A stretch of 64,000 nt of DNA. Source: Patescibacteria group bacterium (lineage in GTDB: Bacteria > Patescibacteriota > SICC01). The notes under the pieces are model-generated. The model made no database searches and had not been told where the DNA came from. It saw nothing but the letters and a program-made list of their open reading frames with translations. The position numbers and the translations under genes were made by a program. The stretch covers positions 499,419 through 563,418 of the forward strand of contig JBBDXB010000006.1 in NCBI GenBank assembly GCA_040902515.1, given 5' to 3'. Position 1 is the stretch's first letter; each line of letters starts with the position of its first letter. This document shows positions 1 to 64,000 of this stretch, in pieces.

Positions 1-2
1 GC

Positions 3-587
3 TGTACGCTCAAGCCCACGCCGGAAACATCAAACACCGAAGCGCTGGCGGGAGTCGTGGAGAAGGAGCTCCGGAAGCAGGGAGCGGAGACGGAACTGCT
101 CCGGGTGGTCGACTACGACGTCCATCCCGGCGTGAGCAATGACGAAGGTGCCGGTGACGAATGGCCGATCATCCGGGAGAAGGTCCTGGCGGCGGACATC
201 CTGGTCATCGCCACGCCGACCTGGCTCGGGCAGCAATCCAGCATGGCCAAACGGGTGCTGGAGCGGCTCGATGCCGTGATCTTCGAGACGGACGACGCCG
301 GACGCCCGCCGGCGTACAACAAGGTCGCAGGGGTCGTAGTGACCGGCACGTCGGACGGCGCGCACTGGGTAGCCGCCGACGTCCAGGCGGCGCTGATCGA
401 GATCGGATTCACCGTGCCGGGACAGTCTTGGACGTACTGGAACATCGGGCCGGGAGGTGGCAAGGGCTATACCGAGACCGACCAGGGGCACGACTGGTCG
501 GAGTCGACCGGCAAGGCGGCTGCCTCGAACCTCTACGCCGTGGCGGAAGCGCTCCGGGCGAATCCGATCCCGGCGCCGCCGAAGTAG
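3..587 (+). CDS. NADPH-dependent FMN reductase / flavodoxin-like fold protein, 5' partial (ORF open to window start)
   Basis: Frame continues to nt 3 without a stop; the flavodoxin-like motif ILVIATPTWLGQ and overall ~180 aa size fit the NAD(P)H-FMN reductase family; the usual N-terminal MKIL..GS segment is missing, consistent with truncation by the window edge. Confidence 0.6.
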   Translation, partial: CTLKPTPETSNTEALAGVVEKELRKQGAETELLRVVDYDVHPGVSNDEGAGDEWPIIREKVLAADILVIATPTWLGQQSSMAKRVLERLDAVIFETDDAGRPPAYNKVAGVVVTGTSDGAHWVAADVQAALIEIGFTVPGQSWTYWNIGPGGGKGYTETDQGHDWSESTGKAAASNLYAVAEALRANPIPAPPK

Positions 588-602
588 CCTCGAGCGGTTG
601 TC

Positions 603-1574
603 TTATGCGGCCGCGTACACGCGGGCCGTACCCCCGCGTTCACCGATCAGCAGCTCTCCGGTCACTCCGAAACTGACGGTGGTCACGTCTTTGTGTTCCC
701 GATCGGCAACCACCCTCAGGGCGCGCTCCTCGCACAGCGCAGGCACCGAAAGCACGGCGATCCGTTCCTGATCGGCCACGGCCAGGAGTGTCCCGTCCGG
801 GCTGAAGTCGAAGCTCTCGATCTCGTCGATGCCCAGCGAGTCGGTCTTGATTCGTTTCGGCCCGCCGCCATCCAGGGAGTACGTCACGAAGTCGCCGTCG
901 TCTTCGCGGGCAATGATGCTGCGACCGCCCGGGATGAAAGCCACGAATTCGATCGGTCGGGGCAACGATTGCTCGTAGACGGACCGGTATGTCCCGTCGG
1001 GATTCCGGCTAAGGAGGCCGATCGTATCGCGACCATCGGCACTTTCCGCGGGGATGGTGCGATAGGCCACGGCATTGCCCTGGCGATTGAATTCCACCTG
1101 GTGCAACTCCCGCTCTCCCAGAGGAATCGTGGCGACCGGTTCCTTCGACCGATCCACGTCGTAGATCCTGAGCGACCGTTCGCCGCCCCGGCCGCGCTTG
1201 GTGTGGGCCGTCGCGATGCGCGTGCCGGTTTGGTCGATGGTAAAGACATCGTCCTGCACGAAGGACGCGTCACGGCGCTCACCGGCCTGGCGTTCTCCGT
1301 CGGTGACGAGCTGCACCAGCTCCTTACCGCCGACCCGTTTCACAAAGGCCACATCGCCGCTATCGCCGATGAAGACATCGTGGATCGGCTTTCCCTGCTC
1401 CGTGCCGAGCAGTTCGTTCAGGGTGCCATCGGCGTCGATGGCGACCAGCCTGGTCCGAGTGGCAAGGATGACGGTGCCGTCGACGTTCGCTACCGACGCT
1501 TCAAGGATGCTGCGTCCTGCCGTGCGCTCGACGGGTTCCGCTGAGAGGTCCGGGATCGGAATCCTTTCTACCAT
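603..1574 (-). CDS. beta-propeller (TolB/PD40-like repeat) protein; alternative start at 1601
   Basis: Repeated DG(T/S) strand motifs (DADGT, NPDGTY, SPDGTLLA) over 320 aa; the ATG at 1574 is preceded by a GAAGGA Shine-Dalgarno, whereas the upstream ATG at 1601 has a poor RBS. Confidence 0.5.
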   Translation of the reverse strand: MVERIPIPDLSAEPVERTAGRSILEASVANVDGTVILATRTRLVAIDADGTLNELLGTEQGKPIHDVFIGDSGDVAFVKRVGGKELVQLVTDGERQAGERRDASFVQDDVFTIDQTGTRIATAHTKRGRGGERSLRIYDVDRSKEPVATIPLGERELHQVEFNRQGNAVAYRTIPAESADGRDTIGLLSRNPDGTYRSVYEQSLPRPIEFVAFIPGGRSIIAREDDGDFVTYSLDGGGPKRIKTDSLGIDEIESFDFSPDGTLLAVADQERIAVLSVPALCEERALRVVADREHKDVTTVSFGVTGELLIGERGGTARVYAAA

Positions 1575-1615
1575 GGGCGTCCTTCGTTCATGACGATTCA
1601 TCTTACCGTTAACGT

Positions 1616-1644
1616 GGTTAAAAAGACAATAAAACAGGTATAAT
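1616..1644 (+). promoter_or_regulatory. putative sigma70-like promoter for the 1086-aa ORF, giving a near-leaderless transcript (-10 TATAAT at 1639-1644)
   Basis: Perfect TATAAT 12 nt before the ATG at 1657; the -35 (TTAAAA-like) is weak. Confidence 0.3.
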
Positions 1645-1656
1645 CAGACGCTCTCC

Positions 1657-4600
1657 ATGAAAGCCATGCCACCAGAACGGACCGAGTCCGCGACGCCGGA
1701 AATCATCGAGCGCCCGCTCGAGCAGACCGATCTCGATCGGTTCGTGACGGATTATTTCGACGACCACTCCGAGTATCTTTCCCTGCTCGTGGACTTGGGC
1801 AATTACACGGAGGAAGACCTGACCCCCAACGAGCTTACCGAGATGCTCGACATCGATGCTGAACGGCTGGAGCGGCTTGGCCTCGGATACTACCTTCGTG
1901 CTGCGAAGTTAAGTGATGAACCCCGGCTGTTCCATGAAGCAGGTCCCGTGCCGCGAGGGCGTCTACTGGCCGAGCATGGCGTTGACATCCCGCGCCCGGT
2001 CACGGCCGTCGACCTGGTGACCTTGCAGTACCTGATGGACACTACCGAAATTACCGATGACGTCGATGGCCGCCGGGCCGTGCTCATGAAGCCCGCCGGC
2101 CGCACGCTGGAAGCGGGGGATGCCTGCTATTCCGGGAACGGGTTACAGAGGATCTATGACGCCGCGCATGGGAAGATCGGCCGGATCGCCGAGAACATCA
2201 CGGTGCACATGAATGACCGCCTGGGGGAATGCCTGAAGGTGCTCGATGACCAGCCGCTCCCGGTCCGGGAGGGTGCGGTTTGCAAGGCCCGACTCGGGTT
2301 GGCGGAGATATTAGAACGGCACGAAAACGTCCGTCGGGCCATCCTGCACAGCATGCCGATCTGGGAATTACATGAGCACGTCAAATCGGATCGACGGACG
2401 ATCGAGGCACTGGCCGAACGGACCGGCGCGCTCAGCAATGATCCGGTCGACGATCTCCGTAGGTTCAGTCTTCGCGGCTTCATGAAGGATCATCGGGAGC
2501 ATGTGGTAGCGGACGATGTGCAGTTCCGTTCGTTCGAGGCAACCACGGCACATTCGCCGTTGATACGCCAGGACGTACTATTCGGCGTTTTCTCCGATCC
2601 CCGGCCGATGGAGGTGCAGCGCTCGGCGGCTGTGCAGGTGCGGGAACTTCTCGCTGAACGGGTGCTGGCGAGCCGGCCGGAGTGGGATGCGCTCCGGCGA
2701 CGGTATCAGTCGGAAAAGCTGGTCGAAGGCTGGGACCTTTCCGTGCGTCTGGAAGACTTCGCGTTGATGGTGGCTCGTCTCGGCACGGAACGGACGGATG
2801 CGCTGCTTCGCGGCAGCGACGATATCGGTCGCACGCTGCGAGGCTTCGGACTGCTGGAACAGGTCGGCAAAGTCCGATCTCTGGACGCCACCGGCGAACT
2901 GGAAGCGGAAGTCGGATCAGCCGGAAGAATCCTGGACGGCGGACTCTGGGAAAACCTGCGTTTCCTCTCGGCCAGCTGGACCAGGGTCGGGAAGTATCCC
3001 GGCACTCCGTTCTCCGAACCGGTACCGGAGACGGACGAGGCGATGGACGCGTTCTGCTATGACCGCTGCCGCCTGGTGTACGAACGGGCAGCGGCGGCAT
3101 ATGCGGCCGATCCCTGGAAGCATTCGGAGACCGGAGCGGTCATCCCGTTCGAAGCGGCGGTCCTGACACAGAAGATCGAATGGATGTACTACGACATCGA
3201 CGTGCCCGGCGTATCCGAGGAAACGATCCGGACCGTCCTGGCCAGCTCACCGGTAACCGTCGATACGTTAGGGGACCATTACCGGATAGCCTGGTCCGAG
3301 GAGCATGGCAAGATGCCGGAAGACCCCGAGGAACGACAGAAGTACCTGGTCCGGGAGGCCGTCGACAGGGCGGCGTTCCTGAGAGACCTGTTCGAGCAGG
3401 CCGCCGCGCACCCGGAAGCGCCGGGGAGATTACTACTGGCCGAAACCCTTGAAAAACGGCAAGCGGAACTGGCCGAGGAGGGGGAAGACCGGAGCCTGGA
3501 AGCGTACTTCACCCCCCATGAACGTACGCTCTATGTGATCCACGCGGAAGAGCTTGCCAAGGTGAGGAAATATGAATGCTTGGCGGAAATCGCGACTTGG
3601 CGCGGTTCGCTCGAGCCGGAGGATCGGGCGCGGTTCGCGCCGCCGGCCGAGGACCTGGACGACCTGGTCTGGTTGTGGCGGATCGCGGAGGAGGGGCCGC
3701 AGGGGCAGTCGCGCTACTACCAAGCTGTCGAAGCATTGGGCCATCGTATCGTCCGGAACTACGTCTGCCTCTTCAACAGTCCCGAGCGGCGCCGTCCGGC
3801 AATGCTCTTCCCGCTCACGGACCGCCTGAAATGGACCGCATACCTTGATCGGGTAACGAAGTCGGAGATGGTTTCCCTACTGGGAGCAGTCGACAGGCAC
3901 GGGGATCACAGGCACCTTTGCGGACTGCTCGCTGAGTACGACCCGGAGCGTGACCCGCTTCGCGACCGCGGGCCGATCGACTCGCTCCGGACACTCCGGA
4001 GCCGTGTCACCGCGATCCGATCGGGCCTGGATATCAATCGGCTGCCTGGCGAATGGAATGTCCTGCTGGACGCTCCCGGTTTCGACTTCGAAGCGCTGAA
4101 GGACATGATGCACCGGCCGGAGTTCCGGGAACTGCGCGAGGGAGGGCTCGATCGGGAGCAGCCGTACCCTGCGACCTCCCGGCCGTTTCTCCCGGAGCGT
4201 CCGTTGACGGAAGCGGTCTCGGCTGCGCTGGGGTCCCAGCGCGAGGGACGGCCCGGCGCGGCGACCCGGCCGAAGCGGCTCTTCCACGAGCTGAAGCACC
4301 TGTTGGCAGAGCGGCGGCCGGATTTGCAGGTGGGCGACCTGTGCCGGGATGTTCCCGAGGAACTGACGCAGCCCGTGCTGGAAGCCGTCCGCCGGTTCGA
4401 GGCGAGGCCGGAAGCGATCACCGGGCCGGTCCTGCAGGCGACGTTGCACGACAAGTCGGATCCGGAAGGCTGGGTCTGCGGTAACTACACCGACTGCTGC
4501 ATGCCGTTCGGTCGCTCGACCAACAACGATTACATGACGAACCCCCGCACCCAGTACTTCACCGTCAAGTACCGGGGCCGGGTCATCGCCCAGTCGGTAG

Positions 4601-4917
4601 TCATCCAGTCAGAGCGGATCAGCGACGGTGTACCGGCGATCGTGCTCGACAGTATCGAGATAGCGAAGAAGTACGCCCCCATGCTGCCGCAGATCAACGC
4701 GTCGTACCGTGGCTTCTGGAACGGCCGGTGGGGGCAGCCGATCCTGGTGGGGGCGAACGATCCGGCCCATCCGATGACCGGGGAGCGCGCCGACGGTACG
4801 GCGCTTCGGGAGACGTATCGCCCCCTCGGACCCGTCGACTACACCGACTCCTGGAACTACCACCTCTTCCCGTTCGGCGGAAGCGCGGACGAGGGAAGCC
4901 AGGCTCCGGCAGCCTGA
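1657..4917 (+). CDS. large acidic hypothetical protein (1086 aa) with a Cys-rich C-terminal segment (CGNYTDCCMPFG)
   Basis: Long uninterrupted ORF with high-GC codon bias and a clean ATG; no recognisable catalytic motif. Confidence 0.6.
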   Translation: MKAMPPERTESATPEIIERPLEQTDLDRFVTDYFDDHSEYLSLLVDLGNYTEEDLTPNELTEMLDIDAERLERLGLGYYLRAAKLSDEPRLFHEAGPVPRGRLLAEHGVDIPRPVTAVDLVTLQYLMDTTEITDDVDGRRAVLMKPAGRTLEAGDACYSGNGLQRIYDAAHGKIGRIAENITVHMNDRLGECLKVLDDQPLPVREGAVCKARLGLAEILERHENVRRAILHSMPIWELHEHVKSDRRTIEALAERTGALSNDPVDDLRRFSLRGFMKDHREHVVADDVQFRSFEATTAHSPLIRQDVLFGVFSDPRPMEVQRSAAVQVRELLAERVLASRPEWDALRRRYQSEKLVEGWDLSVRLEDFALMVARLGTERTDALLRGSDDIGRTLRGFGLLEQVGKVRSLDATGELEAEVGSAGRILDGGLWENLRFLSASWTRVGKYPGTPFSEPVPETDEAMDAFCYDRCRLVYERAAAAYAADPWKHSETGAVIPFEAAVLTQKIEWMYYDIDVPGVSEETIRTVLASSPVTVDTLGDHYRIAWSEEHGKMPEDPEERQKYLVREAVDRAAFLRDLFEQAAAHPEAPGRLLLAETLEKRQAELAEEGEDRSLEAYFTPHERTLYVIHAEELAKVRKYECLAEIATWRGSLEPEDRARFAPPAEDLDDLVWLWRIAEEGPQGQSRYYQAVEALGHRIVRNYVCLFNSPERRRPAMLFPLTDRLKWTAYLDRVTKSEMVSLLGAVDRHGDHRHLCGLLAEYDPERDPLRDRGPIDSLRTLRSRVTAIRSGLDINRLPGEWNVLLDAPGFDFEALKDMMHRPEFRELREGGLDREQPYPATSRPFLPERPLTEAVSAALGSQREGRPGAATRPKRLFHELKHLLAERRPDLQVGDLCRDVPEELTQPVLEAVRRFEARPEAITGPVLQATLHDKSDPEGWVCGNYTDCCMPFGRSTNNDYMTNPRTQYFTVKYRGRVIAQSVVIQSERISDGVPAIVLDSIEIAKKYAPMLPQINASYRGFWNGRWGQPILVGANDPAHPMTGERADGTALRETYRPLGPVDYTDSWNYHLFPFGGSADEGSQAPAA

Positions 4918-4956
4918 AAAAGCTGATTCCGCACGGCTTGTTGGTACACTGGGCGT

Positions 4957-6705
4957 ATGCTGCGAACACACACACTCGGAGAACTCCGGCCGAAGCATGC
5001 CGGCAAGGCCGTCACGTTGGCCGGCTGGGTGCACCGCCGTCGCGACCATGGCGGGCTGATCTTCATCGACCTGCGCGACCGGGATGGCCTGACCCAGCTG
5101 GTCCTGCATCCCGAGCAGGAAGCGGCGTTCAAGACGGTCGACGGCGCCCGTCCGGAGTGGGTGCTACAGGTGACCGGCGCGGTACGGAAGCGCTCGAAAG
5201 AGACGATCAATCCCGACCTTGCGACCGGCGAAGTGGAAGTCGCGGTGGAGCAGGTGAACGTCCTGGCCCGGTCGCAGACACCGCCGTTCGAGATCGATTC
5301 GCAGGGAGACGTGGGCGAGGAGATCCGCCTGAAGCACCGGTATCTGGATTTGCGGAAAGAGGTGGGTGACCGGATCCGTCGTCGCCACGAGGTAATCAAG
5401 GCGATCCGCGGCTTCTACGACACACAGGGATTCACCGAGGTCGAGACGCCTCTCCTGACCAGCAGCTCGCCGGAAGGCGCACGCGACTTCGTCGTGCCGA
5501 GCCGCGTGCATCCGCACCAGTTCTACGCACTGCCGCAGGCACCGCAGCTCTTCAAGCAGCTCCTGATGGTCGGCGGGATGGACCGGTACTACCAGATCGC
5601 GCGGGTATTCCGCGACGAGGACCTGCGCGGCGACCGTCAGCCGGAGTTCACGCAGATCGACGTGGAGATGACCTTCGCCGAGGAGGAAGACGTGATCGGA
5701 CTGAACGAGCGGCTCGCGACCGATATCACCAGACAGTTCACCAAGAAGAAGATCCCGAAGACGCCGTTCCCGCGGCTCACGTACCGTGAGGCGTTGGAGC
5801 GGTTCGGGACGGACCGGCCGGACCTTCGGTTCGGGATGGAGCTCCGGGACGTGACGGATGTAGTGAGGAAGAGCGACTTCAAGGTGTTCACGGACGCCGA
5901 CCAGGTGAAGGCGGTCGTCGTGCCGGATGCCGCGGACCTGAGCCGTGGCGAGATCGACACGCTCACCACGTTCGCGACGGAAGAGGGGGCGAAGGGCCTG
6001 GCTTGGCTGAAGGTGCCGAAGTCCGGAACGTTCGACAGCCCGATCGTGAAGTTCCTGCCGGACGACGTGCAGAAAGCCCTGCATAAGGCGCTCGGCACAA
6101 AGGCCGGTGACCTGGCCCTGTTCGTCGCCGACCGACCGCCGGTGGTGGCGAAGGTGCTGTCGGCGATCCGCCACCGGATCGGTCGCGAACGCGGCCTCGC
6201 CGACCCCGACGTGTTCGCGTTCGCTTGGATCACCGAATTCCCGATGTACGAACGCGACGACGACACCGGCCGCTGGGACTTCAGCCACAACCCGTTCTCG
6301 ATGGTCGCGAATCCGGAAGCGCTCGACGAGGAATCGCTGGAGGAGGTCCGCGGCCGTCAGTACGACCTGGTCCTGAACGGCGAGGAAATCGCCGGTGGCG
6401 CGATCCGGAACCACGATCCGGAATTGCTGAGGAAGGTCTTCGGGAAAGTCGGTTACAAGGAGGACCACTTCGAGAAGGCTTTCGGGCACTTCCTCGAGGC
6501 GTTCAAGTACGGCATGCCGCCGCACGGCGGAATCGCCTGGGGGCTGGACCGCTTCCTGATGCTGCTGATGGACCAGCCGAACATCCGCGAGGTGATCGCG
6601 TTCCCGAAGAACCAGCGTGCCGAGGACCCGATGATGCAGGCGCCGCGCGAGCTCGAACCGGAACAGCTCCGGGACGTGCACATCCAGCTGCGGAAGCGGG
6701 ATTAG
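4957..6705 (+). CDS. aspS: aspartate--tRNA ligase (bacterial type)
   Basis: N-terminal OB fold (RTHTLGELR...GWVHRRRDHGGLIFIDLRD), class II motifs FRDEDLRGDRQPEFTQID and GGIAWGLDRFLML; 582 aa. Confidence 0.95.
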   Translation: MLRTHTLGELRPKHAGKAVTLAGWVHRRRDHGGLIFIDLRDRDGLTQLVLHPEQEAAFKTVDGARPEWVLQVTGAVRKRSKETINPDLATGEVEVAVEQVNVLARSQTPPFEIDSQGDVGEEIRLKHRYLDLRKEVGDRIRRRHEVIKAIRGFYDTQGFTEVETPLLTSSSPEGARDFVVPSRVHPHQFYALPQAPQLFKQLLMVGGMDRYYQIARVFRDEDLRGDRQPEFTQIDVEMTFAEEEDVIGLNERLATDITRQFTKKKIPKTPFPRLTYREALERFGTDRPDLRFGMELRDVTDVVRKSDFKVFTDADQVKAVVVPDAADLSRGEIDTLTTFATEEGAKGLAWLKVPKSGTFDSPIVKFLPDDVQKALHKALGTKAGDLALFVADRPPVVAKVLSAIRHRIGRERGLADPDVFAFAWITEFPMYERDDDTGRWDFSHNPFSMVANPEALDEESLEEVRGRQYDLVLNGEEIAGGAIRNHDPELLRKVFGKVGYKEDHFEKAFGHFLEAFKYGMPPHGGIAWGLDRFLMLLMDQPNIREVIAFPKNQRAEDPMMQAPRELEPEQLRDVHIQLRKRD

Positions 6706-6844
6706 TCGCCACCCCACGGCAATCCGGGATTCTCCTCAGGGCACCTCGCGACGAAGCGAGATGCGCTCAGGAGATGCCTGTTCCCAATCGGTCCGCTGGA
6801 GTGCGGGGAATCGGGAACAGGCGGTGCGTCAGCGATACGGGAGG

Positions 6845-7261
6845 TCAGTAGAGCGGGGCGTCGATGAGCTCGGGGTCCGGACCGTCGATGTCGTAGACCC
6901 CTTGCAGGCCCCAGTGGATCCTTGTGGCGGGGTCGAGCGGGATGACGAAGAACGTCACGTCCTCGTGGCCGATGCGCATGGCGAACGCCCCGAAGCGATC
7001 CACCTCGACGGGAATGCTGAGCCGGTGCATCGATCCGCCTGAGCTGCGCCACCCTACGTAGAACGAAGGGAACGGGCCGTACGCAGGTCGGCAGACCACG
7101 AACACGGCCGCCTTCGTCCACGAATCGATGACCGCGCCGACGTCCGCGTCCGGGTCCTTGGGCCAGGGCGTGGCATCCGGGTCACCAGGCACCGTGATCG
7201 ACGGCAACTCCGGCCAGTACTTCGGGTCGCCGAGGCCGTGCTCGGCCTTCATGTCGCGCAT
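6845..7261 (-). CDS. hypothetical protein (138 aa)
   Basis: ORF with coding-like GC3 bias, convergent with aspS; no motif recognised. Confidence 0.4.
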   Translation of the reverse strand: MRDMKAEHGLGDPKYWPELPSITVPGDPDATPWPKDPDADVGAVIDSWTKAAVFVVCRPAYGPFPSFYVGWRSSGGSMHRLSIPVEVDRFGAFAMRIGHEDVTFFVIPLDPATRIHWGLQGVYDIDGPDPELIDAPLY

Positions 7262-7391
7262 ATGGTCCTTCCGTCCGGGTTCGATGTAAAAGAGCGCCGA
7301 CGTTCAGTTATCGCGTATTTGAGGTAGGCAGTCAAGGAAAGCGAGGCGGCCTTGTGGCCGGCGTGCGGGGCGGTTCTTATACAATGGACCC

Positions 7392-8333
7392 GTGAAGGCG
7401 TCCCAGATCACCGGCTACGGCGGCAACGAGGTCACGGTACTGGACGATGTCCCCGAGCCGGAAGCAGGGGAGGGCCAGGTGGTGGTCTGGGTATATGCCG
7501 CCGGCGTGAACCCGTTCGACGCGAAGCTCCGGGCGGGAAACTTCAAGGATTCGATCAAGCTTGAATTCCCGGCCACGCTGGGCGGTGACCTGGCCGGCGT
7601 GGTCACGGCGGTCGGACCGGGCGTGTCCGGCGTCTCGGTCGGCGACGAGGTCTACGGTTCGGCGAAGGCAGCGAGCGGCGCTGGCTCCTTCGCCGAGTCC
7701 ACCGTGATATCCGCGGACCAGCTGGCGCCGCGGCCGCCCGGCATCCCGTGGATCGAAGCCGGCGCGCTGCCGCTGGCCGGCTCGAGCGCGTACCAGGTGG
7801 TCGTCGAGCACCTCGGCGTGTCCAAGGGACAGAAGATGCTGGTTCATGGGGGCGCCGGCGGCATCGGTTCGCTGGCCATCCAGATCGCCAAGCATCTCGG
7901 GGCGCACGTGATCACGACGGTCAGTGCCCGGGACCGGGAATTCGCGCGTGAACTCGGCGCCGACGAGATCATCGACTACCGCACCGAATCGTTCACTGAC
8001 CTGGTCCGGGACTGTGATGCCGTCCTCGACACGGTCGGCGGCGATGTCACCAAAGACTCGCTGAAGGTAATCCGCCCTGGCGGCCGCCTCGCCTCGATGC
8101 AGCTCTTCGGCCCGCTCGAGGGGGCCGGGCAGTACGACGTGGAAGTGATTCCCGTGCATGGCAAAGCCACCGCGGACCGCCTCGCCTCGCTGGCGGAACT
8201 GGTCAGCCAGGGAGCGGTGCGGCCCGTCGTCGACAGGACGTTCCCGCTGGAGCAGGCCGGCGAGGCGCTGACCTACCTGCAGGAGGGACATCCGCGCGGG
8301 AAGGTGGTCGTACAGGTGCGCACCGATCAGTAA
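7392..8333 (+). CDS. qor: NADPH:quinone oxidoreductase / zinc-type alcohol dehydrogenase-like (MDR superfamily), GTG start
   Basis: GroES-like N-terminus followed by a Rossmann HGGAGGIGSLAIQIAK motif; 313 aa. Confidence 0.85.
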   Translation: MKASQITGYGGNEVTVLDDVPEPEAGEGQVVVWVYAAGVNPFDAKLRAGNFKDSIKLEFPATLGGDLAGVVTAVGPGVSGVSVGDEVYGSAKAASGAGSFAESTVISADQLAPRPPGIPWIEAGALPLAGSSAYQVVVEHLGVSKGQKMLVHGGAGGIGSLAIQIAKHLGAHVITTVSARDREFARELGADEIIDYRTESFTDLVRDCDAVLDTVGGDVTKDSLKVIRPGGRLASMQLFGPLEGAGQYDVEVIPVHGKATADRLASLAELVSQGAVRPVVDRTFPLEQAGEALTYLQEGHPRGKVVVQVRTDQ

Positions 8334-8344
8334 TAGAAAATAAA

Positions 8345-8390
8345 GGTCCCCGTCCGGCTTCTAAAAAAGAAGTGGTTCCGGACGGGAACG
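8345..8390 (+). terminator. stem-loop downstream of qor (9-bp stem cccgtccgg/ccggacggg with nested hairpin; no clear U-tract)
   Basis: Inverted repeat seen directly in the sequence. Confidence 0.35.
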
Positions 8391-8597
8391 GGCGCTCCAG
8401 GGGCGAGCGTACCCGGAGCGCCTGCCCCGACCGAAGGAAGTGTTGTTAATGCCTTTCCGCCAGGGAAAGAAATCTCACCCGAGCATACTCAAAATGCTTT
8501 TAGAAGACCTTGGTTAAGGGAATAACTGGTAAGCATTGTCGGCTGGCCAGGTCCGCCGCATTGCCAAGGGTATGATTGTCGGGTACGTTAGTTCGCT

Positions 8598-9920
8598 ATG
8601 ACACTACCCCGAAACACCGAGCCAGAGCCGTCGCCGGACGGCACCGAAGGACTGCCGCGCGAAGAAGCGTACCGGCGGGCCGCGGACCGGTTGCTGGTGG
8701 AATCCGTACAACGCCGCGCCGAGGACGCATGGGAGGCGATCAACGGGTTGCCCGAGGAGGTTCCCGCGGACATCGAATCCCGCGTGCCGCACTGGGCGCA
8801 GTTGCTCGATGCGCACGACGCTCTCGAGAGTACCCGTGCCCGGGTGACCCGTGTCGTAGGCAAGGGTGTCGCGGATGCGGAACCGCGTCTCCAATTGGCT
8901 TGGGCGCACACCATCGGTGCCAGCTCGCTCACCGAACTCCGGATGCACCAGTGGGAAGTACCCGGATCCCCACGGCCCAAGACGGCCATCAATGCCGCGG
9001 GCCGGGCGATCGAGACCTACGAGCGGGTCGTCTTCGAGAAACCCGGCACGCTCACGGAAGAACGGCGGGAAGCCGCCATCGCCCACGTCTGGCTGGCCGC
9101 GGACATGATCGAAACGTCGGAGGAGATCGGGTTGGAGCGGTATCCCCAGCAGAGGCGCTGGACCGCCCGGGCGCTCGAGGTCGCGAAGGTCGGTCGCCAG
9201 CGGATGCGACGCGGCCGCGATGCTGAGGCACCGCTGGCGAAACTCGACGCGGCGGAGATCGCGCTGCGCCGGTCGGTGGTCTCCATGGAGACCAAGCCGG
9301 TACCTCCGAAGTTCGTCCGGCGACACACCACGGCGATCCTGGATATCGCGGACCGGTACCGTGAGCGCGAAGCCGAGCTCGGACTCAGCGCTCAGGAGCT
9401 ACTGGAGATCGCGCAGGCCGACCTGGTCGCCGCGGAGCAGATCGGGCTGGAAGTGGAATCCCGTCATGGGGCGGTCGCGCTGCTTTTGCACCGGGTCGAG
9501 CGTGAACGGGAGGAGACGTTCGAGGCCAACGTGGCCCGTATCGATAACCGGTGCAAAGGTCTGGTCGACCAGGCACACGATGCCGGCACGGCGGTCGGCG
9601 AAACGTTCGCGTACTACTTCGATACGGAAACCTCGACGATGCTCGAACTGCGTAGCGATCCGGGGCGGGTACGGATCCTGCCGTGGGTCCACGATCAGGA
9701 GCACGACACGTACGTGCGCCGTCCGGGCGGGGTCAAGAAAACGGAGGTCAAGCAGTACGGATGGGAGCATGACGAGGACGGACTGCCGAAAGATTTCTTT
9801 TCCTTCCATGCGCTCACCCGTGACCTGCGAGGCGATGCCGCCGACGCAGCCGCGGAGCTCGCGAAAACCTTGCATCGGGACCTCGTACCGGTACATCCGT
9901 CCCGGATTCGCCGCGGCTGA
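8598..9920 (+). CDS. hypothetical protein (440 aa, helical, Glu/Arg-rich)
   Basis: Long ORF with a clean ATG start; no recognised domain. Confidence 0.6.
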   Translation: MTLPRNTEPEPSPDGTEGLPREEAYRRAADRLLVESVQRRAEDAWEAINGLPEEVPADIESRVPHWAQLLDAHDALESTRARVTRVVGKGVADAEPRLQLAWAHTIGASSLTELRMHQWEVPGSPRPKTAINAAGRAIETYERVVFEKPGTLTEERREAAIAHVWLAADMIETSEEIGLERYPQQRRWTARALEVAKVGRQRMRRGRDAEAPLAKLDAAEIALRRSVVSMETKPVPPKFVRRHTTAILDIADRYREREAELGLSAQELLEIAQADLVAAEQIGLEVESRHGAVALLLHRVEREREETFEANVARIDNRCKGLVDQAHDAGTAVGETFAYYFDTETSTMLELRSDPGRVRILPWVHDQEHDTYVRRPGGVKKTEVKQYGWEHDEDGLPKDFFSFHALTRDLRGDAADAAAELAKTLHRDLVPVHPSRIRRG

Positions 9921-10032
9921 GCGGCCTTCAGCATGCAGTACCCGTCGGGGTATTTTTTGTTGGTGATGCACGAGGTAGCGACGGACCGAAAGGCGTACAA
10001 TGGCCTCGCAGTAACTCGATCACGGAGGCTCC

Positions 10033-10461
10033 ATGAGCGACACGACCCTGACCCCATATCTTAGCTTCAAGGACAGCAAGACCAAGGAGGCCATGGAGTT
10101 CTACCGAGGCATCTTCGGTGGCGAACTGAAGATGCAGACGTTCGGTGACACGCCGATGGACTTTCCGGAAGAGAAGAAGGCGCTGATCATGCACGCCTCG
10201 CTCGAAGGCGGGGCGATGAACCTGTTCGCCAGCGACGGTGCGAAGGACGAGGACTACGTGGCCGGGACGAACGTGAATCTTTCGATCAACGGCTCGGATG
10301 AGCAAAAGCTTCGGGAGTACTTCGACGACCTCAGCGAAGGCGGCACAGTGACGATGCCACTCGAGAAGGCGTTCTGGGGTGACCTCTTCGGCATGGTGAC
10401 CGACAAGTACGGCATCCACTGGATGGTGAACGTCGGCAGCGGGGAAATGGGGTCGGCATGA
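10033..10461 (+). CDS. VOC-family protein, PhnB-like (glyoxalase / 3-demethylubiquinone-9 methyltransferase-like fold)
   Basis: PYLSFKD...AMEFYRGIFGGEL...HASLEGG...FWGDLFGMVTDKYGIHWMV signature of the PhnB family; RBS GGAGG. Confidence 0.8.
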   Translation: MSDTTLTPYLSFKDSKTKEAMEFYRGIFGGELKMQTFGDTPMDFPEEKKALIMHASLEGGAMNLFASDGAKDEDYVAGTNVNLSINGSDEQKLREYFDDLSEGGTVTMPLEKAFWGDLFGMVTDKYGIHWMVNVGSGEMGSA

Positions 10462-10988
10462 CGCTGGATACGCAGCGCACGCAGAAGATCGTCCCCAGCC
10501 TCTGGTTCGACAAGGAGTGCGAGGAAGCGATCAAGTTCTACGTGGACACGTTCAACGCCGCGCCGGGCAAGCGCGCGGAGTCGCGGATCGTCACGCTCCA
10601 ACGATACCCGGAAGACAAGCAGGTAGGCCCTACGCCCGGCATGGAAGGGAAGGTGCTCACCGCGATCTTCGAGCTGGCCGGCCAGCGGTTCATGGCCCTC
10701 GACGGCGGGCCGATCTTCACGTTCAACGAGAGCGTCTCGTTTTACGTTGAATGCGAGGACCAGGAGGAGGTCGACTACTTCTGGGGCAAGCTCTCCGCGG
10801 TGCCCGAATCGGAACAGTGCGGGTGGCTCAAGGACAAGTACGGCCTGTCCTGGCAGGTCGTACCGAAGCAGCTCGGCGAGCTGATGTCCGATCCCGACAA
10901 GGCGAAGGCCGGCCGGGTGATGGACGCCATGCTCAAGATGAAGAAGATCGACGTCGCAGGGTTGGAGCGGGCGGCTGCGGGGGAGTAA
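10458..10988 (+). CDS. VOC-family protein, PhnB-like (second paralog, ATGA-coupled to the previous gene)
   Basis: PSLWFDKECEEAIKFYVDTF...LKDKYGLSWQV motifs; start overlaps the previous stop. Confidence 0.8.
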   Translation: MTLDTQRTQKIVPSLWFDKECEEAIKFYVDTFNAAPGKRAESRIVTLQRYPEDKQVGPTPGMEGKVLTAIFELAGQRFMALDGGPIFTFNESVSFYVECEDQEEVDYFWGKLSAVPESEQCGWLKDKYGLSWQVVPKQLGELMSDPDKAKAGRVMDAMLKMKKIDVAGLERAAAGE

Positions 10989-10991
10989 GTC

Positions 10992-11594
10992 ATGAGAAGA
11001 CTTGTCGTCCTGAGCTTCGTATCCCTCGACGGCGTCATGCAGGCGCCGGGCGGAAAGGGCGAAGATCCGTCCGGCGGGTTCGACCTGGAGGGCTGGACGG
11101 TCCCGTACTTTGATGAAGCGGCGGGTGAAGAGATGGGAAAGCAGATGGACCCGCCGTTCGACCTGCTCCTCGGCCGGAAGACCTACGACATTTTCGCCGG
11201 TTACTGGCCGCAGCACCCGGAAGGCCTGGGCGGGGTCTTTAACAAAGTCACCAAGTACGTGGTCAGCGCGAAGGACATCGATACCGGTTGGGAGAATACC
11301 GTCCAGATCAAAGACGACGTGCCGGGGAAGATCCGGAAGCTGAAGCAGGGAGACGGCCCGATGCTGCAGGTGCATGGTAGCAGCGGCCTGATCCAGACAC
11401 TGCTGGCGGAAGACCTGGTCGACGAGCTCTGGCTGAAGACCTTCCCGATCACGCTCGGGAAGGGGAAGCGGTTGTTCGGCGAAGGGACCATCCCCGCCGC
11501 GTTCAAGCTGACTGACTCGAAGATGACACCGAGCGGGGTGGTCTTCGCGTCATACGAGCGGGCTGGCGAAGTCGAGACCGGCTCGTTCGACTGA
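10992..11594 (+). CDS. dihydrofolate reductase-family protein (RibD C-terminal domain, YwjB-like)
   Basis: MRRLVVLSFVSLDGVMQAPGG...GRKTYD...LQVHGSSGLIQTLL pattern typical of RibD_C. Confidence 0.8.
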   Translation: MRRLVVLSFVSLDGVMQAPGGKGEDPSGGFDLEGWTVPYFDEAAGEEMGKQMDPPFDLLLGRKTYDIFAGYWPQHPEGLGGVFNKVTKYVVSAKDIDTGWENTVQIKDDVPGKIRKLKQGDGPMLQVHGSSGLIQTLLAEDLVDELWLKTFPITLGKGKRLFGEGTIPAAFKLTDSKMTPSGVVFASYERAGEVETGSFD

Positions 11595-11615
11595 TTGGCG
11601 CGGTAGGATGGAGGT

Positions 11616-11813
11616 ATGACGAAAGAGAAGCATATCCGCGTACCGGTCGGCAGCGGGAAGTCGGTAAAAGGATTCCTGCGCGGACCGCTCGCCAAGCCGC
11701 TCGTGATCTTCGTGCACGGGTTGACCAACGTGAAGCCGAGGATCTGCTTACGAAAGTGTGCGGCGAGGCAGTCGTCCTGTCGCACCCCGGCCAGCCACTC
11801 GTACTGTTTCTAG
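11616..11813 (+). pseudogene. N-terminal remnant of an alpha/beta hydrolase (about 40 conserved aa, then unrelated sequence)
   Basis: PLVIFVHGLT is typical of the start of an alpha/beta hydrolase; the frame then diverges into low-complexity sequence exactly where GC content begins to drop. Confidence 0.4.
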
Positions 11814-11912
11814 TATTGACGTATTTTCCGTTGCCTGCCTCCCGGCTGTCTAGTATGATGCTCTGCCGGTAGATCGTTAATAATCAGCAGACCATAAACG
11901 CGGGGAGAACGC

Positions 11913-12302
11913 ATGGGCATTGAGGCTGGTGACAGAGAAGGCCAACGACTGGTCAGAAAACAGCAAGAAAGGGAGGGGCGCTGGGAGGACCCCGCCGTTC
12001 TCCGTCTAATAGAGAAAGATCAACGGAGACAGATGGAACGACGCCGCAAAAGGAAAAGGGCAGGATTCCCGCCGGAGCCACGCGAAAAAGAAGGGTCAAA
12101 GAGCGAGGTAATTCTGTCCAGTGAGCTGGTTCTCGCGGCTATACTATGGTGGATTTTCCTCGTGGTCGGCCTGACGTTCATAGCGTTGGTCCTGGTATCC
12201 ATCGCAGGATTGTCCGTCGAGAGAGTCGGAGAATCTGTCATTCTTGTCGTGAACGGGATCCTAGCCGCGTTCGGAGTACGGTACCTTGTTTCCCAAAGCT
12301 AG
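11913..12302 (+). CDS. small membrane protein (basic N-terminus, two TM helices)
   Basis: ORF followed by a strong intrinsic terminator. Confidence 0.45.
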   Translation: MGIEAGDREGQRLVRKQQEREGRWEDPAVLRLIEKDQRRQMERRRKRKRAGFPPEPREKEGSKSEVILSSELVLAAILWWIFLVVGLTFIALVLVSIAGLSVERVGESVILVVNGILAAFGVRYLVSQS

Positions 12303-12340
12303 CGGAAGCAGCCCCTGGGCTACCGACGCTTATAAGCACA

Positions 12341-12390
12341 CCCCCTGACCCACCGACGTCCTAACGGACACGGGTCAGGGGGTTCTTTTG
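12341..12390 (+). terminator. rho-independent terminator (11-bp GC stem ccccctgaccc/gggtcaggggg plus TTCTTTT)
   Basis: Seen directly in the sequence. Confidence 0.6.
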
Positions 12391-12554
12391 CATCCCGAGC
12401 CGGGATTTTCAGGAAGCCCTCACGCGCATCAGAGTGTGGCGCGGTGCTCGTGCTGCCGTGGGAACGTAACCCCTCACCATTTCTCGTAGAGATAGGCTCA
12501 AATGGTGGGCAGGGTATGCCTTACACCAGCACCCAGACAAGCATGGTCCGGGTG

Positions 12555-13151
12555 TCATGCCGTACTGCTCAACACCACCCGGTGAACGTTGGTGTCTTCC
12601 AGGTTCTGAGCAGGGCGAACGCCAGACTCTAAGACCTTAAAGGCATGCCCAAGGGTAGAACCAAGTGACTCGGGTCTGATGCCCAGTCCTTTCGCCCAGG
12701 CCGGGGCCTTGTTGCCAGTGGCTTCCAAGAACGTATAGACGACTATCCCTTGCCTGGAGATGAGGCCCGAGAGCGCTTCAAAGTATTCCGTCTGCCGGTC
12801 ACTTTTGATGAACTGGGAAGATAAGAGATCGAGGACGATACCGAATGAGCCGGGCTTGAATCCAGCTTGGCCCAAGTCCGCGATATCCATGGTCTTGAAA
12901 GTCACCGGGGCATCCTTGGGAGCCTGCGTCTGGGCTTTGGAAATGGCGATGTCGGAAATATCTATACCGGTCACCTGATAGCCTTGGCTCGCCAACCAGA
13001 AAGCCTTGTCGCCTTCGCCGGTGCCAATATCAAGCGCTTTCTTGGGTGAGGGGTGGTATCTCGACATCAGGTCAGAGAGCCAGTCATCCACGCCGGACCA
13101 GGGGTGCGGACCCGTCTTTGCATAGACTTCATTCCAGTGCGTGTTTGACAT
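12555..13151 (-). CDS. class I SAM-dependent methyltransferase (TPMT/TehB-like); possible longer start at 13259
   Basis: Motif I LDIGTGEGDKAFWLASQGYQVTGIDIS and post-I acidic motif TFKTMDIADL; the 322-aa ORF in the track would overlap the divergent EamA gene, so the internal Met at 13151 is preferred. Confidence 0.7.
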   Translation of the reverse strand: MSNTHWNEVYAKTGPHPWSGVDDWLSDLMSRYHPSPKKALDIGTGEGDKAFWLASQGYQVTGIDISDIAISKAQTQAPKDAPVTFKTMDIADLGQAGFKPGSFGIVLDLLSSQFIKSDRQTEYFEALSGLISRQGIVVYTFLEATGNKAPAWAKGLGIRPESLGSTLGHAFKVLESGVRPAQNLEDTNVHRVVLSSTA

Positions 13152-13332
13152 AAATAGCTTAACTAACAAATTATTTATCTTCACTATACAGGTTACAAAC
13201 TCCGGAAAACGATGGGCATGCCGCAGTTCCTCAAGGTAGCGTCGGTTTAATGTGTCCATCGGGGTGGGCTCTGAAATCGTGAATTCAAGAAAACCAGGAA
13301 AGGTAATACACTTAAGAAAGCAGTAAGCAGGC

Positions 13333-14250
13333 ATGCGAAAAGACAAAAACAACCTACTGCCGATCCTGGCGCTCATGGCGGCGAGCCTGCTTTGGGGAGT
13401 GGAGATTCCGATGGTCAAGCTGGGCCTGGAAACGTTCCCCGTGACCGTCTTCATGGCTGCGAAGTTCTTGGCCGCCTCCCTGATACTGCTGCCGTTCGCC
13501 ATCCGGACCTGGAAACCGCTCAAAAGAAAAGAACTTGGATTATTGGCCCTGAGTTCGCTGATTTACATCACCTTTGCGGCCCTGGCCATTAACGTCGGCC
13601 TGACGTACGCCCCCAGCATCAACTCAGGTATCATCACCTTGCTCGGACCGCTCCTGTTGTGCGTGCTCTCAGTCAAATTCCTGAAAGAACGCATGAACCT
13701 GAAGACGTTCGCCGGCGTCCTGTTGGCTTTCGCCGGGGCCATGGTCATCGTCGGCAAGCCGTGGGAAGTCTCACTGAGCGGGCAGACGACGTTACTCGGC
13801 AATACGCTTTTCCTGTTGGCGGTATTCGGCTCCGTGGTCGCAACGCTCATCGCCAAACCGGTGCTCAAGAAGACAAGTTCGTACCAAGCCACGTTCATCA
13901 TCCTGTTCGTGGGCATACTGCCGATCGCCGCGTTCTCTCTCACCGAACTGCCGCAACTCGATGTCCGGGAAATCGCCACGAGCGGATACGTTGCTCTCCT
14001 TTACGGGATCTTTGCGATCACGCTCGCCAACTTCTTCCATACCTACGGGTTGAAGTACAGGCAAGCACACCAGGTAGGGATTTTCTCGTATCTCAAGACG
14101 GTCATCCTGATCATCGCCGCCTGGTTCATTCTCGGCGAACGGCCGAGCCAGGAGTTCGTCGTGGGAGCCGCGTTAGTGTTCATAGGCCTCTACCTGGCCG
14201 AGGTGGGCCGGATGCCGCGTCATCTCACGCTTCACCATCATCACCGGTAA
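13333..14250 (+). CDS. EamA/DMT-family transporter (10 TM)
   Basis: Two EamA-like halves with repeated hydrophobic segments; 305 aa. Confidence 0.85.
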   Translation: MRKDKNNLLPILALMAASLLWGVEIPMVKLGLETFPVTVFMAAKFLAASLILLPFAIRTWKPLKRKELGLLALSSLIYITFAALAINVGLTYAPSINSGIITLLGPLLLCVLSVKFLKERMNLKTFAGVLLAFAGAMVIVGKPWEVSLSGQTTLLGNTLFLLAVFGSVVATLIAKPVLKKTSSYQATFIILFVGILPIAAFSLTELPQLDVREIATSGYVALLYGIFAITLANFFHTYGLKYRQAHQVGIFSYLKTVILIIAAWFILGERPSQEFVVGAALVFIGLYLAEVGRMPRHLTLHHHHR

Positions 14251-14271
14251 GCGCACCGCAGTGCTGCAGGG

Positions 14272-14307
14272 CTTGAAAAAGTGCTTCAACTATGCTATTA
14301 TTTCTCA
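14272..14307 (+). promoter_or_regulatory. sigma70-type promoter, TTGAAA-N17-TATTAT
   Basis: -35 at 14272-14277 and -10 at 14295-14300, with the ATG at 14326 downstream. Confidence 0.5.
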
Positions 14308-14325
14308 ATTAACTTGCGAGCAAAC

Positions 14326-14832
14326 ATGAGAAACGAAGGAAATCCGGAAGCAACCGAAGGCATGCGGGGAGATGCTGCGCCGGACGAAGCAGTCAAAGGC
14401 GTGGAAACCGCTTACTTCCACCATGTCCTTACCGTGGAGTCTGGCGAGCCTACCGCCGATGGTGATCCCTGGGGCAAAGCGGAAAGCGAGTTTCCGGCCC
14501 AAGCGGACGGAATCAATCGCCTGAAGACCGTTGCCGATCGTGCCGACCGGATATCAGAAACGTTTCCGGGGATGTATCGCGAACTCGTGCGCACGCAGCA
14601 CTTTTCGGATGTCGAAGATACCATGGCGCAGCGCATGCTGGCCGACGTCCTGATCTCCCGGGCTTGCGAGCACCGCAGTACCCGCAGTCCCGAAGAGATG
14701 GAAGAAGCTGCCGCGGACCTGCGTCGTGAGTTTGACCCTGACGGCGGAGATCCTACCGCCAAGGATATCGTCAAAACCGCGCTCGAAGGGCGGCTTGATC
14801 CCGAGACAGAGCTCGGACCACCCCGGTTCTAA
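14326..14832 (+). CDS. hypothetical acidic protein (168 aa from the ATG at 14326; the track ORF begins at a GTG at 14281 inside the promoter)
   Basis: ORF; start chosen downstream of the promoter. Confidence 0.5.
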   Translation: MRNEGNPEATEGMRGDAAPDEAVKGVETAYFHHVLTVESGEPTADGDPWGKAESEFPAQADGINRLKTVADRADRISETFPGMYRELVRTQHFSDVEDTMAQRMLADVLISRACEHRSTRSPEEMEEAAADLRREFDPDGGDPTAKDIVKTALEGRLDPETELGPPRF

Positions 14833-14907
14833 GAGGAGGGTGCTGAGCGACATTGGCATTTTGACCATAGCGGGTTACGATGCAGTGTCCTCAAACGCAC
14901 TCTTCTT

Positions 14908-15264
14908 ATGCAAGACAGTTCCGTAGAATTCCCAATCTCAGAACGACTTGCCGCTGGTTTAGCCGAAGCGGACGCTGAGTTTACCGTGAACGGGCATGAA
15001 ACCCTGCGCCTCGATCCGAAGCGGCTCCTGGGCGAGGAGCGGGAGTGGGAAGAGGCGGAGATAGCCGAATTGCTCGATTCCGTTGCTACTTTCATGAAGA
15101 TTCCCGGTGACCGGCTTTACGAGGCCTACCGTGAGATGTCGGCACCTGACTGTCCGCACCCCGAGTATAATGTGGGTGCGAACGACACCGATTACCGCTG
15201 GATTCACATCCGTCAGTCCCCGGATGGCCAACCGACTATGTGGTTGGTCGGCGGCACGTTTTAA
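14908..15264 (+). CDS. hypothetical protein (118 aa)
   Basis: ORF with ATG start. Confidence 0.45.
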   Translation: MQDSSVEFPISERLAAGLAEADAEFTVNGHETLRLDPKRLLGEEREWEEAEIAELLDSVATFMKIPGDRLYEAYREMSAPDCPHPEYNVGANDTDYRWIHIRQSPDGQPTMWLVGGTF

Positions 15265-15323
15265 CCGGCCGGGTGCGAAGATCGTGAAGGTAAGGATTGA
15301 GGAGAATGAGAGGAAATGACGGT

Positions 15324-15407
15324 TTACGACTTCGTTGTTAGGCGCTCCAGGGCCGCGGCAATGCGGTTCAGGGCATAAACAACTTGCTGAGCAGTATTTT
15401 CATCCAT
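15324..15407 (-). CDS. 27-aa peptide (MDENTAQQVVYALNRIAAALERLTTKS) with a perfect Shine-Dalgarno (GAAAGGAGGT-N4-ATG)
   Basis: Found by hand translation; below the ORF-track size cutoff; a strong RBS is unusual for a chance ORF. Confidence 0.3.
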   Translation of the reverse strand: MDENTAQQVVYALNRIAAALERLTTKS

Positions 15408-15467
15408 TTTGACCTCCTTTCTGCCAACATCTTACGTTGGGTTCGTAAGAAGGCAACGTGCCAAAAC

Positions 15468-15869
15468 CTACAAGCTCCAAAGCGTAGAAAAAATCAGCAG
15501 AGAACCGACGTAAGCAAAAGTAACTATCATGCCATATTGCTTCATGCGGCGCTTATCTTTGTAGTGACCATCAGTAATCGCCTTTCGCGTGTACCACCAA
15601 AGGTTCAAAAGAAGTACTACATACAAGTAAGTTAAGAAAAGACCAACCCCGAAACGTCCGTGGACGTATGCGGCTCCCGCACCAAGCGCCACAGGAGCAG
15701 CAAATAAAAATAATGGCCTTAAAAATTTGTTGGTTATCTGGGCGGTACTAACGAAAAGGGGAATCGCAGCGTAGGTAACGAAGATTAAGCTTACGAGTGC
15801 AACAAGATAGCTCACGGTACAAGGAAGATTATCCAGACCGTGATCAGTATTCCCACGAACGTGCCCCAC
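15468..15869 (-). CDS. membrane protein (3-4 TM); overlaps the upstream ORF by 58 nt in another frame, so a possible frameshifted continuation
   Basis: Hydrophobic ORF in the low-GC (~42%) region. Confidence 0.45.
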   Translation of the reverse strand: MGHVRGNTDHGLDNLPCTVSYLVALVSLIFVTYAAIPLFVSTAQITNKFLRPLFLFAAPVALGAGAAYVHGRFGVGLFLTYLYVVLLLNLWWYTRKAITDGHYKDKRRMKQYGMIVTFAYVGSLLIFSTLWSL

Positions 15870-16207
15870 ATGGTGGCCATCGGGTGAGCTTCAGTGGGAA
15901 GTTGTTTGACTTGAAATAATGTATACGCCACTACTAGGTATGCTGCATAGGCATACAAGAATCCGGTTTGCATGTCCAAAAGGCCATAAATAACTTTCAC
16001 TACTAACGCCATCAAAGGCAAAGCCGCGATCGGGGCAACGAAAGCGATGATCTCAAGTCCGGTCTTTTTCTTAAGGAGTTTAGTTTCTTGAAGAAGTTTG
16101 AGAGGGATTCCGGGAAAAATAACGAGCAATAGTCCGCCAACAAAAGCGATCGGCATAAAAACGACTGGAAGCAAAGGGATTGAAATCAGAAAAATCAGCC
16201 AATCCAT
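15812..16207 (-). CDS. membrane protein (4 TM)
   Basis: Hydrophobic ORF with a clean ATG. Confidence 0.5.
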   Translation of the reverse strand: MDWLIFLISIPLLPVVFMPIAFVGGLLLVIFPGIPLKLLQETKLLKKKTGLEIIAFVAPIAALPLMALVVKVIYGLLDMQTGFLYAYAAYLVVAYTLFQVKQLPTEAHPMATMWGTFVGILITVWIIFLVP

Positions 16208-16251
16208 GGATTCAACCTAGCAAGCAAAAATTACTGTGGCAAACTAAACTG

Positions 16252-17250
16252 CTAATCTGGCAAAACGCCAAATGGCTTCCATCGCTCAATAGCCGGTGGT
16301 GGATTCTTTATCGATGCCAATTTCAATAATGCTGCTCGAAGAAAACGCCTACCCATGATCCCAAGAACAAGGCATTCAAAAGTAAAGAGATTTCGCGCGG
16401 TTAATTCCATCTGACTTTCATAAAATTTTCGTGAATCCATAGGGGTTATGGCTCCGACAGCAAACGAATCTGTTTGTTTGTAATTTGCACGTATACGCAC
16501 GCGATACATTAAATGAAAAATAGAGGTGCTTGGTAACTTACCGGCAATGCGCTCCTTATCAGCCTTGAGAACATTCTTTCTTCTTTTGCCAGTTGCTGTT
16601 TTGGGTTTCTCATTTCGAATCCAATTACTAAAATCTTCTTCACACTGATCTGCTCTGGTAGTTTTAAGTGATTTTGCGAACACGCCCCAAGCTGTTTCTG
16701 TGCTTCGAGGAACAGTTAAATTGCTAATATCTAGTCCGGCTGTAGTGCCGAGATTTTGATATGTAACTTGATCAATTTGTGGGCATCCGTTGGCGGTTGC
16801 ATTCCAAGGCAGAAGAGCTAAGTCTCGTCTTGAAAGCCTGCCGGTAAGGTCATTTAATACTGATCGGTGACTTGTCGCTTTTGAACCAGCTGCTTTCAAG
16901 TAAGCGCGCCCTGCTGAGAAGACTGCATAATATGCCTGTATTGGTGACCAAACATTTGCATATCGTATAGCAGCGTTAGTCGCTGTTTCTAGCGATTCCG
17001 CCATTAAGAGTTCCGTAGACCAAGCCCCCTGAAGAAGAGAAGCTATTTCCTCTGGTTTGATGTCTGTGGGTCTAGCTTTTGAAGCTCCCGGCTGAGCCGA
17101 TATAAAAGTGGCTTGATCTGTAAAAGTGGGATACTGATCCTTGGCAATCCACAAGAATGCATCGGCGTAATTTTTGTACGTGACAAATGCCTTAGCATCT
17201 TCATCTGGTGGATCGTAAATGTCGCCAGGCGCAATTGTAAGTACAGTCAT
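16252..17250 (-). CDS. hypothetical protein (332 aa), 3' neighbour of the HNH gene
   Basis: Long ORF at ~45% GC; no Walker or other recognisable motif. Confidence 0.6.
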   Translation of the reverse strand: MTVLTIAPGDIYDPPDEDAKAFVTYKNYADAFLWIAKDQYPTFTDQATFISAQPGASKARPTDIKPEEIASLLQGAWSTELLMAESLETATNAAIRYANVWSPIQAYYAVFSAGRAYLKAAGSKATSHRSVLNDLTGRLSRRDLALLPWNATANGCPQIDQVTYQNLGTTAGLDISNLTVPRSTETAWGVFAKSLKTTRADQCEEDFSNWIRNEKPKTATGKRRKNVLKADKERIAGKLPSTSIFHLMYRVRIRANYKQTDSFAVGAITPMDSRKFYESQMELTARNLFTFECLVLGIMGRRFLRAALLKLASIKNPPPAIERWKPFGVLPD

Positions 17251-17256
17251 GTGGCC

Positions 17257-18015
17257 TTAAGCTGATTGCATAATTTCTTGAATGTCTTTTGTTACAAGCA
17301 GGACGCACACTTCCCAGTCTGATCGATTGCCGTTAATTTCGAGTTCGCGACTATAGTTGCCAGCGTAAATCTCATAACCAAGATTACGTAATTTTTTAAG
17401 ATGGTCATTTAGCGTAAAACCTATTCTGACACCCTCCCCAGGACCTAGTTCATCAATAATATCTCCGTAGTCAGTGACATCTTGAAAAAACTGTCCAATA
17501 GTTTCAGCTTCTTTTTTAGTTTCGGGGGCGTCGTTTCTCAATTCACTACTCAACCCGGCTCGAACGTACGAAAGTAGATTAGCGCCAGTGCTGACTTTAT
17601 GGACTTTAAGTTTTTGAGGGGGTTTACCCCAGTTAACTTTGGGGGGCCATGCTTTCTCAATTGGATCTAGCGTCTTATCCACCCACTCTTCGTGTTTCTT
17701 TTTCAATCGGCGAAGTTCTTCTGCTGTGCGATGTTTAACTTGATTATCAATTTCTATGTGATGAGTTGGGCACAGAAGTATTCGGTTCTTATACTGATGC
17801 ACATCGTCATCGGGCAGGGGTTCGTATCTTGGACCATCCGACTTATGAGAAACGATATGGCCTTCCTGCCCCAATACCGCATGTTCATCACCTGCAATAG
17901 TCGGGTCCGCTACTAGCTTAATGTGGCACATTACACATCTGTTGCCAGAATTTCCCCAGAGTAGTTTGCGACTCTTTGCCGAAATTGCCTTAGCCATACA
18001 CAAAGCGTACATCAC
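17257..18015 (-). CDS. HNH endonuclease-domain protein (252 aa)
   Basis: CVMCH...H(x)...N...LLCPTHH arrangement of Cys/His/Asn typical of the HNH beta-beta-alpha-metal motif in the N-terminal 90 aa. Confidence 0.75.
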   Translation of the reverse strand: MMYALCMAKAISAKSRKLLWGNSGNRCVMCHIKLVADPTIAGDEHAVLGQEGHIVSHKSDGPRYEPLPDDDVHQYKNRILLCPTHHIEIDNQVKHRTAEELRRLKKKHEEWVDKTLDPIEKAWPPKVNWGKPPQKLKVHKVSTGANLLSYVRAGLSSELRNDAPETKKEAETIGQFFQDVTDYGDIIDELGPGEGVRIGFTLNDHLKKLRNLGYEIYAGNYSRELEINGNRSDWEVCVLLVTKDIQEIMQSA

Positions 18016-18049
18016 AAAATCCGCCGGACATAAGCCCGCCGGATTTTTA

Positions 18050-18474
18050 TGGTGGAGATGGGGGGAGTCGAACCCCCGTCCGATAAAGACCTGTGAAAGA
18101 CGATCTACCGGCGTAGTCCGCTTTTTGCTGTCAGCTCGCTGGTCGAAAACGGACCAAACCCAGCGAACCCAGTCTCAAACGTGTCTCCGAATTTCCTGAG
18201 ACTAGGGAATCCGGATGAGCCCGGAGTATGACGCGCGGTCCTGCCAGCCGGGCACTGGTAGGCGCACGGTCCGGGGTATTACGCCCGGACGGGAGAGACA
18301 GCCAGGCCGGTGAACGCAGTGCGCACGGAATCCCGTACGTCCTGGTACGCGGCGATAGCCTTCTCTTTGAAGTTGGCAGTTGTAATGCCGTTGAACGCGT
18401 GATTAGCGAGGTGAGCGTTCATCCTCGGCCGGCAGCCTGTCAAGGTACTTCACCGTCGAATCCGGTGCATCCCC
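18050..18474 (-). ncRNA. ssrA: tmRNA (ssrA), about 425 nt
   Basis: Reverse complement begins GGGGAUGCACCGGAUUCGACGG and ends GGACGGGGGUUCGACUCCCCCCAUCUCCACCA, the canonical tmRNA 5' and 3' tRNA-like ends; smpB lies 4 kb away. Confidence 0.85.
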
Positions 18475-18521
18475 GTGCGCGGATTGTACGTCGGTTAGGC
18501 GTGAAAGTCAATGGTCTGAGC

Positions 18522-18550
18522 TTGTAAGAACCGCTACACCATGCTACAAT
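18522..18550 (+). promoter_or_regulatory. promoter TTGTAA-N17-TACAAT
   Basis: -35 at 18522-18527 and -10 at 18545-18550. Confidence 0.45.
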
Positions 18551-18607
18551 ACGGGTGATGTGAGGCCCTGCTGCACAGGAAACCTGCGCTCGAGCAGCCT
18601 GTAGCGA

Positions 18608-18632
18608 GAACCCCGAAAGGGGTTCTTTTTGT
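18608..18632 (+). terminator. rho-independent terminator gaacccc-gaaa-ggggttc plus TTTTT
   Basis: Seen directly; lies about 60 nt downstream of the promoter-proximal region and 70 nt before lysA. Confidence 0.6.
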
Positions 18633-18699
18633 GTTGTCTTTATGCTCGCATGGTAGCTTGCTAAAATGTAAGCGGTGGGCATGATGTCCACCCACCCGG

Positions 18700-19890
18700 G
18701 TGGTATGCCAGAATGGATACATGCGTGAAGCGACCGGATTCCCCGGACTCAAGCAGGCCGCCAAGCGGTTCGGCACGCCGCTCTACGTCTACGACGAGCG
18801 GGTGATCGCGGACCGGTACCGGGAGCTGGTGCGGTCGATCCGCTATCCGAAGCTCGAAGTCCACTACGCGATGAAGGCGAACGCGAACCCGCGGGTGCTC
18901 CGGCTCCTGCGACGGCTCGGTTCGGACGTGGAGACGGTCAGTCCCGGCGAGATCCGGCTCGCGAAGCAGGCCGGGTTCACGCCGAAGCAGATCGCGTTCA
19001 CGTGCGCCAGTGCGAGCGCGGCCGATCTGGATGCGGCCGTCCGCGGCGGCGCCACGGTGAACGCGGACTCGCTGCATCAGCTCGAGTACCTCGCGAAGCG
19101 GCTACCGAAGCGCCGGCCGCTCGGCGTGCGGATCAACCAGGGGATCGCCGGTGGCCATCACAAGCATGTGATGACCGGCGGACCGGATAGCAAGTTCGGG
19201 ATCGATCCCGGGCAAGTGCGGGACGCGCGGCGGATTGCCGCGAAGTACGGGCGGAAGATCAACGGGATCCACCAGCACATCGGCTCGAACGTGTTGGATC
19301 CGCCGCTGTTCGCCAAGGCGATGCGGGCGCTGCTCGGCACCGCCCGCCAGTTCGATGAGCTGGATTACGTGGACTTCGGCGGGGGATTCGGCGTGCCGTA
19401 CCGGCCCGATGAACCGCGGCTGGACATTCCGGAGCTCGGCCGGCTGATCGATAAGACGATGGCGGCGTTCATGGCTGCGGCCGGCTATGAGCCGCGGCTC
19501 GCGTTCGAGCCCGGGCGCTACCTGGTGGCGGAAGCCGGCACGCTTCTGGTGACCGTGACGGACTACAAGGTCACGCCGCACAAGGTATTCGTGGGCGTGG
19601 ATTCGGGATTCAATCAGCTGCTCCGCCCGGCGATGTACGGCTCGTACCATCACATCGAGAACGTCAGCAATCCGCGGGGTCGCCGCTGCACGGTGACGAT
19701 CGCGGGGAACGTCTGCGAATCGGGGGACGTGTTCGCGAGGGATCGGCCGCTTGCGGCGTCGCGGCTCGGCGACCTCCTCGCGATCCGCACCGCCGGCGCG
19801 TACGGTGAGACGATGGCCTCGACCTACAACGCGCGGCCGCTACCAAAGGCAGCCGTCATCACCACGGCGGGCAAGTTAGTCGCGAGCTGA
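18700..19890 (+). CDS. lysA: diaminopimelate decarboxylase (fold-type III PLP enzyme); alternative start at 18721
   Basis: YAMKAN (PLP-lysine), GGGFGVPY and ESGD motifs of the Orn/DAP/Arg decarboxylase family 2. Confidence 0.85.
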   Translation: MVCQNGYMREATGFPGLKQAAKRFGTPLYVYDERVIADRYRELVRSIRYPKLEVHYAMKANANPRVLRLLRRLGSDVETVSPGEIRLAKQAGFTPKQIAFTCASASAADLDAAVRGGATVNADSLHQLEYLAKRLPKRRPLGVRINQGIAGGHHKHVMTGGPDSKFGIDPGQVRDARRIAAKYGRKINGIHQHIGSNVLDPPLFAKAMRALLGTARQFDELDYVDFGGGFGVPYRPDEPRLDIPELGRLIDKTMAAFMAAAGYEPRLAFEPGRYLVAEAGTLLVTVTDYKVTPHKVFVGVDSGFNQLLRPAMYGSYHHIENVSNPRGRRCTVTIAGNVCESGDVFARDRPLAASRLGDLLAIRTAGAYGETMASTYNARPLPKAAVITTAGKLVAS

Positions 19891-20172
19891 CACAAGCAGA
19901 CTCACCGGCTCATACGTCGGCTCCTGCTCGCAGGCCGGATACAGCGTCGCGACGAACTCCTTGGTGTAGTCGGCGTCCTTGTGCCGCTCCTGCGCAGTGG
20001 CATCGGCGAACGTCATCAGATGCGCGAACGACCGTCCGTCCTCCTTGAGCCACGATTCGTAGCGGGTCTCCGGCTCCTGCTCGGCGATCGCGGCGACGAA
20101 CCGTCGGACCGCCTCTTTCACCGCCGCTTCCTGACCGGCTCGGACGGTGTACTGGATCAGCATCGAGGGCAT
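19876..20172 (-). CDS. antibiotic-biosynthesis-monooxygenase (ABM)-domain protein
   Basis: 98-aa ferredoxin-like ORF resembling ABM/quinol monooxygenase. Confidence 0.6.
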   Translation of the reverse strand: MPSMLIQYTVRAGQEAAVKEAVRRFVAAIAEQEPETRYESWLKEDGRSFAHLMTFADATAQERHKDADYTKEFVATLYPACEQEPTYEPVSLLVSARD

Positions 20173-20306
20173 GCCTTGAGCCTAGCAGAGAAGCGCGATT
20201 CCGGGCGGCCACCGGCGTGCCCAGGCGTGCTATCATGGCGGCAAACGCGGAACCGGCGCACGCACACGTATACGGCAGCGCGGTCCGCGCCAACACGCAC
20301 ACCAAC

Positions 20307-20987
20307 ATGAAACGCATCGCGGTCCTCATTTCGAACAAAAGCGGCGGCTCCAACCTGCAGGCCATGCTGGACGGGCAGGCCGACCGGTTCGACGGCCAGG
20401 TCGCGGTGGTCGCGTCCGACAAGGAAGATGCCTACGGCCTGGTGCGCGCCCGCGAAGCGGACGTGCCGACGGTGGTGCTCGACCACGCGGACTACGCGGC
20501 GCACGGCCGGCCCCGCTCACACTACGAGGAGGACCTCGCGCACAAGCTCCAACGGTTCGCGCCGGACCTGATCGTCCTGGCGGGCTGGACGTACGACCTG
20601 TCCGACGCGTTCCACCGGTACTTCCCGTGGCGGGTGCTCTCGGTGCATCCGGGACTGCTGCCGGATCCGGGGTATCACAAGTATAAGCTCCCGGACGGGA
20701 ACTTCGCCGATCCGTGTCTCGGCCTGACCGGCGAGAACGCGATCCAGGCGGTCCTGGCAGGCGGTCAGAAGTGGGCCGGCTCCAGCGTCTTCGCGCACAC
20801 GCCGGACGGCGGGGCGGGGCCGGTGTTCCAGCGCGCGGTGGTCGAGGTGCACGGCGGCGACACGGTCGAGAAGCTCTATGCCCGGATCAAGCCGGCGGAG
20901 CACAAGGCGCTGACCCGCGCCCTCGCCGAGATCTGCAGGGTTGCCGTCGCGCGCGCACCGCAGTACGGCGACGTACGCCGCGGTTGA
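20307..20987 (+). CDS. purN: phosphoribosylglycinamide formyltransferase
   Basis: MKRIAVLIS..G.NLQA N-terminus, LIVLAGW and SVHPGLLP formyl-transferase motifs; the start taken is the internal Met of the track ORF. Confidence 0.85.
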   Translation: MKRIAVLISNKSGGSNLQAMLDGQADRFDGQVAVVASDKEDAYGLVRAREADVPTVVLDHADYAAHGRPRSHYEEDLAHKLQRFAPDLIVLAGWTYDLSDAFHRYFPWRVLSVHPGLLPDPGYHKYKLPDGNFADPCLGLTGENAIQAVLAGGQKWAGSSVFAHTPDGGAGPVFQRAVVEVHGGDTVEKLYARIKPAEHKALTRALAEICRVAVARAPQYGDVRRG

Positions 20988-21032
20988 CGTACTTTCCGGG
21001 GCGCGGTATCAAGGGGTGTCACGGAGAAGCGC

Positions 21033-21689
21033 ATGATCGACGAACCCACACCCGACCACGGATTCGAACCGGACGGAGAGCCCGAGGAAGAACTCGCCGG
21101 ACTGCAGCCCGTGCAGGACCGCTTCTTCGTGGAATCGTTAGAAGCGCGGGAGCTTGAACGGGCTAGCCGGGTGCTCGACATCACGACGATCCACCGGCTG
21201 CCACGCCGGTTCCACGACGGCGACTTGGAGCGGTTCGAGGAACATGGCGTCAGCGTCCGTTTCGTGCCGTTCCGGGCGAACAGCCGTCCGGTTCCCGAGG
21301 CGTGGAAGGACGTGTTCACCCAGGCGGTGGATGGGCCGGGCTGGTATGCGGTCTACGAGGAGCCGCTGGATGCGGCGGCGATCGCCCGGCGCGGCATAAC
21401 GCAGGAGCCGGTCACGGTCGCGGAGTTCTTCGAGAGCCTGGGCCGGCTGCAGATGGACTTGCCCGGCAATCCCAACGCACCGCTCGTGCTCGCGAACGCG
21501 CCGGAGCTGTACTATTTATTGGACCGCGACTCCGGTTGGTTCGAGGACGGCGAGCTGATGTTGTCTTCGGCGCCGAGCGCCGATACCGCCCTCGCGTTAC
21601 GGTTCGACGGCCCGAAGGCGGAACAGCGGGAGTACCGGCTCGACGAACCCTTCGGCGGTGCTATCTATCCGCTCCGTCGCGTGGCTTGA
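21033..21689 (+). CDS. hypothetical protein (218 aa)
   Basis: ORF preceded by a GGAGAAG RBS. Confidence 0.5.
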   Translation: MIDEPTPDHGFEPDGEPEEELAGLQPVQDRFFVESLEARELERASRVLDITTIHRLPRRFHDGDLERFEEHGVSVRFVPFRANSRPVPEAWKDVFTQAVDGPGWYAVYEEPLDAAAIARRGITQEPVTVAEFFESLGRLQMDLPGNPNAPLVLANAPELYYLLDRDSGWFEDGELMLSSAPSADTALALRFDGPKAEQREYRLDEPFGGAIYPLRRVA

Positions 21690-22056
21690 GGCCTTGGCCT
21701 CTCGCCTGCTGCCGGGCCCTCTTGGCCGCCATGATCGCTTCCATGCTGGGGCCGTCGGCCGTGCGGATCGGCGGAACCTTTCCGTCCCGTCGCTCGGCAC
21801 TGCGGCGAAGGTAGTTGCCTACGCCGTTTGGAAACGTCTCTATCAAGCGGTTCAGCCCTTCTCCGTCGCGGAAGGAGCCGTCCCGCCGGGCCGAACGGGC
21901 CTGGAAGGTGTCGGTATCGGGAGTGTCCGTCGCATCGGCATCGGGGATACTTGCTACTTCAGGGACGGCAGGAACGGACTCGGATCCGGGTTCGACTAAC
22001 GACTCCGGCTCGGCGTCGGGATTGAATCCTGATCCTGTCTCTGCTCGTAGGCTCAC
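21661..22056 (-). CDS. hypothetical acidic/disordered protein (131 aa), downstream of smpB
   Basis: ORF only; composition looks low-complexity. Confidence 0.25.
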   Translation of the reverse strand: MSLRAETGSGFNPDAEPESLVEPGSESVPAVPEVASIPDADATDTPDTDTFQARSARRDGSFRDGEGLNRLIETFPNGVGNYLRRSAERRDGKVPPIRTADGPSMEAIMAAKRARQQARGQGLKPRDGADR

Positions 22057-22096
22057 GATTCCTAAGTCTACGGATTCTCAGAAATTTGTCAATGGA

Positions 22097-22561
22097 CTAG
22101 CTTTTCGTGGCACGCTTGACCGCTTGTGCGGTCTCGCGGTCCGCCTGGCGGCGCTTCAGCGTCTCGCGCTTATCGTGCGCTTTCTTACCCCGGGCAAGGG
22201 CGATCTCGAGTTTCACCAGTCCTTTGCTGAGGCCGACCGTGACCGGCACAAGGGTACGGCCCTTCTCGCGCGTGGCGCCGACCAGCTTGTCGAGTTCGCT
22301 GCGATGGAGCAGGAGCTTCCGGGTGCGGGTCGGATCGGGTCCGCTGCCGTCCGCCTGGGCGGCGGCCGCATGCCAGGGTTTGACGTGCGCGCCGACCAGG
22401 TACGCCTCGCCGCCGCGGATCGTCACGTACGCTTCCTGGATCGAGATGTCGCCTGCCTTGATCGACTTCACCTCGCCGCCGGTCAGCGCGATGCCCGCCT
22501 CGTACGTTTGCTCGAAGAGGTAGTCGTGCCGCGCGCGCCGGTTCTTCGCGATGACTTTCAT
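22097..22561 (-). CDS. smpB: SsrA-binding protein
   Basis: KVIAKNRRARHDYLFEQTYEAGIALTGGEVKS and KLLLHRSEL signature motifs; internal Met start of the track ORF. Confidence 0.9.
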   Translation of the reverse strand: MKVIAKNRRARHDYLFEQTYEAGIALTGGEVKSIKAGDISIQEAYVTIRGGEAYLVGAHVKPWHAAAAQADGSGPDPTRTRKLLLHRSELDKLVGATREKGRTLVPVTVGLSKGLVKLEIALARGKKAHDKRETLKRRQADRETAQAVKRATKS

Positions 22562-22708
22562 GGTTCGATTATGCCTCATCTGACGGAACACGACGCGGGA
22601 TCGGCACATACAAAAGGAAAAGCGGCCGGAGAAACGGGAGTGTGATTGTTTCTCCGGCCGCGCGGGGTGTCGTGTCGTCCGGATGGTGGCAGGTCCGCGA
22701 AGCAGCGG

Positions 22709-22867
22709 TCACCGGGTCTGGGACGGAGGAGTCGGGTCGTGGGGTGTTCCATACCTGTCCTCAGCGCCAGCAGTGATGGCAATCAGGGCCACCACCAGGC
22801 AGACGATCCCGACGATCACGACAGTCGGCGACATGCCGGTGGGGCTGCCATTGTCCTTCCGTTGCAT
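22709..22867 (-). CDS. 52-aa single-TM protein (MQRKDNGSPTGMSPTVVIVGIVCLVVALIAITAGAEDRYG...)
   Basis: Hand-translated; SD GGAAAGGAAT 5 nt upstream; a clear TM helix. Confidence 0.3.
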   Translation of the reverse strand: MQRKDNGSPTGMSPTVVIVGIVCLVVALIAITAGAEDRYGTPHDPTPPSQTR

Positions 22868-22938
22868 AGCGATTCCTTTCCGGTTGTGAACGAACGTTTT
22901 ACCTGGACCTGCGAACGACGGATAATGGTATCAATCCT

Positions 22939-24504
22939 ATGCTTGCTCAACAAATACGCACACTGCTTACGAAACTTGCCGAGGCGGAAGACGCCGGCTT
23001 TTCCGTCGAGCGGCCGAAGCAGCCGGAACACGGCGACTACGCCTCGAACGTGGCGATGGTGCTTGGCAAGAAGCGGGGCGTGAATCCGCGGAGCCTGGCC
23101 GAACAGCTTCAGGAAAAGCTCTCGACCGAGGAGATGTTCAACGCGGTCGAAGTGGCCGGGCCGGGGTTCCTCAACTTCCGGTTGAGCCCGGCCGCCTGGC
23201 AGGGGGTGGTCGCGGAAATCCTGGGGGCGGACAAGGACTTGGGGCGGCTCCCCGAGACCGGCCGGAAGGTCCAGGTCGAGTTCATTTCCGCCAACCCGAC
23301 CGGCCCGCTCACGCTCGGCAACGGACGCGGTGGGTACGGTGGCGACGTCCTGGCGAACGTCCTGGCCCGGGCGGGGCACACGGTCAGCCGCGAGTACTAC
23401 CTGAACGACGCGGGCTTCCAGGTGGAGCAGCTCGGCGCCACGCTCAAAGGCGAGGAAGACGCCTACAAGGGCGAGTACGTCGCGGAGCTCAAGACCAAGG
23501 TGGACGCGTCGAAGACCGCGGCTGAGGTGGGGACCGCTGCCGCGGAGCTGATGACCGAAGAGATCCGGAAGACGATCGGGCGGATGGGCATCCGGTTCGA
23601 CTCCTGGTTCTCGGAGCGGAAGGAGCTCCATGACAGCGGCGAGACCGCGCGGGTCCTGGGCGACCTCGAGAAGATCGACGCGACCTACGAGAAGGACGGC
23701 GCGCTCTGGCTCAAGACGACCCACCACGACGACGACAAGGACCGCGTGCTCCGGAAGTCCGACGGCGCGCTCACGTACTTCGCCGCCGACCTGGCCTACC
23801 ACTACCACAAGCTGGCGAAGCGTCAGTTCGACCTGGCGATCGACATCTGGGGCGCCGACCACCACGGCTACATCAAGCGGCTCGAAGCGGGGGCGGAGTT
23901 CCTCCGGCAGGCCGAGCACTTCGAGGGGAAGTTACAGATCGTGATCACGCAGTTGGTCCGCCTGACCCGCGAGGGACAGGAAGTGAAGATGAGCAAGCGC
24001 GCCGGGACCTATGTGACGCTCGACGAGCTGCTCGACGAGGTGCCGTCCGACGTGGCGCGCTTCTTCTTCGTGATGCGCGGCTGGGATACCCACATGGACT
24101 TCGACCTCGACCTGGCCAAAGAGCAGAGCCAGAAGAATCCCGTCTACTACCTGAAGTACGCGTACGCGCGGGTGGCGGGGATCCTCCGGCAGGCCGGCCG
24201 CGGCGCGAAGAAGAAGGACGCGGAACTCGATCGGCTCGTCGAACCGGCGGAGTTCGCGCTGATCCAGGAGCTGGCCGGCTTCCCCGAGGTGATCCGCCAG
24301 ACGGCGGAGGACTACCAGATCCAGCGGGTGCCGCACTACGCGCTCGGCGTGGCCGACGCGTTCCACAAGTTCTACGAGCAGTGCCGGGTGGTGTCGGACG
24401 ACAAGGAGCTTACCGCGGCACGGCTCAAGCTGGTCGAGGCCACGAAGCTGACGCTTGAACAGGTCGGCGAGACGCTCGGCATCGAGATGCCGGAGAAACT
24501 GTAG
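22939..24504 (+). CDS. argS: arginine--tRNA ligase
   Basis: P(E)HGDY(A)SN N-terminal motif; class I HIGH-like region (SANPTGPLTLGNGRG) and KMSKR motif. Confidence 0.9.
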   Translation: MLAQQIRTLLTKLAEAEDAGFSVERPKQPEHGDYASNVAMVLGKKRGVNPRSLAEQLQEKLSTEEMFNAVEVAGPGFLNFRLSPAAWQGVVAEILGADKDLGRLPETGRKVQVEFISANPTGPLTLGNGRGGYGGDVLANVLARAGHTVSREYYLNDAGFQVEQLGATLKGEEDAYKGEYVAELKTKVDASKTAAEVGTAAAELMTEEIRKTIGRMGIRFDSWFSERKELHDSGETARVLGDLEKIDATYEKDGALWLKTTHHDDDKDRVLRKSDGALTYFAADLAYHYHKLAKRQFDLAIDIWGADHHGYIKRLEAGAEFLRQAEHFEGKLQIVITQLVRLTREGQEVKMSKRAGTYVTLDELLDEVPSDVARFFFVMRGWDTHMDFDLDLAKEQSQKNPVYYLKYAYARVAGILRQAGRGAKKKDAELDRLVEPAEFALIQELAGFPEVIRQTAEDYQIQRVPHYALGVADAFHKFYEQCRVVSDDKELTAARLKLVEATKLTLEQVGETLGIEMPEKL

Positions 24505-26850
24505 CTACAGTTTGATCTGCCAGAGCCGGTTCCCGGAGAGCACGAACAGCTCCTCCGTCTTGTCGTCGACGACGATGTCGGTGATGTCGCCGAAATCGTC
24601 GCTCCGGAACTGGCGGACGTAGGCACCGTCGGCGTTGAACTCGACCACCCGTTCCCGCTTCGGGTCGGCCACGAACAGGTGGTCGTTCGCGAAGTTGATC
24701 GCGAACGCGGTCGCGCCGTCGAGGGAACTATCCGGGGCGGGCGGTTTGGCGAGCGGCAGGTCCGCCGGTTCGCCGCCGCTGGCACGGATCACCGTGCCGT
24801 CCGACTTCAGGATGTGCACCGCCGCACCGGTCACGATGTCGACCGCGCCTTCCAGGTCGACCTCGCCATCGAAGTACGGTTCGCCGCGGTTGAACGCGGA
24901 GAGCGTCCGGGTGTGGCGCCAGACCTGGTCGTCATCGGGCGAAAGGATGTACGCGTTCTGCTGGACGGTGTCGACCGCCGTACCGCGCTCCCAGCTGCCG
25001 CCGGTTCCGATCGCGATTTCCGCGGCCGCGCCGGACGCGGTGTCGAGCTGGACCAGCGCCGGCTTGTCGGTCAGCAGGAGGACGTCACCGTTCGAGGTCG
25101 TCGCGGTGCCGGTGACCGCGCTCTGTGCCGGTGGCTCCTCGCCGACGGTGGTCTCGCTGCCGTTCAGGTTGAAGGTGACGACCGGCGATCGCTTGCCGAA
25201 CGCGTAGAGGCTGGTGCCGGACTGGGCCATCGAGATCAGCGGGCTGTCCGCCCGCTCCCGGAAGTCGACGATCGGCTCCTGGACCCGGACCACCACGTTG
25301 ATCCGGTCCGCCGAGACGGTCAGGCTCTTTTGGAGCGCGGACACCTCGTCCTCGAGGACACCCTCTCGCTCGAGTTCGTCCGCCTGCATTCTGGCTTCGG
25401 CGAGCTGCTTCCGCGCGCCGGGCACGTCCTTGAAGATGAAGCTCGCCTCCGCCTTGGCCTGGAGCTCCTCGACCTGCTCGATCCGTTCGCGGACGTCGGC
25501 TTCGGCCTTGCGGTTCTGGGCGGCATTCACGGAGAGCGCGATGCTGATCAGCAGGATCAGCGCGCCGGCCAGGATCAGGTTCCGGTAGAGGGTCCGCTTG
25601 TCACCGGCGAACTGGTCCCGCCAGGGAAGGGTAGCTACCCGCTGGTAGACCGGAGCGGTGACCTTCCGGACGGCTCCGGAGACGCGCTGCCAGGCACCGG
25701 AACGCGGAATGCCGCTCTTCTCCCAGAGCTCCCCGAGCTTGCGGGTGACGGGACGGGCGGACTCGGCCGCCTGCCGGCCGAACCGCCGGACGGTCTCCAG
25801 GGCGGCATTCCGACTTCCGGCACCGGCCGCCGGCCGGTCGGAACGCGGCTTCGGGTGCTCCGTCTCGGGAGTGCCGGCGGCGTGCCGCGGCGGAGGTGGG
25901 GGCGCCTCGCCCTTTCGGGAAGCCTGCCAGGAACGGACCCGGTGGGTCAGCCCTGCCGTGGCCCGCTGGACCTGTGGCCGGAGTTCTCGTTCCCAACGCT
26001 TGCGGGTCTTGTCGACCAGCTCGGCGGCCGGGGTGTCCTTGCGGAGCGGCCGGAGCCGCTGGAGTGATTCGAAGTGCCGGCGCGGCGCGGACAGGATGAT
26101 CTCGTTCGGTTCGTCGGAGAGGGTTTCCGTGGAGATCAGATCCACGGTAGTGAGTTCGACGAACACCGACGCGAACCGTTCCGGCCGCTGCTCGGTGAGT
26201 TGTTCGGCGAGCTTCTGGATCGTGCGGATCGGCGGATGCAGGAAGACGGTACGGCGGAGGTCTCGGATCTGGATTCGCTCCAGCAGTTCCGGCGTGGCCA
26301 GCACCAGCTTGTCGCCGACCTCGAGCGCGCCCTCCGCGACGTTCAGGAACGTCTTCGCGGTCTGACCGCCGGCCGGCGGCTCGGAAAGCCCTTCGGTGAT
26401 GTCGGTGGAGGAGTGGCCCCGGACGAGGTACGCCTTGGCGTTTCCGGCCTGGGTCACGAAGATGTGATTCTCGTGGACCACGGAGATGACCGCGTTCAGC
26501 CTGCCGACCCAGTCGGACTGTCCTTCGGCGGCCAGGTCGGCCAGCGTCTGGTTGAGCACCGTGAGGGCGTGCTCGAACGCGTCACCGACGGAGCGGTTGA
26601 GGTCCCCGAAGAACTCGCGCTGGAACGTGTCGGTGATGATCTCACCGACGTCGTAGGCATCGTTAGTGAAGGGGATATCCGTGACGATATAAACCCGTCC
26701 GTACTGGCGTTCGAGGAAGTTTTCCGACTCTTCGGCGACCGCCCGGGCTATGCCGGTTTCGGTCTGGTTGAGGAGCCGCGCGTCCTTGGTGGTGTACTGG
26801 AGGTTCTCGGGGTGCTCGCCCCCGAACTCCAATCCGTCGGATTCAGGCAT
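24505..26850 (-). CDS. membrane protein with N-terminal PP2C-like phosphatase-fold domain, one TM helix and a C-terminal NHL-like beta-propeller
   Basis: HENHIFVTQAGNAKAYLVRG resembles the PP2C GDSRAYL motif; TM segment LILAGALILLISIALSV; C-terminal repeated hydrophobic-Asp-Gly blades. Confidence 0.6.
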   Translation of the reverse strand: MPESDGLEFGGEHPENLQYTTKDARLLNQTETGIARAVAEESENFLERQYGRVYIVTDIPFTNDAYDVGEIITDTFQREFFGDLNRSVGDAFEHALTVLNQTLADLAAEGQSDWVGRLNAVISVVHENHIFVTQAGNAKAYLVRGHSSTDITEGLSEPPAGGQTAKTFLNVAEGALEVGDKLVLATPELLERIQIRDLRRTVFLHPPIRTIQKLAEQLTEQRPERFASVFVELTTVDLISTETLSDEPNEIILSAPRRHFESLQRLRPLRKDTPAAELVDKTRKRWERELRPQVQRATAGLTHRVRSWQASRKGEAPPPPPRHAAGTPETEHPKPRSDRPAAGAGSRNAALETVRRFGRQAAESARPVTRKLGELWEKSGIPRSGAWQRVSGAVRKVTAPVYQRVATLPWRDQFAGDKRTLYRNLILAGALILLISIALSVNAAQNRKAEADVRERIEQVEELQAKAEASFIFKDVPGARKQLAEARMQADELEREGVLEDEVSALQKSLTVSADRINVVVRVQEPIVDFRERADSPLISMAQSGTSLYAFGKRSPVVTFNLNGSETTVGEEPPAQSAVTGTATTSNGDVLLLTDKPALVQLDTASGAAAEIAIGTGGSWERGTAVDTVQQNAYILSPDDDQVWRHTRTLSAFNRGEPYFDGEVDLEGAVDIVTGAAVHILKSDGTVIRASGGEPADLPLAKPPAPDSSLDGATAFAINFANDHLFVADPKRERVVEFNADGAYVRQFRSDDFGDITDIVVDDKTEELFVLSGNRLWQIKL

Positions 26851-26951
26851 AACGGATTACAGTATAGCGATTTCTGTTCCGACGGACACGCAGGGAGGGG
26901 AAGGCCGGACCCGGGGCGGGCCGTCGCGGCAAATAACAGTGCTACGCTGGA

Positions 26952-28424
26952 GTGGTGAGGACCATGACACGCCGCGACTGGTGGATCCTCGGCGGGCTGA
27001 CGCTCGCCGCGTTGCTACTCCGGTTCGTGAACCTGGGCCATCCCGGCGAGATCATCTTCGACGAGACGTACTTCGCGGTCTTCGCGCAGAACTACCTGAC
27101 CGCGACGCCGTTCTTCGACGCGGAGCCGCCGCTCGGCAAGTTCCTGATCGCCGGCGGGCAGTGGCTCTTCGGCAACGACTCCTTCGGCTGGCGGTTCGCG
27201 CCGGCGCTGTTCGGCGCGGCGGTGGTCCCGCTGCTCTACCTGCTCGCCAAGCGCCTGTTCGGCGGGGTGCTGGTCCCGGCGATCGCCGGCGTACTCGCGC
27301 TGCTCGACGGCTTCCTGCTCGTTGAGTCGCGGACGGCCGTGCTGGACGGCTTCGTCGTCTTCTTCAACGTCCTGACCTACTTCCTGTTCCTGGCCAGCTT
27401 GCAGGCGAAGACCCGCCGGGCCGCGTACCGCTGGCTGGTCGCGACGGGGGTGGCGTTCGGACTCGGGCTCTCGCTCAAGTGGATCACCCTGGCGTTCATC
27501 GCGCCGGCCGTCGGCCTGCTCCTGGTGTACGCGTTCCGTGACCGCCGCCGGATCAGACGGTTCTTCAAGGTTCGCTCCGGCGACCGGCTCCTGGCTGCGC
27601 TCGGCGCCCGGAAGGAGAACCTCTTCCGGGCGGAGCACTACGTCGCGTGGCTGGTGGTCGCGCCGGTGATCATCTACACGGCGATCTTTGCGATCCACGT
27701 GCCGTTCGATTCGACCGGCGAGAACGCCGCTGGCATCCACAAGCAGATCTGGAACTACCACCACAACCTGGATGCCACGCATCCGTACGGTTCGGACTGG
27801 TTCACCTGGCCGGCGATGATCCGGCCGGTGGCGTACTACTTCAAGGTCGTCGAGGGGCAGTGGCAGGGCATCATCGCGATGGGGAACCCCGTCGTCTGGT
27901 GGGGTGGGCTGCTGGCCGTGATCTTCGCGGCCGTGGCCGCGGTCCGGCGGCGGAGCCTGGTCCTGGTCTTCGTTCTCTTCGCGATCCTGGCGCACTACGC
28001 GCCGTGGGCGCTGATCGACCGGGTACTCTTCATCTACCACTACGCGGGGGCGCTCCCGTTCGTGATCCTGGCGCTGGCATACGCGCTCGGCCAGAGCTGG
28101 CAGTGGCGGCCGAAGGACCCGTGGCCGCAGTCACTGGTCTGGCTCGGCCTGATCGCGGCGAACGGCGTGCTCGGCGGACTGCTCCTGCGCTCGGCGCTCG
28201 GCGGGGATGTCACCTGGTTCACGGTCGGGACGCTTCTGGCCGGTGGCGTGACGCTGGTGTGGGCAGGTGCGAACGTGCCCCGCTGGCGGTGGGGAAAGAA
28301 ACAGAGCGTGGCTTTCCTGGCCCTGGCGCTGCTGGCGTTCGCCTACTTCTATCCGGTCTGGACGGGAGTCGGGCTCGACGCTACGGATTACGGTAGGCGG
28401 ATGTGGCTAGGGAGTTGGATTTGA
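26952..28424 (+). CDS. pmt: protein O-mannosyltransferase (GT39 / PMT family); ATG alternative at 26964
   Basis: FDETYF (DE motif of PMTs) in loop 1, multi-TM, 490 aa. Confidence 0.8.
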   Translation: MVRTMTRRDWWILGGLTLAALLLRFVNLGHPGEIIFDETYFAVFAQNYLTATPFFDAEPPLGKFLIAGGQWLFGNDSFGWRFAPALFGAAVVPLLYLLAKRLFGGVLVPAIAGVLALLDGFLLVESRTAVLDGFVVFFNVLTYFLFLASLQAKTRRAAYRWLVATGVAFGLGLSLKWITLAFIAPAVGLLLVYAFRDRRRIRRFFKVRSGDRLLAALGARKENLFRAEHYVAWLVVAPVIIYTAIFAIHVPFDSTGENAAGIHKQIWNYHHNLDATHPYGSDWFTWPAMIRPVAYYFKVVEGQWQGIIAMGNPVVWWGGLLAVIFAAVAAVRRRSLVLVFVLFAILAHYAPWALIDRVLFIYHYAGALPFVILALAYALGQSWQWRPKDPWPQSLVWLGLIAANGVLGGLLLRSALGGDVTWFTVGTLLAGGVTLVWAGANVPRWRWGKKQSVAFLALALLAFAYFYPVWTGVGLDATDYGRRMWLGSWI

Positions 28425-28535
28425 GGTCTGCGGCATGCGGATGCGCCGGACAGGACTGGATCCGTGAAGCCTGTCCGGCTATAAGTCTCAGCATCCGCAG
28501 TTACCGCAGACGCTCAAATCGATAACGCACGAAGG

Positions 28536-29291
28536 ATGGAATCTGTCGCAGCCAATCCAGGGGTCCAACTGCTCGGCCTGCTGGTGGCCACGCTGGTCTT
28601 GTCGTACGCCGCGAACCGGTTCCTGGCGCGGGTGTTCGTCGGGCGGACGTACCGGTTCCTGATCGCGCCGGGCGTGATCGTCCACGAGTATTCGCACGCG
28701 CTGGCCTGCGTTCTGACCGGCGCACGGATCCGGCAGGTCCGGGTGTTCGACGCGCGCGGCGGGGCGGTGGTGCACGAGGAGCCGCGGGCGCCGCTCGGTG
28801 ACGGGATCATCAGCGTGGCACCGATCCTCGGCGCGGCGACCGCGGTATACCTCCTGGCCCTGGCGCTGGTGCCGGGCTTCGTCGGCTTCGGCGAGCTTTC
28901 CATCTCCTCCTGGCAGTTCTTCGTCTTCGCGTACCTGGCCTCGGCGATCACCGCGGCGATGGCGCCGAGCCTGCAGGACCTCCGGGCCGGACTGGCTGCG
29001 TTCGTCGCGCTCTGCGCGATCATCGGACTTGGTGCGCTCAGCCCGGGACTGTCCGATTACGCGGGTGCCGTCCTCGGAACCGAGTTCGAGCGGGTACGGG
29101 GCATCGTCCTCTTCAGCCTGATCGTCCTGGCGACGCTGGCCGCCGCGGCGGGCGCCGCGTACGCGGTACTCCACCGCACGACCCGGCAAGGGGTGCGGTA
29201 CGTCCGCGAGCCGGAACGGTCGGACCACGGCCCGGGCGGCGGGAAAGGCCGGCGTGCCTCGGGCGACCGCGGCGGCGGATTGTTCGAGTGA
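28536..29291 (+). CDS. putative integral-membrane zinc metalloprotease (HExxH)
   Basis: VIVHEYSHALA HExxH motif within a polytopic membrane protein. Confidence 0.45.
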   Translation: MESVAANPGVQLLGLLVATLVLSYAANRFLARVFVGRTYRFLIAPGVIVHEYSHALACVLTGARIRQVRVFDARGGAVVHEEPRAPLGDGIISVAPILGAATAVYLLALALVPGFVGFGELSISSWQFFVFAYLASAITAAMAPSLQDLRAGLAAFVALCAIIGLGALSPGLSDYAGAVLGTEFERVRGIVLFSLIVLATLAAAAGAAYAVLHRTTRQGVRYVREPERSDHGPGGGKGRRASGDRGGGLFE

Positions 29292-29357
29292 CCGCACCCG
29301 GCCGATTGCGGCCAGCGGCCGGTCGGGGTAGCATTCGCATCGAACACCGATAGACAT

Positions 29358-30017
29358 ATGAGCCTTAGACGTTCCCAACGAATCCGCCGTTCCCGCCTCC
29401 GCGGGACGATTTCCGGCCAGCGCGGTGCGTCGCCCCTCCTGTTGACTGTCCTGATCGGCCTGTTCCTGACGGCTGGCGCCGGTTTCGGCGGCTGGATCGT
29501 GGCAAGCCAGTCCGCGGCAGAGCAGCTGGCCGAGCAGGAAGACGAGATCAAACGGCTCAAGAAACGGCTCGGCGCGCAACCAAGTCCCGAACCGCTGGCC
29601 AGTGCCGCGCCGCAGACCCAGGAGGGTGACGCGCCGGCCGCCCAGACCGCGACGTACTCCAGTGCGAACCTCGGGTTCGCCGTGGACGTGCCCGAGGAGT
29701 GGATCGGCAAGTGGCGGTACCAGGAGGCGAGCAACGTCGGTGTCAGCACCAATTCCGTGACGTTCTTCCTGATCAACAAGGAGACCAAGTACGCCGAGGT
29801 GGCGACGATCGGCAAGATCCCGATCGACAAGTACAACGACGCCAGGGCTTCCGGCCACGCGATCGGCAACCCGGACAGCCTGCTTGAGGAAACGGGCGGA
29901 TTCGCGTACGTCGTCGTCTTCGCCGACGGTACGGTCGGGGATTACAAGGACTTCACGTACGCCGAAGCGACCGCGGCGGCCAAGCGGTCCTTCAAGGACA
30001 GCTTCCGGACGCTCTAG
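29358..30017 (+). CDS. membrane-anchored/secreted hypothetical protein
   Basis: Basic N-terminus plus a TM helix, then a soluble domain. Confidence 0.55.
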   Translation: MSLRRSQRIRRSRLRGTISGQRGASPLLLTVLIGLFLTAGAGFGGWIVASQSAAEQLAEQEDEIKRLKKRLGAQPSPEPLASAAPQTQEGDAPAAQTATYSSANLGFAVDVPEEWIGKWRYQEASNVGVSTNSVTFFLINKETKYAEVATIGKIPIDKYNDARASGHAIGNPDSLLEETGGFAYVVVFADGTVGDYKDFTYAEATAAAKRSFKDSFRTL

Positions 30018-30053
30018 CGATTCGCCGCCGGGGCACTTCGGTACAATGGTGAG

Positions 30054-32954
30054 GTGAATCCCGCCTCCACCGAACCGAAGCAGCCGAAGCCGCGCACCGG
30101 CCTGAACGAAGCCCAGGCCCGGGCCGTCACCCACGGCGAGGGGCCGCTCCTGATCGTGGCCGGGGCGGGGACGGGCAAGACCAACGTGATCACCCGGCGG
30201 ATCGCGCACCTGATCGAAGAGCGCGGCGTACCGGCGAACGAGATCCTGGCCATCACGTTCACGGAGAAGGCGGCCGGCGAGATGCTCGACCGGCTGATCG
30301 GCATGGGACTCTCGGCGCTGCCGGAGCACATCCAGACGTTCCACGCCTTCGGCGACGCGCTGCTCCGCGAGTACTCCTTCGAGCTGGGGCTGCCGCCGAC
30401 GTACCAGTTGCTCGGCGAAGCGGAGCAGGTGATCTTCCTGGAGGACCATCTCGAGGAACTGGGGCTGGAAGTCCTTTCCCCGCGCGGCCGGCCAGCGGCG
30501 TACCTGCGGGAGATCGCCGGGGCGATCAACCGCGCCAAGGCGGAGGACCTGGCGCCCGATGACTACGCGAAGTGGACGAAGCGGGAGGCGGCCCGGGCGA
30601 AGAAGCTCACCGATCCCGACGAACGGGCCGATGCGGAACGGAGGCTCGCACGCCATCAGGAGGTGGTGGCGGCGTTCGGCGCGTACGAGCGGCTCAAGCG
30701 GGAGCACTACCTGATCGATTACGGCGATCAGGTGCAGCTGCCGCTCCGGCTCCTCCGGGACAAGCCGGAGATCCGGGCGCGGCTTCGGAAGGTCTTCCGC
30801 TGGATCCTCGTCGACGAATACCAGGACACCAACCCGACGCAGGCCGCGCTGGTGGACGAGATCGCGGGACCGGGCGGCAACCTCACGGCGGTCGGTGACG
30901 ACGACCAGAGCATCTACGGGTTCCAGGGCGCCGACATCGGGAACATCCAGCGATTCGAGCAGGCACATGAGCGGCCGGCACGGATCGTCCTGACCGAGAA
31001 CTACCGGAGCTCGCAGCCGATCCTCGATGCGGCGTACCGGCTGGTCCGGCACAACCCCGACCGGCTGGAGACGCAGGACGGCTTCGACAAGCGCCTGACC
31101 GCGGCAGCGGTGACGGACGAGGCGGAGCCGCAGTTTCTGCGGTTCGCGACGGTGACGGACGAGGCGGAGGCGGTTGCCGCGCGATTCCGACAGCACCATG
31201 AGCAGGGCATCCCCTGGCAGGAGATGGCGGTGCTGGTGCGGCAGAAAAAACTCGGACAGCATTTCGCACGGGCGCTGGCATCCGCCGGGATTCCGTACCG
31301 GGCGGAGGGGAGCGGCCGGCTTTACGCGCAACCGGAGGTGAAGCTCTGCGTGAACTTCCTGCTGGCGGTCGCGGATCCGCATGATTCCCCGGCGCTCAAG
31401 CACCTGGCGACCAGCCCGGTCTATGATGTGCCGCTGGATACGTTGTTCGCTGCCGCCGCGCAGATGAAGCGGTACCATAAGCCGCTCTGGGAACTGCTGG
31501 ACCGTCAGGCGAAGGGCGTTCCGCAGGCCAGGAAACTCCTGGATGACATCCGGACGTACGCACGCAGGGCCCGCGAACGGCCGGTGGACGAGCTGCTCTA
31601 TGACTGGCTGGCCGAAGCCGGGTACGCCGAGCGGCTCCGTGCCGGCGGCGACGAACAGCCGGTCGAGAACATCGGCAAGCTCTTCGCGCGGCTCCGACAG
31701 TACGCGGCGACGGCCGAGGACCCGAGCGTCGCTGGCTGGGCGCGGCACTACGCCGACATCGCCGCGCTCTCCGACGAGTCCGTCGCGGCGGAATTCGACG
31801 GCGAGTATGACGCCGTCCGGATCCTCACGGCGCACGGTGCCAAGGGGCTGGAGTTCGAGGTCGTGGCGGTCGCCGGGATGGTGAAAGGGAAGTTTCCGCA
31901 GAACCGGCGGGGCGGCCAGCTCGCGATCGACTCGGTGATCGGTCGGGAAGCGGACAGCGCGTCCCACGAGCGCGAGGAGCGTCGGCTCTGTTACGTGGCG
32001 ATCACCCGGGCGAAGCGGTTCTGCTACCTCACCGCGTCCAGCGACTACCAGACCGCGCGGGCCTGGCGGGCCAGCCCCTTCGTTACCGAGGCGCTCGGGA
32101 ACGACATCGCGACGACGCTGCCGGACGCGCCGAAGGATCCCTGGCGGGCGCTGGCCCAGTCCACACCGGTGACCGCGATCACCAGCCCTGTCGCCAACGA
32201 CGAGATCCTCCGGCTGTCCTACTCGCGACTCCGCGATTACTGGGAGTGCCCGCTCAAGTATTACTGGAAACACGTGGCGAAGTTCCCGGACGAACGGGCG
32301 TTCGCACCGGAGTACGGCAACCTCGTCCACCGGGTGATCGAACGCATCAACCGCGCCAAGCTGGAAGGGCGGAAGCCGAGCCTCAAGGAGAGCCTTGACT
32401 GGTTCGAACGGGGCATCGGGACGCTGCCCGAGGAGCGTCCAGGACAGCGGGAGCGGGCGCACGCCAAGGGTGAGGCCGCGATCAAGCGGTTCTTCGCCGA
32501 GGAAGCGAAGCGCGAGGCGCCGACGAAAGTGGAGCATCCGTTCAAGATGGCGCTGCCCGGCTGCGTGGTGACCGGCCGCCTCGACCGGATCGATATCCAC
32601 CACGGCAGGCCGACGATCGTCGACTACAAGACCAGCGAATCGGTGCGGACCGAAGCCGAAGCCGAGCGGAAGATCAAGCAGAGCGCCCTTGCCAAGCAGC
32701 TCCAGATCTACGCGCTGGCGTACCAGGAGGAGCACGGCGAGCCGCCGGAACGGATCGTCCTGAACTTCGTGGAGACCGGCGTGTCGGCCGTGGCCACGCC
32801 CACGGCCCGGCAGCTTTCCGCGATGCGTGAGAAGATCATCGAGACGGCCACGGCGATCCGGAAGGGCGAGTTCCTGCCGGCGCGGACCGCGCACGAGTGC
32901 AGCCCGTTCGCCGAGTGCCCGGGCCACCGGCCGAAACACCGCACGGAGTCCTGA
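30054..32954 (+). CDS. UvrD/PcrA-family helicase fused to a C-terminal RecB-like PD-(D/E)xK nuclease domain
   Basis: AGAGTGKT Walker A, ITFT and DEYQDT motifs; C-terminal IVDYKTSE (ExK) and Cys cluster. Confidence 0.85.
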   Translation: MNPASTEPKQPKPRTGLNEAQARAVTHGEGPLLIVAGAGTGKTNVITRRIAHLIEERGVPANEILAITFTEKAAGEMLDRLIGMGLSALPEHIQTFHAFGDALLREYSFELGLPPTYQLLGEAEQVIFLEDHLEELGLEVLSPRGRPAAYLREIAGAINRAKAEDLAPDDYAKWTKREAARAKKLTDPDERADAERRLARHQEVVAAFGAYERLKREHYLIDYGDQVQLPLRLLRDKPEIRARLRKVFRWILVDEYQDTNPTQAALVDEIAGPGGNLTAVGDDDQSIYGFQGADIGNIQRFEQAHERPARIVLTENYRSSQPILDAAYRLVRHNPDRLETQDGFDKRLTAAAVTDEAEPQFLRFATVTDEAEAVAARFRQHHEQGIPWQEMAVLVRQKKLGQHFARALASAGIPYRAEGSGRLYAQPEVKLCVNFLLAVADPHDSPALKHLATSPVYDVPLDTLFAAAAQMKRYHKPLWELLDRQAKGVPQARKLLDDIRTYARRARERPVDELLYDWLAEAGYAERLRAGGDEQPVENIGKLFARLRQYAATAEDPSVAGWARHYADIAALSDESVAAEFDGEYDAVRILTAHGAKGLEFEVVAVAGMVKGKFPQNRRGGQLAIDSVIGREADSASHEREERRLCYVAITRAKRFCYLTASSDYQTARAWRASPFVTEALGNDIATTLPDAPKDPWRALAQSTPVTAITSPVANDEILRLSYSRLRDYWECPLKYYWKHVAKFPDERAFAPEYGNLVHRVIERINRAKLEGRKPSLKESLDWFERGIGTLPEERPGQRERAHAKGEAAIKRFFAEEAKREAPTKVEHPFKMALPGCVVTGRLDRIDIHHGRPTIVDYKTSESVRTEAEAERKIKQSALAKQLQIYALAYQEEHGEPPERIVLNFVETGVSAVATPTARQLSAMREKIIETATAIRKGEFLPARTAHECSPFAECPGHRPKHRTES

Positions 32955-32960
32955 ATCACC

Positions 32961-33707
32961 ATGCCGACCGAACACACCCACGACAAACGGCCCCTCGCGA
33001 TCTTCGACATCGACGGCACGCTGTTCCGTTCGGCGGTGATGATGGAGATCGTCGACCATATGATCTCGGTGGACATGCTGCCGGAGTCGGCCTACGCCGA
33101 CCTGGTCGCCGCCCAGAACGCCTGGAAGGACCGGCAGGGCAGCTTCGAGCAGTACAACGACAAGCTCGTCCGCCTGATCGAACATAACCTGGCCGGCGTG
33201 TCGGAGCGGGAGTTCACGGTGCTCGCCGGGGGAGTGATCGGCCGCCTCAAGGACCGGCAGTACCGGTTCACCCACGACCTGCTGGAGAAGCTCCGTGCCC
33301 GGGGATACGCGCTCGTCGCGATCTCCGGCATGTTGGTGCCGGCGCTCAAGATCTATAACCGCTTCCTCAAGTTCGACTATGTCTACGGCTCGAAGCAGGA
33401 GGTGAAGGGCGGCCGGTTCACCGGGAAGCCGGTGGGCCTCCAGCCGTACTACGACAAGGCCGCGGTGGTCCGCTACTTCCTCTCCGAGCATGGCGAGTTC
33501 ACGCTCGACGATTCGTTTGGAATCGGGGACACGGAGGGGGACGTAGGCTTTCTCGAGCTGGTGGAGCACCCGATCGCGTTCAACCCCAACCGGAAGCTGC
33601 TCGAAAAAGCCCAGGCGGCGGGCTGGCGGGTGGTCCTGGAGCGGAAGGACGTGGTATACGACATCACCGAGCCGCGGGTCATCTCTTCGGCGGACGACCT
33701 GTTGTAG
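32961..33707 (+). CDS. HAD-family hydrolase
   Basis: IFDIDGTL motif I. Confidence 0.8.
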   Translation: MPTEHTHDKRPLAIFDIDGTLFRSAVMMEIVDHMISVDMLPESAYADLVAAQNAWKDRQGSFEQYNDKLVRLIEHNLAGVSEREFTVLAGGVIGRLKDRQYRFTHDLLEKLRARGYALVAISGMLVPALKIYNRFLKFDYVYGSKQEVKGGRFTGKPVGLQPYYDKAAVVRYFLSEHGEFTLDDSFGIGDTEGDVGFLELVEHPIAFNPNRKLLEKAQAAGWRVVLERKDVVYDITEPRVISSADDLL

Positions 33708-33758
33708 GCTGGAGGCGAGGGGTTGGCACGGAGCCCCGTGTAACCGTATAGTATACAT

Positions 33759-34805
33759 ATGACTACTGCCATCTTGGTGACCGTAGCCGTCGCGATCGTC
33801 GTGGGGATCGCCGCTGTCTACTACGAGCTGCTCCGGCAGCGCCGTGAGCGTGCGGCACAGGGCGACCAGACGGCGCTCTTGGAGTGGCTCAAGGACTTTA
33901 AGGAGGACCAGCGGCACGCCAGCCGGAGCTCGCAAGAAGCGACCCGGCAGATCGGCGAACGACTCGACAATGCCGCCAAGGTGATCGCGTCGCTGAACCA
34001 GGAGGTCGGCCGGATCCAGAAGATGGGCCAGTCGATCGAGGAGATGCGCGAGGTGTTCCGATCGCCCAAGATGCGCGGCAACATCGGCGAATCGCTGATG
34101 AAGGACATCCTTTCCGAATGTCTGCCGAAGGCCAAGTTCAAGCTGCAATACGGCTTCAAGAGCGGCGAAAAGGTGGACGCGGTGGTGTTCACGTCGAGCG
34201 GGATGATCCCGATCGACTCGAAGTTCCCCCTGGAGAAGTACTTGGCGGCGCAGAAACTACCCGAGGATGCACGCGAGCCGGTGCTCAATGAATTCCACAA
34301 ACAGGTCCGGAAACATATCGACGACATCTCCAAGAAGTACATCTTGCCCGGCGAAGACACGGTGGACTACGCGTTCATGTACGTGCCGGGCGAAGCGGTC
34401 TTCCACGAGATCTACTCGACTACGGATCTCTATGACCACGCTGCGGCCAAGCACGTGATTTTAGTCTCTCCGAACAACTTCTACCTGTTCCTGCAGCTGG
34501 TACTGAAGAGTTTCGAAGGCGAGCAGATCGAGGCGCGGGCCAAGGAAGTGCTGAGCGAACTCCGGGCGATCCAGCAGGATTCGGGGAAGCTTGGCGGCAG
34601 CTTGTCGCTGCTCTTCAAGCATCTCGGCAACGCCCGGAACACCGGGGACGTGGTCGGGAAGGACTTCGAACGGCTCAAGGGGAAGATCGACCACGCCGGC
34701 ACGTTGCCGGCCGATACGAAGGAAGCCAAACGCAAGCTTAAGGCCTTCGCCGAACCGGCAGGGAAGGCCGTGGGAGAGGCCGATCAACCTGCCGCAAGAC
34801 GGTAA
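33759..34805 (+). CDS. rmuC: DNA recombination protein RmuC
   Basis: N-terminal TM plus coiled coil, RmuC C-terminal nuclease-like domain (AVVFTSSGMIPIDSKFPLEKY, YAFMYVPGEAVF). Confidence 0.85.
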   Translation: MTTAILVTVAVAIVVGIAAVYYELLRQRRERAAQGDQTALLEWLKDFKEDQRHASRSSQEATRQIGERLDNAAKVIASLNQEVGRIQKMGQSIEEMREVFRSPKMRGNIGESLMKDILSECLPKAKFKLQYGFKSGEKVDAVVFTSSGMIPIDSKFPLEKYLAAQKLPEDAREPVLNEFHKQVRKHIDDISKKYILPGEDTVDYAFMYVPGEAVFHEIYSTTDLYDHAAAKHVILVSPNNFYLFLQLVLKSFEGEQIEARAKEVLSELRAIQQDSGKLGGSLSLLFKHLGNARNTGDVVGKDFERLKGKIDHAGTLPADTKEAKRKLKAFAEPAGKAVGEADQPAARR

Positions 34806-34904
34806 GCCTGCTTGCGAAAGCCCCGTCCCGCTCCTATGATGGAATGGATGGTAGCTAACACCGTCAAAAACGAACGCGAAGGGCAAAAGGTTCTTTCGCG
34901 CGAC

Positions 34905-34928
34905 CACACCGCCTAAGGGCGGTTTTTC
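34905..34928 (+). terminator. rho-independent terminator ccgcc-taag-ggcgg plus TTTTT
   Basis: Seen directly. Confidence 0.55.
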
Positions 34929-35006
34929 AGTTCTTTCGAAAACCAGGCGACGCCAGTCGGGGGCTGGCAAAAAAGCAACTGCAACGTCAACCAAGGGGAG
35001 CGCTCC

Positions 35007-35507
35007 TTGAGCCATCCGGCTTTCGTGCAGGGAACCAAGGTGGTGGGCTGGCGTCCGGAGATTCCACCGGAGCTGGCCACGCTGCTGCGGGAGGCGGCTT
35101 ACTGGGACAAGCGATTGGACCAGGTCCGAGGCCGTCGCCAACGACGCACCTGCGCACACAAGAAGTACCGCGCCTTACTGGAGGCGCATCATACCTACCC
35201 GGCGTACTTCCTGCCGCTCAGACGACAGCGGCGGGGAACCTGCCAGTTCGTGGTCTTCAGCTCGAAGATTGGCTATCCGGGTAACGCACGACGGCTCCGG
35301 ACGTGCATGCACGTCCCGCTTCGCGCGATAGACTCCAGTAAGGAGTGGCGCATCCAGTGCAAAGCGGTCTTCGACCGGCCCCGCCCCTACCAGCGGATAC
35401 GGCCGACCGAGGATGCGCGGTTCTGGCCCGAGGACAGACCCGAGGAGGTGATTACTTCCGCTCCGGCCACGCCGGCGACGGCACGTCCGCATCCGGCCTT
35501 GGCATGA
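35007..35507 (+). CDS. hypothetical basic protein (166 aa)
   Basis: ORF ending 44 nt before a strong terminator. Confidence 0.35.
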   Translation: MSHPAFVQGTKVVGWRPEIPPELATLLREAAYWDKRLDQVRGRRQRRTCAHKKYRALLEAHHTYPAYFLPLRRQRRGTCQFVVFSSKIGYPGNARRLRTCMHVPLRAIDSSKEWRIQCKAVFDRPRPYQRIRPTEDARFWPEDRPEEVITSAPATPATARPHPALA

Positions 35508-35550
35508 CCACCAATCGTTAGGAGGACCGTCCCGTTCTCATAACGGAAAA

Positions 35551-35596
35551 GGCAGCGCACCCGTTTCGCTTCATGCGAAACCGCGCTGCTTTTTTC
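35551..35596 (+). terminator. rho-independent terminator (ggcagcgc...gcgctgc plus TTTTTT)
   Basis: Seen directly. Confidence 0.6.
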
Positions 35597-35672
35597 ATGC
35601 CCGGAAAACCATTGAACATAATTTTTGAAAAGGTGTTGACAGGCATTGTTCATCGTGATAGGTTGACTTAAT

Positions 35673-35718
35673 CCCGATTGAGCGGCGGCCCACCGAGGCC
35701 CCAACAATCGGGTTTTTT
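35673..35718 (+). terminator. hairpin cccgattg/caatcggg with 24-nt loop followed by TTTTTT
   Basis: Seen directly; preceded by TTGACA-like hexamers. Confidence 0.35.
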
Positions 35719-36154
35719 GCTCCCTTACCAACCAGCGTCCTACCACAGCCTTGAACGGCGGGGACTCGAGCATCTTCTCAAGAAGCGCAGCGCCTCCTGA
35801 GAAGGAAAAACAAAATACCAACCTTCATCGACCGACTATCGCTAGCCAGAAGGTGCTCGACGCCCTGCTGTTCGAGCGGGTGCCGATCCCACCCACCCGG
35901 TCAGCGAGACGAACGTTTGCGCAAACAAAAACCAACGGTGGCCCGTTACGGTGGTCCACCACTTCCAAAACGTCAAACCAAAATCCAAGTGTTCGAAACC
36001 ATTCATCGTTTGTCCTGACCACGTGCCGGGCAGCAACTCTTTGCATCACCGGCCTGAGCCCTCTGACGGGAAAAAATCAAAACAAATGCTCGTACCAGAG
36101 GCTCAGACCGGCGATGCCAAGCCTGCTGCCCGGCACATCCAAGACAGGTAGGGC

Positions 36155-36196
36155 CGGGGCTCCCCGGATCATCAGGGGAGCCCCAACACTTCTTTT
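36155..36196 (+). terminator. 10-bp stem ggggctcccc/ggggagcccc with U-rich tail
   Basis: Seen directly in the 600-bp non-coding stretch upstream of lgt. Confidence 0.35.
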
Positions 36197-36331
36197 CGAC
36201 CTTGGTCCTTCGCCGTCCGCGGCGAATGCTGTTTCGGAAAGGGGCGCCGGCAGCACCATTATTTTTACAAAAGGGGTGGCCTTAGCTTGGCGCCTTTTTC
36301 ATTTGGCGACGACTTGCATGACAATGGGAGC

Positions 36332-37126
36332 ATGCATCCGGTGCTCTTCGAACTCGGGCCGTTGACCGTCTACAGTTACGGTCTGTTCGTGGTGCTCGCC
36401 GTTGTGGTCGCGGTGGCGGCGATCTATCTGTTGGCCCGGCAGGCGCGTCTGCCGGTGAAATACCTGGCCGACTACGTCCTGTACGGCACGCTGGCCGCCC
36501 TGGTCGGCGCTCGGATCTGGTACCTCATGCTCCGGCCCGACGAGATCGGGGGGCCGGCGACCTGGTTCGCGATCGGCGGCGGCCGACTGGCGCTTGCCGG
36601 CGGCCTGCTCCTGGGGTCGTTGGTGTTGTTCCTGTTGATCCGGCGGCATCGGGGGCCGCTCTGGCGATGGCTCGACGTGGTCGCGGTCGGAGCGGTCCTC
36701 GGGCTTGCGATCGGGAGGCTCGGCAGTTATCTCAACGGTGACTACCTCGGGACGGCGACCGGCTTGCCCTGGGGTGTGACCTATGAGGAGCGGCCGGCGC
36801 TCGCGGCCGCCGGGGAGCGACTCCACCCGCTGGCGCTCTACGCGGCGGGGCTGTATGCGGGCATCGCTTTCTATGCGTACCGGCTCTGGCGATTGCGACC
36901 CGCGCACGCGCCGGCCGGGATGCTATTCTGGTTGGTCCTCCTGCTGGTTTCCACCGTACAGCTGGCTCTGGAACCGTGGCATCATCCGGCGGATGCCCTC
37001 TTCCTGACGGAAGGCGCCCGGGCGACGGTGCCGGTCTTCCTCGCGTCGTCCGGCGTGAGCCTCTGGGTCCTGATGACCCGCTACGGCCTGCGGCCGCCGC
37101 GCCGCCGGGAAAGGGTGCGACGATGA
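36332..37126 (+). CDS. lgt: prolipoprotein diacylglyceryl transferase
   Basis: Polytopic; conserved Lgt N-terminus (FELGPLTVYSYG) and the GARIWY motif. Confidence 0.85.
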   Translation: MHPVLFELGPLTVYSYGLFVVLAVVVAVAAIYLLARQARLPVKYLADYVLYGTLAALVGARIWYLMLRPDEIGGPATWFAIGGGRLALAGGLLLGSLVLFLLIRRHRGPLWRWLDVVAVGAVLGLAIGRLGSYLNGDYLGTATGLPWGVTYEERPALAAAGERLHPLALYAAGLYAGIAFYAYRLWRLRPAHAPAGMLFWLVLLLVSTVQLALEPWHHPADALFLTEGARATVPVFLASSGVSLWVLMTRYGLRPPRRRERVRR

Positions 37127-37566
37127 CGCCCTCCGTCCGGCGGGGTCCGGAACCGGCCGGACTGATAGCGTTGGCGCTCTTGGCGGCCGACCAGCTTACC
37201 AAGCTGATCGTCATGCAGAGCGGTGAGACCCTCACGGCCGGTCCGATGACCGTTGGTGCGCTGGTGAACCGCTCCGGCGTGCTGGGTCTTCCGCTCAGCA
37301 ACGCCCTGCTGATCGCGGCCGGGTTCATGATCGTACTCGGCATCGCCGTATTGCTTGCCCGCACCCCGCGGCCGTCGGTCCGGCTGGGGCTTTGGCTGCT
37401 TCTGGCAGGCGCGGTCGGGAACACCATCGACCGGCTGCTCTACGGCGGCGCGCTGGACATCGTCGCGATCGGGCCGTCGTCGCACTTCAACCTGGCGGAC
37501 ATCTGGATCCTGCTCGGCGGGCTGGCGCTGCTCCTCGCGGTGTGGCGGAAGGACGGCGGTGGTTGA
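37123..37566 (+). CDS. lspA: lipoprotein signal peptidase II (ATGA-coupled to lgt)
   Basis: DQLTK and GNTIDR motifs. Confidence 0.85.
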   Translation: MTPSVRRGPEPAGLIALALLAADQLTKLIVMQSGETLTAGPMTVGALVNRSGVLGLPLSNALLIAAGFMIVLGIAVLLARTPRPSVRLGLWLLLAGAVGNTIDRLLYGGALDIVAIGPSSHFNLADIWILLGGLALLLAVWRKDGGG

Positions 37567-38275
37567 ACGCGCCGCCGCGGACGTCCCCCGGCCGGTGATC
37601 CGCTACGAAGACGACGATCTGGCGGTGATCAGCAAGCCGGCGGGACTGGCGGTGCATCCCGGTGCGGGACGGCCGACCGGCACGCTGCTCGACTGGCTCG
37701 ACACGGCGATTCCGGCGACCCGGCGGCTCGAGCGCCATGGCCTGGTGCACCGGCTGGACCGGGACACCTCGGGGCTTTTGATCATCGCGAAGACCGATGC
37801 GGCGGCGCGGGACCTTTCCGCGCAGTTCCAGGATCGCCGCGTACGGAAATGGTACCGGGCACTCGTGGAGGGAACGCCTGCCAAGCCGACCGCCGAGATC
37901 GACGCGCCGATTGCCCGGCACCACGCCGACCGCAAACGCTACGCCGTCCGGCCGGACGGCAAGCCGGCCTCGACGACGTACCGGACGGTGCATGCGTATC
38001 CGGGTCGGACGCTGCTTGAGGTGGAGCCCAGGACCGGCCGGACCCACCAGATCCGCGTGCACCTGGCGGCGCTGCGACATCCGATCGTCGGGGATGCGGT
38101 GTACGGCATGACGGATCCCGACCTCGGCCGCCAGTTCCTGCACGCCACCAAGCTCCGGTTCACGCATCCGCGGACGAAACGCTCCTTGACCGTCGAGGAC
38201 CCGCTCCCGGATGATTTGAAGGTGTTCCTGCGGGAATCGGACAAGCGCACCCGGGAATCCGACACAAGCACATGA
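37559..38275 (+). CDS. rluD: RluA-family pseudouridine synthase (GTG start overlapping the lspA stop)
   Basis: HRLDRDTSGLL catalytic motif. Confidence 0.8.
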   Translation: MVERAAADVPRPVIRYEDDDLAVISKPAGLAVHPGAGRPTGTLLDWLDTAIPATRRLERHGLVHRLDRDTSGLLIIAKTDAAARDLSAQFQDRRVRKWYRALVEGTPAKPTAEIDAPIARHHADRKRYAVRPDGKPASTTYRTVHAYPGRTLLEVEPRTGRTHQIRVHLAALRHPIVGDAVYGMTDPDLGRQFLHATKLRFTHPRTKRSLTVEDPLPDDLKVFLRESDKRTRESDTST

Positions 38276-38868
38276 GCAAGACCGCAGACCAGCGTGGAGC
38301 ATTGATCGTCGTGACGGGCCCGTCCGGCGTCGGCAAGGGCACGCTGATCCGGATTATCCGGGAGCGGATCCCGCATCTCGCATACTCCGTGTCGGCAACC
38401 ACGCGGCCGCGCCGGGAGGGGGAACAGGAAGGAGTCGACTACTACTTCCTGTCACCCGAAGAATTCGACCGTCGGATTGCCGCCGGGGAATTCGTCGAGC
38501 ACGCGGAATATGCCGGATACCAATACGGCACGCTCCGGAGCGAGGTCGAACGGCATCTCAAGAGCGGTGATTCCGTCGTTCTGGAAATCGATGTGCAGGG
38601 CGCGCGACAGATCCGCCGGAGCATCCCGGAAGCCACATTGATCTTCGTTTCCCCACCGAGTGCTGCCGAACTGGAGCGTCGGCTGCGCGAGCGGGGCACG
38701 GATACGCCGGAGCACATCGATAAACGCTTGGCGGTGGCCGTAGAGGAGCTCAAGGCGCGTCACGAATTCGACGCGGAGGTCGTCAACGACGATCTGGAAA
38801 CCGCCGCCCGGGAACTGACCGGGTTGGTCCGTGATGCGATCGCGCTCCGGGGCCAGGCGACCGGATAG
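38272..38868 (+). CDS. gmk: guanylate kinase
   Basis: GPSGVGKGT P-loop; YYF and RL..R motifs. Confidence 0.9.
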   Translation: MSKTADQRGALIVVTGPSGVGKGTLIRIIRERIPHLAYSVSATTRPRREGEQEGVDYYFLSPEEFDRRIAAGEFVEHAEYAGYQYGTLRSEVERHLKSGDSVVLEIDVQGARQIRRSIPEATLIFVSPPSAAELERRLRERGTDTPEHIDKRLAVAVEELKARHEFDAEVVNDDLETAARELTGLVRDAIALRGQATG

Positions 38869-38877
38869 CTCTCGGGA

Positions 38878-39186
38878 TCAGGCCTGGGCCGGGCTACCGC
38901 CGCGGCCCTCGAAGTGCTCGATGCAGTAGAGCGGGCGAACCGGAGTGCCGTCGGCGTTCCGGGTGGGCTCGAACGGTACCTCGAAGCTAGTACCGCAGGA
39001 AGTGCACCGGACGGTCGCGCGGACCTTCTGTTCCTGCTTGGCGCGATCCTTGGCGCGGCAGGCGGGGCACTTCTTCGGGATGTTCGTGAGTCCCTTCTCG
39101 TTGAAGGACTTCGCTTCGCCGGCGGTGAAGGTGAACGTCTTCCCGCACTTGGCGCATTCGATCTGGTGGTCGCGTACTTCGATCAT
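38878..39186 (-). CDS. zinc-ribbon protein (four CxxC pairs)
   Basis: CAKCG...CPACR...CTSCG...C pattern. Confidence 0.6.
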   Translation of the reverse strand: MIEVRDHQIECAKCGKTFTFTAGEAKSFNEKGLTNIPKKCPACRAKDRAKQEQKVRATVRCTSCGTSFEVPFEPTRNADGTPVRPLYCIEHFEGRGGSPAQA

Positions 39187-39265
39187 CGGAGACGCATGAT
39201 AGCACGACCGGTCGTCTGAATCAAGTGATACGTAGCTTGGTTACGGTAAAAATACGTGAGGTACA

Positions 39266-40219
39266 ATGGGGCCGATGGCAACGCGCGAACGGTCATTCAT
39301 CGGGAACGACGGGGCGGTCGCCCGGCTCCGGAAGCGGGCCGCGGGTGCCGGGAACCATGCGTACCTGGTCACCGGCCCGGCCGGGGTCGGCAAGCGGACG
39401 CTCGCCGAACGGTTCGCCGCCGCGCTGCTGTGCACGGGCGACGCTCCGAAAGGCGATGGCCTGGCCGCTTGCGGCGCCTGCACCTCGTGCCGGCTGCGTG
39501 CGGCCGGCAACCATCCCGACTTCCATGAGCTGCCGCAAGAGGGGTCGGTCGGCATCGAGCAGGTGCGCGAGCTGACCCATACGCTGGAACTCCGTCCGCA
39601 TACCGGACGGTACCAGATCGGCATCATCCCGGAGGCCGGCCGGCTCGGAATCCCGGCCCAGAACGCGCTCCTGAAGGTGCTCGAGGAGCCGCCGTCCCGG
39701 GCCGTGCTGGTGCTGACGGCCACGTCCCCCGCGAGCCTGCTTCCGACGACGGTCTCGCGGTGCCAACGGATCGCACTCGGTCCCGTCGCGACCGAAGACC
39801 TCGCCGCCGCGTTGACGGAGCAGGGCGCGCCCGAGGCGGAGTCACTGGCTGCCCGCGCGGAGCACCGCCCGGGCAAAGCGATCCGCCTGCTGACGGACCC
39901 GGCCGTCTCGGAAGCGGCCGCGGCGCAGGAGGCGGCGTTGTTCGAGGTACTGGGAGCTTCCGTTCCCGGACGCCTGGCCAGTGCCAAGGCACTGGCCGAG
40001 GACCGCGACGCGCTCCGCGAGACGCTCGATACCTGGATCGGCATCTTCCGTTCCTCGCTCCGGGAAGACGCCACGCCGGCCGGCCGGAAGCTTACTGAAC
40101 AACTGTCTGCCTCGCAGCGGAGCGCCGGATTGGTCAGGCTATTTGCCGCGCGGCGAAATCTTCGCTACAATCCCAACACTCAGCTACTTATTGAGCATCT
40201 GCTGCTCAACCTAAGCTAA
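39266..40219 (+). CDS. holB: DNA polymerase III subunit delta-prime
   Basis: GPAGVGKRTLAERFAAALLC Walker A followed by the CGACTSC zinc module. Confidence 0.85.
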   Translation: MGPMATRERSFIGNDGAVARLRKRAAGAGNHAYLVTGPAGVGKRTLAERFAAALLCTGDAPKGDGLAACGACTSCRLRAAGNHPDFHELPQEGSVGIEQVRELTHTLELRPHTGRYQIGIIPEAGRLGIPAQNALLKVLEEPPSRAVLVLTATSPASLLPTTVSRCQRIALGPVATEDLAAALTEQGAPEAESLAARAEHRPGKAIRLLTDPAVSEAAAAQEAALFEVLGASVPGRLASAKALAEDRDALRETLDTWIGIFRSSLREDATPAGRKLTEQLSASQRSAGLVRLFAARRNLRYNPNTQLLIEHLLLNLS

Positions 40220-40222
40220 ACC

Positions 40223-41083
40223 ATGCTAACCGCACTCGTCCTCCTCGCCCTCGTCGCCGGCATCGTGTATGCCTCGCGCCGCTGGCCGGACGTGGAAGCG
40301 CGGGTATTCGGCGTGGACAACGTGGATGTACCCCAGGCCGAGACCGGGGAACCGGAAGGATCGCCGGTGGAGCGTACGACCGAGGCGGTCCGTGAACACG
40401 CCCGTCAGGCCGGAGAGGTCGCGGACCGGACCGTCCACAAGGTGACGGAGATCGCCGGCGGGTTGCTCCGGAAGAAACCGATCACGGCCGAGCCGGAGGT
40501 GCAGGAATCCAAGTCGAAACCGCAGGATGCGCCGGAAGAGCGCTCGGCGCCCGCCGCCGGCGCCTCGGAAGATTCCGCGATCGACGGGAAGCAGTCGGAA
40601 CCCGTTGCCGAAGAAGCGCCCGCCGCGGAACCGGAGCCCGAAGAATCGCCACAGCCGAATCCCGAACCGCCCCGGGAAGCCCCGCAGGTCCGGTCCGTCA
40701 CCCGGGCGCCCGGTGAGCGTGTGACCAGCATGCCGGCCCGGCCGTCGCAGCCGGCCTACCACGACGGCACGCGGAGCACGCCGGACAACTTCGAGCACCT
40801 CTCCGCCGAAGCCGACCAGGCCTGGCGGGACCGCGAATACGAGCGGTGCGAAGAAGCGTGCCTGAAGATCCTCGTCCAGCAGCCGAAGAACATCAAGTAC
40901 ATGACCCGGATCGGGCAGGTGTACCAGCAGCTCGGCCAGCTCGACGACGCCAAGGAAGCGTTCGAGGCGGCCAAGAAGCTCGACCCGCGGAACTTCTTCG
41001 TGCTCAACCGGCTGGCGGAGGTGGAGCGGATGCTCACCGACAAGAAGGGCCGGACCCAGTTCAACAAGGTCCTGAAGAAGTAG
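40223..41083 (+). CDS. membrane-anchored TPR-repeat protein
   Basis: N-terminal TM; TPR-like helical repeats at the C-terminus. Confidence 0.6.
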   Translation: MLTALVLLALVAGIVYASRRWPDVEARVFGVDNVDVPQAETGEPEGSPVERTTEAVREHARQAGEVADRTVHKVTEIAGGLLRKKPITAEPEVQESKSKPQDAPEERSAPAAGASEDSAIDGKQSEPVAEEAPAAEPEPEESPQPNPEPPREAPQVRSVTRAPGERVTSMPARPSQPAYHDGTRSTPDNFEHLSAEADQAWRDREYERCEEACLKILVQQPKNIKYMTRIGQVYQQLGQLDDAKEAFEAAKKLDPRNFFVLNRLAEVERMLTDKKGRTQFNKVLKK

Positions 41084-41147
41084 CGATCGCAAGCCGGTTG
41101 GCACATCGGGCCCGCTCCGCTTTTTCGTGTGTAAAATGGTATGGTAC

Positions 41148-41220
41148 GCCGAGATAGCTCAGTCGGCAGAGCGCATCCATGGTAAGGATGAGGTCCCGGG
41201 TTCGAATCCCGGTCTCGGCT
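41148..41220 (+). tRNA. tRNA-Thr (anticodon GGT)
   Basis: Manual cloverleaf: acceptor gccgaga/tctcggc, anticodon loop atGGTaa, T-loop ttcgaat. Confidence 0.85.
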
Positions 41221-41245
41221 CCAGGCCGATTAACAATCCGACCCT

Positions 41246-41329
41246 GCTGGGATACCGAAGCGGCCAAACGGGGCAGACTGTAAATCTGCTGGCTTTATGC
41301 CTTCGGGGGTTCGAATCCCTCTCCCAGCA
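41246..41329 (+). tRNA. tRNA-Tyr (anticodon GTA), class II with long variable arm
   Basis: Acceptor gctggga/tcccagc, anticodon loop ctGTAaa, long variable arm. Confidence 0.85.
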
Positions 41330-41392
41330 CAGACAGTTTTGCAAAGGCTTGGCGGGTTGCTATAGTAACCCGTTACAACCGAAACCCATCTC

Positions 41393-42121
41393 ATGAGTAA
41401 ATCCATTGATTTAAGTGAAGTCAGATCCGCGGAAGCCGAGGCGGTAGCCGCCAGCGAAGAGAGGAAAGAGAAATTCGCAGCACTCGACGGAATGAATCAG
41501 GAACTGTATGACCGGGTGCGTGCCGGCGAGACGACCGGTGATCGACTGATCGACCATGTCATCCTCCGTAACCACAAACTCGACCAGGAAGCGGTCGATT
41601 TGTTCCGTTCGCTCGAGGAACGCGTGGCGGCACATGCCAACGAGCCGGTACTGGTGATCTCGCGCGGCGTCAACTACCGGACACATGTGTTCGGTAAAGG
41701 CTGGAAGGATCCATATGTAGTGGAACGCAGGGCTCTCGGTATCCTGGCGAGGCCGGAGTTGGTCATCCGCGAAGAAGGCCAGTGGGGATTCCCTACCGAC
41801 TCTTACGTCTGCACAGGAAGTGAACATGACGTGCGCACAGGTTCGTTGACGACCAGGAGACCGGGAAAGTTCACATGGTCGCAAGATTGTCCGCTGGAAG
41901 GTGCCCTGGATACGCCGGTGCAAGTCGATCCGGGTGATGTCCTCAGGGGACTGAGAGGCGGTGGCAGTCCTGCCCAACTTGAGATTGCGATCGGTACGGA
42001 AGAGGTAGAGGCGAAGGTCAGGGAATCGCTTTTCTTTGACGACGATCAGTATCGGTCCATGCTTGACCAGTTGATGCAGTTTCCCGAAGGCGACGTTGCC
42101 GCGGATTCTGATCGACGCTGA
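41393..42121 (+). CDS. hypothetical protein (242 aa)
   Basis: ORF between tRNA genes. Confidence 0.5.
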   Translation: MSKSIDLSEVRSAEAEAVAASEERKEKFAALDGMNQELYDRVRAGETTGDRLIDHVILRNHKLDQEAVDLFRSLEERVAAHANEPVLVISRGVNYRTHVFGKGWKDPYVVERRALGILARPELVIREEGQWGFPTDSYVCTGSEHDVRTGSLTTRRPGKFTWSQDCPLEGALDTPVQVDPGDVLRGLRGGGSPAQLEIAIGTEEVEAKVRESLFFDDDQYRSMLDQLMQFPEGDVAADSDRR

Positions 42122-42194
42122 GCCGCCTCTCGGATTCGAACCGAGGACCTACTGTTTACAAAACAGTTGCTCTGGCCAACTGAGCTAAGGCGGC
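42121..42194 (-). tRNA. tRNA-Thr (anticodon TGT)
   Basis: Reverse-complement cloverleaf: acceptor gccgcct/aggcggc, anticodon loop ttTGTaa. Confidence 0.8.
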
Positions 42195-42230
42195 GCGCCG
42201 TACGGCATACTCATGGTATCGTAATCTGGT

Positions 42231-42392
42231 ATGGCTAAGGACGTCCGACCAACGATCACGCTCGAATGCACGGTGTGCAAGGAGCACAACTACCACACGA
42301 CCAAGAACCGGCGGAATACGCAGGATCGGTTGGAGCTTAAGAAACACTGTCCGCGCTGCGGCAAGCACACGCTGCACAAGGAAACGAAGTAG
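42231..42392 (+). CDS. rpmG: 50S ribosomal protein L33 (53 aa)
   Basis: Hand translation [53 protein letters not shown]; Cys4 zinc ribbon; below the track size cutoff. Confidence 0.9.
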
Positions 42393-42467
42393 TCCGCGCC
42401 GTCGGGTGAAGCGGTGAGTGCACGCAGTGCGTTCGTAATGCCATAATGGCATTACGCTACGCGATTT

Positions 42468-42541
42468 AGGGGTGTAGCTCAGTCCGGCAGAGCACGGGTC
42501 TCCAAAACCCGGTGTCGGGGGTTCGAATCCCTCCACCCCTG
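42468..42541 (+). tRNA. tRNA-Trp (anticodon CCA)
   Basis: Acceptor aggggtg/cacccct, anticodon loop ctCCAaa, encoded CCA follows. Confidence 0.85.
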
Positions 42542-44131
42542 CCAAGAGGTACGAACGGCTTCCAAAGCCTCGTTTCGTTCCTCGGTAGAGATATTTTTCG
42601 CGGTTCTAACCTTGTGATATTCGGCTTCAAGCGCCGGGTACTGTTTTTTGATCGGTTCAAACCATTCGTAGCTTGATAGACGGAATTTTCCGTCCTCAAT
42701 CAACGGGTTCGAACCTAAAGTCATCACGATCTCTTTTTTCTCGTCCGGCGTGCCTTTCTCGAAGCGAACCCGGGCATAGGTGGCGTAGTCGAAGACTTTC
42801 TCCGTAAGCTCGATCCACTTGTCGGCGCGGCTCTCAGTGTCCCGGATTTTCTCTCGAAGGCTCCGTAGCTCGGCCTGAAGTCGCTTCCGATGCGCCGTGA
42901 ACTCTTCGTCATCAATCTGCTGTCGCATGCGCATCCTCGTTAGTTCATCTAGCTCACCCTGAGTGTCCTCAGCCGTCCTGTTCAGGGATGCGTGAGTTTT
43001 CTGTCGATCCGCAATCTCGCGGTCGTTACGGCGGTTCAAACCCTCGATTGCCCACTGCCGAAATTCCGGGGCAATCGTGATACTGCTGAGTTCCTTGTCG
43101 ATTTGCTTCTCAAGCTCAGTGTCCCGCAGGAAAGTACGCTGAGTGCAATCCACGTCTTTCTTCTTGCGGGTGCAATGGTAATAGGTGTACAGGCCAACCT
43201 TTCCGGTTTTCTTTATGATTTTTCGCTTTGTCTCAGCCGTGTAAAGACAACCGCATTCGGCGCAACGGATCAGACCTGTGAACGCGAAAAGATACTTCTG
43301 TGGGCGCGGGCGACCGTCCCGGCCGAGCAGAAGCTGAACCTTATCGTATTCTTCCTTGGTGACCATCGGCTTATGCTTTCCCTCATACCACTGACCGCTC
43401 CCTTTGGGGTACTCGAACTCGCCGTAGTAGAGGGGGTTGGTGAAAATTTTGTAAATCGCGCTCTTGGAGAGCGTCCTGCCGCCAAGCCGCTTCATCTGCC
43501 GTGTGCGAAGCCCCCATTCGTCCGTTGCGACTTTCAGGATGCGTGGTGGCGTATACGCGCCGGTAAGCATCAATTCCCACATCTTTCTGACTAGGGCGTA
43601 CCGCTCCGCGTCGGGCGCTATCGGATCTTCTTCCTCGCCGCCGGTTTTATAGCCGAGCGGCGGTACATGGGGATACCAGCCGCGCTCCGCTTTTCCGCGA
43701 ATGCCACGTATAACGTTCTTGCTAAGGTCGAGAACATATTGGTTAGACATGCCGCTCTCGATATTGAAGAGCAGGACATTGTCATCGGTAAGGTACTCGC
43801 GCTCGTAGGTCAGAATGCTTCGCAGTACTCCCTGTTGAAGTTTCCATTGCAGGTTTGCGCTGTCGATTGGGTTTCGGGAAAGACGGTTAATTTGCCAACA
43901 TAAGATGCCGTCGGCTTCTCCGGCTTCAATCCGTTCAAGCATCTCAGCGAATGCCGGTCGGTTGTTCGGCTTCTTCGCCGATTTCGACTCGGTGAAAACC
44001 TCTTTGACTTTCAACCTTCGCTCAGAGGCAATCTCTTTCAGGCGATTTAATTGATCCTCAATCGACTGCACTTGTCGATCTTCGCTTTCAGAAGACTTGC
44101 GGGCGTAAAGAAAGTAAGTGTTCTGGCTCAT
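42479..44131 (-). CDS. large serine recombinase (integrase of the island); the 3' end reads antisense through tRNA-Trp
   Basis: Resolvase domain YARKSSESEDRQ..S..Q, recombinase domain and a CxxC...C zinc ribbon. Confidence 0.9.
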   Translation of the reverse strand: MSQNTYFLYARKSSESEDRQVQSIEDQLNRLKEIASERRLKVKEVFTESKSAKKPNNRPAFAEMLERIEAGEADGILCWQINRLSRNPIDSANLQWKLQQGVLRSILTYEREYLTDDNVLLFNIESGMSNQYVLDLSKNVIRGIRGKAERGWYPHVPPLGYKTGGEEEDPIAPDAERYALVRKMWELMLTGAYTPPRILKVATDEWGLRTRQMKRLGGRTLSKSAIYKIFTNPLYYGEFEYPKGSGQWYEGKHKPMVTKEEYDKVQLLLGRDGRPRPQKYLFAFTGLIRCAECGCLYTAETKRKIIKKTGKVGLYTYYHCTRKKKDVDCTQRTFLRDTELEKQIDKELSSITIAPEFRQWAIEGLNRRNDREIADRQKTHASLNRTAEDTQGELDELTRMRMRQQIDDEEFTAHRKRLQAELRSLREKIRDTESRADKWIELTEKVFDYATYARVRFEKGTPDEKKEIVMTLGSNPLIEDGKFRLSSYEWFEPIKKQYPALEAEYHKVRTAKNISTEERNEALEAVRTSWQGWRDSNPRHRVLETRALPD

Positions 44132-44268
44132 GAGAGGCTCCTCAAGGGGCGAGTCCTGGCTGTTCCAGTCCGCTGCTCATACGAGTAGTTTTCTGGCAGA
44201 ACCCGCCCCTTGAGGGCAGGAAACAGAAAACTCGTATGAAGCGGGTGGGACATGGAACAGCATTCTTA

Positions 44269-44460
44269 TTATACGCCCTCCCGCTTGGCGTCGCGCTCTC
44301 GAATTTTTCCAACGTCGCCCTCCGTGATCGGCTGATATACGAGACTCATTGTTCGCAGAACTAACTCACCCTTTTCCCGGGCTTCCTCATGGCTCAGGAC
44401 AACCCCGAATTTCTTCTTATAGATTTTTTGAAATCCAGCGATTTCGGATTGAGTGAGCAT
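44269..44460 (-). CDS. small conserved protein (63 aa), paralog of 60166..60423
   Basis: Shares the F.KIYKK.FG...S.EEARE.G..LLR.M..VY.P.T...V...RERD.KR pattern with the 85-aa ORF at 60166. Confidence 0.5.
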   Translation of the reverse strand: MLTQSEIAGFQKIYKKKFGVVLSHEEAREKGELVLRTMSLVYQPITEGDVGKIRERDAKREGV

Positions 44461-44475
44461 TGGGTAAAACGGCTG

Positions 44476-45483
44476 TTACTTAGGGAGGTCAGTTTTACCC
44501 TTTTGGTCAGCACTCTTTCGCGGTAACGAGTAGAAGAGTTTTTTCTTTTCACCGCGCCGTTCGATGATTTCACCACTCTTCACAAGGTCTTTTACTACTT
44601 CGCGCAGTAGCTTGTCTGACGCACTCACATCCGAAGCCCGAACTTTTTCGAACAGCTCTTGTTGGTAGAGGGGATCATCTTGTTCACCGATTAGATCGGG
44701 AATACACTTCTTTGCCTCATTACGGCTGGAAATTGCTTCATCAACCTCTCCGGCAAACTCGAGAGATACGAGCTGGCCGTCAGTGACAATATCGAGACGA
44801 AACGGCTTTGCTTCTGGCTGATGCCGCAGTTTTGTTTGGTGGATAATCAGGTAATCGTCTTTCTTGCGGATTGCTAGGTGGCAATCCACGGCCGCGAGGA
44901 TGTCTGACGAACCACGCATATCTTGGGCAGGGTTAGAACGTCCCGGCCCTTGTTTACGGTTGTGGTGAGTGAAAAGCACGGCGATTCCCGCGGCCTTAAA
45001 CTGACTGAGCAACTTTGCAACGCCCGCCATCTTTCCAGCGTCGTTTTCATCTTCACCGTGGATCCTGACAAGGGAGTCGAAGATCACCAGTCCGATTTCA
45101 AATTCCTTGCATAGTTCCAATAGCTCTTCGACTTTTTTTACCGACAGAGAGAAATTTTGGTATGAACGAAAATAGATTGGCAATTCCGAGTCTGCAGACA
45201 AAGCGGTAAGTCGTTTTTTCAGCAGAGGAGGACCGCTTTCCTCATCCACAATAAGAACTCCGGTCTGATCAGTCGCAAACTTACTGCACAACTGCGACCC
45301 GGAAGCGACGCTCAAAGCCGCCTGTAGTACTAGCCAAGTCTTATACGAAGCTGGCGCCCCAGAAAGTGCAGTGATGCCCGTGGCAGGGATTAGACTTTCG
45401 ACCACCCACTCCACGGGCGGAAACTCCATCCCCATCAAATGGGAGAGCGTGAGAACCGAGAAATTGTCATTTTTGGTTTCCAT
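44476..45483 (-). CDS. RecA-like AAA_25 / RepA-type ATPase (replication/helicase-loader-like)
   Basis: Walker A ALSGAPASYKTW, Walker B GVLIVDE; size and context typical of island primase-associated ATPases. Confidence 0.7.
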   Translation of the reverse strand: METKNDNFSVLTLSHLMGMEFPPVEWVVESLIPATGITALSGAPASYKTWLVLQAALSVASGSQLCSKFATDQTGVLIVDEESGPPLLKKRLTALSADSELPIYFRSYQNFSLSVKKVEELLELCKEFEIGLVIFDSLVRIHGEDENDAGKMAGVAKLLSQFKAAGIAVLFTHHNRKQGPGRSNPAQDMRGSSDILAAVDCHLAIRKKDDYLIIHQTKLRHQPEAKPFRLDIVTDGQLVSLEFAGEVDEAISSRNEAKKCIPDLIGEQDDPLYQQELFEKVRASDVSASDKLLREVVKDLVKSGEIIERRGEKKKLFYSLPRKSADQKGKTDLPK

Positions 45484-45950
45484 TACTGCTCAATTCTTGC
45501 CATGTACACAGCAACGCTGAACGGCATCGCATGGATATTAGTGATGTATGCGATGGTATCGCCACCGATAGCGCATTCACCGCACCAGAAAGTGTTACTG
45601 TCTGGAAACACCTGAAACTCCTTCGTGTGATGAGCGAAAGGGCAGGACGGAACATTTTTTTGAGAACCTTTATCTTTCTCCATATAGATGACATCCCGAA
45701 GAGGAAGGTCTTGGGCGTACTGGATATCACATCTCCATGTATGACCAGTGATGTCGTTGACGAAAGGATTGAATAACAGTTTCAGTCGTGAACGGAGACT
45801 CAGGTATTCGTTCCAGTGGCCGTCGCATGTACACCACCGACTACCCCTAACTTCACAAAGTAGATTTCTTATCACCCAAAACTTCGTTCTTACACATTCG
45901 GTCAGGACGAAAAGAAGAGAGTATTTGATTTGTTTCTTATCTGCCCGCAT
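45483..45950 (-). CDS. CHC2-type (DnaG-like) zinc-finger protein; the conserved part is the C-terminal 65 aa (alternative start at 45680)
   Basis: CPFAHHTKEFQVFPDSNTFWCGECAIGGDTIAYI matches the CHC2 primase zinc-finger pattern CPFH..K.PSF.V.....F.CFGCG.GGD.I. Confidence 0.6.
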   Translation of the reverse strand: MRADKKQIKYSLLFVLTECVRTKFWVIRNLLCEVRGSRWCTCDGHWNEYLSLRSRLKLLFNPFVNDITGHTWRCDIQYAQDLPLRDVIYMEKDKGSQKNVPSCPFAHHTKEFQVFPDSNTFWCGECAIGGDTIAYITNIHAMPFSVAVYMARIEQ

Positions 45951-46179
45951 GGAGTCGATCCTTGATTAGCTTGGTGTGTACTAAAACGACGCGAGGGTTA
46001 AGTGACAGTTGGTCTTTGTAGAAGGCTTCGGCATCCTGCTCGGCCGAGCCTGAATTAGAAAATTGGAACACAGAACGACTGTGGTTCGTGCGATCCACAG
46101 TTTCGAGATGATGGCCGAGAGCGCTGAGCGCAGTGGCCAAATGGAAATCAGAAGTATCGAATGTATCTGCTTGCTTCAT
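45937..46179 (-). CDS. small DUF5659-like protein (80 aa)
   Basis: FDTSDFHLATALSALGHHL...RSVFQF.NS...AEAFYKDQLSLNPRVVLVHTKLIKDRL follows the recalled DUF5659 pattern. Confidence 0.45.
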   Translation of the reverse strand: MKQADTFDTSDFHLATALSALGHHLETVDRTNHSRSVFQFSNSGSAEQDAEAFYKDQLSLNPRVVLVHTKLIKDRLHAGR

Positions 46180-46264
46180 AATCGGTTCATAAAAAGCCGG
46201 AGCTTTACTCCGACAATATGAGGCAACAGATTAACCGCCTAGTTGGGTGGGAAAAGTGAAATAT

Positions 46265-47344
46265 CTATTCAGACCATATGTAGCGGTTTTCCTTCATATA
46301 GATTGGAAAATCTTCACCCGTTTTTACACCTAGCCTCGTACGCAAATTCCTGTACGTGTCGTAAACGTCTTTTCGTTCCTTGAATGGCCTTGTGAGCGAC
46401 CCGTACCTGTCTTGCTGTTCAATAATTTCGGCCGCGCGCCACGGGTCGTTCTTCCCTTCGGCTAAGAACTTGACCAACGTAAGAGGGCGAGAATTTGAAG
46501 ACAGCCTAGCCTCTTTATTCTTGAACCTAAGAGTCTGCTTGTCCGGGTCGAAGAGGAGGCGGGGCTGAAAGTCAGCATCTTCATCGAGCGCGCTAACTAG
46601 TTCTTCATGAACCTTCCCCGCAGGGTATGCGTATTTGGATTTGTGGAATGTCTCATTCTTTTTCTTGAACTGGAACGGGTGGAAGTCGAGAAGTTCGTTC
46701 AACTCAGAGCAACGATCGTTATACTCTTCCAACTCCCGGTGATCTGAATACGGCAGCTCACCAAATGCATGGCGCAGTCGGTACAGCTCAAGTAGCTTCT
46801 GCCATGCTCCCCAAATTGAGTCGCGTTCCTTTAGCTTCGACTCAGCAACCACATCAGTAACGTACCGGATATATGCAGGCGATTTGATGGATACATCGAT
46901 ATCATCTGCACTGTGTTCCTTGATCGTCGCGTACTTCGCCCAAATTTCTTCACGACCATCCGCAAATAGAGCCTTCAAGATTTTCCGCAAGATGGACTCG
47001 TACTGTCCGGCGCGCCATATTTCGCTGTGACTAACATCATGGACTGCCTTTGCGCTTTTGAAGTCGGCTGAATGCTCGGGTAAATCCTTACAGTCCTTTT
47101 GGAGAAGCACTATGAGCTTCCAAAGTTCGTACGAGGCTTCCTTGGACAGCCGCTCCGCTTCTCGGTCGAGTCGCTTCTTCTCGGTGTTGAAACGCTTCTC
47201 AGATATTTTTCGGAGAGTATCCGATCCACGGACGAAGCGGACGTAATCCGCAAGACCTTCGAAATAGCCGGGATCGTCGAGACCCTCGAAAGTGCGATAC
47301 TGGCGCACCAGCTGGCGCTTCAGAGTCGCAGGTGTTTCCGGCAT
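46265..47344 (-). CDS. hypothetical protein (359 aa)
   Basis: Long ORF inside the island. Confidence 0.6.
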   Translation of the reverse strand: MPETPATLKRQLVRQYRTFEGLDDPGYFEGLADYVRFVRGSDTLRKISEKRFNTEKKRLDREAERLSKEASYELWKLIVLLQKDCKDLPEHSADFKSAKAVHDVSHSEIWRAGQYESILRKILKALFADGREEIWAKYATIKEHSADDIDVSIKSPAYIRYVTDVVAESKLKERDSIWGAWQKLLELYRLRHAFGELPYSDHRELEEYNDRCSELNELLDFHPFQFKKKNETFHKSKYAYPAGKVHEELVSALDEDADFQPRLLFDPDKQTLRFKNKEARLSSNSRPLTLVKFLAEGKNDPWRAAEIIEQQDRYGSLTRPFKERKDVYDTYRNLRTRLGVKTGEDFPIYMKENRYIWSE

Positions 47345-47440
47345 TGGATATTCATATTCATCACCGGCAGTTTACTACTGCACTAAGGCGAATGTTCAAG
47401 TCAACGGACAACCCGCATGGACGAACTAGAGGTGTGTTCG

Positions 47441-47686
47441 CTACAGATCCTTGAGTAGCTGGTCTGCCGGAACCTTCAGTCCCTTGGCTAGGCGGTAGAC
47501 AGTCCGAACCGTAGGGCGCATACGTCCCTGCTCGATAAACCCTATGTGCTTCCAATCGACTCCGCTCTTTGCGGCCAGTTGCTCTTGTGTGAGGGACTTC
47601 TCGTTTCGGAGTTTGGCTAGTCTCTTACCCACGGAGTCGAGAAAGCGTTCCTCTTGTCCTGAACTCATAGACCCAGCGTCCGCCAT
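47441..47686 (-). CDS. XRE-family helix-turn-helix transcriptional regulator
   Basis: RLAKLRNEKSLTQEQLAAKSGVDWKHIGFIEQG HTH_3 pattern. Confidence 0.8.
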   Translation of the reverse strand: MADAGSMSSGQEERFLDSVGKRLAKLRNEKSLTQEQLAAKSGVDWKHIGFIEQGRMRPTVRTVYRLAKGLKVPADQLLKDL

Positions 47687-47724
47687 GCCGAGCTACGGCA
47701 ACACTAAGATATATTAGTGTGTGT

Positions 47725-49545
47725 ATGGCTACTGCTACCGCAAAGCGTGAAATCCCAGCCGAAGTAAGGGCGGAAGTACTTGAGCGTGATGAAAACAAGT
47801 GTAGGGAATGCGGATCCAAGCAGGGACTCAACCTGCACCACGTCTTGCCGGAACAGTTTGGTGGCAAAGAGACTCCCGACAATCTGATAACCGTCTGCAA
47901 GCTCCACCACAAAGCGAAACACGTGGAATTCCACATGTTCTATGGAGATAGCCGTAGTGTGGTTGCGCATATGAGGCGCTACGCCGACCAGGTACGTCAG
48001 CTGAGCGGTAACTTCTTCGGGTTGATGGGCGAGGTACGGCTTAAGCCCGTTCTCTACCTGCTGACCGGACAACGGACATTCCGTCCAAGTCAGGAAGAGG
48101 TAATCCGGGACGTGCTGGCGGGGCGTGACGTGTTATTTGTGACCCCGACAGGATCAGGGAAGTCACTTTGCTTTCAATTGCCGGGTCTTTTACTAGACGG
48201 ACAGACCATGGTTATTTCACCCCTGAAGTCTCTGATGAAGGATCAGGTTGAAGGATTGCTCAAACGGAAAGTACCAGCTACCTATATCAACAGTGACCTC
48301 GGTACGCATGAGAAAAACCAGCGGATAAAGTTTGCCTTAGAAGGGTTGTTCCGGTTCCTATATGTAACCCCCGAGCGGTTTTTCCAGCCGCGCCTCAACC
48401 TGAAGAACAGACTTATTCGAAAGTACAAACTGTTGGCGGTAGACGAAGCTCACTGCATCGATCTCTGGGGGCGCAACTTCCGGCCTTCTTACGCGAAGCT
48501 AGGAGAGCTGAAAAAGGCTCTGGGAAGTCCTCCGACCTTGGCGCTCACGGCAACGGCATCGAAACGAGTCCAAAAAGAAATACTTAAATCCCTTGATATG
48601 CCGAACGCGAAGCGTTACGTCACGGGTTTTCACCGCCCGGAGATTGAACTTTATAACCTGCAAATACCGGTCGGCTTCAAAGATGAAAAGACAGGGGACT
48701 TACTCAGAAGCGAAGAAAAAGTCGATGCCGCGAAAGCGGATCTCATCGAGCGGATACTCAAAGCTCCGAAGTACTACAAGCCAAACCCTCGGCGCCGGTG
48801 GCGAATGATAAAACGAGATATTGCTCCTAAGAAATTCGCGTTGGTTAAGGATGCGCTTTCAGAGCATCGAGAGCAGAGGGTTTCTTTCTACCAAACTTTC
48901 TTTCGGAAGTATAAGGGAGAGCTGCGCGCGGCGGTAAAGCTCATCCGGGACAAAAAACTCAAGCGTGGCGTGAGCCGTTTGACCAAGGCTCGCCAGAAAG
49001 TGCTTTGGCAGACGTATCAGATCGTCAATGACGACAAAGTTCTGATATTCGTGCCGACCGTTACCAAGGGAAAGGAATTAAGAAAAGAGCTAGAGAAGCG
49101 GGGCATTGCCATTGATTTCTACCATGGGAAACTGCCGGTTCACGAAAAAACCCAAGTACAAAACCGCTATTCCGGACTGTTTGGCAAGCAAAGCCGGGCG
49201 CTGATTAGCACCTCCGCATTCGGCATGGGAATAGACATTTCAAACATCAGGCGAGTGGTTCACTACTCGGTTACGGCAAGCCTAGAGGATTACTATCAGC
49301 AAATCGGGCGAGCGGGCAGGGATCGCAAGCGGTCTAAAGCGTTTCTGCTCTATGCCCCGGGCGACGAGGAATTAATCCGCTTCATGAACGAAGTTTCCAA
49401 AGAAGACAAGGAGGAACCGCTAACCGCACAGCAACGAGAACGCCTCGTTCAAATCGAAGAAAAAGAGTTGTCGGCAATGCTCGACTATCTCCAGGCGCCC
49501 CATCAATGGCGTCACATCCTCGATTACTTCGGAGAAACCGTTTAG
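47725..49545 (+). CDS. HNH endonuclease fused to a RecQ-family DNA helicase (no RQC/HRDC domains; about 130-aa basic insertion between the RecA lobes)
   Basis: N-terminal CRECGS...LHHVLP...DNLITVC..HH; RecQ motifs TFRPSQEEVIRDVLAGRDVLFVTPTGSGKSLCFQLP, VISPLKSLMKDQVEGL, LLAVDEAHCIDLWGRNFRPSY, AFGMGIDISNIRRVVHY, QQIGRAGRD. Confidence 0.85.
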   Translation: MATATAKREIPAEVRAEVLERDENKCRECGSKQGLNLHHVLPEQFGGKETPDNLITVCKLHHKAKHVEFHMFYGDSRSVVAHMRRYADQVRQLSGNFFGLMGEVRLKPVLYLLTGQRTFRPSQEEVIRDVLAGRDVLFVTPTGSGKSLCFQLPGLLLDGQTMVISPLKSLMKDQVEGLLKRKVPATYINSDLGTHEKNQRIKFALEGLFRFLYVTPERFFQPRLNLKNRLIRKYKLLAVDEAHCIDLWGRNFRPSYAKLGELKKALGSPPTLALTATASKRVQKEILKSLDMPNAKRYVTGFHRPEIELYNLQIPVGFKDEKTGDLLRSEEKVDAAKADLIERILKAPKYYKPNPRRRWRMIKRDIAPKKFALVKDALSEHREQRVSFYQTFFRKYKGELRAAVKLIRDKKLKRGVSRLTKARQKVLWQTYQIVNDDKVLIFVPTVTKGKELRKELEKRGIAIDFYHGKLPVHEKTQVQNRYSGLFGKQSRALISTSAFGMGIDISNIRRVVHYSVTASLEDYYQQIGRAGRDRKRSKAFLLYAPGDEELIRFMNEVSKEDKEEPLTAQQRERLVQIEEKELSAMLDYLQAPHQWRHILDYFGETV

Positions 49546-49602
49546 CGACCTTTTAACTATCGTTGCGCTAAGATTGCTGTATATGCAGATGAAAGCTGAT
49601 GA

Positions 49603-52600
49603 ATGAGTACCGACCAAACATTTCTTACGAATGAGCCGGGAAAACGACTCGTAGACCGGTTCAGGACGCTTATCAACGATACCCGGCTATTTGACTGTCT
49701 GGTCGGGTATTTCTTTGCCAGCGGTTTTCATCAGCTCTACAACTCTTTAGAAAAAACCGAGAAAATCCGCATCTTGATTGGTCTAAAAACTGATCGCACC
49801 GTGAAGAACCTATTTGACGAAGGCCAGATACCGCTCGGCGACTCCCACGCGGAAATCCGAGATGAGGGAGCTAAGCAATTGGCGAAAGAGATGGCTGAGT
49901 CTGACGACAGCCCGGACGTAGAAGCCGGAGCAAAGAAATTCATCGAATGGATACGAAGCGACAAGCTAGAAATCCGCGCTTGCAACGAACGTCTTCACTC
50001 CAAGCTGTACATCATGTCCTTCAAGAAAGGCCACATAGACGAAGGGCGGGTTATCACCGGTTCCAGCAACTTCACTAGTCCCGGACTGAAAGATAACCTT
50101 GAATTCAACGTCGAACTTAAGAACCGCTCTGATTTTGACTATGCCCTGAACAGTTTTAACGAACTATGGGAAAAATCAGTCGATTTGTCGGATCGTTTCG
50201 TGGATACGATGTCGAAAGATACTTGGCTTAACGACAAGATCACCCCATACGAGCTATACCTGAAGTTCCTGTATGAGTATTTCAAGGAACGACTCTCACC
50301 GGAAATCACAGCCGAGGACATTTACCTGCCCGAACGCTTCAAGAAGCTCCAGTATCAGCAAGAGGCCGTTGCTAGCGCGTACAAGATAGTTCGTGAGTAT
50401 GGAGGGGTATTCCTGTCCGATGTGGTCGGCCTCGGCAAGACCTACATGGCGGCGATGCTGGCAAGCCAACTTGAGGGTGGAACTTTGGTAATTGCGCCCC
50501 CATCGCTTCTCGACGAGAACAACCCCGGATCGTGGCCGAATGTATTTCGAGACTTTGGAGTGCGGCGCTTCCGCACGGAGTCGCTCGGAAAACTAGACCA
50601 TTTGCTTACACAAGGGGTCGAGCGGTACAAGAACGTCATCATCGACGAGTCGCACCGTTTCCGCACTGAGGACAACAAGACCTACGAGTCGTTGGCCAAG
50701 ATATGTCGGAACAAAAGAGTCGTGTTAGTTTCTGCGACTCCGCTGAATAACACTCCCAAGGATATCTTTTCCCAGATCAAGCTTTTCCAGCCACCAAGGA
50801 AAAGTGACATCCCGGGTGTCTCGAACCTCGAAGAATTCTTCGGGAGTCTCGACCGGAAAATCAAGAAGATTAAACGTGGAGAAGATTTTGAAGGATACGC
50901 GAAGACGACAAAGGAAAACGCCAAGGAAATCCGCGAAAAGGTACTTCGACATCTAATGATCCGTCGAACCCGCAAAGAGGTGGCTGAGTTCTTCAAAGAC
51001 GATATCGAAAAACAGGGCTTATCCTTTCCGGAAGTGAAGAACCCGAAGGCTGTCTACTACCAGCTCAGCAAGGAAGAAGATCGGATTTTTACGAGAACGC
51101 TGACGCTAATCAAGAACCTTAATTACGCCCGGTACAAGCCGATGCTCTATTACCTCAAGGACATTGGGCAGGCCGAGGAGCAGGCACAGATTAACCTCGT
51201 AAAGTTTATGGAAGTGTTACTGGTTAAACGCCTCGAAAGCAGTTTCTTCGCGTTTCGTCAGACCATTGACCGGTTCGTAGCGACCTATGAAGGTGCCATC
51301 TCGGAGTACGACAACGGCCGTGTCTTTGTGAGCAAGAAGTACGCCAATAAGATTTTCGGGTTACTGGAGTCTGGGGACGAAGACGGTATCCAGCACCTCT
51401 TAGCAACGAAGGATGCGGATGCCTATAAATCTTCTGATTTCAAAAAGACTTTCCGGGAAGACCTAGTGGCCGACTTGAAGGCGCTTCAGGAAATCCAGTC
51501 GATTTGGAAATCCATTAAGCGCGATCCGAAGCTTGAGCAGTTACTAGCAGATCTAAAATCAGAAGACGTTCTAAAAAAGAGCAAACTGATTATTTTCACG
51601 GAGTCAGGGGAGACTGCCGACTATCTGCACAAAGAGATTTCAAAGCATTCTAAGGAAGCCATTAAGTTCTCAGGCTCGTCTAGCGAAGAGCGACGTCGGC
51701 AGGTCATCGATAACTTCGACGCGAACGCACGCAATAAGAGTGATGAATTCAGGTTGCTAATCACTACAGACGTCTTAGCTGAAGGCGTGAACCTTCACCG
51801 CTCTAACGTAGTCCTGAACTACGACATCCCTTGGAACCCAACGCGGATGATGCAACGGGTCGGCCGGATCAATCGTGTAGATACACCCTTCAAAGTCATC
51901 CACTCATACAACTTCTTCCCGACGACTCAAGCAAACACGCAGATTAAGCTGCAAGAAGCGGCTGAGGCGAAGATTATGGCGTTTATCGACATGCTTGGCG
52001 CGGATGCGAAGTTGTTGACCGAGGGAGAGGAAATCAAGTCGCATGACCTCTTCAGCCGCCTGAATTCGAAAGCTACGATTACTGGCGAAGAAGAAGACAC
52101 AGACAGTGAGCTGGCATTCTTCGAAGTGATTAGGAACGTCAGGGACAAAGACTCGAAGCTGTTTGCGAAGATCAAACGGTTGCCGAAGAAGGCTAGGGCG
52201 GGTCGCAAAGCCAAAGACTCACGTCCGGGCTTGGTTACCTACTTCCGCAAAGGAAGGCTTGAAAAGTTTTACCTGTCTTCAAAAGAGATTGATTTCATGG
52301 AAGCTGCCAAAGTGTTTGAGGCTGAACCACAAGAGAAGACAGTTCCGCTAGACAAGGCATATTACTCACTGCTGGATCGGAACAAGGGGGCGTTTACTGC
52401 TGCGACGACCGAGGACGAAGAGGCGGCCAAGGGCAGGGGCGGCCGGGATACGACCACCAAACTCAGGAACATACTTACCTCCAGTGAGATGAGAGGTTAC
52501 GAAGGCTTCTCTGACGAAGATGAAACATTCTTGAATGGTGTCGTCCGAGCGCTAGAAGAGGGCAGCGTACCTGCTCACACGCGCAAAGAGCTTCACAAAG

Positions 52601-52767
52601 CGCTAGAAGCGGAGATTAAGGGTGGAAAAGCCAACCAGACCAGAATTTTGGCACTAACCAGACGGAACTTCCCGGAAGAGTTTCTCGCGTCCAACCGTGA
52701 TACCGGCAATCGTCAAGCGGGCCCGCGCGAAGTAATACTTTCCGAATACTTTGTTCAGAAGAAGTGA
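49603..52767 (+). CDS. PLD-family nuclease domain fused to an SNF2-family (DExH) helicase
   Basis: HSKLYIMSF...GSSNFTSPG (HxK...GSxN) at the N-terminus; SNF2 motifs LSDVVGLGKT, IIDESHRFR, VLVSATPLNN, helicase-C ITTDVLAEGVNLH and MQRVGRINR. Confidence 0.85.
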   Translation: MSTDQTFLTNEPGKRLVDRFRTLINDTRLFDCLVGYFFASGFHQLYNSLEKTEKIRILIGLKTDRTVKNLFDEGQIPLGDSHAEIRDEGAKQLAKEMAESDDSPDVEAGAKKFIEWIRSDKLEIRACNERLHSKLYIMSFKKGHIDEGRVITGSSNFTSPGLKDNLEFNVELKNRSDFDYALNSFNELWEKSVDLSDRFVDTMSKDTWLNDKITPYELYLKFLYEYFKERLSPEITAEDIYLPERFKKLQYQQEAVASAYKIVREYGGVFLSDVVGLGKTYMAAMLASQLEGGTLVIAPPSLLDENNPGSWPNVFRDFGVRRFRTESLGKLDHLLTQGVERYKNVIIDESHRFRTEDNKTYESLAKICRNKRVVLVSATPLNNTPKDIFSQIKLFQPPRKSDIPGVSNLEEFFGSLDRKIKKIKRGEDFEGYAKTTKENAKEIREKVLRHLMIRRTRKEVAEFFKDDIEKQGLSFPEVKNPKAVYYQLSKEEDRIFTRTLTLIKNLNYARYKPMLYYLKDIGQAEEQAQINLVKFMEVLLVKRLESSFFAFRQTIDRFVATYEGAISEYDNGRVFVSKKYANKIFGLLESGDEDGIQHLLATKDADAYKSSDFKKTFREDLVADLKALQEIQSIWKSIKRDPKLEQLLADLKSEDVLKKSKLIIFTESGETADYLHKEISKHSKEAIKFSGSSSEERRRQVIDNFDANARNKSDEFRLLITTDVLAEGVNLHRSNVVLNYDIPWNPTRMMQRVGRINRVDTPFKVIHSYNFFPTTQANTQIKLQEAAEAKIMAFIDMLGADAKLLTEGEEIKSHDLFSRLNSKATITGEEEDTDSELAFFEVIRNVRDKDSKLFAKIKRLPKKARAGRKAKDSRPGLVTYFRKGRLEKFYLSSKEIDFMEAAKVFEAEPQEKTVPLDKAYYSLLDRNKGAFTAATTEDEEAAKGRGGRDTTTKLRNILTSSEMRGYEGFSDEDETFLNGVVRALEEGSVPAHTRKELHKALEAEIKGGKANQTRILALTRRNFPEEFLASNRDTGNRQAGPREVILSEYFVQKK

Positions 52768-52768
52768 T

Positions 52769-55700
52769 ATGCAGAATACAGAAGCTACGAAGCTGGTAAA
52801 CGAAGTTCTCGGCAGCCCCTTTGATCGGGGCGGTTTTGGTTCATTAGCCAAGAATATCTTGAAGAAACTCGATGACCGAAGTGAAAACAGTACATTTTCG
52901 TATTCCGGGAACCTCATTCCAGACGCGTTCAAAGGTCATGTGAGCAAGTACGAGCGGCTGGGTAAGTACCAAGACCCCAGCAGTAAGCACCACACCGTTG
53001 ATGTGCTAATAGTTCACTTGGCAAAAACCGACGCCCTAGATCGGGCAAGGACGATGCAAAGGAACTTTATTGCCCGGTATCTAAATGGTAGTCGCGGCGG
53101 GCAACAAAAGGATGCGGCGCTAGTTGCGTTCGTAGCTCCAAATAGAAACGACTGGCGATTTTCTCTGGTACGAATGGATTACAAAGACTTCGGAACGAAG
53201 AAAGAACTTTCACCTGCACGCAGGTACTCATTCCTTGTGGGGCAGGATGAGCAAACTCATACAGCGAGAACGCAACTCGTAGACATTCTGACTTCTGACG
53301 AACTGCCGGATATAGAAGTACTCACATCGGCGTTCAATGTAGAAAAGGTAGGACAGGAATTCTTTGAAAGGTACAAAGAATTATTCCTTCAACTGAAGGA
53401 AGCCCTTGATGGAATGATTGAGTCAGACAAGTCCATTGCCCGGGACTTCAGCTCGAAAGAAGTGAGATCTGAAGATTTCGCAAAGAAACTACTGGGTCAA
53501 GTGGTCTTTTTATACTTTCTTCAGAAGAAAGGATGGTTAGGGGTTCCCAAAGAGAAAACTTGGGGCGAGGGGCCAAAGGATTTCCTTCGAAGACTGTATT
53601 TAGGGAAATACGGCGAATACAGTAACTTCTTTAACGATGTCCTTGAGCCTCTCTTTTATGAAGCACTATCCACGGAACGGAGTAAGCACTATTACGACCG
53701 ATTGAAATCAAAAATTCCTTTTCTCAATGGCGGATTATTTGAGCCAATCGACGATTACGATTGGGTAGATACCGACGTTTTGATACCCGACAAATTATTC
53801 TCTAATTCAGATAATGCAGACTTAGGTACTGGCATTTTGGATGTTTTTGATAGGTACAACTTCACAGTCAAAGAGGATGAACCACTTGATAAAGAAGTAG
53901 CGGTTGATCCCGAGATGCTGGGAAAAGTATTTGAAAACTTATTGGATGTCAGAGATCGTCGGTCGAAGGGTTCCTACTACACCCCTAGAGAAATCGTCCA
54001 TTACATGTGTCAGGCATCACTGCTTAATTACTTGGACTCCCGCATCGACGGGAAAATCTCTAGATCCGATTTAGAGTCTTTCTTAAGGACTTCCGACATG
54101 GTGGTAGAACATGACTCGCTCATTCAGAAAAGGGGAAAAGAAACCTCGGCATACCAATATAAATTGCCAGAAAATGTTAGGGCGTACGCAGATAAGATAG
54201 ATAGCCTTTTGTCTGAGGTGCGGGTCTGCGATCCGGCTATAGGCTCAGGCGCTTATCCGGTAGGGATGATGCATGAGATAGTTCGTGCCAGACAAGTTCT
54301 TGCAATATTCAGCAGCAAACCCTTTTCTGCGTATCAGCTCAAGCTAGACGTCATCCAAAACTCCTTATTTGGTGTTAATATTGACTCCGGAGCCGTTGAG
54401 ATTGCGAAACTCAGACTTTGGCTTTCACTTGTGGTCGATGAAAATTCTACGGACGAAATTGACCCACTCCCCAACCTTGATTACAGGATTATGCAGGGGA
54501 ACAGCCTCGTCGAAGATTTTGGAGAAATTGAACTATTCGACGCAGAAGTCCTAAAAGATGAGTCGTCGCGTGAGGGAAAGAAACTTGCAGTTCGTAACCT
54601 CAAAAAACAGGTTGAGACTCTGGAGAAAGAGTACCTCTCGCTTCATAAATCTTCTCAACTTACGGACGCACGCAAGAAAGCCATCAACAAGGAAATACGA
54701 AGAACACGTCGAAGGTTGAAATTATTAGCCGGCAGCAAAACAGATGACCGCCTCAGTCTGTTCTCGGACAAGGGTGAAGTTGATTACAAACAGGTTCTTC
54801 GAGAACTCTTTGAAAAGTTTTTTGATGCTTCTCATAAGAAAGAAAAAGATCAGCTTAGAAGTAATATAGAAGAAATCCAATGGCACTTAATTGAGTCTTC
54901 GTTAGTCAAAGAGGGTAAGGCAGACAAAATTGATGAGATTGAAGATTTACGCTCCAAAAAACAGAGACCTTTTTTCATTTGGCATTTGTACTTTCTAGAG
55001 GTTTTCGAAGAAAAAGGTGGCTTCGATATCGTCCTTGGCAATCCGCCGTACTTAGAGTCGCGACACCCCAACTTCAGCGAGTCAATGAAGGATGACGTAC
55101 AGCGTGCCGCCCATAAGAGGTGGCCGCAAGACGCCGATAAAATCACAAGGGGATCGGACTTACTTGTTTACTTTTTTGAACTTGGTCTTTCATTAGTAAA
55201 CAAAAGTGGGCAGGTCATCCTTTTGACACAAAACTCTTGGCTCGACACAGAATACGGAAAGAAGTTTCAAGAGTTCTTACTGAAGCATTCGAAGGTAGAG
55301 TCGATTATCGATAGCGATTTCAAACACTTTGATAGTCGCCTAGGACCCAACATTAATACAATCATCACAACTCTCCGATCGGGCGGTAACGAGAAGTCGA
55401 ACACCTATCTTGCAAAGTTTCACGAGAACTATTCTGATATGCCGCTTACGCTCTCAAGCAAACTGGGTAAATTAGCGACTATCAAGAATTTAACTTCGGA
55501 TAGTGGCCTGTTACAGAAGTACAAATGGGGATTTATTCTTTCGAGTAATCAAATATTGCTTGAAGCCGTAGATGCACTGAGTAAGAGCGGGCAATTCTTA
55601 TCCGAGCTAGATGGTATCTCGGTTGGGCAAGGGTTAAACGTGTCAAAATCTTCTATTTACGAGAAAAGCCTCTTAAAGAAGTTTCCCTTCGTAAAGAAAG

Positions 55701-56329
55701 CGACCGTACCTATCGCAACCAGTGCGGATAAGCCAAAGTTCGAAATAACTTCTGTCGAGTGCTTCTTAGTAGACTCAACTCGATTGTCGGAGGAAGAACG
55801 TGAAAAGTTAAAAAAAGCTGAGATTAATTTGTATACTTCGTCTTCAACGTCTAAGGATTATCCAACCATGTCGTTGCCTCGTGGCCTGAGTGATAAACAC
55901 TACTGCACCGTCCATGAAATAAAGACTCATACGGCAAGCGCTGTTGATCTTTATTCGGAGAAAGATTTTGGGAAAGATCTTCGACTACTGAACATCTGGG
56001 CAGTATTAAATTCGACATTAGGTTGGCTCATAAGAGAGACATCTGGAAGAAAGAATTTGGGCGGGGGAATGCTCAAGGCAGAGGCAGTAGACTTGAAAGC
56101 TTTTCCTCTGTATCTCGATCTGAAAAAAGACAAACAGATCAGCAAGATCTTTACGAAGACAAAAGGGCGGCTGGTGAAATCCGTGTTCGAAGAAATGAAA
56201 ACTGAAGAGCATAAAGCCATAGATAGGATTGTGTTCGACCACCTTTCGATACTCCCAAAAAATAGAAAAGGTTTGATTGATCTTACGCTTGAAACAGTTA
56301 GGGATAGGTATGCCAAATCCAAAACCTAG
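52769..56329 (+). CDS. gamma-class N6-adenine DNA methyltransferase of the MmeI/Eco57I/PglX/DrmMI lineage (about 1186 aa) with a long N-terminal domain and C-terminal putative target-recognition region
   Basis: Motif X YYTPREIV, motif I VCDPAIGSGAYP (nt about 54230), FFIWHLYFLEVF hinge, motif IV VLGNPPY (55040-55051), LNGGLFEP motif; the ATG at 52769 is 2 nt after the upstream stop (the track TTG at 52751 overlaps). Confidence 0.85.
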   Translation: MQNTEATKLVNEVLGSPFDRGGFGSLAKNILKKLDDRSENSTFSYSGNLIPDAFKGHVSKYERLGKYQDPSSKHHTVDVLIVHLAKTDALDRARTMQRNFIARYLNGSRGGQQKDAALVAFVAPNRNDWRFSLVRMDYKDFGTKKELSPARRYSFLVGQDEQTHTARTQLVDILTSDELPDIEVLTSAFNVEKVGQEFFERYKELFLQLKEALDGMIESDKSIARDFSSKEVRSEDFAKKLLGQVVFLYFLQKKGWLGVPKEKTWGEGPKDFLRRLYLGKYGEYSNFFNDVLEPLFYEALSTERSKHYYDRLKSKIPFLNGGLFEPIDDYDWVDTDVLIPDKLFSNSDNADLGTGILDVFDRYNFTVKEDEPLDKEVAVDPEMLGKVFENLLDVRDRRSKGSYYTPREIVHYMCQASLLNYLDSRIDGKISRSDLESFLRTSDMVVEHDSLIQKRGKETSAYQYKLPENVRAYADKIDSLLSEVRVCDPAIGSGAYPVGMMHEIVRARQVLAIFSSKPFSAYQLKLDVIQNSLFGVNIDSGAVEIAKLRLWLSLVVDENSTDEIDPLPNLDYRIMQGNSLVEDFGEIELFDAEVLKDESSREGKKLAVRNLKKQVETLEKEYLSLHKSSQLTDARKKAINKEIRRTRRRLKLLAGSKTDDRLSLFSDKGEVDYKQVLRELFEKFFDASHKKEKDQLRSNIEEIQWHLIESSLVKEGKADKIDEIEDLRSKKQRPFFIWHLYFLEVFEEKGGFDIVLGNPPYLESRHPNFSESMKDDVQRAAHKRWPQDADKITRGSDLLVYFFELGLSLVNKSGQVILLTQNSWLDTEYGKKFQEFLLKHSKVESIIDSDFKHFDSRLGPNINTIITTLRSGGNEKSNTYLAKFHENYSDMPLTLSSKLGKLATIKNLTSDSGLLQKYKWGFILSSNQILLEAVDALSKSGQFLSELDGISVGQGLNVSKSSIYEKSLLKKFPFVKKATVPIATSADKPKFEITSVECFLVDSTRLSEEEREKLKKAEINLYTSSSTSKDYPTMSLPRGLSDKHYCTVHEIKTHTASAVDLYSEKDFGKDLRLLNIWAVLNSTLGWLIRETSGRKNLGGGMLKAEAVDLKAFPLYLDLKKDKQISKIFTKTKGRLVKSVFEEMKTEEHKAIDRIVFDHLSILPKNRKGLIDLTLETVRDRYAKSKT

Positions 56330-57101
56330 TCCGAAGAAAGGATACACACGCACGCGCAATGTGTTCGACCCTGAGTCAGCTGATACGTATAAACTGTCTA
56401 GATCAAAGCTTGAGAACTTCATACGATGTCCTCGTTGTTTCTATCTTGATCGCCGACTCGGAGTAGGACAGCCGCAAGGCCCGCCGTTTCTACTGAACTC
56501 AGCGGTGGACGAGCTGCTGAAAAAGGAATTCGACCGACATCGGAAAGCTCAGACCAAGCACAAGATTTGCGAGCAATTCGGGGTGGACGCGATCCCACTC
56601 AATCACGAGAAGCTCGATATTTGGAGACACAACTTCGCCGGGCTGGAAACACTACATAAGCCAACGAACTTATTGATTTTCGGGGCGGTGGACGACATCT
56701 GGGTCAACCCGGCCGGGGAGTGGATTGTGGTCGACTATAAGGCCACCTCAAAGCGTGCTGAGATCACACTGGATACCAAGTGGGGCAAAGGCTACAAGAG
56801 ACAGTTAGAGATTTACCAGTGGATATTGAAGCAAAACGGCGAGCCCGTCTCGGAGACCGCATACATCCTGTACTGCAATAACATTCTTGATCGGGAAGAC
56901 TTCGATAATCGCCTCGATTTTGAGGTAAGCATGTTCAAGCACGAAGGCGATACCTCGTGGGTCGAGCCGAAGATTATCGAGGCTCATAAGGCTCTAGTTT
57001 CTGGTCAAATCCCCTCGCCAGCCGAAGACTGCGAGTATTGTGCTTACCGAGAAGCCGCGAGATTAAAGGAAGTCGATGTCACCAAAGAAATCAATCAGTG
57101 A
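56310..57101 (+). CDS. Cas4/RecB-like PD-(D/E)xK nuclease with N- and C-terminal CxxC pairs (putative Fe-S)
   Basis: IRCPRCFY...GAVDDIWVNPAGEWIVVDYKATSK (D, ExK)...RQLEIYQWIL...YILYC...EDCEYCAY; the ATG overlaps the MTase stop. Confidence 0.75.
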   Translation: MPNPKPSPKKGYTRTRNVFDPESADTYKLSRSKLENFIRCPRCFYLDRRLGVGQPQGPPFLLNSAVDELLKKEFDRHRKAQTKHKICEQFGVDAIPLNHEKLDIWRHNFAGLETLHKPTNLLIFGAVDDIWVNPAGEWIVVDYKATSKRAEITLDTKWGKGYKRQLEIYQWILKQNGEPVSETAYILYCNNILDREDFDNRLDFEVSMFKHEGDTSWVEPKIIEAHKALVSGQIPSPAEDCEYCAYREAARLKEVDVTKEINQ

Positions 57102-58008
57102 CCTCTCGGGCGAACTGAGGGAAGTAATCAATAGCAGTATTTCCCTGCGCAATCAGGTGTACCAACAGAAAGCAAAGGGAGCGTGGGATCGGCTTTGGGC
57201 TTCAATGGATGCGCTTGACGATGCACAACTCGCAATCGAGAAGTTCCAAAAAGCGTCCTCAATATCATATCTGGAGTTATACGGACTCCTGCAAGCTTTC
57301 ATTGTTCAACAGGATAGCGTTAATCACATACGGCAGACGACCCTTAATGCACCTCTGATTAAATGGGATAAAGCAGAGCCGAAACTTAATCAGATACGGT
57401 ATTTGAGAAACGAAACAGTTGGTCACCCGACTGACATTCGAACAGGCAAGACGATAGTCTACTGCAATATAAACCGCAGGTCGGTATCTAAAACGAGCTT
57501 CGAGTACATGATTTGGAGTCAGGCCGGAGCGCAACACAAAACCGTCGATGTGACTGATGTAATCAAAACGCAAGATGTCGAAGTCGCGCGCCTAATTAGG
57601 AAAATCATCGCTGACATTAAAGCGCATGAAGTTAGGTTTAAGAAGCAGTTTTCGGGAAAAAAATTGAAAACCGACTACTCGCAGATTAGTCACTACGAGT
57701 TCGAAAAACTTTATCTGTACCAAAACAACCCTGAAATTGCACAGATTATGTTCGGTTTAATAAAAAAGAAGTATGCAGAACTCCGGACTGAACTGGCAAA
57801 ACGCTACGGCGACTTTAGCACCACTATTAACGTCGGAGGTCTCAAAATTGTAATCGACGAACTGGACGAACTTGTTAAACGGGTTGGGACAAAATTGAAC
57901 GAAGGTGTCCCTGACGCCTTTGATTTCAATGTTTATGTCGAAAACCTAGATAGTAAATGGAAAGAACTGGGCGAAATGATCGATGAAACAGACGAGAAGT
58001 TTAGCTGA
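57076..58008 (+). CDS. hypothetical helical protein (310 aa) with a possible HEPN-like Rx5H motif (YLRNETVGH)
   Basis: ORF overlaps the previous stop by 26 nt; the motif match is weak. Confidence 0.55.
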   Translation: MSPKKSISDLSGELREVINSSISLRNQVYQQKAKGAWDRLWASMDALDDAQLAIEKFQKASSISYLELYGLLQAFIVQQDSVNHIRQTTLNAPLIKWDKAEPKLNQIRYLRNETVGHPTDIRTGKTIVYCNINRRSVSKTSFEYMIWSQAGAQHKTVDVTDVIKTQDVEVARLIRKIIADIKAHEVRFKKQFSGKKLKTDYSQISHYEFEKLYLYQNNPEIAQIMFGLIKKKYAELRTELAKRYGDFSTTINVGGLKIVIDELDELVKRVGTKLNEGVPDAFDFNVYVENLDSKWKELGEMIDETDEKFS

Positions 58009-58072
58009 TTATGGATTCATGCAAGGCGCGGAGTCATGGCTGCGGACTTAACGAAGGGGTAACCTTATAGCA

Positions 58073-59908
58073 ATGCGGGAAATTCATGGTGACGCAAAAA
58101 CCGTTCGGGACCTACTCAAAGGGGTTAAGTACTCCATTGACTACTACCAGCGTGAGTACAAGTGGGGCGGGAAACAGCTTCGCGAGCTTATCGATGACCT
58201 GAGTGGTAAGTTTTTGGAAGTCCACAAACCGGGCAACGACCGCAAGAAAGTTTCCGAATACCCCCACTACTTTCTCGGTTCGATCATCATCAGCAAAAAA
58301 GAGAGTGCGAATTATGTCGTGGACGGTCAGCAGCGTCTAACGACGTTGACCCTTCTCCTGATTTACCTAAGAAACCTCCAACGCGAGCGTGACGATAAGG
58401 TTTCGATTGACGAATTGGTCGCTTCCGAAACCTACGGCGAACAGTCATTCAACATCGAGGTAGACGAACGCATCCCGGTAATGGACGCGTTGTTTAGCAA
58501 TAAATCATTTGATGCGACTGACCGATCAGAGTCAGTACAGAACATCCTTAAAAGGTACGAGGAACTCGATGACGCTTTTCCCGAAGAACTGCGCGAAGAC
58601 GCGCTTCCGTATTTCATAGACTGGCTTCAGCAGAATGTTCATTTTGTGGAAATTACCGCGTATTCCGACGACGACGCCTACACGATTTTCGAAACGATGA
58701 ACGATCGCGGCCTTTCCCTGTCCCCGACGGACATGTTGAAAGGTTATTTGCTCGCGAATGTAGACAGATCCAAGCGTAATACCGCAAATGATTTTTGGCG
58801 CAAACGCATGAGCGAGTTAACCGATGTGGGTAAGGAAGCTGAGGCAGATTTCTTCAAGGCATGGTTGAGGAGCCAATACGCAACCAAGATCCGCGAGCGA
58901 AAACGGGGTGCTACTCCCGAGGACTTTGACCGGATTGGTACCGAGTTCCACCGGTGGTTGAGAGATGCCAGCAAGAAAATCGGCTTGGAACAAGACGACG
59001 ATTTCTATCAATTGATTGACCGGAACCTCAACTTCTACAGCCGACAGTATCTCGAATTGATGCGGGCGTCCCGGGAGCCAGTTGAGGGACTAGAACATGT
59101 ACTTTATAACGCCCACCATGGGTTCACCCTTCAATACATGTTGTTGTTAGCCCCGCTCACTCCAGACGACACTGACGAAGTAGCTCGGCAAAAACAGCGA
59201 CTAGTTGGGCAGTTCGTGGACATACTGATTACTCGAAGAATTTGGAATTTCCGATCCATCTCATATTCAACAATGCAGTACGCCATGTTCCTTGTTATGC
59301 GGAGCATACGAGGTCTCGAGCCCGACCAACTTGGGGAGACGTTAAAAAAGGCGCTTGGTGAGCAGGACGAGACTTTCTCAACCCAAGAAGACCTTTACCT
59401 ACATCAACAGAACCGGAGGGCTCTGCATCGGGTTCTGGCGCGCCTTGCTGACAGCGTAGAGGTTGGCTCGGGGCAACCGACGCAGTATATGAATTTTGTC
59501 AGTGACACCGGAAAAGACAGGTTCGAAGTAGAGCATATTTGGGCCGACAAATACGATCGGCATAAGGAAGCGTTTGCACACCCCAAAGACTTTGCAGATT
59601 ATCGTAATCGCATCGGCGGTCTCTTGCTCTTGCCAAAGAGTTTCAATGCTAGCTACGGTGATTTGGCATACGAGAAGAAACTCCCTCACTATCTGACTCA
59701 AAACCTACTTGCCCGGTCGCTGCACCCGCAGTGCTATGAGCGCAATCCTGGCTTTATAAAATTCGTGAAAGAAACCGGGTTGCCGTTCCGGGCTCACGAA
59801 AAATTTACGAAGGAAGATCTCGACGCGCGAGGAGCCCTCTATCGACAGCTTGCAGAATACGTATGGAACCCCAATAAGCTGATAGGTGATGACGTTAGCG
59901 GATCTTAA
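58073..59908 (+). CDS. GmrSD-family type IV restriction enzyme (DUF262 ParB-like NTPase plus DUF1524 His-Me nuclease)
   Basis: DYYQREYKW and VVDGQQRLTTL (DGQQR) in the N-terminal half; FEVEHIWAD...N..N in the C-terminal half. Confidence 0.8.
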   Translation: MREIHGDAKTVRDLLKGVKYSIDYYQREYKWGGKQLRELIDDLSGKFLEVHKPGNDRKKVSEYPHYFLGSIIISKKESANYVVDGQQRLTTLTLLLIYLRNLQRERDDKVSIDELVASETYGEQSFNIEVDERIPVMDALFSNKSFDATDRSESVQNILKRYEELDDAFPEELREDALPYFIDWLQQNVHFVEITAYSDDDAYTIFETMNDRGLSLSPTDMLKGYLLANVDRSKRNTANDFWRKRMSELTDVGKEAEADFFKAWLRSQYATKIRERKRGATPEDFDRIGTEFHRWLRDASKKIGLEQDDDFYQLIDRNLNFYSRQYLELMRASREPVEGLEHVLYNAHHGFTLQYMLLLAPLTPDDTDEVARQKQRLVGQFVDILITRRIWNFRSISYSTMQYAMFLVMRSIRGLEPDQLGETLKKALGEQDETFSTQEDLYLHQQNRRALHRVLARLADSVEVGSGQPTQYMNFVSDTGKDRFEVEHIWADKYDRHKEAFAHPKDFADYRNRIGGLLLLPKSFNASYGDLAYEKKLPHYLTQNLLARSLHPQCYERNPGFIKFVKETGLPFRAHEKFTKEDLDARGALYRQLAEYVWNPNKLIGDDVSGS

Positions 59909-60182
59909 GAGACGCCTTCGTCAAACGAAGTTCCGGTTCGCAAAAACCTATAGCGATACGTACCCCCACGAGTACCTGGTCAAAGAATTGGATGCTGCCC
60001 TCTTTGATGAAATGGCGAAGTTGATTGACGGGAAGGGCTACAAATCCGACTTCCACGGTCAGGAACATACGTACCTAGAGCTTGATGGTTACAAGTACTG
60101 GCACTATGAAACTATCCTTAACAGGGAGCCCCTGAAGGGGTACAAGGATGTAGAGAAGGAGTTAAATGCATCTGACCGATGA
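59889..60182 (+). CDS. hypothetical protein (97 aa)
   Basis: ORF overlapping the GmrSD stop. Confidence 0.45.
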   Translation: MTLADLKRRLRQTKFRFAKTYSDTYPHEYLVKELDAALFDEMAKLIDGKGYKSDFHGQEHTYLELDGYKYWHYETILNREPLKGYKDVEKELNASDR

Positions 60183-60423
60183 AGACATAGACGGGTTCCG
60201 CCGTATCTATAAGAAGCGGTTTGGCGAAGACATAAGCCGGGAAGAAGCACGGGAGGAGGGATCAAGCCTGCTTCGTCTGATGAAAGTCGTCTACAAACCA
60301 GTCACGCAGGAGCAGGTGGATAGCCTCCGTGAGCGCGATATGAAGCGAGTGGACGAAGCCTACGACTTTATCTTCGCAAAGGCTTTGAAAGAGAAGAAGA
60401 GTGAGTCAAATGCTGACGATTGA
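60166..60423 (+). CDS. small conserved protein (85 aa), paralog of 44269..44460
   Basis: See 44269..44460. Confidence 0.5.
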   Translation: MHLTDEDIDGFRRIYKKRFGEDISREEAREEGSSLLRLMKVVYKPVTQEQVDSLRERDMKRVDEAYDFIFAKALKEKKSESNADD

Positions 60424-60550
60424 AGAATGTCGGAAACACCTCCGGGACGACCGGGATCTCACCGACGAACAGGTTCTCGAGCTTCGAGATGCTCTCTATC
60501 ACCTGATTGAAACTGTTTGGGACGAGAAGCTTGGAGACAAGTCTGACTGA
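60410..60550 (+). CDS. 46-aa ORF (MLTIEECRKHLRDDRDLTDEQVLELRDALYHLIETVWDEKLGDKSD) overlapping the previous stop
   Basis: Hand-translated; below the track cutoff; a fourth consecutive overlapping start in the operon. Confidence 0.25.
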   Translation: MLTIEECRKHLRDDRDLTDEQVLELRDALYHLIETVWDEKLGDKSD

Positions 60551-61180
60551 CCTGTTAGGTAAAAGTGACCCCTCTATAGGAGAGCCGTTTTACCGCACCC
60601 TATCCTAAAATTTTTTCACAGATTTCTAAGACGGCCAGGTGACAGGGGGAGGAGAGAGAAAGGGGGGATAGGGGTAGTTACGTACAAATGTGACGTTATC
60701 TACTAGAAATTCCTGTTCCTAGCACGCGCAGTGCTAACCGATCATGAATTTCGGTAACTACGCCCGAGGGGAAAGGCGGGCAGGGGGAGACGCGAGATAG
60801 AGAATGCCATAGCCCTTTCGCTACTTCAGGCGTGAATTCTTCCCGTTTTGTTAGCCTCAGTCACTAAAAAGAGTGAATTAGGGTCGATCACCCACGCATG
60901 GCGGTGTTACCTTACAGTGCGTAGTGGTTCACCGTTGGCGTTACTGGCTTCGAGCGGGGCTAGGTGCGGGCTTCCCGGGAAGGGGGAGGGGCGAGAGACA
61001 TGGTAGATGGGACACTTTACGCACGAAAGTAACGCTCTTTCGGGAAGCTGCCGCCAAGAAAAAGGCTACTTTGCACCCCATGCCGCCGCACCCACCTAGG
61101 CTCTTACCCTTATCACTCACGCATAGCATCTGCCTTCAACCACACCTGCGGCCTGACTCACCGCGCTGCAGTAAACTGGA

Positions 61181-62011
61181 GTGACTTTGGACAACCTCGA
61201 AGAAAACACGCTCTACATCTACACTGATGGCTCTTCGCCTAGCTCGCCCCGGGTCGGAGGGATTGGGATTGTCTTTGCGTGGATCCGGCCGGACGGGACG
61301 GTCGGAGAGTACAAAGACGAACAAGAGGCCTATCGAAGCGGGACAAACAACCAAATGGAGCTGGAAGCTGGCCTGCACGGATTGCGGGAGTTCGACAGGG
61401 CGAGGTTTCCGATAGACGTGCGGGCTGAGATCTCTTCCCATTCGAGGATTGTCATCAGGTCGGACTCCAACTATGTGGTCGAGAACTTCTACCGCGCCTT
61501 CTCCGAGTGGTCTGGGTCTTGGCTGAAAAGATCCGGTGAGCCGGTAGCGAACCCTGAACAGTGGAAGGCGCTGGTGAGGATGGTAAGGCGACTCCAGCGC
61601 AAGAGTGTCAGCGTGCGGGTAGAAAAAGTGAAAGGCCATAGTAGAAGCGTACTCAACCGGAAAGCTCACAAAATGGCCGGGAGGTCAGCCAGGAGGAAAC
61701 CTACTAAGCAAGTCAGTCACATTCGAGTACGGAGGAAGCAGGGTAAAAAATCGGTCGACTCGAAATTGGTTCCGATGCTCGGCCAGAGGATAACCATCTA
61801 CATCGTTACCGACACGTACCTGAAGCCCTCCAAGAGATATCGTTACAAATACCAGGTGAGATCGAGGGGAAAGTTCTTCCACCAGACTGCCCTCGCTCAC
61901 TCAAAGGTGATGATGAGTGCCGGACATACTTATCGGGTTCGCCTTGGCGAAGATCAGAGCAATCCTACGATTGTGAAATGCTTCGGTGAGGTGCCGAAGA
62001 AAGGGAAGTAG
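61181..62011 (+). CDS. RNase HI-domain protein with about 130-aa basic C-terminal extension (GTG 61181 or TTG 61187 start)
   Basis: LYIYTDGSS, TNNQMELEAGL, IRSDSNYVV, VKGHSRSVLNRKAHKMA align to RNase HI D10/E48/D70/H124/N130; the position equivalent to D134 is His. Confidence 0.7.
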   Translation: MTLDNLEENTLYIYTDGSSPSSPRVGGIGIVFAWIRPDGTVGEYKDEQEAYRSGTNNQMELEAGLHGLREFDRARFPIDVRAEISSHSRIVIRSDSNYVVENFYRAFSEWSGSWLKRSGEPVANPEQWKALVRMVRRLQRKSVSVRVEKVKGHSRSVLNRKAHKMAGRSARRKPTKQVSHIRVRRKQGKKSVDSKLVPMLGQRITIYIVTDTYLKPSKRYRYKYQVRSRGKFFHQTALAHSKVMMSAGHTYRVRLGEDQSNPTIVKCFGEVPKKGK

Positions 62012-62446
62012 CTGTACTCTTAGCGTAGAATTGCTTTAGCGCAGTTCGAACGTCCTCTACGCACCCCTGCCAACATCACTGGCAATCCGAGTAGCGGTGC
62101 TCACAGTATGATGTTCGCGATATAATGTCGCCGAAAGGAAAAAATGAAAAGAAAGTTACAATGGAGCAGGGCATATCAAAGGCTCAGGGGCTACAAAAAG
62201 ATCCCCAGTCTTCAAGTTCCCGATGTGTTAGTTGTGGACCCTCTGTACGTGCTCGACCCCATTACTCCAAAGGTTCTCTGCTTCCTCAGGAAGGAGTGGA
62301 AGTGGCTCGCAGGATTTTCACTTGCGCTCTTTAGTCTTGCGTTGAACTAAACAAACCGCCGAGTAGCCTGTCTATCCTCAATCCCAACTCCCCGGCGCGT
62401 CCCAAAGATTATTGAACTATTGCTGAAGCTTGGTGAGACCGGCTAC

Positions 62447-62734
62447 TTACTGATTTACGACAGTGAGAGCAAATATAAGCCCAATTAGGAAAAGGCCAAT
62501 CAAGAGTCCAGAAAGAATAGTTACCGTAAGGTTTAAACCTTTTGAGATTCTGTTTCCTTTAGCTCGCGATATAGCTGCCGTTCCTAATAAAACACTAACG
62601 ACCAGATATAGAAAAGATATTTCTGGTCGGCTATCGCCCAGAGAGCCTACCGCAGTTAGAAGCGCTAATGCTGCCGCGATCAAAGGAAGTGCAGCAGATG
62701 GCTTTCGGGTCGGTGAAAGTGAAGATTCTTTCAT
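62447..62734 (-). CDS. small membrane protein (95 aa from the internal Met MKESSLSP; 2 TM)
   Basis: Hydrophobic ORF; the longer track ORF overlaps a plus-strand ORF. Confidence 0.4.
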   Translation of the reverse strand: MKESSLSPTRKPSAALPLIAAALALLTAVGSLGDSRPEISFLYLVVSVLLGTAAISRAKGNRISKGLNLTVTILSGLLIGLFLIGLIFALTVVNQ

Positions 62735-62809
62735 TGTGCGTTTAGAGTAGCATGGATTCTGGACCCGACTGCCCTGCCGAATCACAAGCTCAAAGGTTTC
62801 AGTTAGGAT

Positions 62810-63094
62810 ATGCATATGCGCGACATTAAACGCGGCGGAGCTAATCCAGGTCACGACGGCGACCTTCCAGAAGGCAGTTCGGGATTCGATGGGCGTGATG
62901 ACCACGTTGACTACTTGGATTGGACCGACAACGAGCCGGGGCAGCCAAGGACCACGCTATTTGTCGGTGGACGCTCACATGTCGATCCTGACCGCCGGTA
63001 TCTCACTGTCAGCGACATAGATGGCGATCAAAGCAAGCTCGATCAGGGTGCCCGTGACGTGTTAGAGGCTTTCGGATTACTTAGAGACTCTTAA
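62810..63094 (+). CDS. hypothetical acidic protein (94 aa)
   Basis: ORF only. Confidence 0.3.
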   Translation: MHMRDIKRGGANPGHDGDLPEGSSGFDGRDDHVDYLDWTDNEPGQPRTTLFVGGRSHVDPDRRYLTVSDIDGDQSKLDQGARDVLEAFGLLRDS

Positions 63095-63194
63095 GAGTCA
63101 GTCCCTGGTTGTGCAGTAACATTCCTGATCGAACTTGCCCGTGACCCAAGGGAACGAGCTTGAAGGTCTGGGCAAGTAGTGGAATCCTAAGCCC

Positions 63195-63824
63195 ATGGAC
63201 TTACTTGGAATATTCCTGACGGTTGCACTGGTTCATCTACTGGCTGTCATGAGCCCCGGTCCGGATTTTGTAATGCTTACTGGCAACACCGTTCGTTACT
63301 CACGGAGAACGGGGGTGCTTACAGCTGCAGGTCTCGGTCTTGGTATTCTTGTTCATGTTACCTACTCTCTAGTTGGCATAGGGCTGCTGGTTTCACAGTC
63401 AATTCTGCTTTTCACGATTATCAAATATGTTGGCGCCGCTTACCTGGTCTACATCGGATACAAGGCACTTAGGTCTGAAAGCAGTAAACGCGCTGTTGCA
63501 CGAAAGTCAGCAAGAAAAGACATATCTCCGCGCAGAGCCATTGGCATGGGTTTTATCACCAACGTCACCAACCCCAAGGCGACCCTCTTTTTCCTCAGTC
63601 TATTCTCGGTGGTGATTTCTCCAGGAACCCCTTTTTGGCTCAAGGCGGTTATGAGCATCGAGATGTCTCTTGTGACATTTGCATGGTTCGCCTTGGTTGC
63701 TGTGGTTATATCGCACCGTTTAGTAGCAAAGCGCCTTGATTCGGTTCAGCACATAGTCGAGCGAGCAATCGGCGGTGTGCTGATATTGTTAGGCCTACGC
63801 ATAGCCACGACGGCCTCCAGGTAA
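63195..63824 (+). CDS. LysE/RhtB-family amino-acid exporter
   Basis: N-terminal FLTVALVHLLAVMSPGPDF motif typical of RhtB/LysE; 6 TM. Confidence 0.85.
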   Translation: MDLLGIFLTVALVHLLAVMSPGPDFVMLTGNTVRYSRRTGVLTAAGLGLGILVHVTYSLVGIGLLVSQSILLFTIIKYVGAAYLVYIGYKALRSESSKRAVARKSARKDISPRRAIGMGFITNVTNPKATLFFLSLFSVVISPGTPFWLKAVMSIEMSLVTFAWFALVAVVISHRLVAKRLDSVQHIVERAIGGVLILLGLRIATTASR

Positions 63825-63851
63825 GTTGGCAGGTTCTGAGTGATTAAGCCG

Positions 63852-64000
63852 TCACGGCGAAGTATCAAAATATCCAGCCCTACCCCGACGCCTCGGTGCT
63901 TCCGCCAGCGTCTGGGTCACCTCCGCATCCGCGGTCTGTTCGAAGCCCCGATAGTACGCGCCGATTGCCCCGAGGAATCGGTCGGGTCGAATGGCGACTA
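63852..64000 (-). CDS. 3' end of a minus-strand gene continuing beyond the window (high GC, host side of the island)
   Basis: 49 open codons from the window edge to a TGA at 63852-63854. Confidence 0.3.
   Translation of the reverse strand, partial: VAIRPDRFLGAIGAYYRGFEQTADAEVTQTLAEAPRRRGRAGYFDTSP

Follow-up and report, generated by a model that had tools for sequence, protein, structure and literature searches.

A large serine recombinase element probably inserted into the 3′ end of a tRNA-Trp gene through an attachment site inside its own integrase gene

The window analysed here is a 64,000-nucleotide stretch of DNA whose host is evidently a relative of Candidatus Saccharibacteria (Patescibacteria). 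At 91% nucleotide identity in the flank, a Saccharibacteria MAG was the nearest genome, and the Actinobacteria setting assumed in an earlier note was wrong. The left host flank ended with rpmG (42231–42392, + strand; ribosomal protein L33, Pfam Ribosomal_L33) and a tRNA-Trp(cca) gene, copy 1 (42468–42544, + strand, ARAGORN), which had an intact 7-bp acceptor stem and the T-loop TTCGAAT at 42522–42528. The 53-aa rpmG protein and the upstream synteny were identical in two MAG contigs (L003 and L004) and in the relatives L005 and L131. In addition, two NCBI MAGs contained the junction seen in the window, as did Logan contigs 100% identical to the window. The earlier note had recognised an integrated mobile island adjoining rpmG-tRNA-Trp, which was upheld, and an abrupt fall in GC content after the tRNA gene, which was upheld in part: GC was 0.67 in the host DNA upstream and fell to 0.489 in 42545–62063, but it was already ~0.57 from 41.1 kb onward, within host genes common to relatives. 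In L131, ~7 kb of variable low-GC DNA lay between rpmG-tRNA-Trp and murB-secE-nusG-rplK even without the serine-integrase element, so the island does not directly occupy the position of secE, as had been proposed. Judged by these comparisons, the rpmG-tRNA-Trp locus, which lies upstream of secE, is a hotspot for insertions. Islander-type tRNA fragments were also observed at this hotspot in relatives.

A large serine recombinase gene (LSR, integrase; 550 aa, 42479–44131, − strand) overlapped the tRNA gene. The protein contained the Pfam domains Resolvase (PF00239, 1e-20, residues 7–151), Recombinase (PF07508, 1.3e-8) and Zn_ribbon_recom (PF13408, 2.3e-10), matched an integrase in PHROGs (4e-72) and retained every invariant column of the clade alignment A1, including R11, K12 and S13 (of YARKSS) and W530. 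As first noticed from the ORF, the reading frame ended inside tRNA-Trp and its last 21 codons, from W530 onward (...WQGWRDSNPRHRVLETRALPD), were antisense tRNA: the W530 codon (TGG) is the complement of the tRNA CCA, residues 531–550 are antisense tRNA, and the TGA stop codon is the complement of tRNA bases 12–14. This serine-family enzyme was the only recombinase in the element, and no Phage_integrase domain was present among the scanned ORFs. No recombination directionality factor (RDF) was identified in the element or the window.

Behind the integrase gene, an element backbone was encoded on the − strand (44269–47686; Pfam, PHROGs). It comprised a 63-aa ORF, an AAA_25 RepA/DnaB-like ATPase (44476–45483), a 155-aa ORF with a CHC2 primase zinc finger (45483–45950), DUF5659 (45937–46179), a 359-aa protein with no assigned function (46265–47344) and an XRE-type HTH regulator (47441–47686). 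DUF5659 and a primase/helicase module upstream of the integrase were kept in the related elements L006, L008, L009, L054, L063 and L076. A small HTH_17/MerR-like gene was seen in related elements. Defence-gene cargo followed on the + strand (47719–59908; Pfam, PADLOC): an HNH + RecQ-like helicase resembling DpdF/PsyrT (PADLOC DpdF, 1e-102), a PLD(HKD)-SNF2 helicase (C3a139 HKD+Snf2, 1e-50), a 1192-aa type IIG restriction-modification enzyme (REase_MTase_IIG, 5.5e-201), a Cas4-like PD-(D/E)XK nuclease (Cas4, 1e-9), a 310-aa protein with no assigned function and a GmrSD/HEC-06-like type IV nuclease (HEC-06, 7e-41). The distal end (59886–62011, + strand) held small ORFs and an RNase H-like protein (61181–62011; Pfam RNase_H, 4.6e-18; PHROG RNase H, 1e-26). 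Scans of ORFs of at least 75 aa returned integrase, replication, regulator, RNase H and defence matches only; no virion structural or packaging genes (capsid, terminase, portal, tail) were found with Pfam (19 ORFs) or PHROGs (10 ORFs), and no relaxase, coupling protein, type IV secretion or FtsK-like translocase was found among the scanned island ORFs of this size. To judge from its gene content, this ~19.5-kb stretch (42536–62072) is an integrative element with a primase/helicase-type replication module and restriction/defence cargo.

Foreign-looking DNA continued beyond the element from 62074 to 64094. It began with an older, integrase-less islet (62074–63824, GC 0.49–0.50) that held a 152-aa membrane ORF (− strand), a 94-aa ORF and a LysE-family exporter (63195–63824, + strand; Pfam LysE, 1.2e-34). 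A truncated gene fragment on the − strand (63825–64000, continuing to ~64094 in Logan contigs), which by eye reads as a possible phosphoribosyltransferase-like C-terminus, followed. This 270-bp fragment (GC 0.62), 170 bp of it inside the window, accounts for the GC recovery that had been reported after 63830. A second full-length tRNA-Trp gene, copy 2, started at ~64095, ~95 bp past the window end, in the Logan contigs L001 and L002, which match the window with 100% identity. It had a T at base 17 and apparently no encoded CCA, and over its retrieved bases 1–48 it differed from copy 1 at base 17 only; L130 marked where the two copies cease to be identical.

Short crossover repeats at the island ends, a check suggested at the outset, proved decisive. 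The 12-bp block CACCCCTGCCAA at 42534–42545, which forms the attL copy, was repeated exactly at 62062–62073, and this second copy contained the last 9–11 nt of the tRNA. It formed part of attR (62045–62073, + strand), in which a P arm of TTCGAAC plus 12 nt was followed by the core CCCCTGCCA(A). The recombinase's element therefore ends at 62072, at attR, not at 63830 as first drawn, and the low-GC tract is composite. The pattern TTCGAAC-N12-CCCCTGCCA had one match in the window, with 0.08 expected by chance (up to 2 mismatches). In attR, TTCGAAC lay at +20 to +26 after TGG (integrase sense), as in attP-type loci of the family, and thus 5 bp further out than the T-loop of tRNAs (+15), an offset that is the attP-versus-attB signature of LSRs. 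Furthermore, joining the attR arm to the integrase yielded the tail WQGCVEDVRTAL..., which matches the tails of attP-type loci. On the B′ side of the reconstructed attB (CCAACATCACTGG...), the mirrored motif was not clear. The predicted attP spans ~50 bp, GTTCGTACCTCTTGGCAGGGGTGCGTAGAGGACGTTCGAAC with flanks. From the symmetry of the GTTCG and CGAAC motifs in attP-type sites, the crossover centre would lie at ~42536–42537, and the exact crossover dinucleotide is likewise a prediction. The attR described here is that of the window element alone, as other family members have their distal ends over 10 kb away from the integrase.

The tRNA gene forms the B arm of attL, and its acceptor 3′ strand and CCA fall inside the crossover/identity block. 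The suggestion that part of the tRNA is element-derived holds, but for a small part only, the last ~8–10 bases (3′ acceptor strand, discriminator and CCA), which lie within or beyond the 12-bp block common to attR. Immediately downstream, the P′ arm of the att site coincided with a terminator-like hairpin for the tRNA (42545–42580, + strand, terminator scan match), consisting of GGCTT-CCA-AAGCC at 42557–42569 and then TCGTTTCGTT, antisense within the integrase coding sequence. Most of 74 distinct family sequences had an equivalent hairpin followed by a T-run; 89.6% of cells were paired, 8 of 10 pairs were changed on both sides, and none of 500 shuffles reached the observed covariation, part of which may reflect shared ancestry because the alignment is the antisense coding sequence of related elements. 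It appears from this pattern that the element is the provider of a covarying terminator hairpin for the tRNA.

At least 4898 homologues of the LSR were found at E ≤ 1e-10, mostly in Patescibacteria; the best identity to any of them was ~60%, and those homologues were all uncharacterised metagenomic proteins. W530 was invariant in 30 of 30 aligned sequences and occupied the anchor position in each of the 120 best homologues, where its TGG codon was always the complement of the tRNA CCA. Among tails of at least 7 aa, ~82 of 93 matches had the sequence x4-DSN(P/L/Q), which is what the T-loop gives when translated in antisense. Antisense tRNA lay over the integrase end in 3 of 3 homologue loci and in 54 of 80 metagenomic loci, with 11 specificities (Asn, Gln, Ser, His, Trp, Lys, Glu, Asp, Arg, Met and Pro). 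Six further loci had tRNA-like sequence at this position (L038 and L046 classed by sequence similarity only), with a group I intron confirmed in four of the six, and in several others the contig ended inside tRNA-like sequence. Since the overlap of ORF and tRNA recurs throughout the integrase clade, it is not due to chance. The earlier idea that the overlap reflects att-site reconstitution was upheld. Eleven loci looked like attP forms, diverging from tRNA ~6–8 nt after TGG. Two of them, L041 and L054, had cargo genes directly after the integrase, which fits a circularly permuted or attP junction; no terminal overlaps were found in the contigs of attP-type loci, which could be tandem-array junctions instead of free circles. 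TTCGAAC was offset by +15 in 66 of 68 tRNA-type loci and by +20 in 8–10 of the 11 attP-type loci and the window attR, in agreement with the LSR rule, shown for LI integrase, that the ZD motif is shifted 5 bp inward in attB relative to attP (PMC3783163). Apparently, this is a big, undescribed LSR clade whose own gene end carries the att site and rebuilds the tRNA end.

We consider it likely that the LSR element (42536–62072) was inserted into the 3′ end of tRNA-Trp and that its attP is contained in the 3′ end of the integrase gene. The P′ arm of attP would be the last ~12 codons before the invariant Trp codon, with the crossover ~6 bases beyond TGG, within the acceptor-stem 3′ strand. The P arm would imitate the tRNA acceptor/T-arm in degenerate form, its TTCGAAC lying 5 bp more distant from the centre than the T-loop of the tRNA itself, and the zinc-ribbon domain of the LSR may recognise the T-loop. 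Recombination with attB would join host tRNA bases 1 to ~68 to an acceptor end, CCA and intrinsic terminator supplied by the element, so that the tRNA would stay intact and gain a terminator, and the displaced P arm with the 12-bp repeat would become attR at 62045–62073. After integration, the integrase ORF would read on into antisense tRNA, and its C-terminal tail would change from ...WQGCVEDVRTAL... (the predicted excised form, reconstructed from attR only) to ...WQGWRDSNPRHRVLETRALPD (the integrated form, which was observed); this switch might conceivably have a function. The element would have landed in a tRNA-Trp hotspot that already held foreign DNA (62074–64094) and a duplicated tRNA-Trp, and copy 2, ~2 kb beyond attR, needs an event separate from the LSR insertion.

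Three other readings were weighed against this insertion. The element might be a decayed remnant unable to excise, whose intact-looking architecture is inherited. All four assemblies or samples contained integrated copies only, and neither an excised circle nor an empty attB nor a read across the junction was observed for the window element; no RDF was recognised in the element, and the replication module appears reduced, with the 155-aa CHC2 ORF and AAA_25 ATPase in place of the ~730-aa Toprim primase of relatives. However, the integrase ORF is full length and keeps all clade-invariant residues, attL and attR are perfect, and the cargo ORFs are long and uninterrupted. We regard decay as rather unlikely, and the LSR is presumably active at present.

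The mobile unit might also be the entire 21.6-kb tract from one full tRNA-Trp copy to the other (42468 to ~64170). In this reading, a full-length tRNA-Trp carried by the element would have recombined with that of the host, by homology or via a lost tyrosine integrase, and the serine recombinase would be a passenger or would have acted earlier in a donor genome. The two full-length tRNA-Trp copies that differ at base 17 only over bases 1–48 of copy 2, the native upstream flank at copy 1, the Islander-type fragments in relatives at the hotspot and the resemblance of copy 2, with T17 and apparently no CCA, to the native tRNA of the relative L005 all agree with it. However, it leaves unexplained the precise P-type attR at 62045–62073, the 12-bp repeat, the correct 5-bp motif offset and the clade-wide architecture, and no tyrosine integrase was seen in the tract. 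Entry of the whole tract, which we hold to be quite improbable, is compatible with LSR insertion as an added layer, earlier or later, not as a replacement for it. Finally, it is highly implausible that the overlap is incidental, with a protein ending near W530, an ORF that reads on to the first stop and an att site elsewhere, as in ordinary serine integrases targeting protein-coding genes: the tails after W530, which range from 2 to ~60 aa and track the tRNA sequence, are for that reason unlikely to be selected as protein, but the Trp codon complements CCA in every case and in one fixed frame, exactly that position is where antisense tRNAs with 11 specificities occur, non-tRNA continuations begin 6–8 nt after TGG, and the 12-bp repeat recurs at attR.

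The window element was compared with several known systems. With phage-type LSRs (A118/LI, Bxb1, phiC31 and SPbeta) it shares the Resolvase, Recombinase and zinc ribbon domain set and short att sites beside the integrase gene; whereas those enzymes target a protein-coding gene or intergenic site, the window LSR would target tRNA 3′ ends, its attP would lie within the integrase ORF, and its attP/attB block of 9–12 bp would restore the target gene. The distal recognition motif of LI integrase is also 5 bp nearer the centre in attB than in attP (PMC3783163). The predicted attachment site within the 3′ end of the integrase gene would be a feature in common with myxophage Mx8 IntP and the rumA-targeting ICEs. 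Mx8 also targets a tRNA gene, tRNA-Asp, but its Int is a tyrosine recombinase, whereas the window integrase is a serine recombinase; the serine integrases of the rumA ICEs disrupt or alter a protein-coding gene, whereas the window element would restore its tRNA. In Mx8 and the streptococcal rumA ICEs, the att site lies inside the integrase gene 3′ end, and integration alters the length and C-terminus of the integrase (PMC4701971).

Islander islands of tyrosine integrases and SSV1-type archaeal integrases likewise use tDNA targets, with the displaced 3′ part supplied by the element and the function of the tRNA thereby preserved, and defence/cargo islands pile up at tRNA hotspots. Like Islander islands, the element encloses an integrase gene between an intact tDNA and a displaced tDNA fragment, but the fragment comprises ~9 nt of tRNA instead of tens of bases, and the recombinase is of the serine and not the tyrosine family. 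In a different host, phiRSM uses a resolvase-like small serine recombinase at a tRNA-Ser 3′ end. Again in different hosts, the tycheposons of Prochlorococcus integrate in association with tRNA genes and contain replication modules and cargo; a large serine recombinase is encoded by 27 of 937 (10.1101/2020.12.28.424599). The literature searched contained no case of an integrase gene that harbours attP together with a T-loop motif. Serine integrases have long been held not to target tRNA genes; contrary to this view, the LSR clade described here would target tRNA gene 3′ ends.

The open reading frame at 42479-44131 (- strand) encodes a 550-aa protein with Resolvase, Recombinase and zinc-ribbon domains, and the tests applied to it identified a large serine recombinase (LSR). 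ARAGORN placed a tRNA-Trp(cca) gene at 42468-42544 (+ strand); the LSR gene ends in a stop codon complementary to tRNA bases 12-14, and its last 21 codons are antisense to the tRNA. The ORF, domain and ARAGORN calls thus confirmed the claim of the earlier note that the LSR gene runs antisense into tRNA-Trp. The GC content was 0.67 in the upstream host genes versus 0.489 across 42545-62063. The earlier proposal that the overlap reflects reconstitution of an att site was broadly correct, but the boundary had to be revised, as did the host assignment and the argument from synteny, as described below.

The key lead to this architecture came from the C-termini of homologous integrases. At least 4898 homologues were found at E<=1e-10, mostly in Patescibacteria MAGs, and the best was only ~60% identical; a scan of viral contigs returned distant relatives only (25-38% identity). 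The C-termini share a conserved ...SVRARW, followed in most by x4-DSN(P/L/Q). The Trp of this motif (W530 in the window LSR) was invariant in an alignment of 30 sequences and stood at the anchor position in all 120 best matches. The corresponding codons in the window are TGG CAG GGG TGG AGG GAT TCG AAC CCC, in which the first TGG and GATTCGAAC are the complements of the tRNA CCA and the T-loop, respectively. Tails antisense to a T-loop were present in ~82 of the 93 matches having tails of at least 7 aa. Furthermore, an antisense tRNA-Gln lay over the integrase end in all three homologue loci retrieved, and an antisense tRNA was found at the integrase end in 54 of 80 metagenomic loci, where the targets were tRNA-Asn, Gln, Ser, His, Trp, Lys, Glu, Asp, Arg, Met and Pro. 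Six further loci had tRNA-like sequence at this position; four of them proved to contain a group I intron, and the other two were assigned by similarity. In these four loci, the intron (Rfam RF00028, 60-104 bits) splits the target tRNA (L020, 2090-2302; L028, 5541-5797; L034, 11636-11839; L057, 3132-3367), which explains why ARAGORN missed these genes. Intron-bearing tRNA genes appear to be fairly common in these Patescibacteria. Several more loci were cut by a contig end within tRNA-like sequence, and many family contigs stop less than ~100 bp beyond the integrase, as would follow from branching of the assembly graph at the tRNA. The integrase/tRNA architecture explains the frequent breaks at tRNA genes in assemblies of these genomes.

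Eleven other loci had the integrase end, the TGG and ~6-8 nt in common and then diverged from any tRNA (attP-type loci). In two of them (L041 and L054), the integrase was followed by restriction-modification cargo and then by the element's own backbone, the gene order expected for a circularly permuted element or a tandem-element junction. As a test of circularity, terminal overlaps were sought in the attP-type contigs and were found in none of the 11. The attP-type loci carry a TTCGAAC-like heptamer at +20..+26 after the TGG, and in 66 of 68 tRNA-type loci, where the integrase ends inside a tRNA, the TTCGAAC of the T-loop is at +15..+21. A zinc-ribbon-domain motif placed 5 bp further inward in attB than in attP has been established for the LI integrase and proposed for other LSRs (PMC3783163). 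On the opposite arm, GTTCG occurs at -12..-8 before the TGG, and the midpoint of the two motifs falls ~6 nt after the TGG, in the 3' strand of the acceptor stem. We lean slightly toward the mechanistic reading that the T-loop is recognized as the zinc-ribbon motif. In addition, no second tRNA copy or fragment was found within 10 kb upstream of the integrase in ~60 family loci, the elements being longer than that flank. One further pair of loci, L066 (from ~3172) and L070, shares an identical integrase end and TGGCTCGCCC before diverging; L070 goes on as an attP-type arm, and L066 continues into GC-rich, coding-looking sequence without tRNA features, which may be a case of integration off target or at a secondary site.

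The predicted P arm (the element arm), TTCGAAC-N12-CCCCTGCCA, had a single match in the island, at 62045-62072, with 0.08 chance matches expected when up to 2 mismatches were allowed. In this attR, TTCGAAC lies at +20..+26 in the sense of the integrase. The block CACCCCTGCCAA at 62062-62073 is an exact 12-bp repeat of 42534-42545 in the tRNA end, so that the search for short crossover repeats at the island ends suggested in the earlier note was successful. Given the attR at 62045-62073 with its exact repeat, the LSR element spans ~42536-62072 (19.5 kb), and we regard this assignment of the element and its att sites as highly probable. The right limit of 63830 proposed earlier was not a mobile-element boundary; only 170 bp of GC-rich sequence lies beyond it up to the end of the window. 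If the attR arm is joined to the integrase gene, the tail predicted for the excised form is WQGCVEDVRTALKQF..., which matches the attP-type tails WLRTVNNVRT.., WLRTLNEIRTFF.. and WLALLNDFRTF..; the likeness among these tails is due to the DNA motif, because GAC GTT CGA ACT encodes DVRT. Excision at 42536/62064 would give the predicted attP junction ...GAAGCCGTTCGTACCTCTTGGCAGGGGTGCGTAGAGGACGTTCGAACTGCGCTAAAG... in the excised element and would leave the predicted attB junction ...GGTTCGAATCCCTCCACCCCTGCCAACATCACTGGCAATCCGAG....

The sequence around this insertion was also compared with Logan and MAG contigs. Logan contigs from SRR27977660 and SRR27977661 were 100% identical to the window over 21.5 kb, and the rpmG-tRNA-Trp-integrase junction was also present in two NCBI MAG contigs, both of which break inside the integrase gene. 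One Logan contig of 21,620 bp starts inside tRNA-Trp (42511), reaches ~64130 and ends in a second tRNA-Trp, which another Logan contig carries on to base 48. This copy 2 starts at ~64095 and differs from copy 1 at base 17, where T replaces C (L001, 10901-10936; L002, 1802-1849). A scan of genome contigs for the copy 2 junction gave no match, and a scan with tRNA bases 1-48 gave the relative L005 only. The islet at 62074-64094 lies outside the LSR element, as does copy 2. It encodes a LysE exporter, and its other ORFs are a membrane ORF and a small one; a GC-rich truncated gene precedes copy 2. Copy 1 (42468-42544) has the native upstream flank, C17 and CCA; copy 2 has T17 and apparently lacks CCA, like the tRNA-Trp of L005. 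The position of the contig break on the copy 1 side indicates that identity between the two copies ends at the discriminator or the first C of CCA. The simplest reading is that an earlier insertion brought a whole tRNA-Trp, the 2-kb islet being its remnant, and that the LSR element then integrated into the proximal copy. Alternatively, the two tRNA-Trp copies may have recombined with each other, or the composite may have been transferred. The idea that the two full copies are the attL and attR of the LSR was rejected, because copy 2 has attB-type motif spacing and thus cannot be a product of LSR recombination, and a P-type attR is present at 62045-62073.

The only species-representative genome with this tRNA sequence was L005, an uncultured Candidatus Saccharibacteria MAG that is syntenic with the window and 91% identical across the flanking host genes. 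The host therefore belongs to Patescibacteria and not to Actinobacteria, and the actinobacterial premise of the earlier synteny argument was rejected. Even without the present element, secE-nusG lies several kb downstream. In a second relative, also of Saccharibacteria (L131), the order is rpmG, tRNA-Trp, ~5 kb of low-GC variable genes and then murB-secE-nusG-rplK-rplA. In both relatives, a cyclase gene separates the full tRNA-Trp from a 3' fragment of the same tRNA (43-45 nt). The cyclase (L005, 2700-3388, - strand; L131, 9284-10580) is kynurenine formamidase-like and makes up a mini-islet of its own, with a signature in the classic style of tyrosine integrases. After the tRNA fragment, L005 has AGAAGAGGTA; this sequence is similar to the P' arm of the window element and may be a decayed attL. 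L005 was rejected as a clean empty site, since it holds the cyclase islet and the decayed tRNA fragment followed by this P'-like remnant. The tRNA-Trp locus is a hotspot that has been struck repeatedly.

Other features of the window were also recorded. A 242-aa ORF without a Pfam match (41393-42194) ends exactly at the start of the opposite-strand tRNA-Thr(tgt) (42120-42194); this layout and its lower GC content (0.57) are kept in all relatives (L003-L005 and L131), which identifies it as host DNA and not island. A second low-GC islet at 15500-18050 (GC 0.43-0.46 versus 0.64-0.68 around it) directly adjoins the 3' end of the tmRNA gene (18050-18474, - strand; Rfam RF00023, 163 bits) and contains ORFs at 16252-17250 and 17257-18015 without Pfam matches, with no integrase seen. 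A methyltransferase and an EamA transporter at 12.5-14.3 kb have intermediate GC content.

The backbone of the window element consists of the integrase, a small ORF, an AAA_25 ATPase, a CHC2 primase zinc finger, a DUF5659 protein, a protein of unknown function and an XRE regulator. Its cargo comprises a type IIG restriction-modification enzyme, an HKD-SNF2 helicase, an HNH/RecQ-like DpdF/PsyrT-type helicase, a Cas4-like nuclease and a GmrSD/HEC-06 nuclease. Related elements have in common the integrase, DUF5659, a 65-aa ORF, a Toprim primase of ~730 aa and two small proteins, and their distal end carries an HTH_17 gene with type III restriction-modification cargo. No virion or conjugation genes were found among the scanned ORFs of the element, which is best described as an integrative, probably self-replicating, defense-carrying element. 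A LOOT RNA (Rfam RF03000, 89 bits) was located inside one related element (L034, 6020-6142).

The conserved integrase end also carries a putative terminator for the tRNA. Its reverse complement reads CCA-(about 9 nt)-GAACAGAGGC-NNNN-GCCTCTGTT-TTTTGCTTTATTT, that is, a hairpin and then a T-run directly after the tRNA. The hairpin fold was present in most of 74 distinct family sequences and covaries, with 89.6% of cells paired and changes on both sides in 8 of 10 pairs; none of 500 shuffles reached the observed values, and slid controls were only 31-58% paired. The stem in the window is different (GGCTT/AAGCC at 42557-42569) and was flagged by a terminator scan. CCA is always supplied by the element, and the native tRNA-Trp of L005 has no encoded CCA.

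Tyrosine integrases classically insert their elements at tRNA genes. The window island bears the tDNA-island signature with two exceptions: its integrase does not belong to the tyrosine recombinases, and the displaced fragment has a length of only ~9-11 nt. According to the curated view, serine integrases do not specify tRNA genes (PMC4383910). LSRs were reported in 27 of 937 tRNA-associated tycheposons and cryptic elements (10.1101/2020.12.28.424599). An att site within the integrase gene with a changed C-terminus is known for Mx8 and for the serine integrases of rumA-targeting streptococcal ICEs (PMC4701971). A literature search, of incomplete coverage, found no description of this clade or of a T-loop/attP-in-integrase design.

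Taken together, we propose, with confidence evenly divided, that these integrases form a clade of thousands of LSRs centered on Patescibacteria/CPR for which the universally conserved tRNA T-loop/T-arm serves as the attB zinc-ribbon motif. A swap of the ~9-nt acceptor/CCA core in the 3' end of the gene would then suffice to retarget the element among at least 11 tRNA species, and the same gene end would be the attP site, replace the tRNA 3' end and supply the tRNA terminator, the integrase tail switching with the integration state. This switch might feed back on directionality or stability. The design is unusually economical: a ~60 bp stretch would serve as integrase C-terminus, P' arm, CCA/acceptor replacement and tRNA terminator. 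The finding extends to a large and apparently uncharacterized clade of tRNA-targeting serine integrases, and such systematic targeting of tRNA genes by a very large clade runs against the curated view; if true, the view that only tyrosine integrases specify tDNAs would be overturned. Serine integrases are preferred tools for large DNA insertion and are hard to retarget. The present family, if the proposal is true, would be a modular natural scaffold for retargeting them; it appears to hold the T-loop constant and change a short core to reach other tRNAs, and it is thus a ready source of data on the rules of specificity. Little is known of the mobile elements of Patescibacteria, and the design would offer a first mechanistic handle on the movement of their defense islands.

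Follow-up and report, generated by a model that had tools for sequence, protein, structure and literature searches.

The window analysed here, a stretch of 64,000 nucleotides from a genome labelled as Patescibacteria, carries 9 plus-strand open reading frames (P1–P9) between positions 47725 and 60550, and the question raised by this locus is whether the 9 genes form one defence system or several. The initial annotation had favoured the former, reading either all 9 genes, or at least the HNH-RecQ, PLD-SNF2, methyltransferase (MTase), and Cas4-like genes, as a single new system. The 9 genes, their order, and their strand were borne out by the ORF list of the window and by an identical Logan contig, on which an independent gene call gave the same products (1186, 263, 310, 611, 97, 85, and 46 aa). 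Starts and stops of P1–P9, taken directly from the sequence (Table 1), reduced the number of tight junctions from the 7 of 8 counted initially to 6 of 8, the exceptions being the spacers at P1/P2 (57 nt) and P5/P6 (64 nt). A scan for promoters and terminators gave signal at or below the shuffle level and is thus uninformative on the operon structure. The P1–P9 modules are probably co-transcribed, the overlaps of P3/P4/P5 and of P6–P9 are compatible with co-translation, and P4 may be functionally coupled to the P2–P3 cassette; in a mobile element, however, genes packed closely on one strand are not evidence for a single system.

Table 1. Features of the element in the window, with the junction to the following gene (last nucleotide of the stop/first nucleotide of the next start).
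Feature	Positions	Strand	Assignment	Basis	Junction to next gene
Recombinase	42479..44131	-	Large serine recombinase of integrative element	Pfam Resolvase, Recombinase, Zn_ribbon_recom	
Replication genes	44476..45950	-	AAA_25 (RepA/DnaB-like) ATPase and CHC2 primase zinc-finger protein	Pfam; PHROG primase/helicase families	
XRE	47441..47686	-	XRE-family HTH regulator, divergent from P1	Pfam HTH_3	
P1	47725..49545	+	HNH nuclease fused to RecQ-family helicase	Pfam HNH, DEAD, Helicase_C	P1 stop 49545/P2 ATG 49603; 57-nt spacer
P2	49603..52767	+	N-terminal single-HKD PLD nuclease fused to SNF2-type SF2 ATPase	Pfam PLDc_2, SNF2-rel_dom, Helicase_C	P2 stop 52767/P3 ATG 52769; 1-nt spacer
P3	52769..56329	+	PglX/MmeI-class gamma N6-adenine DNA methyltransferase, 1186 aa	Pfam Eco57I, MmeI_Mtase, N6_Mtase	56329/56310; 20-nt overlap
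P4	56310..57101	+	Four-cysteine Cas4/RecB-like PD-(D/E)xK nuclease, 263 aa	Pfam PDDEXK_1, PADLOC Cas4	57101/57076; 26-nt overlap
P5	57076..58008	+	310-aa protein of uncharacterised family with RNxxxGHP (Rx5H, HEPN-type) motif	Motif only	58008/58073; 64-nt spacer
P6	58073..59908	+	GmrSD-family (DUF262/DUF1524) enzyme, 611 aa	Pfam GmrSD_N, GmrSD_C	59908/59889; 20-nt overlap
P7, P8, P9	59889..60550	+	Small overlapping ORFs, 97, 85, and 46 aa	Also called on Logan contig	P7/P8 60182/60166, 17-nt overlap; P8/P9 60423/60410, 14-nt overlap

A serine-recombinase integrative element has its cargo end at 47.7 to 60.6 kb. The left side of the island comprises a tRNA cluster, the large serine recombinase, the AAA_25 protein, the primase zinc-finger protein, and XRE; the 3′ end of the recombinase gene overlaps tRNA-Trp (42468–42544). 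The GC content of the island is about 0.43–0.55 compared with 0.66 for the host, and is itself mosaic, with P3 and P5 at 0.435 and neighbouring genes at approximately 0.50. The setting in a mobile defence island, as proposed earlier, is confirmed on its left side, the side visible in the window; the right border lies outside it.

Domain calls for the 9 proteins were made with the Pfam, PADLOC, and NCBIfam libraries. The initial assignments of P1, P2, P3, P4, and P6 held, and for P5 the "HEPN-like" label came down to the Rx5H motif. For comparison with other genomes, loci were fetched with the methylase and the best 80 matches were kept, a set that is not a random sample. A methylase profile recovered at least 593 confirmed loci from the species-representative genomes of GTDB, a search with the methylase protein returned at least 8000 homologues, and the P2–P3 module is spread over many bacterial phyla and DPANN archaea. 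In all, 83 distinct loci were compared. P2 lies directly upstream of P3 in 76 of the 77 loci with enough upstream sequence (the exception is L023), and the P2/P3 junction is overlapping or no longer than 30 nt in 39 of the 64 loci with a full-length P2. The initial annotation had named as contrary to a single system the finding that the homologues never co-occur elsewhere; this is the picture for 7 of the 9 genes, with P1, P5, P6, P7, P8, and P9 in none of the 83 loci and P4 in 5. Nor was a conserved third gene found beside P2–P3 among these loci: the commonest neighbour family (SLFN_AlbA_2 with HATPase_c_4) occurs in only 11, in 10 of which it lies between P2 and P3, and the further neighbours are typical island passengers, including RhuM, AAA_15/21 with DUF4276, OLD, KAP, and MORC-like proteins. 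A minimal island (L004) consists of an integrase, a DUF6161 protein, P2, and P3, with housekeeping genes on both flanks. The sole co-inherited unit in the region is the two-gene cassette of P2 and P3. We consider the region likely to be a mosaic of independent modules rather than a single system, and P2–P3 is probably an unnamed two-gene restriction-modification (R-M)-like pair residing in a mobile element together with unrelated single-gene defence genes.

Both members of the pair retain the motifs of their enzyme classes. P2 matched Pfam PLDc_2 with 38.9 bits (cut-off 27), and its SNF2-rel_dom and Helicase_C matches were also above the cut-offs. The following residues are 100% conserved in 60 family members: (i) H132, K134, and GSSN153–156 of the PLD/HKD site, which give P2 the HxK(x)4D...GSxN signature; (ii) the Walker A motif GLGKT276–280 and D348-E349-x-H351; and (iii) Q751, R752, G754, R755, and R758 of motif VI, which together with (ii) provide the motifs of an SNF2/SF2 ATPase. 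Within the cassette, P2 would be the restriction subunit. In P3, motif I (D488, A490, and G492–A495) and motif IV (NPPY758–761) are invariant in 35 sequences and follow each other as in gamma-class N6-adenine methyltransferases (DPAxGSG, then NPPY). Residues 1–600 and 750–850 of P3 are conserved, and residues 600–750 and 850–1186 are variable; the variable C-terminal region is the putative target-recognition region (TRD), and P3 would be both the modification and the specificity subunit. The AF2 model of P3 (pLDDT 82.9) had BrxX/PglX (9ewz) as its best PDB match, over the full length, followed by CamA, BpuSI, MmeI, and DrdV.

From these features we infer the following mode of action. The variable C-terminal region of P3 would read a short asymmetric motif, and P3 would methylate the host DNA at this motif, giving hemimethylated sites. 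P2 would dimerise to complete one HKD active site, by analogy with BfiI, SauUSI, and MtsD. At unmodified sites, P3 would interact with P2 to recruit or license it, and P2 would then translocate dsDNA with ATP and cut the foreign DNA in an ATP-dependent manner. The pair could thus be regarded as a Type ISP-like ATP-dependent R-M enzyme in two polypeptides, in which a PLD nuclease replaces Mrr, or, equivalently, as the "MTase + helicase-nuclease" module of MANTIS and DISARM class 1 stripped of its AAA+ or DrmAB layer.

The gene that follows the pair, P4, raises the possibility of a larger unit. Ten residues of P4 are invariant in 28 sequences (C40, C43, C241, C244, D128, D129, D142, K144, Q165, and Y169), and they include the four cysteines, the D...(D/E)xK motif, and the QxxxY motif of Cas4/RecB-like nucleases with a putative Fe-S cluster. 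P4 scored 53 bits with Pfam PDDEXK_1 and 34.6 bits with TIGR00372 cas4, the latter under the cut-off of 65; therefore, we describe P4 as Cas4-like and not as a CRISPR Cas4. It has at least 7998 homologues, about 55–60% identical among the top 120 listed; relatives are abundant in Patescibacteria and are present in DPANN.

In CPR bacteria and DPANN, P4 could be an accessory of the upstream R-M system, here P2–P3, with which it would form a three-gene unit, for example by processing or degrading restricted DNA in cells without RecBCD/AddAB. The 20-nt overlap of P4 with P3 is consistent with such a unit, as are P4 relatives that immediately follow other R-M systems, overlapping them by 4 nt in L092 and L093 and lying 6 nt away in L094. 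All 5 of the P2–P3 loci with a P4 relative (L014, L019, L029, L044, and L049) have it downstream on the same strand, but with 1.5–5 kb of unrelated genes in between, and P4 is missing from the other 78 of the 83 loci. R-M domains lie upstream of P4 in approximately 6 of 35 sampled metagenome loci, and solo-Cas4 genes next to R-M genes in DPANN, with a suggested uncharacterised defence role, were described by Hudaiberdiev et al. 2017. By contrast, approximately 29 of the 35 sampled loci have P4 among unrelated housekeeping genes; the 102 proteins encoded upstream in the sampled P4 loci covered 141 Pfam families. Compact genomes often have overlapping genes, and the high conservation of P4 and the vertical inheritance of solo-Cas4 reported in the same 2017 study fit a housekeeping role better. 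A three-gene unit therefore seems unlikely to us; P4 appears to be a lineage-wide CPR/DPANN "solo-Cas4" that is carried by related elements and that may have a role in restriction.

Three such related elements (L088, L092, and L093) encode recombinase homologues with 34–51% identity and a P4-like nuclease with 75–85% identity, and a different R-M system is located at the same place in each of them. The P4 copy follows a Type III-like system (ResIII and N6_N4_Mtase) in L088, a Type ISP-like plus C5-MTase set (two C5 MTases, N6_Mtase/Type_ISP_C, and Vsr) in L092, and a Type I-like system (HsdR and HsdM-S) in L093. P2–P3 is thus a swappable cassette in a family of integrative elements. L088 also keeps XRE (73% identity, same position) and HNH-RecQ (55%). 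The retention of P4 is read from these 3 elements, all of them short metagenomic contigs, and the assignment of HNH-RecQ and XRE to the "backbone" from one, L088. That a solo-Cas4 is kept while the R-M cassettes before it are exchanged within an element family was not described in Hudaiberdiev et al. 2017. The exchange of R-M cassettes upstream of a conserved solo-Cas4 in these CPR elements offers a handle on the role of solo-Cas4 in small-genome prokaryotes. A more far-reaching view, which we hold to be rather improbable, is that a family of serine-recombinase elements of Patescibacteria possesses a dedicated "R-M slot", with the solo-Cas4-like nuclease downstream and, in some, XRE and HNH-RecQ upstream. 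The flanking enzymes would be generic processors for any plugged-in cassette, for example by unwinding and degrading restricted DNA in cells without RecBCD, and P2–P3 would be one of several interchangeable front ends, itself an autonomous ATP-dependent R-M type widespread in Bacteria and Archaea.

The two-gene reading of P2–P3 also has to be weighed against a smaller unit, in which P3 is a self-contained Type IIG enzyme and P2 is an unrelated neighbour, for example a SauUSI-like protein acting against modified DNA. PADLOC REase_MTase_IIG indeed matches P3 over its full length with 668 bits, a match that leaves room for P3 to have an intrinsic nuclease activity, and the PLD-SF2 architecture of P2 is like that of SauUSI. 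However, across 35 homologues the N-terminal 160 residues of P3 show a single near-invariant acidic position (D78) but neither a conserved (D/E)xK nor a PD-(D/E)xK triad, which makes a nuclease supplied in trans plausible. In addition, a Pfam search of P2 revealed neither an SRA-type domain nor any other reader of modified bases, P2 adjoins P3 in 76 of 77 informative loci from both Bacteria and Archaea, where the two genes overlap or nearly touch, and REBASE, which formerly classed PglX proteins as Type IIG too, now gives them as MTases. We regard this alternative as very unlikely.

The remaining genes have affiliations of their own. P1 matched NCBIfam recQ_fam with 309 bits (cut-off 219.8); its copies in L089, L090, and L091 sit among ordinary genes, and the copy in L088 adjoins XRE with a different R-M system. 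Judged by sequence and gene context, P1 and XRE are element or backbone genes and not partners of the R-M pair. P5, with 1030 cluster representatives, has an invariant R111-x5-H117 motif followed by an invariant P118, G116 being invariant as well; the HEPN superfamily is defined by a catalytic Rx4-6H motif within a four-helix up-down bundle. It had no matches in 4 HMM libraries (Pfam, PADLOC, NCBIfam, and PHROG), and structure searches with its AF2 model, composed of helical bundles (pLDDT 95.4), gave generic four-helix-bundle matches and no specific fold match. A P5 homologue with 51% identity stands alone amid housekeeping genes, and P5 is probably an independent single-gene module and a defence candidate. 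P6 scored 120 bits with GmrSD_N and 36 bits with GmrSD_C, both above the cut-offs, with HEC-06 as its best PADLOC match; P6 is a candidate for Type IV restriction of modified DNA, and would be a separate system. P7, P8, and P9, which had no family matches in the same 4 libraries, are small element ORFs. P8-like ORFs (40% identity, E-values 1e-12 and 2e-9) are located beside the recombinase in L092 and in a replication-gene cluster near the recombinase in L088. One new multi-enzyme defence system of all 9 genes, or of the HNH-RecQ, PLD-SNF2, MTase, and Cas4-like genes at least, is suggested by the common strand, the 6 tight junctions, and the divergent XRE upstream, but is extremely improbable and is rejected here because of the distribution of P1 and P4–P9 over the 83 loci, to which are added the minimal P2–P3 island, the P1 homologues beside another R-M system or ordinary genes, the solitary P5 homologue, and the known autonomy of the GmrSD family.

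We found no name or experimental test for the pair of PLD-SNF2 protein and PglX-class methylase in the literature, where the adjacency is touched on briefly by one study from 2023. Annotation tools show the pair only as "Type IIG" or "N-6 DNA methylase" plus "helicase-related protein". In its simplest form, the pair combines parts met again in DISARM class 1, MANTIS/Hma, and Type ISP, and it is therefore a possible minimal model for the licensing of a translocating PLD nuclease by an MTase-TRD.

How the locus stands to the known systems can be stated part by part. P4 resembles the CPR/DPANN solo-Cas4 in that it is a four-cysteine Cas4/RecB-like protein that is found outside CRISPR loci and sometimes adjoins R-M genes; it differs in matching Pfam PDDEXK_1 and not the core Cas4 family PF01930, and this copy is island-borne. 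P2 shares with SauUSI the layout of an N-terminal PLD and an SF2 ATPase; SauUSI has an SRA-type reader and targets modified DNA, whereas P2 has no detected reader and is paired with an MTase. Searches of the 9 proteins with Pfam, PADLOC, and NCBIfam gave no matches to DUF1998, PglZ, BrxC/PglY, BrxL, BrxA, BrxB, DUF499, or DUF3780, in agreement with the earlier statement that the locus lacks the canonical partners of DISARM and BREX. P3 resembles BREX PglX/BrxX and the Type IIG/IIL enzymes (MmeI, BpuSI, DrdV, and Eco57I) in overall fold and domain order, with scores of at most 75 bits against the NCBIfam PglX models (cut-offs 400–900). In place of PglZ, BrxC, and BrxL, it has the helicase-nuclease partner P2.

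The resemblance of the PLD-SNF2 and MTase genes to part of DISARM class 1 or to a split Type ISP enzyme, also noted initially, is supported at the level of domain counterparts. For DISARM class 1, the PLD and SNF2 parts of P2 and the Eco57I-like MTase P3 are counterparts of DrmC, DrmD, and DrmMI. P2 matches DrmD models (for NCBIfam DrmD with 128 bits, far under the cut-off of 610), and P3 scored 96 bits with PADLOC DrmMI, far less than with the Type IIG model. By contrast, the DrmA/DrmB (DUF1998) pair is lacking, the only DrmA similarity in the 9 proteins amounting to 63 bits and covering the generic SF2 core of P2, and the PLD and SNF2 parts are fused in P2. MANTIS (Gao_RL/Gao_29; "Type-2 BREX-related"; MtsABCD) has a large N6A MTase that directs modification and restriction, and, acting downstream of it, the PLD-SF2 effector MtsD, which resembles SauUSI and forms one PLD site per dimer. 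P3 is likewise a large N6A MTase and P2 a PLD(HKD)-SF2 protein like the MANTIS effector, with weak similarity to the HmaA model (83 bits) and PADLOC PLD_Helicase (76 bits). MANTIS requires the DUF499 AAA+ ATPase MtsA and the DUF3780 protein MtsB for MTase loading; here, in contrast to MANTIS/Hma, DUF499 (MtsA/HmaC) and DUF3780 were not found in the 9 proteins, and the 83 loci have no conserved third gene. [quoted passage not shown] P2–P3 differs from them in being split over two polypeptides, in having a PLD nuclease instead of the Mrr-like PD-QxK nuclease, and in its SNF2-type motor. The pair nevertheless has the parts of Type ISP in the same order, namely nuclease, SF2 translocase, gamma N6A MTase, and TRD, and, by analogy, ATP-dependent translocation from asymmetric sites would be expected of it.

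Direct reading of the start and stop codons off the sequence revealed all nine plus-strand ORFs (P1–P9, positions 47725–60550 of the window) that the initial annotation had claimed, and an independent gene caller gave the same products of 1186, 263, 310, 611, 97, 85, and 46 aa on an identical Logan contig. Six of the 8 junctions between these genes are tight, one fewer than had been counted. A scan of the region for consensus promoters and terminators gave counts at or below the shuffle expectation and is therefore uninformative on the existence of a single transcript, which it neither supports nor refutes. The GC content of the region is a mosaic, with P3 and P5 at 0.435 and their neighbors at approximately 0.50. 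A 44-nt direct repeat (73% identical), with one copy in the 3′ part of P2 and the other in P7, was rejected as probably a chance match.

The domain assignments of P1, P2, P3, P4, and P6 agreed with the parts already listed for the region, whereas P5, P7, P8, and P9 gave zero matches in Pfam, PADLOC, NCBIfam, and PHROGs. The canonical partners of DISARM and BREX are missing, as had been said: none of the 9 proteins gave a signal for DUF1998, PglZ, or BrxC/L, nor for DUF499 or DUF3780, and the DrmD, DrmMI, and PglX models scored far under their curated cut-offs.

Features of the window and of related loci (L handles); percentages are amino acid identities to the window proteins
Sequence	Feature	Position	Strand	Domains or remarks	Junction with next gene
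Window	Second low-GC island	12000–18500
Window	tmRNA gene	18050–18474	minus
Window	1886-aa ORF	28488–34148	minus
Window	tRNA-Trp	42468–42544
Window	Serine recombinase ORF	42479–44131		3′ end overlaps tRNA-Trp by ~66 nt; adjoins tRNA-Thr/Tyr/Thr cluster
Window	P1		plus	HNH + RecQ-family helicase (recQ_fam 309 bits, above cut-off)	57-nt spacer
Window	P2		plus	PLDc_2 + SNF2 + Helicase_C	1-nt spacer
Window	P3		plus	Eco57I / MmeI_Mtase / N6_Mtase; PADLOC "Type IIG" model matched full-length (668 bits)	20-nt overlap
Window	P4		plus	PDDEXK_1 / Cas4-like	26-nt overlap
Window	P5	57076–58008	plus		64-nt spacer
Window	P6		plus	GmrSD_N + GmrSD_C	20-nt overlap
Window	P7		plus		17-nt overlap
Window	P8	60166–60423	plus		14-nt overlap
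Window	P9		plus
Window	Direct repeat, copy in P2	52448–52491
Window	Direct repeat, copy in P7	60044–60087
Window	RNase H-domain protein	61181–62011
L046	SLFN_AlbA_2 + HATPase_c_4 gene	850–2175		~440 aa; also e.g. L013, L024, L027, L052
L088	P8-like ORF	5513–5662
L088	P4 relative directly 3′ of R-M genes	15069–15857		Recombinase 43%, XRE 73% (divergent from RecQ), P4 75%; ResIII helicase + N6_N4 methylase, opposite strand, between RecQ and P4
L092	P8-like ORF	1693–1866
L092	P4 relative directly 3′ of R-M genes	8557–9327		Recombinase 51%, P4 85%; two C5 methylases, N6_Mtase/Type_ISP_C protein, Vsr
L093	P4 relative directly 3′ of R-M genes	6224–6976		Recombinase 34%, P4 84%; HsdR + HsdM-S fusion; P4 overlap 4 nt
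L094	P4 relative directly 3′ of R-M genes	6001–6753

The initial annotation had read the 9 genes as one defense system, a reading to be given up if their homologs never co-occurred elsewhere. We screened 85 fetched loci (83 distinct; fetched with the methyltransferase, best 80 matches kept) with all 9 proteins, and the result refuted this unity: P1, P5, P6, P7, P8, and P9 were found in none of the 83 distinct P2–P3 loci, and P4 in 5. The earlier observation is thus confirmed in part and its interpretation supported in part, in that the parts and the missing partners stand, but the nine genes do not form a real unit. What recurs is the P2–P3 pair: P2 lies directly 5′ of P3 in 76 of the 77 loci with sufficient upstream sequence (the exception is L023), and the 2 genes overlap or are ≤30 nt apart in 39 of the 64 loci having full-length P2. 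Distant plasmid-borne relatives show the same pairing and are labeled only "helicase-related / SNF2-related protein" and "DNA methyltransferase / N-6 DNA methylase". The P3 methyltransferase has at least 8000 strong homologs, and a profile built from 35 of them led to at least 593 loci confirmed among GTDB species genomes, spread over many bacterial phyla and over DPANN and other archaea.

Clustering of 728 neighboring ORFs revealed no third conserved gene beside the pair. The top neighbor family, SLFN_AlbA_2 + HATPase_c_4, occurs in 11 loci and is inserted between P2 and P3 in 10 of the 83, and a RhuM-family gene occupies the same gap in L049; the remaining neighbors are RhuM, AAA_15/21 + DUF4276, OLD-family, KAP NTPase, and MORC-like ATPase proteins. 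These neighbors, including the SLFN_AlbA_2 and RhuM inserts, are typical defense-island passengers. The minimal island L004 consists of the P2–P3 pair together with an integrase and a DUF6161 protein, set between housekeeping genes.

The genes flanking the pair in the window belong to the mobile element or to the lineage rather than to the cassette. The locus L088, which carries an HNH-RecQ protein 55% identical to P1, has the same backbone as the window, and in L088, L092, L093, and L094 the P4 relatives lie directly 3′ of 4 different kinds of R-M genes; in L092, the P4 homolog overlaps Vsr by 4 nt. These loci illustrate cleanly how R-M cassettes are swapped ahead of a solo-Cas4 (a Cas4-like nuclease outside CRISPR loci) in CPR mobile elements. 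In L089, L090, and L091, the HNH-RecQ homologs are found amid ordinary genes. ORFs 40% identical to P8 adjoin the recombinase in L092 and lie inside a replication-gene cluster near the recombinase in L088. On this evidence, P8 likely belongs to the element rather than to the defense genes.

The P4 family is very large (~250 aa; at least 7998 proteins at E ≤ 1e-10), and its alignment shows no variation at the four cysteines or in the nuclease motifs. Most of the top 120 homologs listed are 55–60% identical to P4, and those with a source-named organism are from Patescibacteria. In 35 metagenome loci whose flanks were long enough, the three genes upstream of P4 were highly varied, with 141 Pfam families among 102 proteins, and R-M domains were found there in roughly 6 of the 35. 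A role of P4 as a strict R-M partner is weakened, since the neighbors are unrelated in most of these sampled loci. An excess of solo-Cas4 genes in CPR and DPANN genomes has been described, with R-M genes adjoining them in several DPANN genomes (Hudaiberdiev et al., 2017). P5 belongs to an uncharacterized family of ~310 aa (1030 cluster representatives) with an invariant RNxxxGHP motif (homologs P0361–P0510). AF2 predicted its structure with very high confidence (pLDDT 95.4); the fold search returned only generic four-helix bundles, with no Foldseek match in the PDB. The closest P5 homolog with genomic context stands alone, and no relatives of P5 or P7 were found in viral contigs.

The 9 genes lie in a low-GC stretch (0.43–0.55, versus ~0.66 in the rest of the window) whose left end is marked by a tRNA cluster and the gene for a large serine recombinase; genes for an AAA_25 ATPase and a primase zinc-finger protein come next, and then the divergent XRE gene. 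The overlap of the recombinase ORF with tRNA-Trp is likely the attachment site of the element. No att direct repeats delimiting the island and no downstream match to the tRNA-Trp site were found within the 64-kb window; the right border lies beyond it, and the sole other contig found stops ~300 nt past the LysE gene. Just 3′ of the small ORFs, where the DNA is still low-GC, is a 276-aa RNase H-domain protein with a weak DUF6678 match.

Elsewhere in the window, a second low-GC island (0.44–0.55) ends at a tmRNA gene. It encodes a SAM methyltransferase and an EamA transporter, along with five ORFs without a Pfam match, and is probably a further element that has integrated at the classic tmRNA site. 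The high-GC part holds a 1886-aa ORF without a Pfam match, which is overlapped by a plus-strand 966-aa ORF. Identical proteins come from a MAG labeled "Patescibacteria group bacterium", and the GC content of the host part, ~0.66, is high for Patescibacteria; the binning or label of the source MAG may deserve a check.

P2 has one HKD motif; across 60 sequences, no variation was seen in the HxK/GSSN, Walker A, DExH, or motif VI residues. By analogy, the single HKD suggests that a dimer would be needed to form one PLD site; BfiI, SauUSI, and the MANTIS effector MtsD dimerize in this manner. P3 shows invariant motifs I and IV and conservation of its first 600 residues; residues 600–750 are a variable helical insert, and the last ~340 residues are variable, as expected for a target-recognition domain. 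In the N-terminal domain, a single acidic position (D78) is near-invariant, and (D/E)xK is absent. When P2 and P3 were compared by sequence with PDB chains, the sole matches were to generic SNF2 cores and to fragments of CamA. The AF2 model of P3 (pLDDT 82.9) aligned over its full length to BrxX/PglX, followed by CamA, BpuSI, MmeI, and DrdV; the "Type IIG" label is probably the same historical misfiling as that of PglX. By analogy with characterized enzymes, P2 and P3 most likely constitute a two-polypeptide ATP-dependent R-M enzyme. P3 would read an asymmetric motif and methylate there; on unmodified sites, it may load or license a P2 dimer, which, as in Type ISP and MANTIS, would translocate along the DNA and then cut.

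The one published record found of P2–P3 adjacency is a passing mention by Milman et al. (2023). The searchable literature, which takes in few subscription journals and may thus miss a prior description, held neither a name nor an experiment for the pair. The family is widespread and minimal, and is of moderate interest. Assignment of the pair to known systems was rejected (i) for DISARM, as DrmAB is absent; (ii) for BREX, as PglZ and BrxC are absent; (iii) for MANTIS, Hma, or other BREX-related systems, as DUF499 and DUF3780 are absent; and (iv) for Type ISP, as the pair comprises two polypeptides and a PLD nuclease. Judged by analogy, the pair would work most like a split version of Type ISP, and it resembles the "MTase + helicase-nuclease" core of MANTIS or DISARM class 1 minus the ATPase or DrmAB layer.

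Follow-up and report, generated by a model that had tools for sequence, protein, structure and literature searches.

Two adjacent genes, both intact in the 64,000-nt window (the whole stretch of DNA that was analysed), encode a PLD (HKD) nuclease fused to an SNF2 ATPase and an Eco57I-type adenine methylase with a putative TRD, respectively. They form an almost obligate gene pair, kept together with a patchy distribution in hundreds of bacteria and archaea. Judged from its sequence features, the pair probably constitutes a self-contained two-subunit ATP-dependent restriction-modification (RM) system, the most likely reading being that of a split, Type ISP-like, ATP-dependent RM system. The pair has neither a name nor a model nor a characterised member; a literature search returned passing mentions only and no dedicated study.

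Gene layout and conservation of the pair

The two genes are carried on the same strand:

49603..52767, + strand, PLD(HKD)-SNF2 motor-nuclease gene (1054 aa; proposed restriction subunit)
52769..56329, + strand, Eco57I-type gamma-class N6-adenine methylase gene with TRD (1186 aa; proposed recognition/modification subunit)

The methylase starts at the ATG at 52769, whose Met is the first residue in all methylase homologues, one base after the TGA ending at 52767. An initial sequence-only reading described the two genes both as overlapping and as separated by 2 nt; the genes instead abut with a gap of a single base, and an overlap would require initiation at a TTG at 52751. A promoter and terminator scan of positions 47000-61200 returned sites no more numerous than in shuffled sequence and the limits of the operon could therefore not be set.

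The PLD-SNF2 gene was found immediately upstream of the methylase at nearly all of the 80 genome loci with upstream DNA. Only the PLD-SNF2 (73) and methylase (68) families were conserved over these loci, and no third conserved gene family was found among them. In the reverse test, which started from a PLD-SNF2 profile, the methylase N-terminal domain was located downstream at 56 of 57 metagenome loci. The spacing was at most 30 nt, or the genes overlapped by 1-8 nt, in 39 of 64 pairs, and the pairing also held for more distant PLD-SNF2 relatives (approximately 30% identity) from viral contigs and Prevotella nigrescens. One genome locus, L018, forms an exception with a methylase but no motor gene. 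At least 593 matching stretches were identified among species-representative genomes, covering many bacterial phyla and DPANN archaea; the pair is present on viral contigs as well. At some loci AlbA_2/HATPase or RhuM-like genes, which are riders of RM operons, sit between the two genes, and a Prevotella locus carries inverted Eco57I-domain fragments beside an invertase. Loci with inverted methylase-domain fragments near an invertase undergo programmed inversion (PMC9881135).

The PLD-SNF2 protein

The following features were assigned to the motor protein:

49603..50202, + strand, PLD/HKD nuclease domain (aa 1-200; single HKD motif, nt 49996-50103)
50338..52002, + strand, SNF2 ATPase core (aa ~246-800)
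50428-50442, + strand, Walker A, G276-T280 (SNF2 motif I)
50644-50655, + strand, DESH, residues 348-351 (SNF2 motif II)
52003..52767, + strand, C-terminal region (aa 801-1054; residues 891-1035 variable)

The HKD motif, H132-S-K134...G153-S-S-N156...E167, has the HxK...GSxN form of the PLD/HKD nuclease superfamily, and the protein matches Pfam PLDc_2 at 38.9 bits, well above the cut-off of 27. A weak match to the Pfam RE_NgoFVII PLD family (21.1 bits) falls under its 23.8-bit cut-off. Across 58 PLD-SNF2 homologues conservation is 95% or higher for H132, K134, Y136, G148, V150-N156 and EFNVELK, and the catalytic PLD residues are invariant in a second alignment of 32 sequences. In place of the Asp of HxK(x)4D the present protein has Ser, in agreement with the initial description of a single HKD-like motif with this substitution, and the family consensus has Thr; as the Asp is missing from the whole family, the change is a family trait and not a sign of decay. 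The PLD nuclease is intact.

The motor is likewise complete, as had been proposed. Both the SNF2 N-lobe (Pfam SNF2-rel_dom, 53.7 bits, cut-off 24.9) and Helicase_C (73.1 bits) were detected, and Walker A, DESH and motif VI (QRVGRINR) are invariant in the 32 aligned sequences, which places the protein in the SNF2 family of ATPases. The best PDB sequence matches of the motor were ISWI, Snf2 and Rad54, with DDM1 also among the matches, and the PADLOC model C3a139 'HKD+Snf2' matches the protein at 1e-50. Identity in the C-terminal region drops to 0.32 over residues 891-1035 and is 0.48 in the tail; the extreme tail 'GPREVILSEY' is conserved, with E1043, L1046 and S1047 invariant. The C-terminal region may serve for docking to the methylase.

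The methylase core and its putative TRD

The features of the methylase are as follows:

52769..53323, + strand, family-specific N-terminal domain (aa 1-185; probably a degenerate restriction-endonuclease fold)
53324..53893, + strand, helical domain preceding the methylase core (aa 186-375; counterpart in MmeI, PglX and HsdM)
53894..55408, + strand, methylase catalytic domain (aa 376-880)
54230-54256, + strand, motif I DPAIGSGAY (aa 488-496)
54518-54973, + strand, variable helical insert (aa 584-735)
55040-55051, + strand, NPPY (aa 758-761; about 425 aa lie beyond it)
55409..56329, + strand, variable C-terminal region, putative TRD (aa 881-1186)

Of the gamma-class Eco57I landmarks recognised at the outset, YYTP (residues 403-406), DPAxGSGA (motif I) and NPPY (motif IV) are not only present but invariant in the alignment of homologues. 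The order X-I-IV with NPPY, together with a Pfam Eco57I (PF07669) match of 105.7 bits (cut-off 25.3; 3.8e-30), identifies the protein as a gamma-class Eco57I-type methylase. The PADLOC model REase_MTase_IIG PDLC03596 matches it at 5e-201. The earlier label "MmeI-family" is too specific: the Pfam MmeI_Mtase match is marginal (28.9 bits, cut-off 27) and MmeI was not recovered at E<0.01 when the methylase family profile was searched against PDB sequences. That search did find CamA, BseCI, PglX, BrxX, DrdV and TaqI, with no Type ISP chain at E<0.01, and was more informative than a search with the single methylase sequence, which gave only weak matches to CamA. A chance pattern as the source of the methylase is excluded by an NCBI MAG protein of 100% identity and more than 8000 homologues.

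Variation is concentrated in two parts of the protein. The helical insert has an identity of 0.22 and is missing from about half of the homologues, and the mean identity of the C-terminal region is 0.30, against 0.58-0.61 in the constant parts. For many homologues the alignment covers no more than the first 49-52% of the query. The family profile alignment to CamA and BseCI runs through the putative TRD.

The methylase N-terminal domain

Residues 1-185 were found nowhere except at the N-terminus of the methylase's own family, and they bear a weak resemblance to the nuclease domains of Type IIL/IIG enzymes. A Foldseek comparison of this domain with the PDB gave no match at E<0.001. D69 is present in 85 and D78 in 100 of 104 sequences of the domain; the position of the ExK lysine, conversely, is occupied by Leu (L80) in 99 of the 104. 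L80 stands where DrdV has K81, which according to the DrdV preprint is the essential lysine whose mutation abolishes catalysis. The methylase N-terminus hence lacks the intact D...ExK triad of Type IIG/IIL enzymes, as the sequence-only reading had suspected, and an intact PD-ExK triad, which would have spoken for a classical enzyme, was not found, the two acidic residues being kept and the lysine replaced. The related suggestion of a nuclease-dead recognition/modification subunit is borne out insofar as the nuclease-like domain is without the canonical lysine, with D69 and D78 remaining. R94, R98, W129, R130, S132, R152 and S154 are invariant in the domain. Because two acidic residues and the invariant R94 are kept, the domain may still possess a residual or non-canonical nuclease activity. 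In residue number, R94 matches K94 of DrdV.

Comparison with known systems

A close parallel in overall logic is provided by the Type ISP enzymes (LlaGI, LlaBIII), which combine gamma-methylase-TRD recognition with a motor nuclease. In both cases an N-terminal nuclease and a dsDNA translocase powered by ATP (predicted for the pair) are combined with a gamma-class methylase whose TRD is C-terminal, and the order nuclease-motor-methylase-TRD is preserved over the pair's two genes. However, a Type ISP enzyme is one polypeptide, while the pair consists of two ORFs parted by a stop codon; the Type ISP nuclease is Mrr-like PD-QxK and that of the pair PLD/HKD; the Type ISP motor is HsdR-like and that of the pair SNF2-type; and the pair has an additional vestigial nuclease-like domain at the methylase N-terminus. 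The proposed resemblance to a split Type ISP enzyme thus holds for the logic but not for membership, given two chains, a PLD instead of an Mrr nuclease and a motor that is not HsdR-like.

The MANTIS/Gao_RL/BREX-related type-2 system (MtsA-D) likewise has an HKD nuclease fused N-terminally to an SF2 helicase-like ATPase and an adenine methylase for self-marking, and MtsD dimerises to form a single composite PLD site. It differs from the pair in having a DUF499 AAA+ ATPase and a DUF3780 protein, and its methylase is alpha-class (DPPY) whereas the gamma-class (NPPY) methylase of the pair carries a TRD of its own. DUF499, DUF3780 and an alpha-class DPPY methylase were not found in the window and are not conserved in related loci. 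NCBIfam NF042964 ('PLD-like domain-containing anti-phage protein') scores 130 bits on the PLD-SNF2 protein against a cut-off of 1100 bits, and membership of MANTIS/BR type-2 (Gao_RL) was rejected on the missing core genes and this score. SauUSI (Type IV PLD-helicase-SRA) also joins an N-terminal PLD nuclease to an SF2 ATPase, and its ATP-dependent cleavage is carried out by a dimer. In contrast to the pair, it has its own reader of modified DNA and attacks methylated DNA; in the pair, the target is presumably selected by a second protein, the methylase with its TRD, and the attack would be directed at unmodified DNA.

Class 1 DISARM (DrmD-DrmMI-DrmA-DrmB-DrmC) resembles the pair in placing an SNF2 helicase beside a large N6-adenine methylase, in addition to a PLD nuclease. 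Its core proteins DrmA and DrmB (DUF1998) are, however, absent from the pair, in which the PLD domain is fused to the SNF2 protein; neither the window nor any of 160 related loci yielded DrmA or DrmB/DUF1998. NCBIfam DrmD reaches 128 bits on the PLD-SNF2 protein against a cut-off of 610, and the idea of a DISARM relative, in the sense of membership, was rejected, as all DISARM model scores lie far under their cut-offs and core genes are missing. BREX (PglX) membership was rejected on equivalent grounds: BREX_1_MTaseX gives 75 bits on the methylase (cut-off 500), and PglZ and BrxC are absent from the window and not conserved over the 80 genome loci. The Hma and Dpd systems were discarded for missing core genes and sub-threshold scores.

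Compared with the Type IIL/IIG enzymes (MmeI, DrdV, BpuSI, Cj0031), finally, the methylase is without the catalytic lysine and almost always accompanied by a PLD-SNF2 partner, whereas these enzymes have no obligatory partner gene. In the PDB profile search no sequence similarity to MmeI could be detected.

Proposed mechanism and alternative explanations

In the two-subunit RM reading, the methylase-TRD subunit would bind a short, probably asymmetric target and methylate adenine with AdoMet, presumably leaving hemimethylated sites, and this mark would flag host DNA as self. Its N-terminal domain would be a vestigial Type IIL/IIG nuclease domain that has lost its catalytic lysine and most likely docks or regulates the PLD-SNF2 partner in a physical complex. 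Where the site is unmodified, the PLD-SNF2 partner would be recruited or activated and driven by ATP along double-stranded DNA. One chain is expected to provide half a PLD active site, and cutting would therefore require a second PLD domain as its counterpart, be it within a constitutive dimer or when one complex meets another; the break is expected away from the recognition site. Type ISP cleavage involves two head-to-head sites and converging translocation. MANTIS MtsD and SauUSI are PLD-helicase dimers sharing one PLD site. The sequences themselves show the domain content, the conserved catalytic residues, the near-obligate gene pairing and the variability of the TRD; an actual defence activity is predicted from these. 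Restriction-like behaviour is supported by the low identity of the C-terminal region (0.30, against 0.5-0.6 in the constant regions), the Prevotella inversion locus and the RM-operon rider genes; counting against the two-subunit reading are the acidic residues and R94 kept in the methylase N-terminal domain, SNF2 motors that act in defence sometimes without cleavage (that of MANTIS could not be reproduced in vitro), and the motorless locus L018.

It is unlikely that the methylase works on its own in the manner of the Type IIL/IIG enzymes MmeI and DrdV, cutting DNA through a non-canonical site (D69, D78, R94/R98), with PLD-SNF2 as an accessory that degrades or processes its products or broadens the defence. 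Against this stand the loss of the ExK lysine in 99 of 104 sequences, where DrdV needs K81, and the strict conservation of the PLD catalytic residues; a mere accessory would not be expected to persist in 56 of 57 loci with translational coupling. Rather improbable, too, is a BREX/DISARM-like block of phage replication without classical cleavage, in which SNF2 remodels or evicts proteins and the PLD domain is a phosphodiesterase acting on another substrate. The distant similarity of the methylase to PglX and DrmMI, and of the motor to DrmD and BrxHII, would fit such a block, as would the lack of an in vitro reconstitution of MANTIS cleavage. Nevertheless, PglZ, BrxC, DrmA and DrmB are neither present nor conserved, every NCBIfam score is far under its cut-off, and the fully conserved HKD site on a motor matches known cutters such as SauUSI. 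A non-defence pair, i.e. an epigenetic regulator or a repair/recombination module travelling on mobile elements, appears very improbable: the defence-island neighbours argue against it, as do the variable TRD, the conserved nuclease and the patchy spread over bacteria, archaea and viral contigs, even though phase-variable methylases can act as phasevarions and Cj0031 homologues alter gene expression (cited in PMC9881135).

A tentative extension of the preferred two-subunit RM reading is that the pair might represent a distinct, unnamed RM class, in which the dead nuclease domain of a Type IIL-like methylase has been put to use for the docking or allosteric control of an SNF2-PLD motor nuclease whose two PLD half-sites are joined by translocation. 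Databases and automated tools currently label the methylase alone as a single-protein Type IIG enzyme. If the distinct class is real, hundreds to thousands of such 'Type IIG' entries would be mis-typed, and with the pair prokaryotes would furnish an instance of the HKD-SNF2 fusions in restriction systems for which kinship to the eukaryotic SWI2/SNF2 remodellers, and a role as the source of TDP1, have been proposed. Should the SNF2-PLD motor perform restriction, the Type IIG annotation would be corrected, Type ISP and MANTIS would be joined by a counterpart made of two subunits, and a simple two-gene model would become available for the coupling of an SNF2 translocase to site recognition and a half-site PLD nuclease.

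Island context and the Cas4-like gene

In the window the pair is located in a low-GC island, adjoining GmrSD and other nucleases; GmrSD, KAP NTPase, MORC-like, HNH and UvrD-like genes are its defence-island neighbours here and elsewhere. No second tRNA-Trp copy or direct repeats marking the far end of the island were found within the window. Cas4-like, HNH-RecQ, orf310 and GmrSD were rejected as core members, as they are missing from almost all related loci. The gene directly downstream of the pair is

56277..57101, + strand, Cas4-like PD-(D/E)xK nuclease gene (Pfam PDDEXK_1 at 5e-14)

which probably starts from the ATG at 56310 and so overlaps the methylase stop. Of the earlier proposal that cleavage is delegated to the PLD and Cas4-like proteins, the PLD part is retained, the domain being intact in a conserved neighbour. 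The Cas4-like part is not, with homologues at only 5 of 80 genome and 2 of 80 metagenome loci. The Cas4-like gene is an occasional accessory and not a core component; where it occurs, it always lies downstream on the same strand.

Conservation and layout of the gene pair

The PLD-SNF2 protein and the methylase are encoded by an almost obligate gene pair. In the window the two long, intact ORFs fill the interval 49603-56329 on one strand:

49603-52767, + strand, PLD-SNF2 (motor) protein, 1054 aa
52751/52769-56329, + strand, methylase

The stop codon of the first gene is TGA, 52765-52767; the following ATG, at 52769, encodes the methionine with which all methylase homologues in the alignment start. 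The two genes are thus adjacent, with one base between them instead of the overlap described in an earlier sequence-only reading. The interval belongs to a low-GC stretch (0.43-0.53, as against 0.62-0.69 in most upstream sequence) beginning at about 42 kb.

Scanning species-representative genomes with the methylase alignment gave at least 593 matching stretches, and the 80 loci fetched span many bacterial phyla as well as Woesearchaeota, Nanoarchaeota and Altiarchaeales. By tblastn, nearly all loci having upstream DNA carry the PLD-SNF2 gene immediately before the methylase in the same orientation; one locus with such DNA (L018) gave no PLD-SNF2 match. All-against-all clustering of the 80 loci yielded only two conserved ORF families, the motor (73 loci) and the methylase (68). 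The intergenic gap is at most 30 nt, or is replaced by a 1-8 nt overlap, in 39 of 64 pairs, and the remaining pairs carry one extra gene between motor and methylase, typically of kinds that ride in RM operons, such as an AlbA_2/HATPase protein (11 loci) and RhuM-like genes. In the reverse test, metagenome contigs were searched with the motor alignment. Among the 57 loci that had 1.5 kb or more of downstream sequence, the methylase N-terminal domain followed on the same strand in 56. On viral contigs the pairing persists even where motor identity is as low as about 30%.

The inserted AlbA_2/HATPase gene (about 450 aa, "RecG-like"; loci L021, L022, L026, L041, L045, L047, L050, L057 and others) also has counterparts inside Type I RM operons. 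The pair is likewise kept in Prevotella nigrescens. On plasmid NZ_CP082843.1 (3139-14762; locus L081), a distant version of it precedes two inverted fragments of Eco57I-domain genes and an Mpi-family invertase, likely a shufflon that swaps the methylase specificity region.

The motor protein

Pfam matches to PLDc_2 (38.9 bits, residues 39-189), SNF2-rel_dom and Helicase_C were obtained for the PLD-SNF2 protein, and its top PADLOC model was "HKD+Snf2" (1e-50). The window protein was aligned with 58 homologues drawn from related loci. In this alignment H132, K134, Y136, G148, V150-N156 and EFNVELK are at least 95% conserved, as are the SNF2 motifs Walker A (G276-T280), DESH (348-351) and QRVGRINR. 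The single HKD-like motif and complete SNF2 motor that had been proposed are borne out. The Asp of HxK(x)4D is replaced by Ser here and by Thr in the homologue consensus, so that its loss is a family trait; in the PLD superfamily this residue is structural and is not known to be catalytic. Since each chain contains one HKD motif, a complete PLD active site needs two chains.

The methylase

Motifs YYTP (403-406), DPAIGSGAY (488-496) and NPPY (758-761) accompany a strong Pfam Eco57I match, and PADLOC classes the protein as Type IIG. Searched against PDB sequences, the family profile matched CamA (1e-30) and BseCI across the catalytic region and C-terminus, with PglX, BrxX, DrdV and TaqI next; MmeI gave no match at E<0.01. 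By these profile matches, the protein is correctly termed an "Eco57I-type gamma methylase", in place of the earlier "MmeI-family". Over residues 1-580 and the catalytic core, identity to homologues is 0.5-0.6; it drops to 0.30 at residues 881-1186 and 0.22 in the helical insert 584-735. A constant core joined to a variable C-terminus is what a specificity-bearing RM protein should show. The insert (window 54518-54973), long and poorly conserved, lies between motif I and NPPY; roughly half of the homologues have a short linker instead.

The N-terminal domain was found in 680 clusters by full-library search; it starts almost always at residue 1-12 among the best 150 of these, and full-length matches have about 1000-1300 aa. 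AlphaFold models of residues 1-375 and 1-185 have high confidence (pLDDT 89.9 and 87.8). D69 (85 of 104 sequences) and D78 (100 of 104) are spaced as in D-X(n)-ExK, and Leu takes the place of the lysine in 99 of 104, in agreement with the earlier remark that the triad is not evident; the DrdV counterparts are D64, E79 and K81, of which K81 is essential (DrdV preprint). R94, R98, W129, R130, S132, R152 and S154 are invariant, pointing to a preserved putative binding surface.

Proposed mechanism and alternatives

The pair probably represents a widespread and as yet uncharacterised form of ATP-dependent restriction-modification. The intact methylase with its variable TRD, the nuclease-like domain lacking Lys, the intact PLD-SNF2 protein and the near-obligate pairing together fit a two-subunit ATP-dependent RM system, which we consider the probable arrangement: the methylase would recognize and modify the site, the SNF2 subunit would translocate, and two PLD half-sites would pair to cut. 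Precedents are Type ISP enzymes, SauUSI and the MANTIS effector MtsD, a PLD-helicase dimer. The main rival, in which the methylase N-terminal domain still cuts via a non-canonical site, has the retained D69 and D78 on its side and the Leu at the lysine position against it, and is judged unlikely. The core of the sequence-only reading, a recognition and modification methylase with cleavage by its PLD-SNF2 partner, gains support from the pairing and the Lys-less domain.

Membership of known systems was rejected in each case. DISARM, to which the pair had been likened, is excluded because DrmA and DrmB are absent; the DrmD model, like those of HmaA, BrxH and "PLD-like anti-phage protein", matched PLD-SNF2 only partially and far under curated cut-offs. 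BREX is excluded by the absence of PglZ and BrxC, MANTIS/Hma by that of DUF499 and DUF3780 and by a gamma- rather than alpha-class methylase, and Type ISP by the two chains, the PLD nuclease and the SNF2 motor. In the literature library searched, the pair has only passing mentions, among them a general remark on bacterial R-M systems in which HKD domains are joined to SWI2/SNF2 ATPases (PMC3417536).

Neighbouring genes and the island

42468-42544, tRNA-Trp, start of the low-GC island
42479-44131, - strand, large serine recombinase, 3' end overlapping tRNA-Trp
47719-49545, + strand, RecQ-family helicase with an HNH nuclease fused at its N-terminus, 608 aa
from 56277, Cas4-like PD-(D/E)xK gene, overlapping the methylase stop
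57076-58008, orf310, 310 aa, overlapping the Cas4-like stop
58073-59908, GmrSD-type (DUF262/DUF1524) Type IV restriction enzyme

The HNH-RecQ gene, with DpdF-like and PsyrT-like PADLOC matches, shares the strand of the PLD-SNF2 gene and precedes it by 57 nt. Among 160 genome and metagenome loci there was no match to HNH-RecQ, orf310 or GmrSD, so HNH-RecQ is probably a separate defence gene; orf310 is without Pfam, PADLOC or NCBIfam match. Cas4-like genes occur in only 7 of the 160 loci, mostly in DPANN and CPR genomes, and the suggested Cas4 contribution to cleavage is not upheld; in five genome loci (DPANN archaea, CPR bacteria) the homologues lie downstream of the pair with variable genes between. 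The GmrSD-type gene would add a modification-dependent nuclease beside a methylase-based system. The most plausible reading of these four neighbours is that they are co-resident defence genes, carried by an integrative element sited at tRNA-Trp.

The island looks like an integrative mobile element carrying defence genes; a second copy of the att site or of the tRNA was not found within the window. Beyond the recombinase, the region 42468-47344 encodes an AAA_25 ATPase and a primase-like CHC2 zinc-finger protein, and then holds a 359-aa ORF without any Pfam match. The only repeat that the island yielded is an imperfect direct one of 44 nt (52448-52491 and 60044-60087, 73% identity), probably due to chance. 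A second low-GC patch (0.44) at 16000-18474, with two ORFs (332 and 252 aa) lacking Pfam matches, adjoins the tmRNA gene (18050-18474), a classic insertion site, and may likewise be an integrated element. The product of 61181-62011 (276 aa) combines an RNase H domain at residues 10-169 with a long and very basic extension at its C-terminus, an unusual arrangement for RNase HI.
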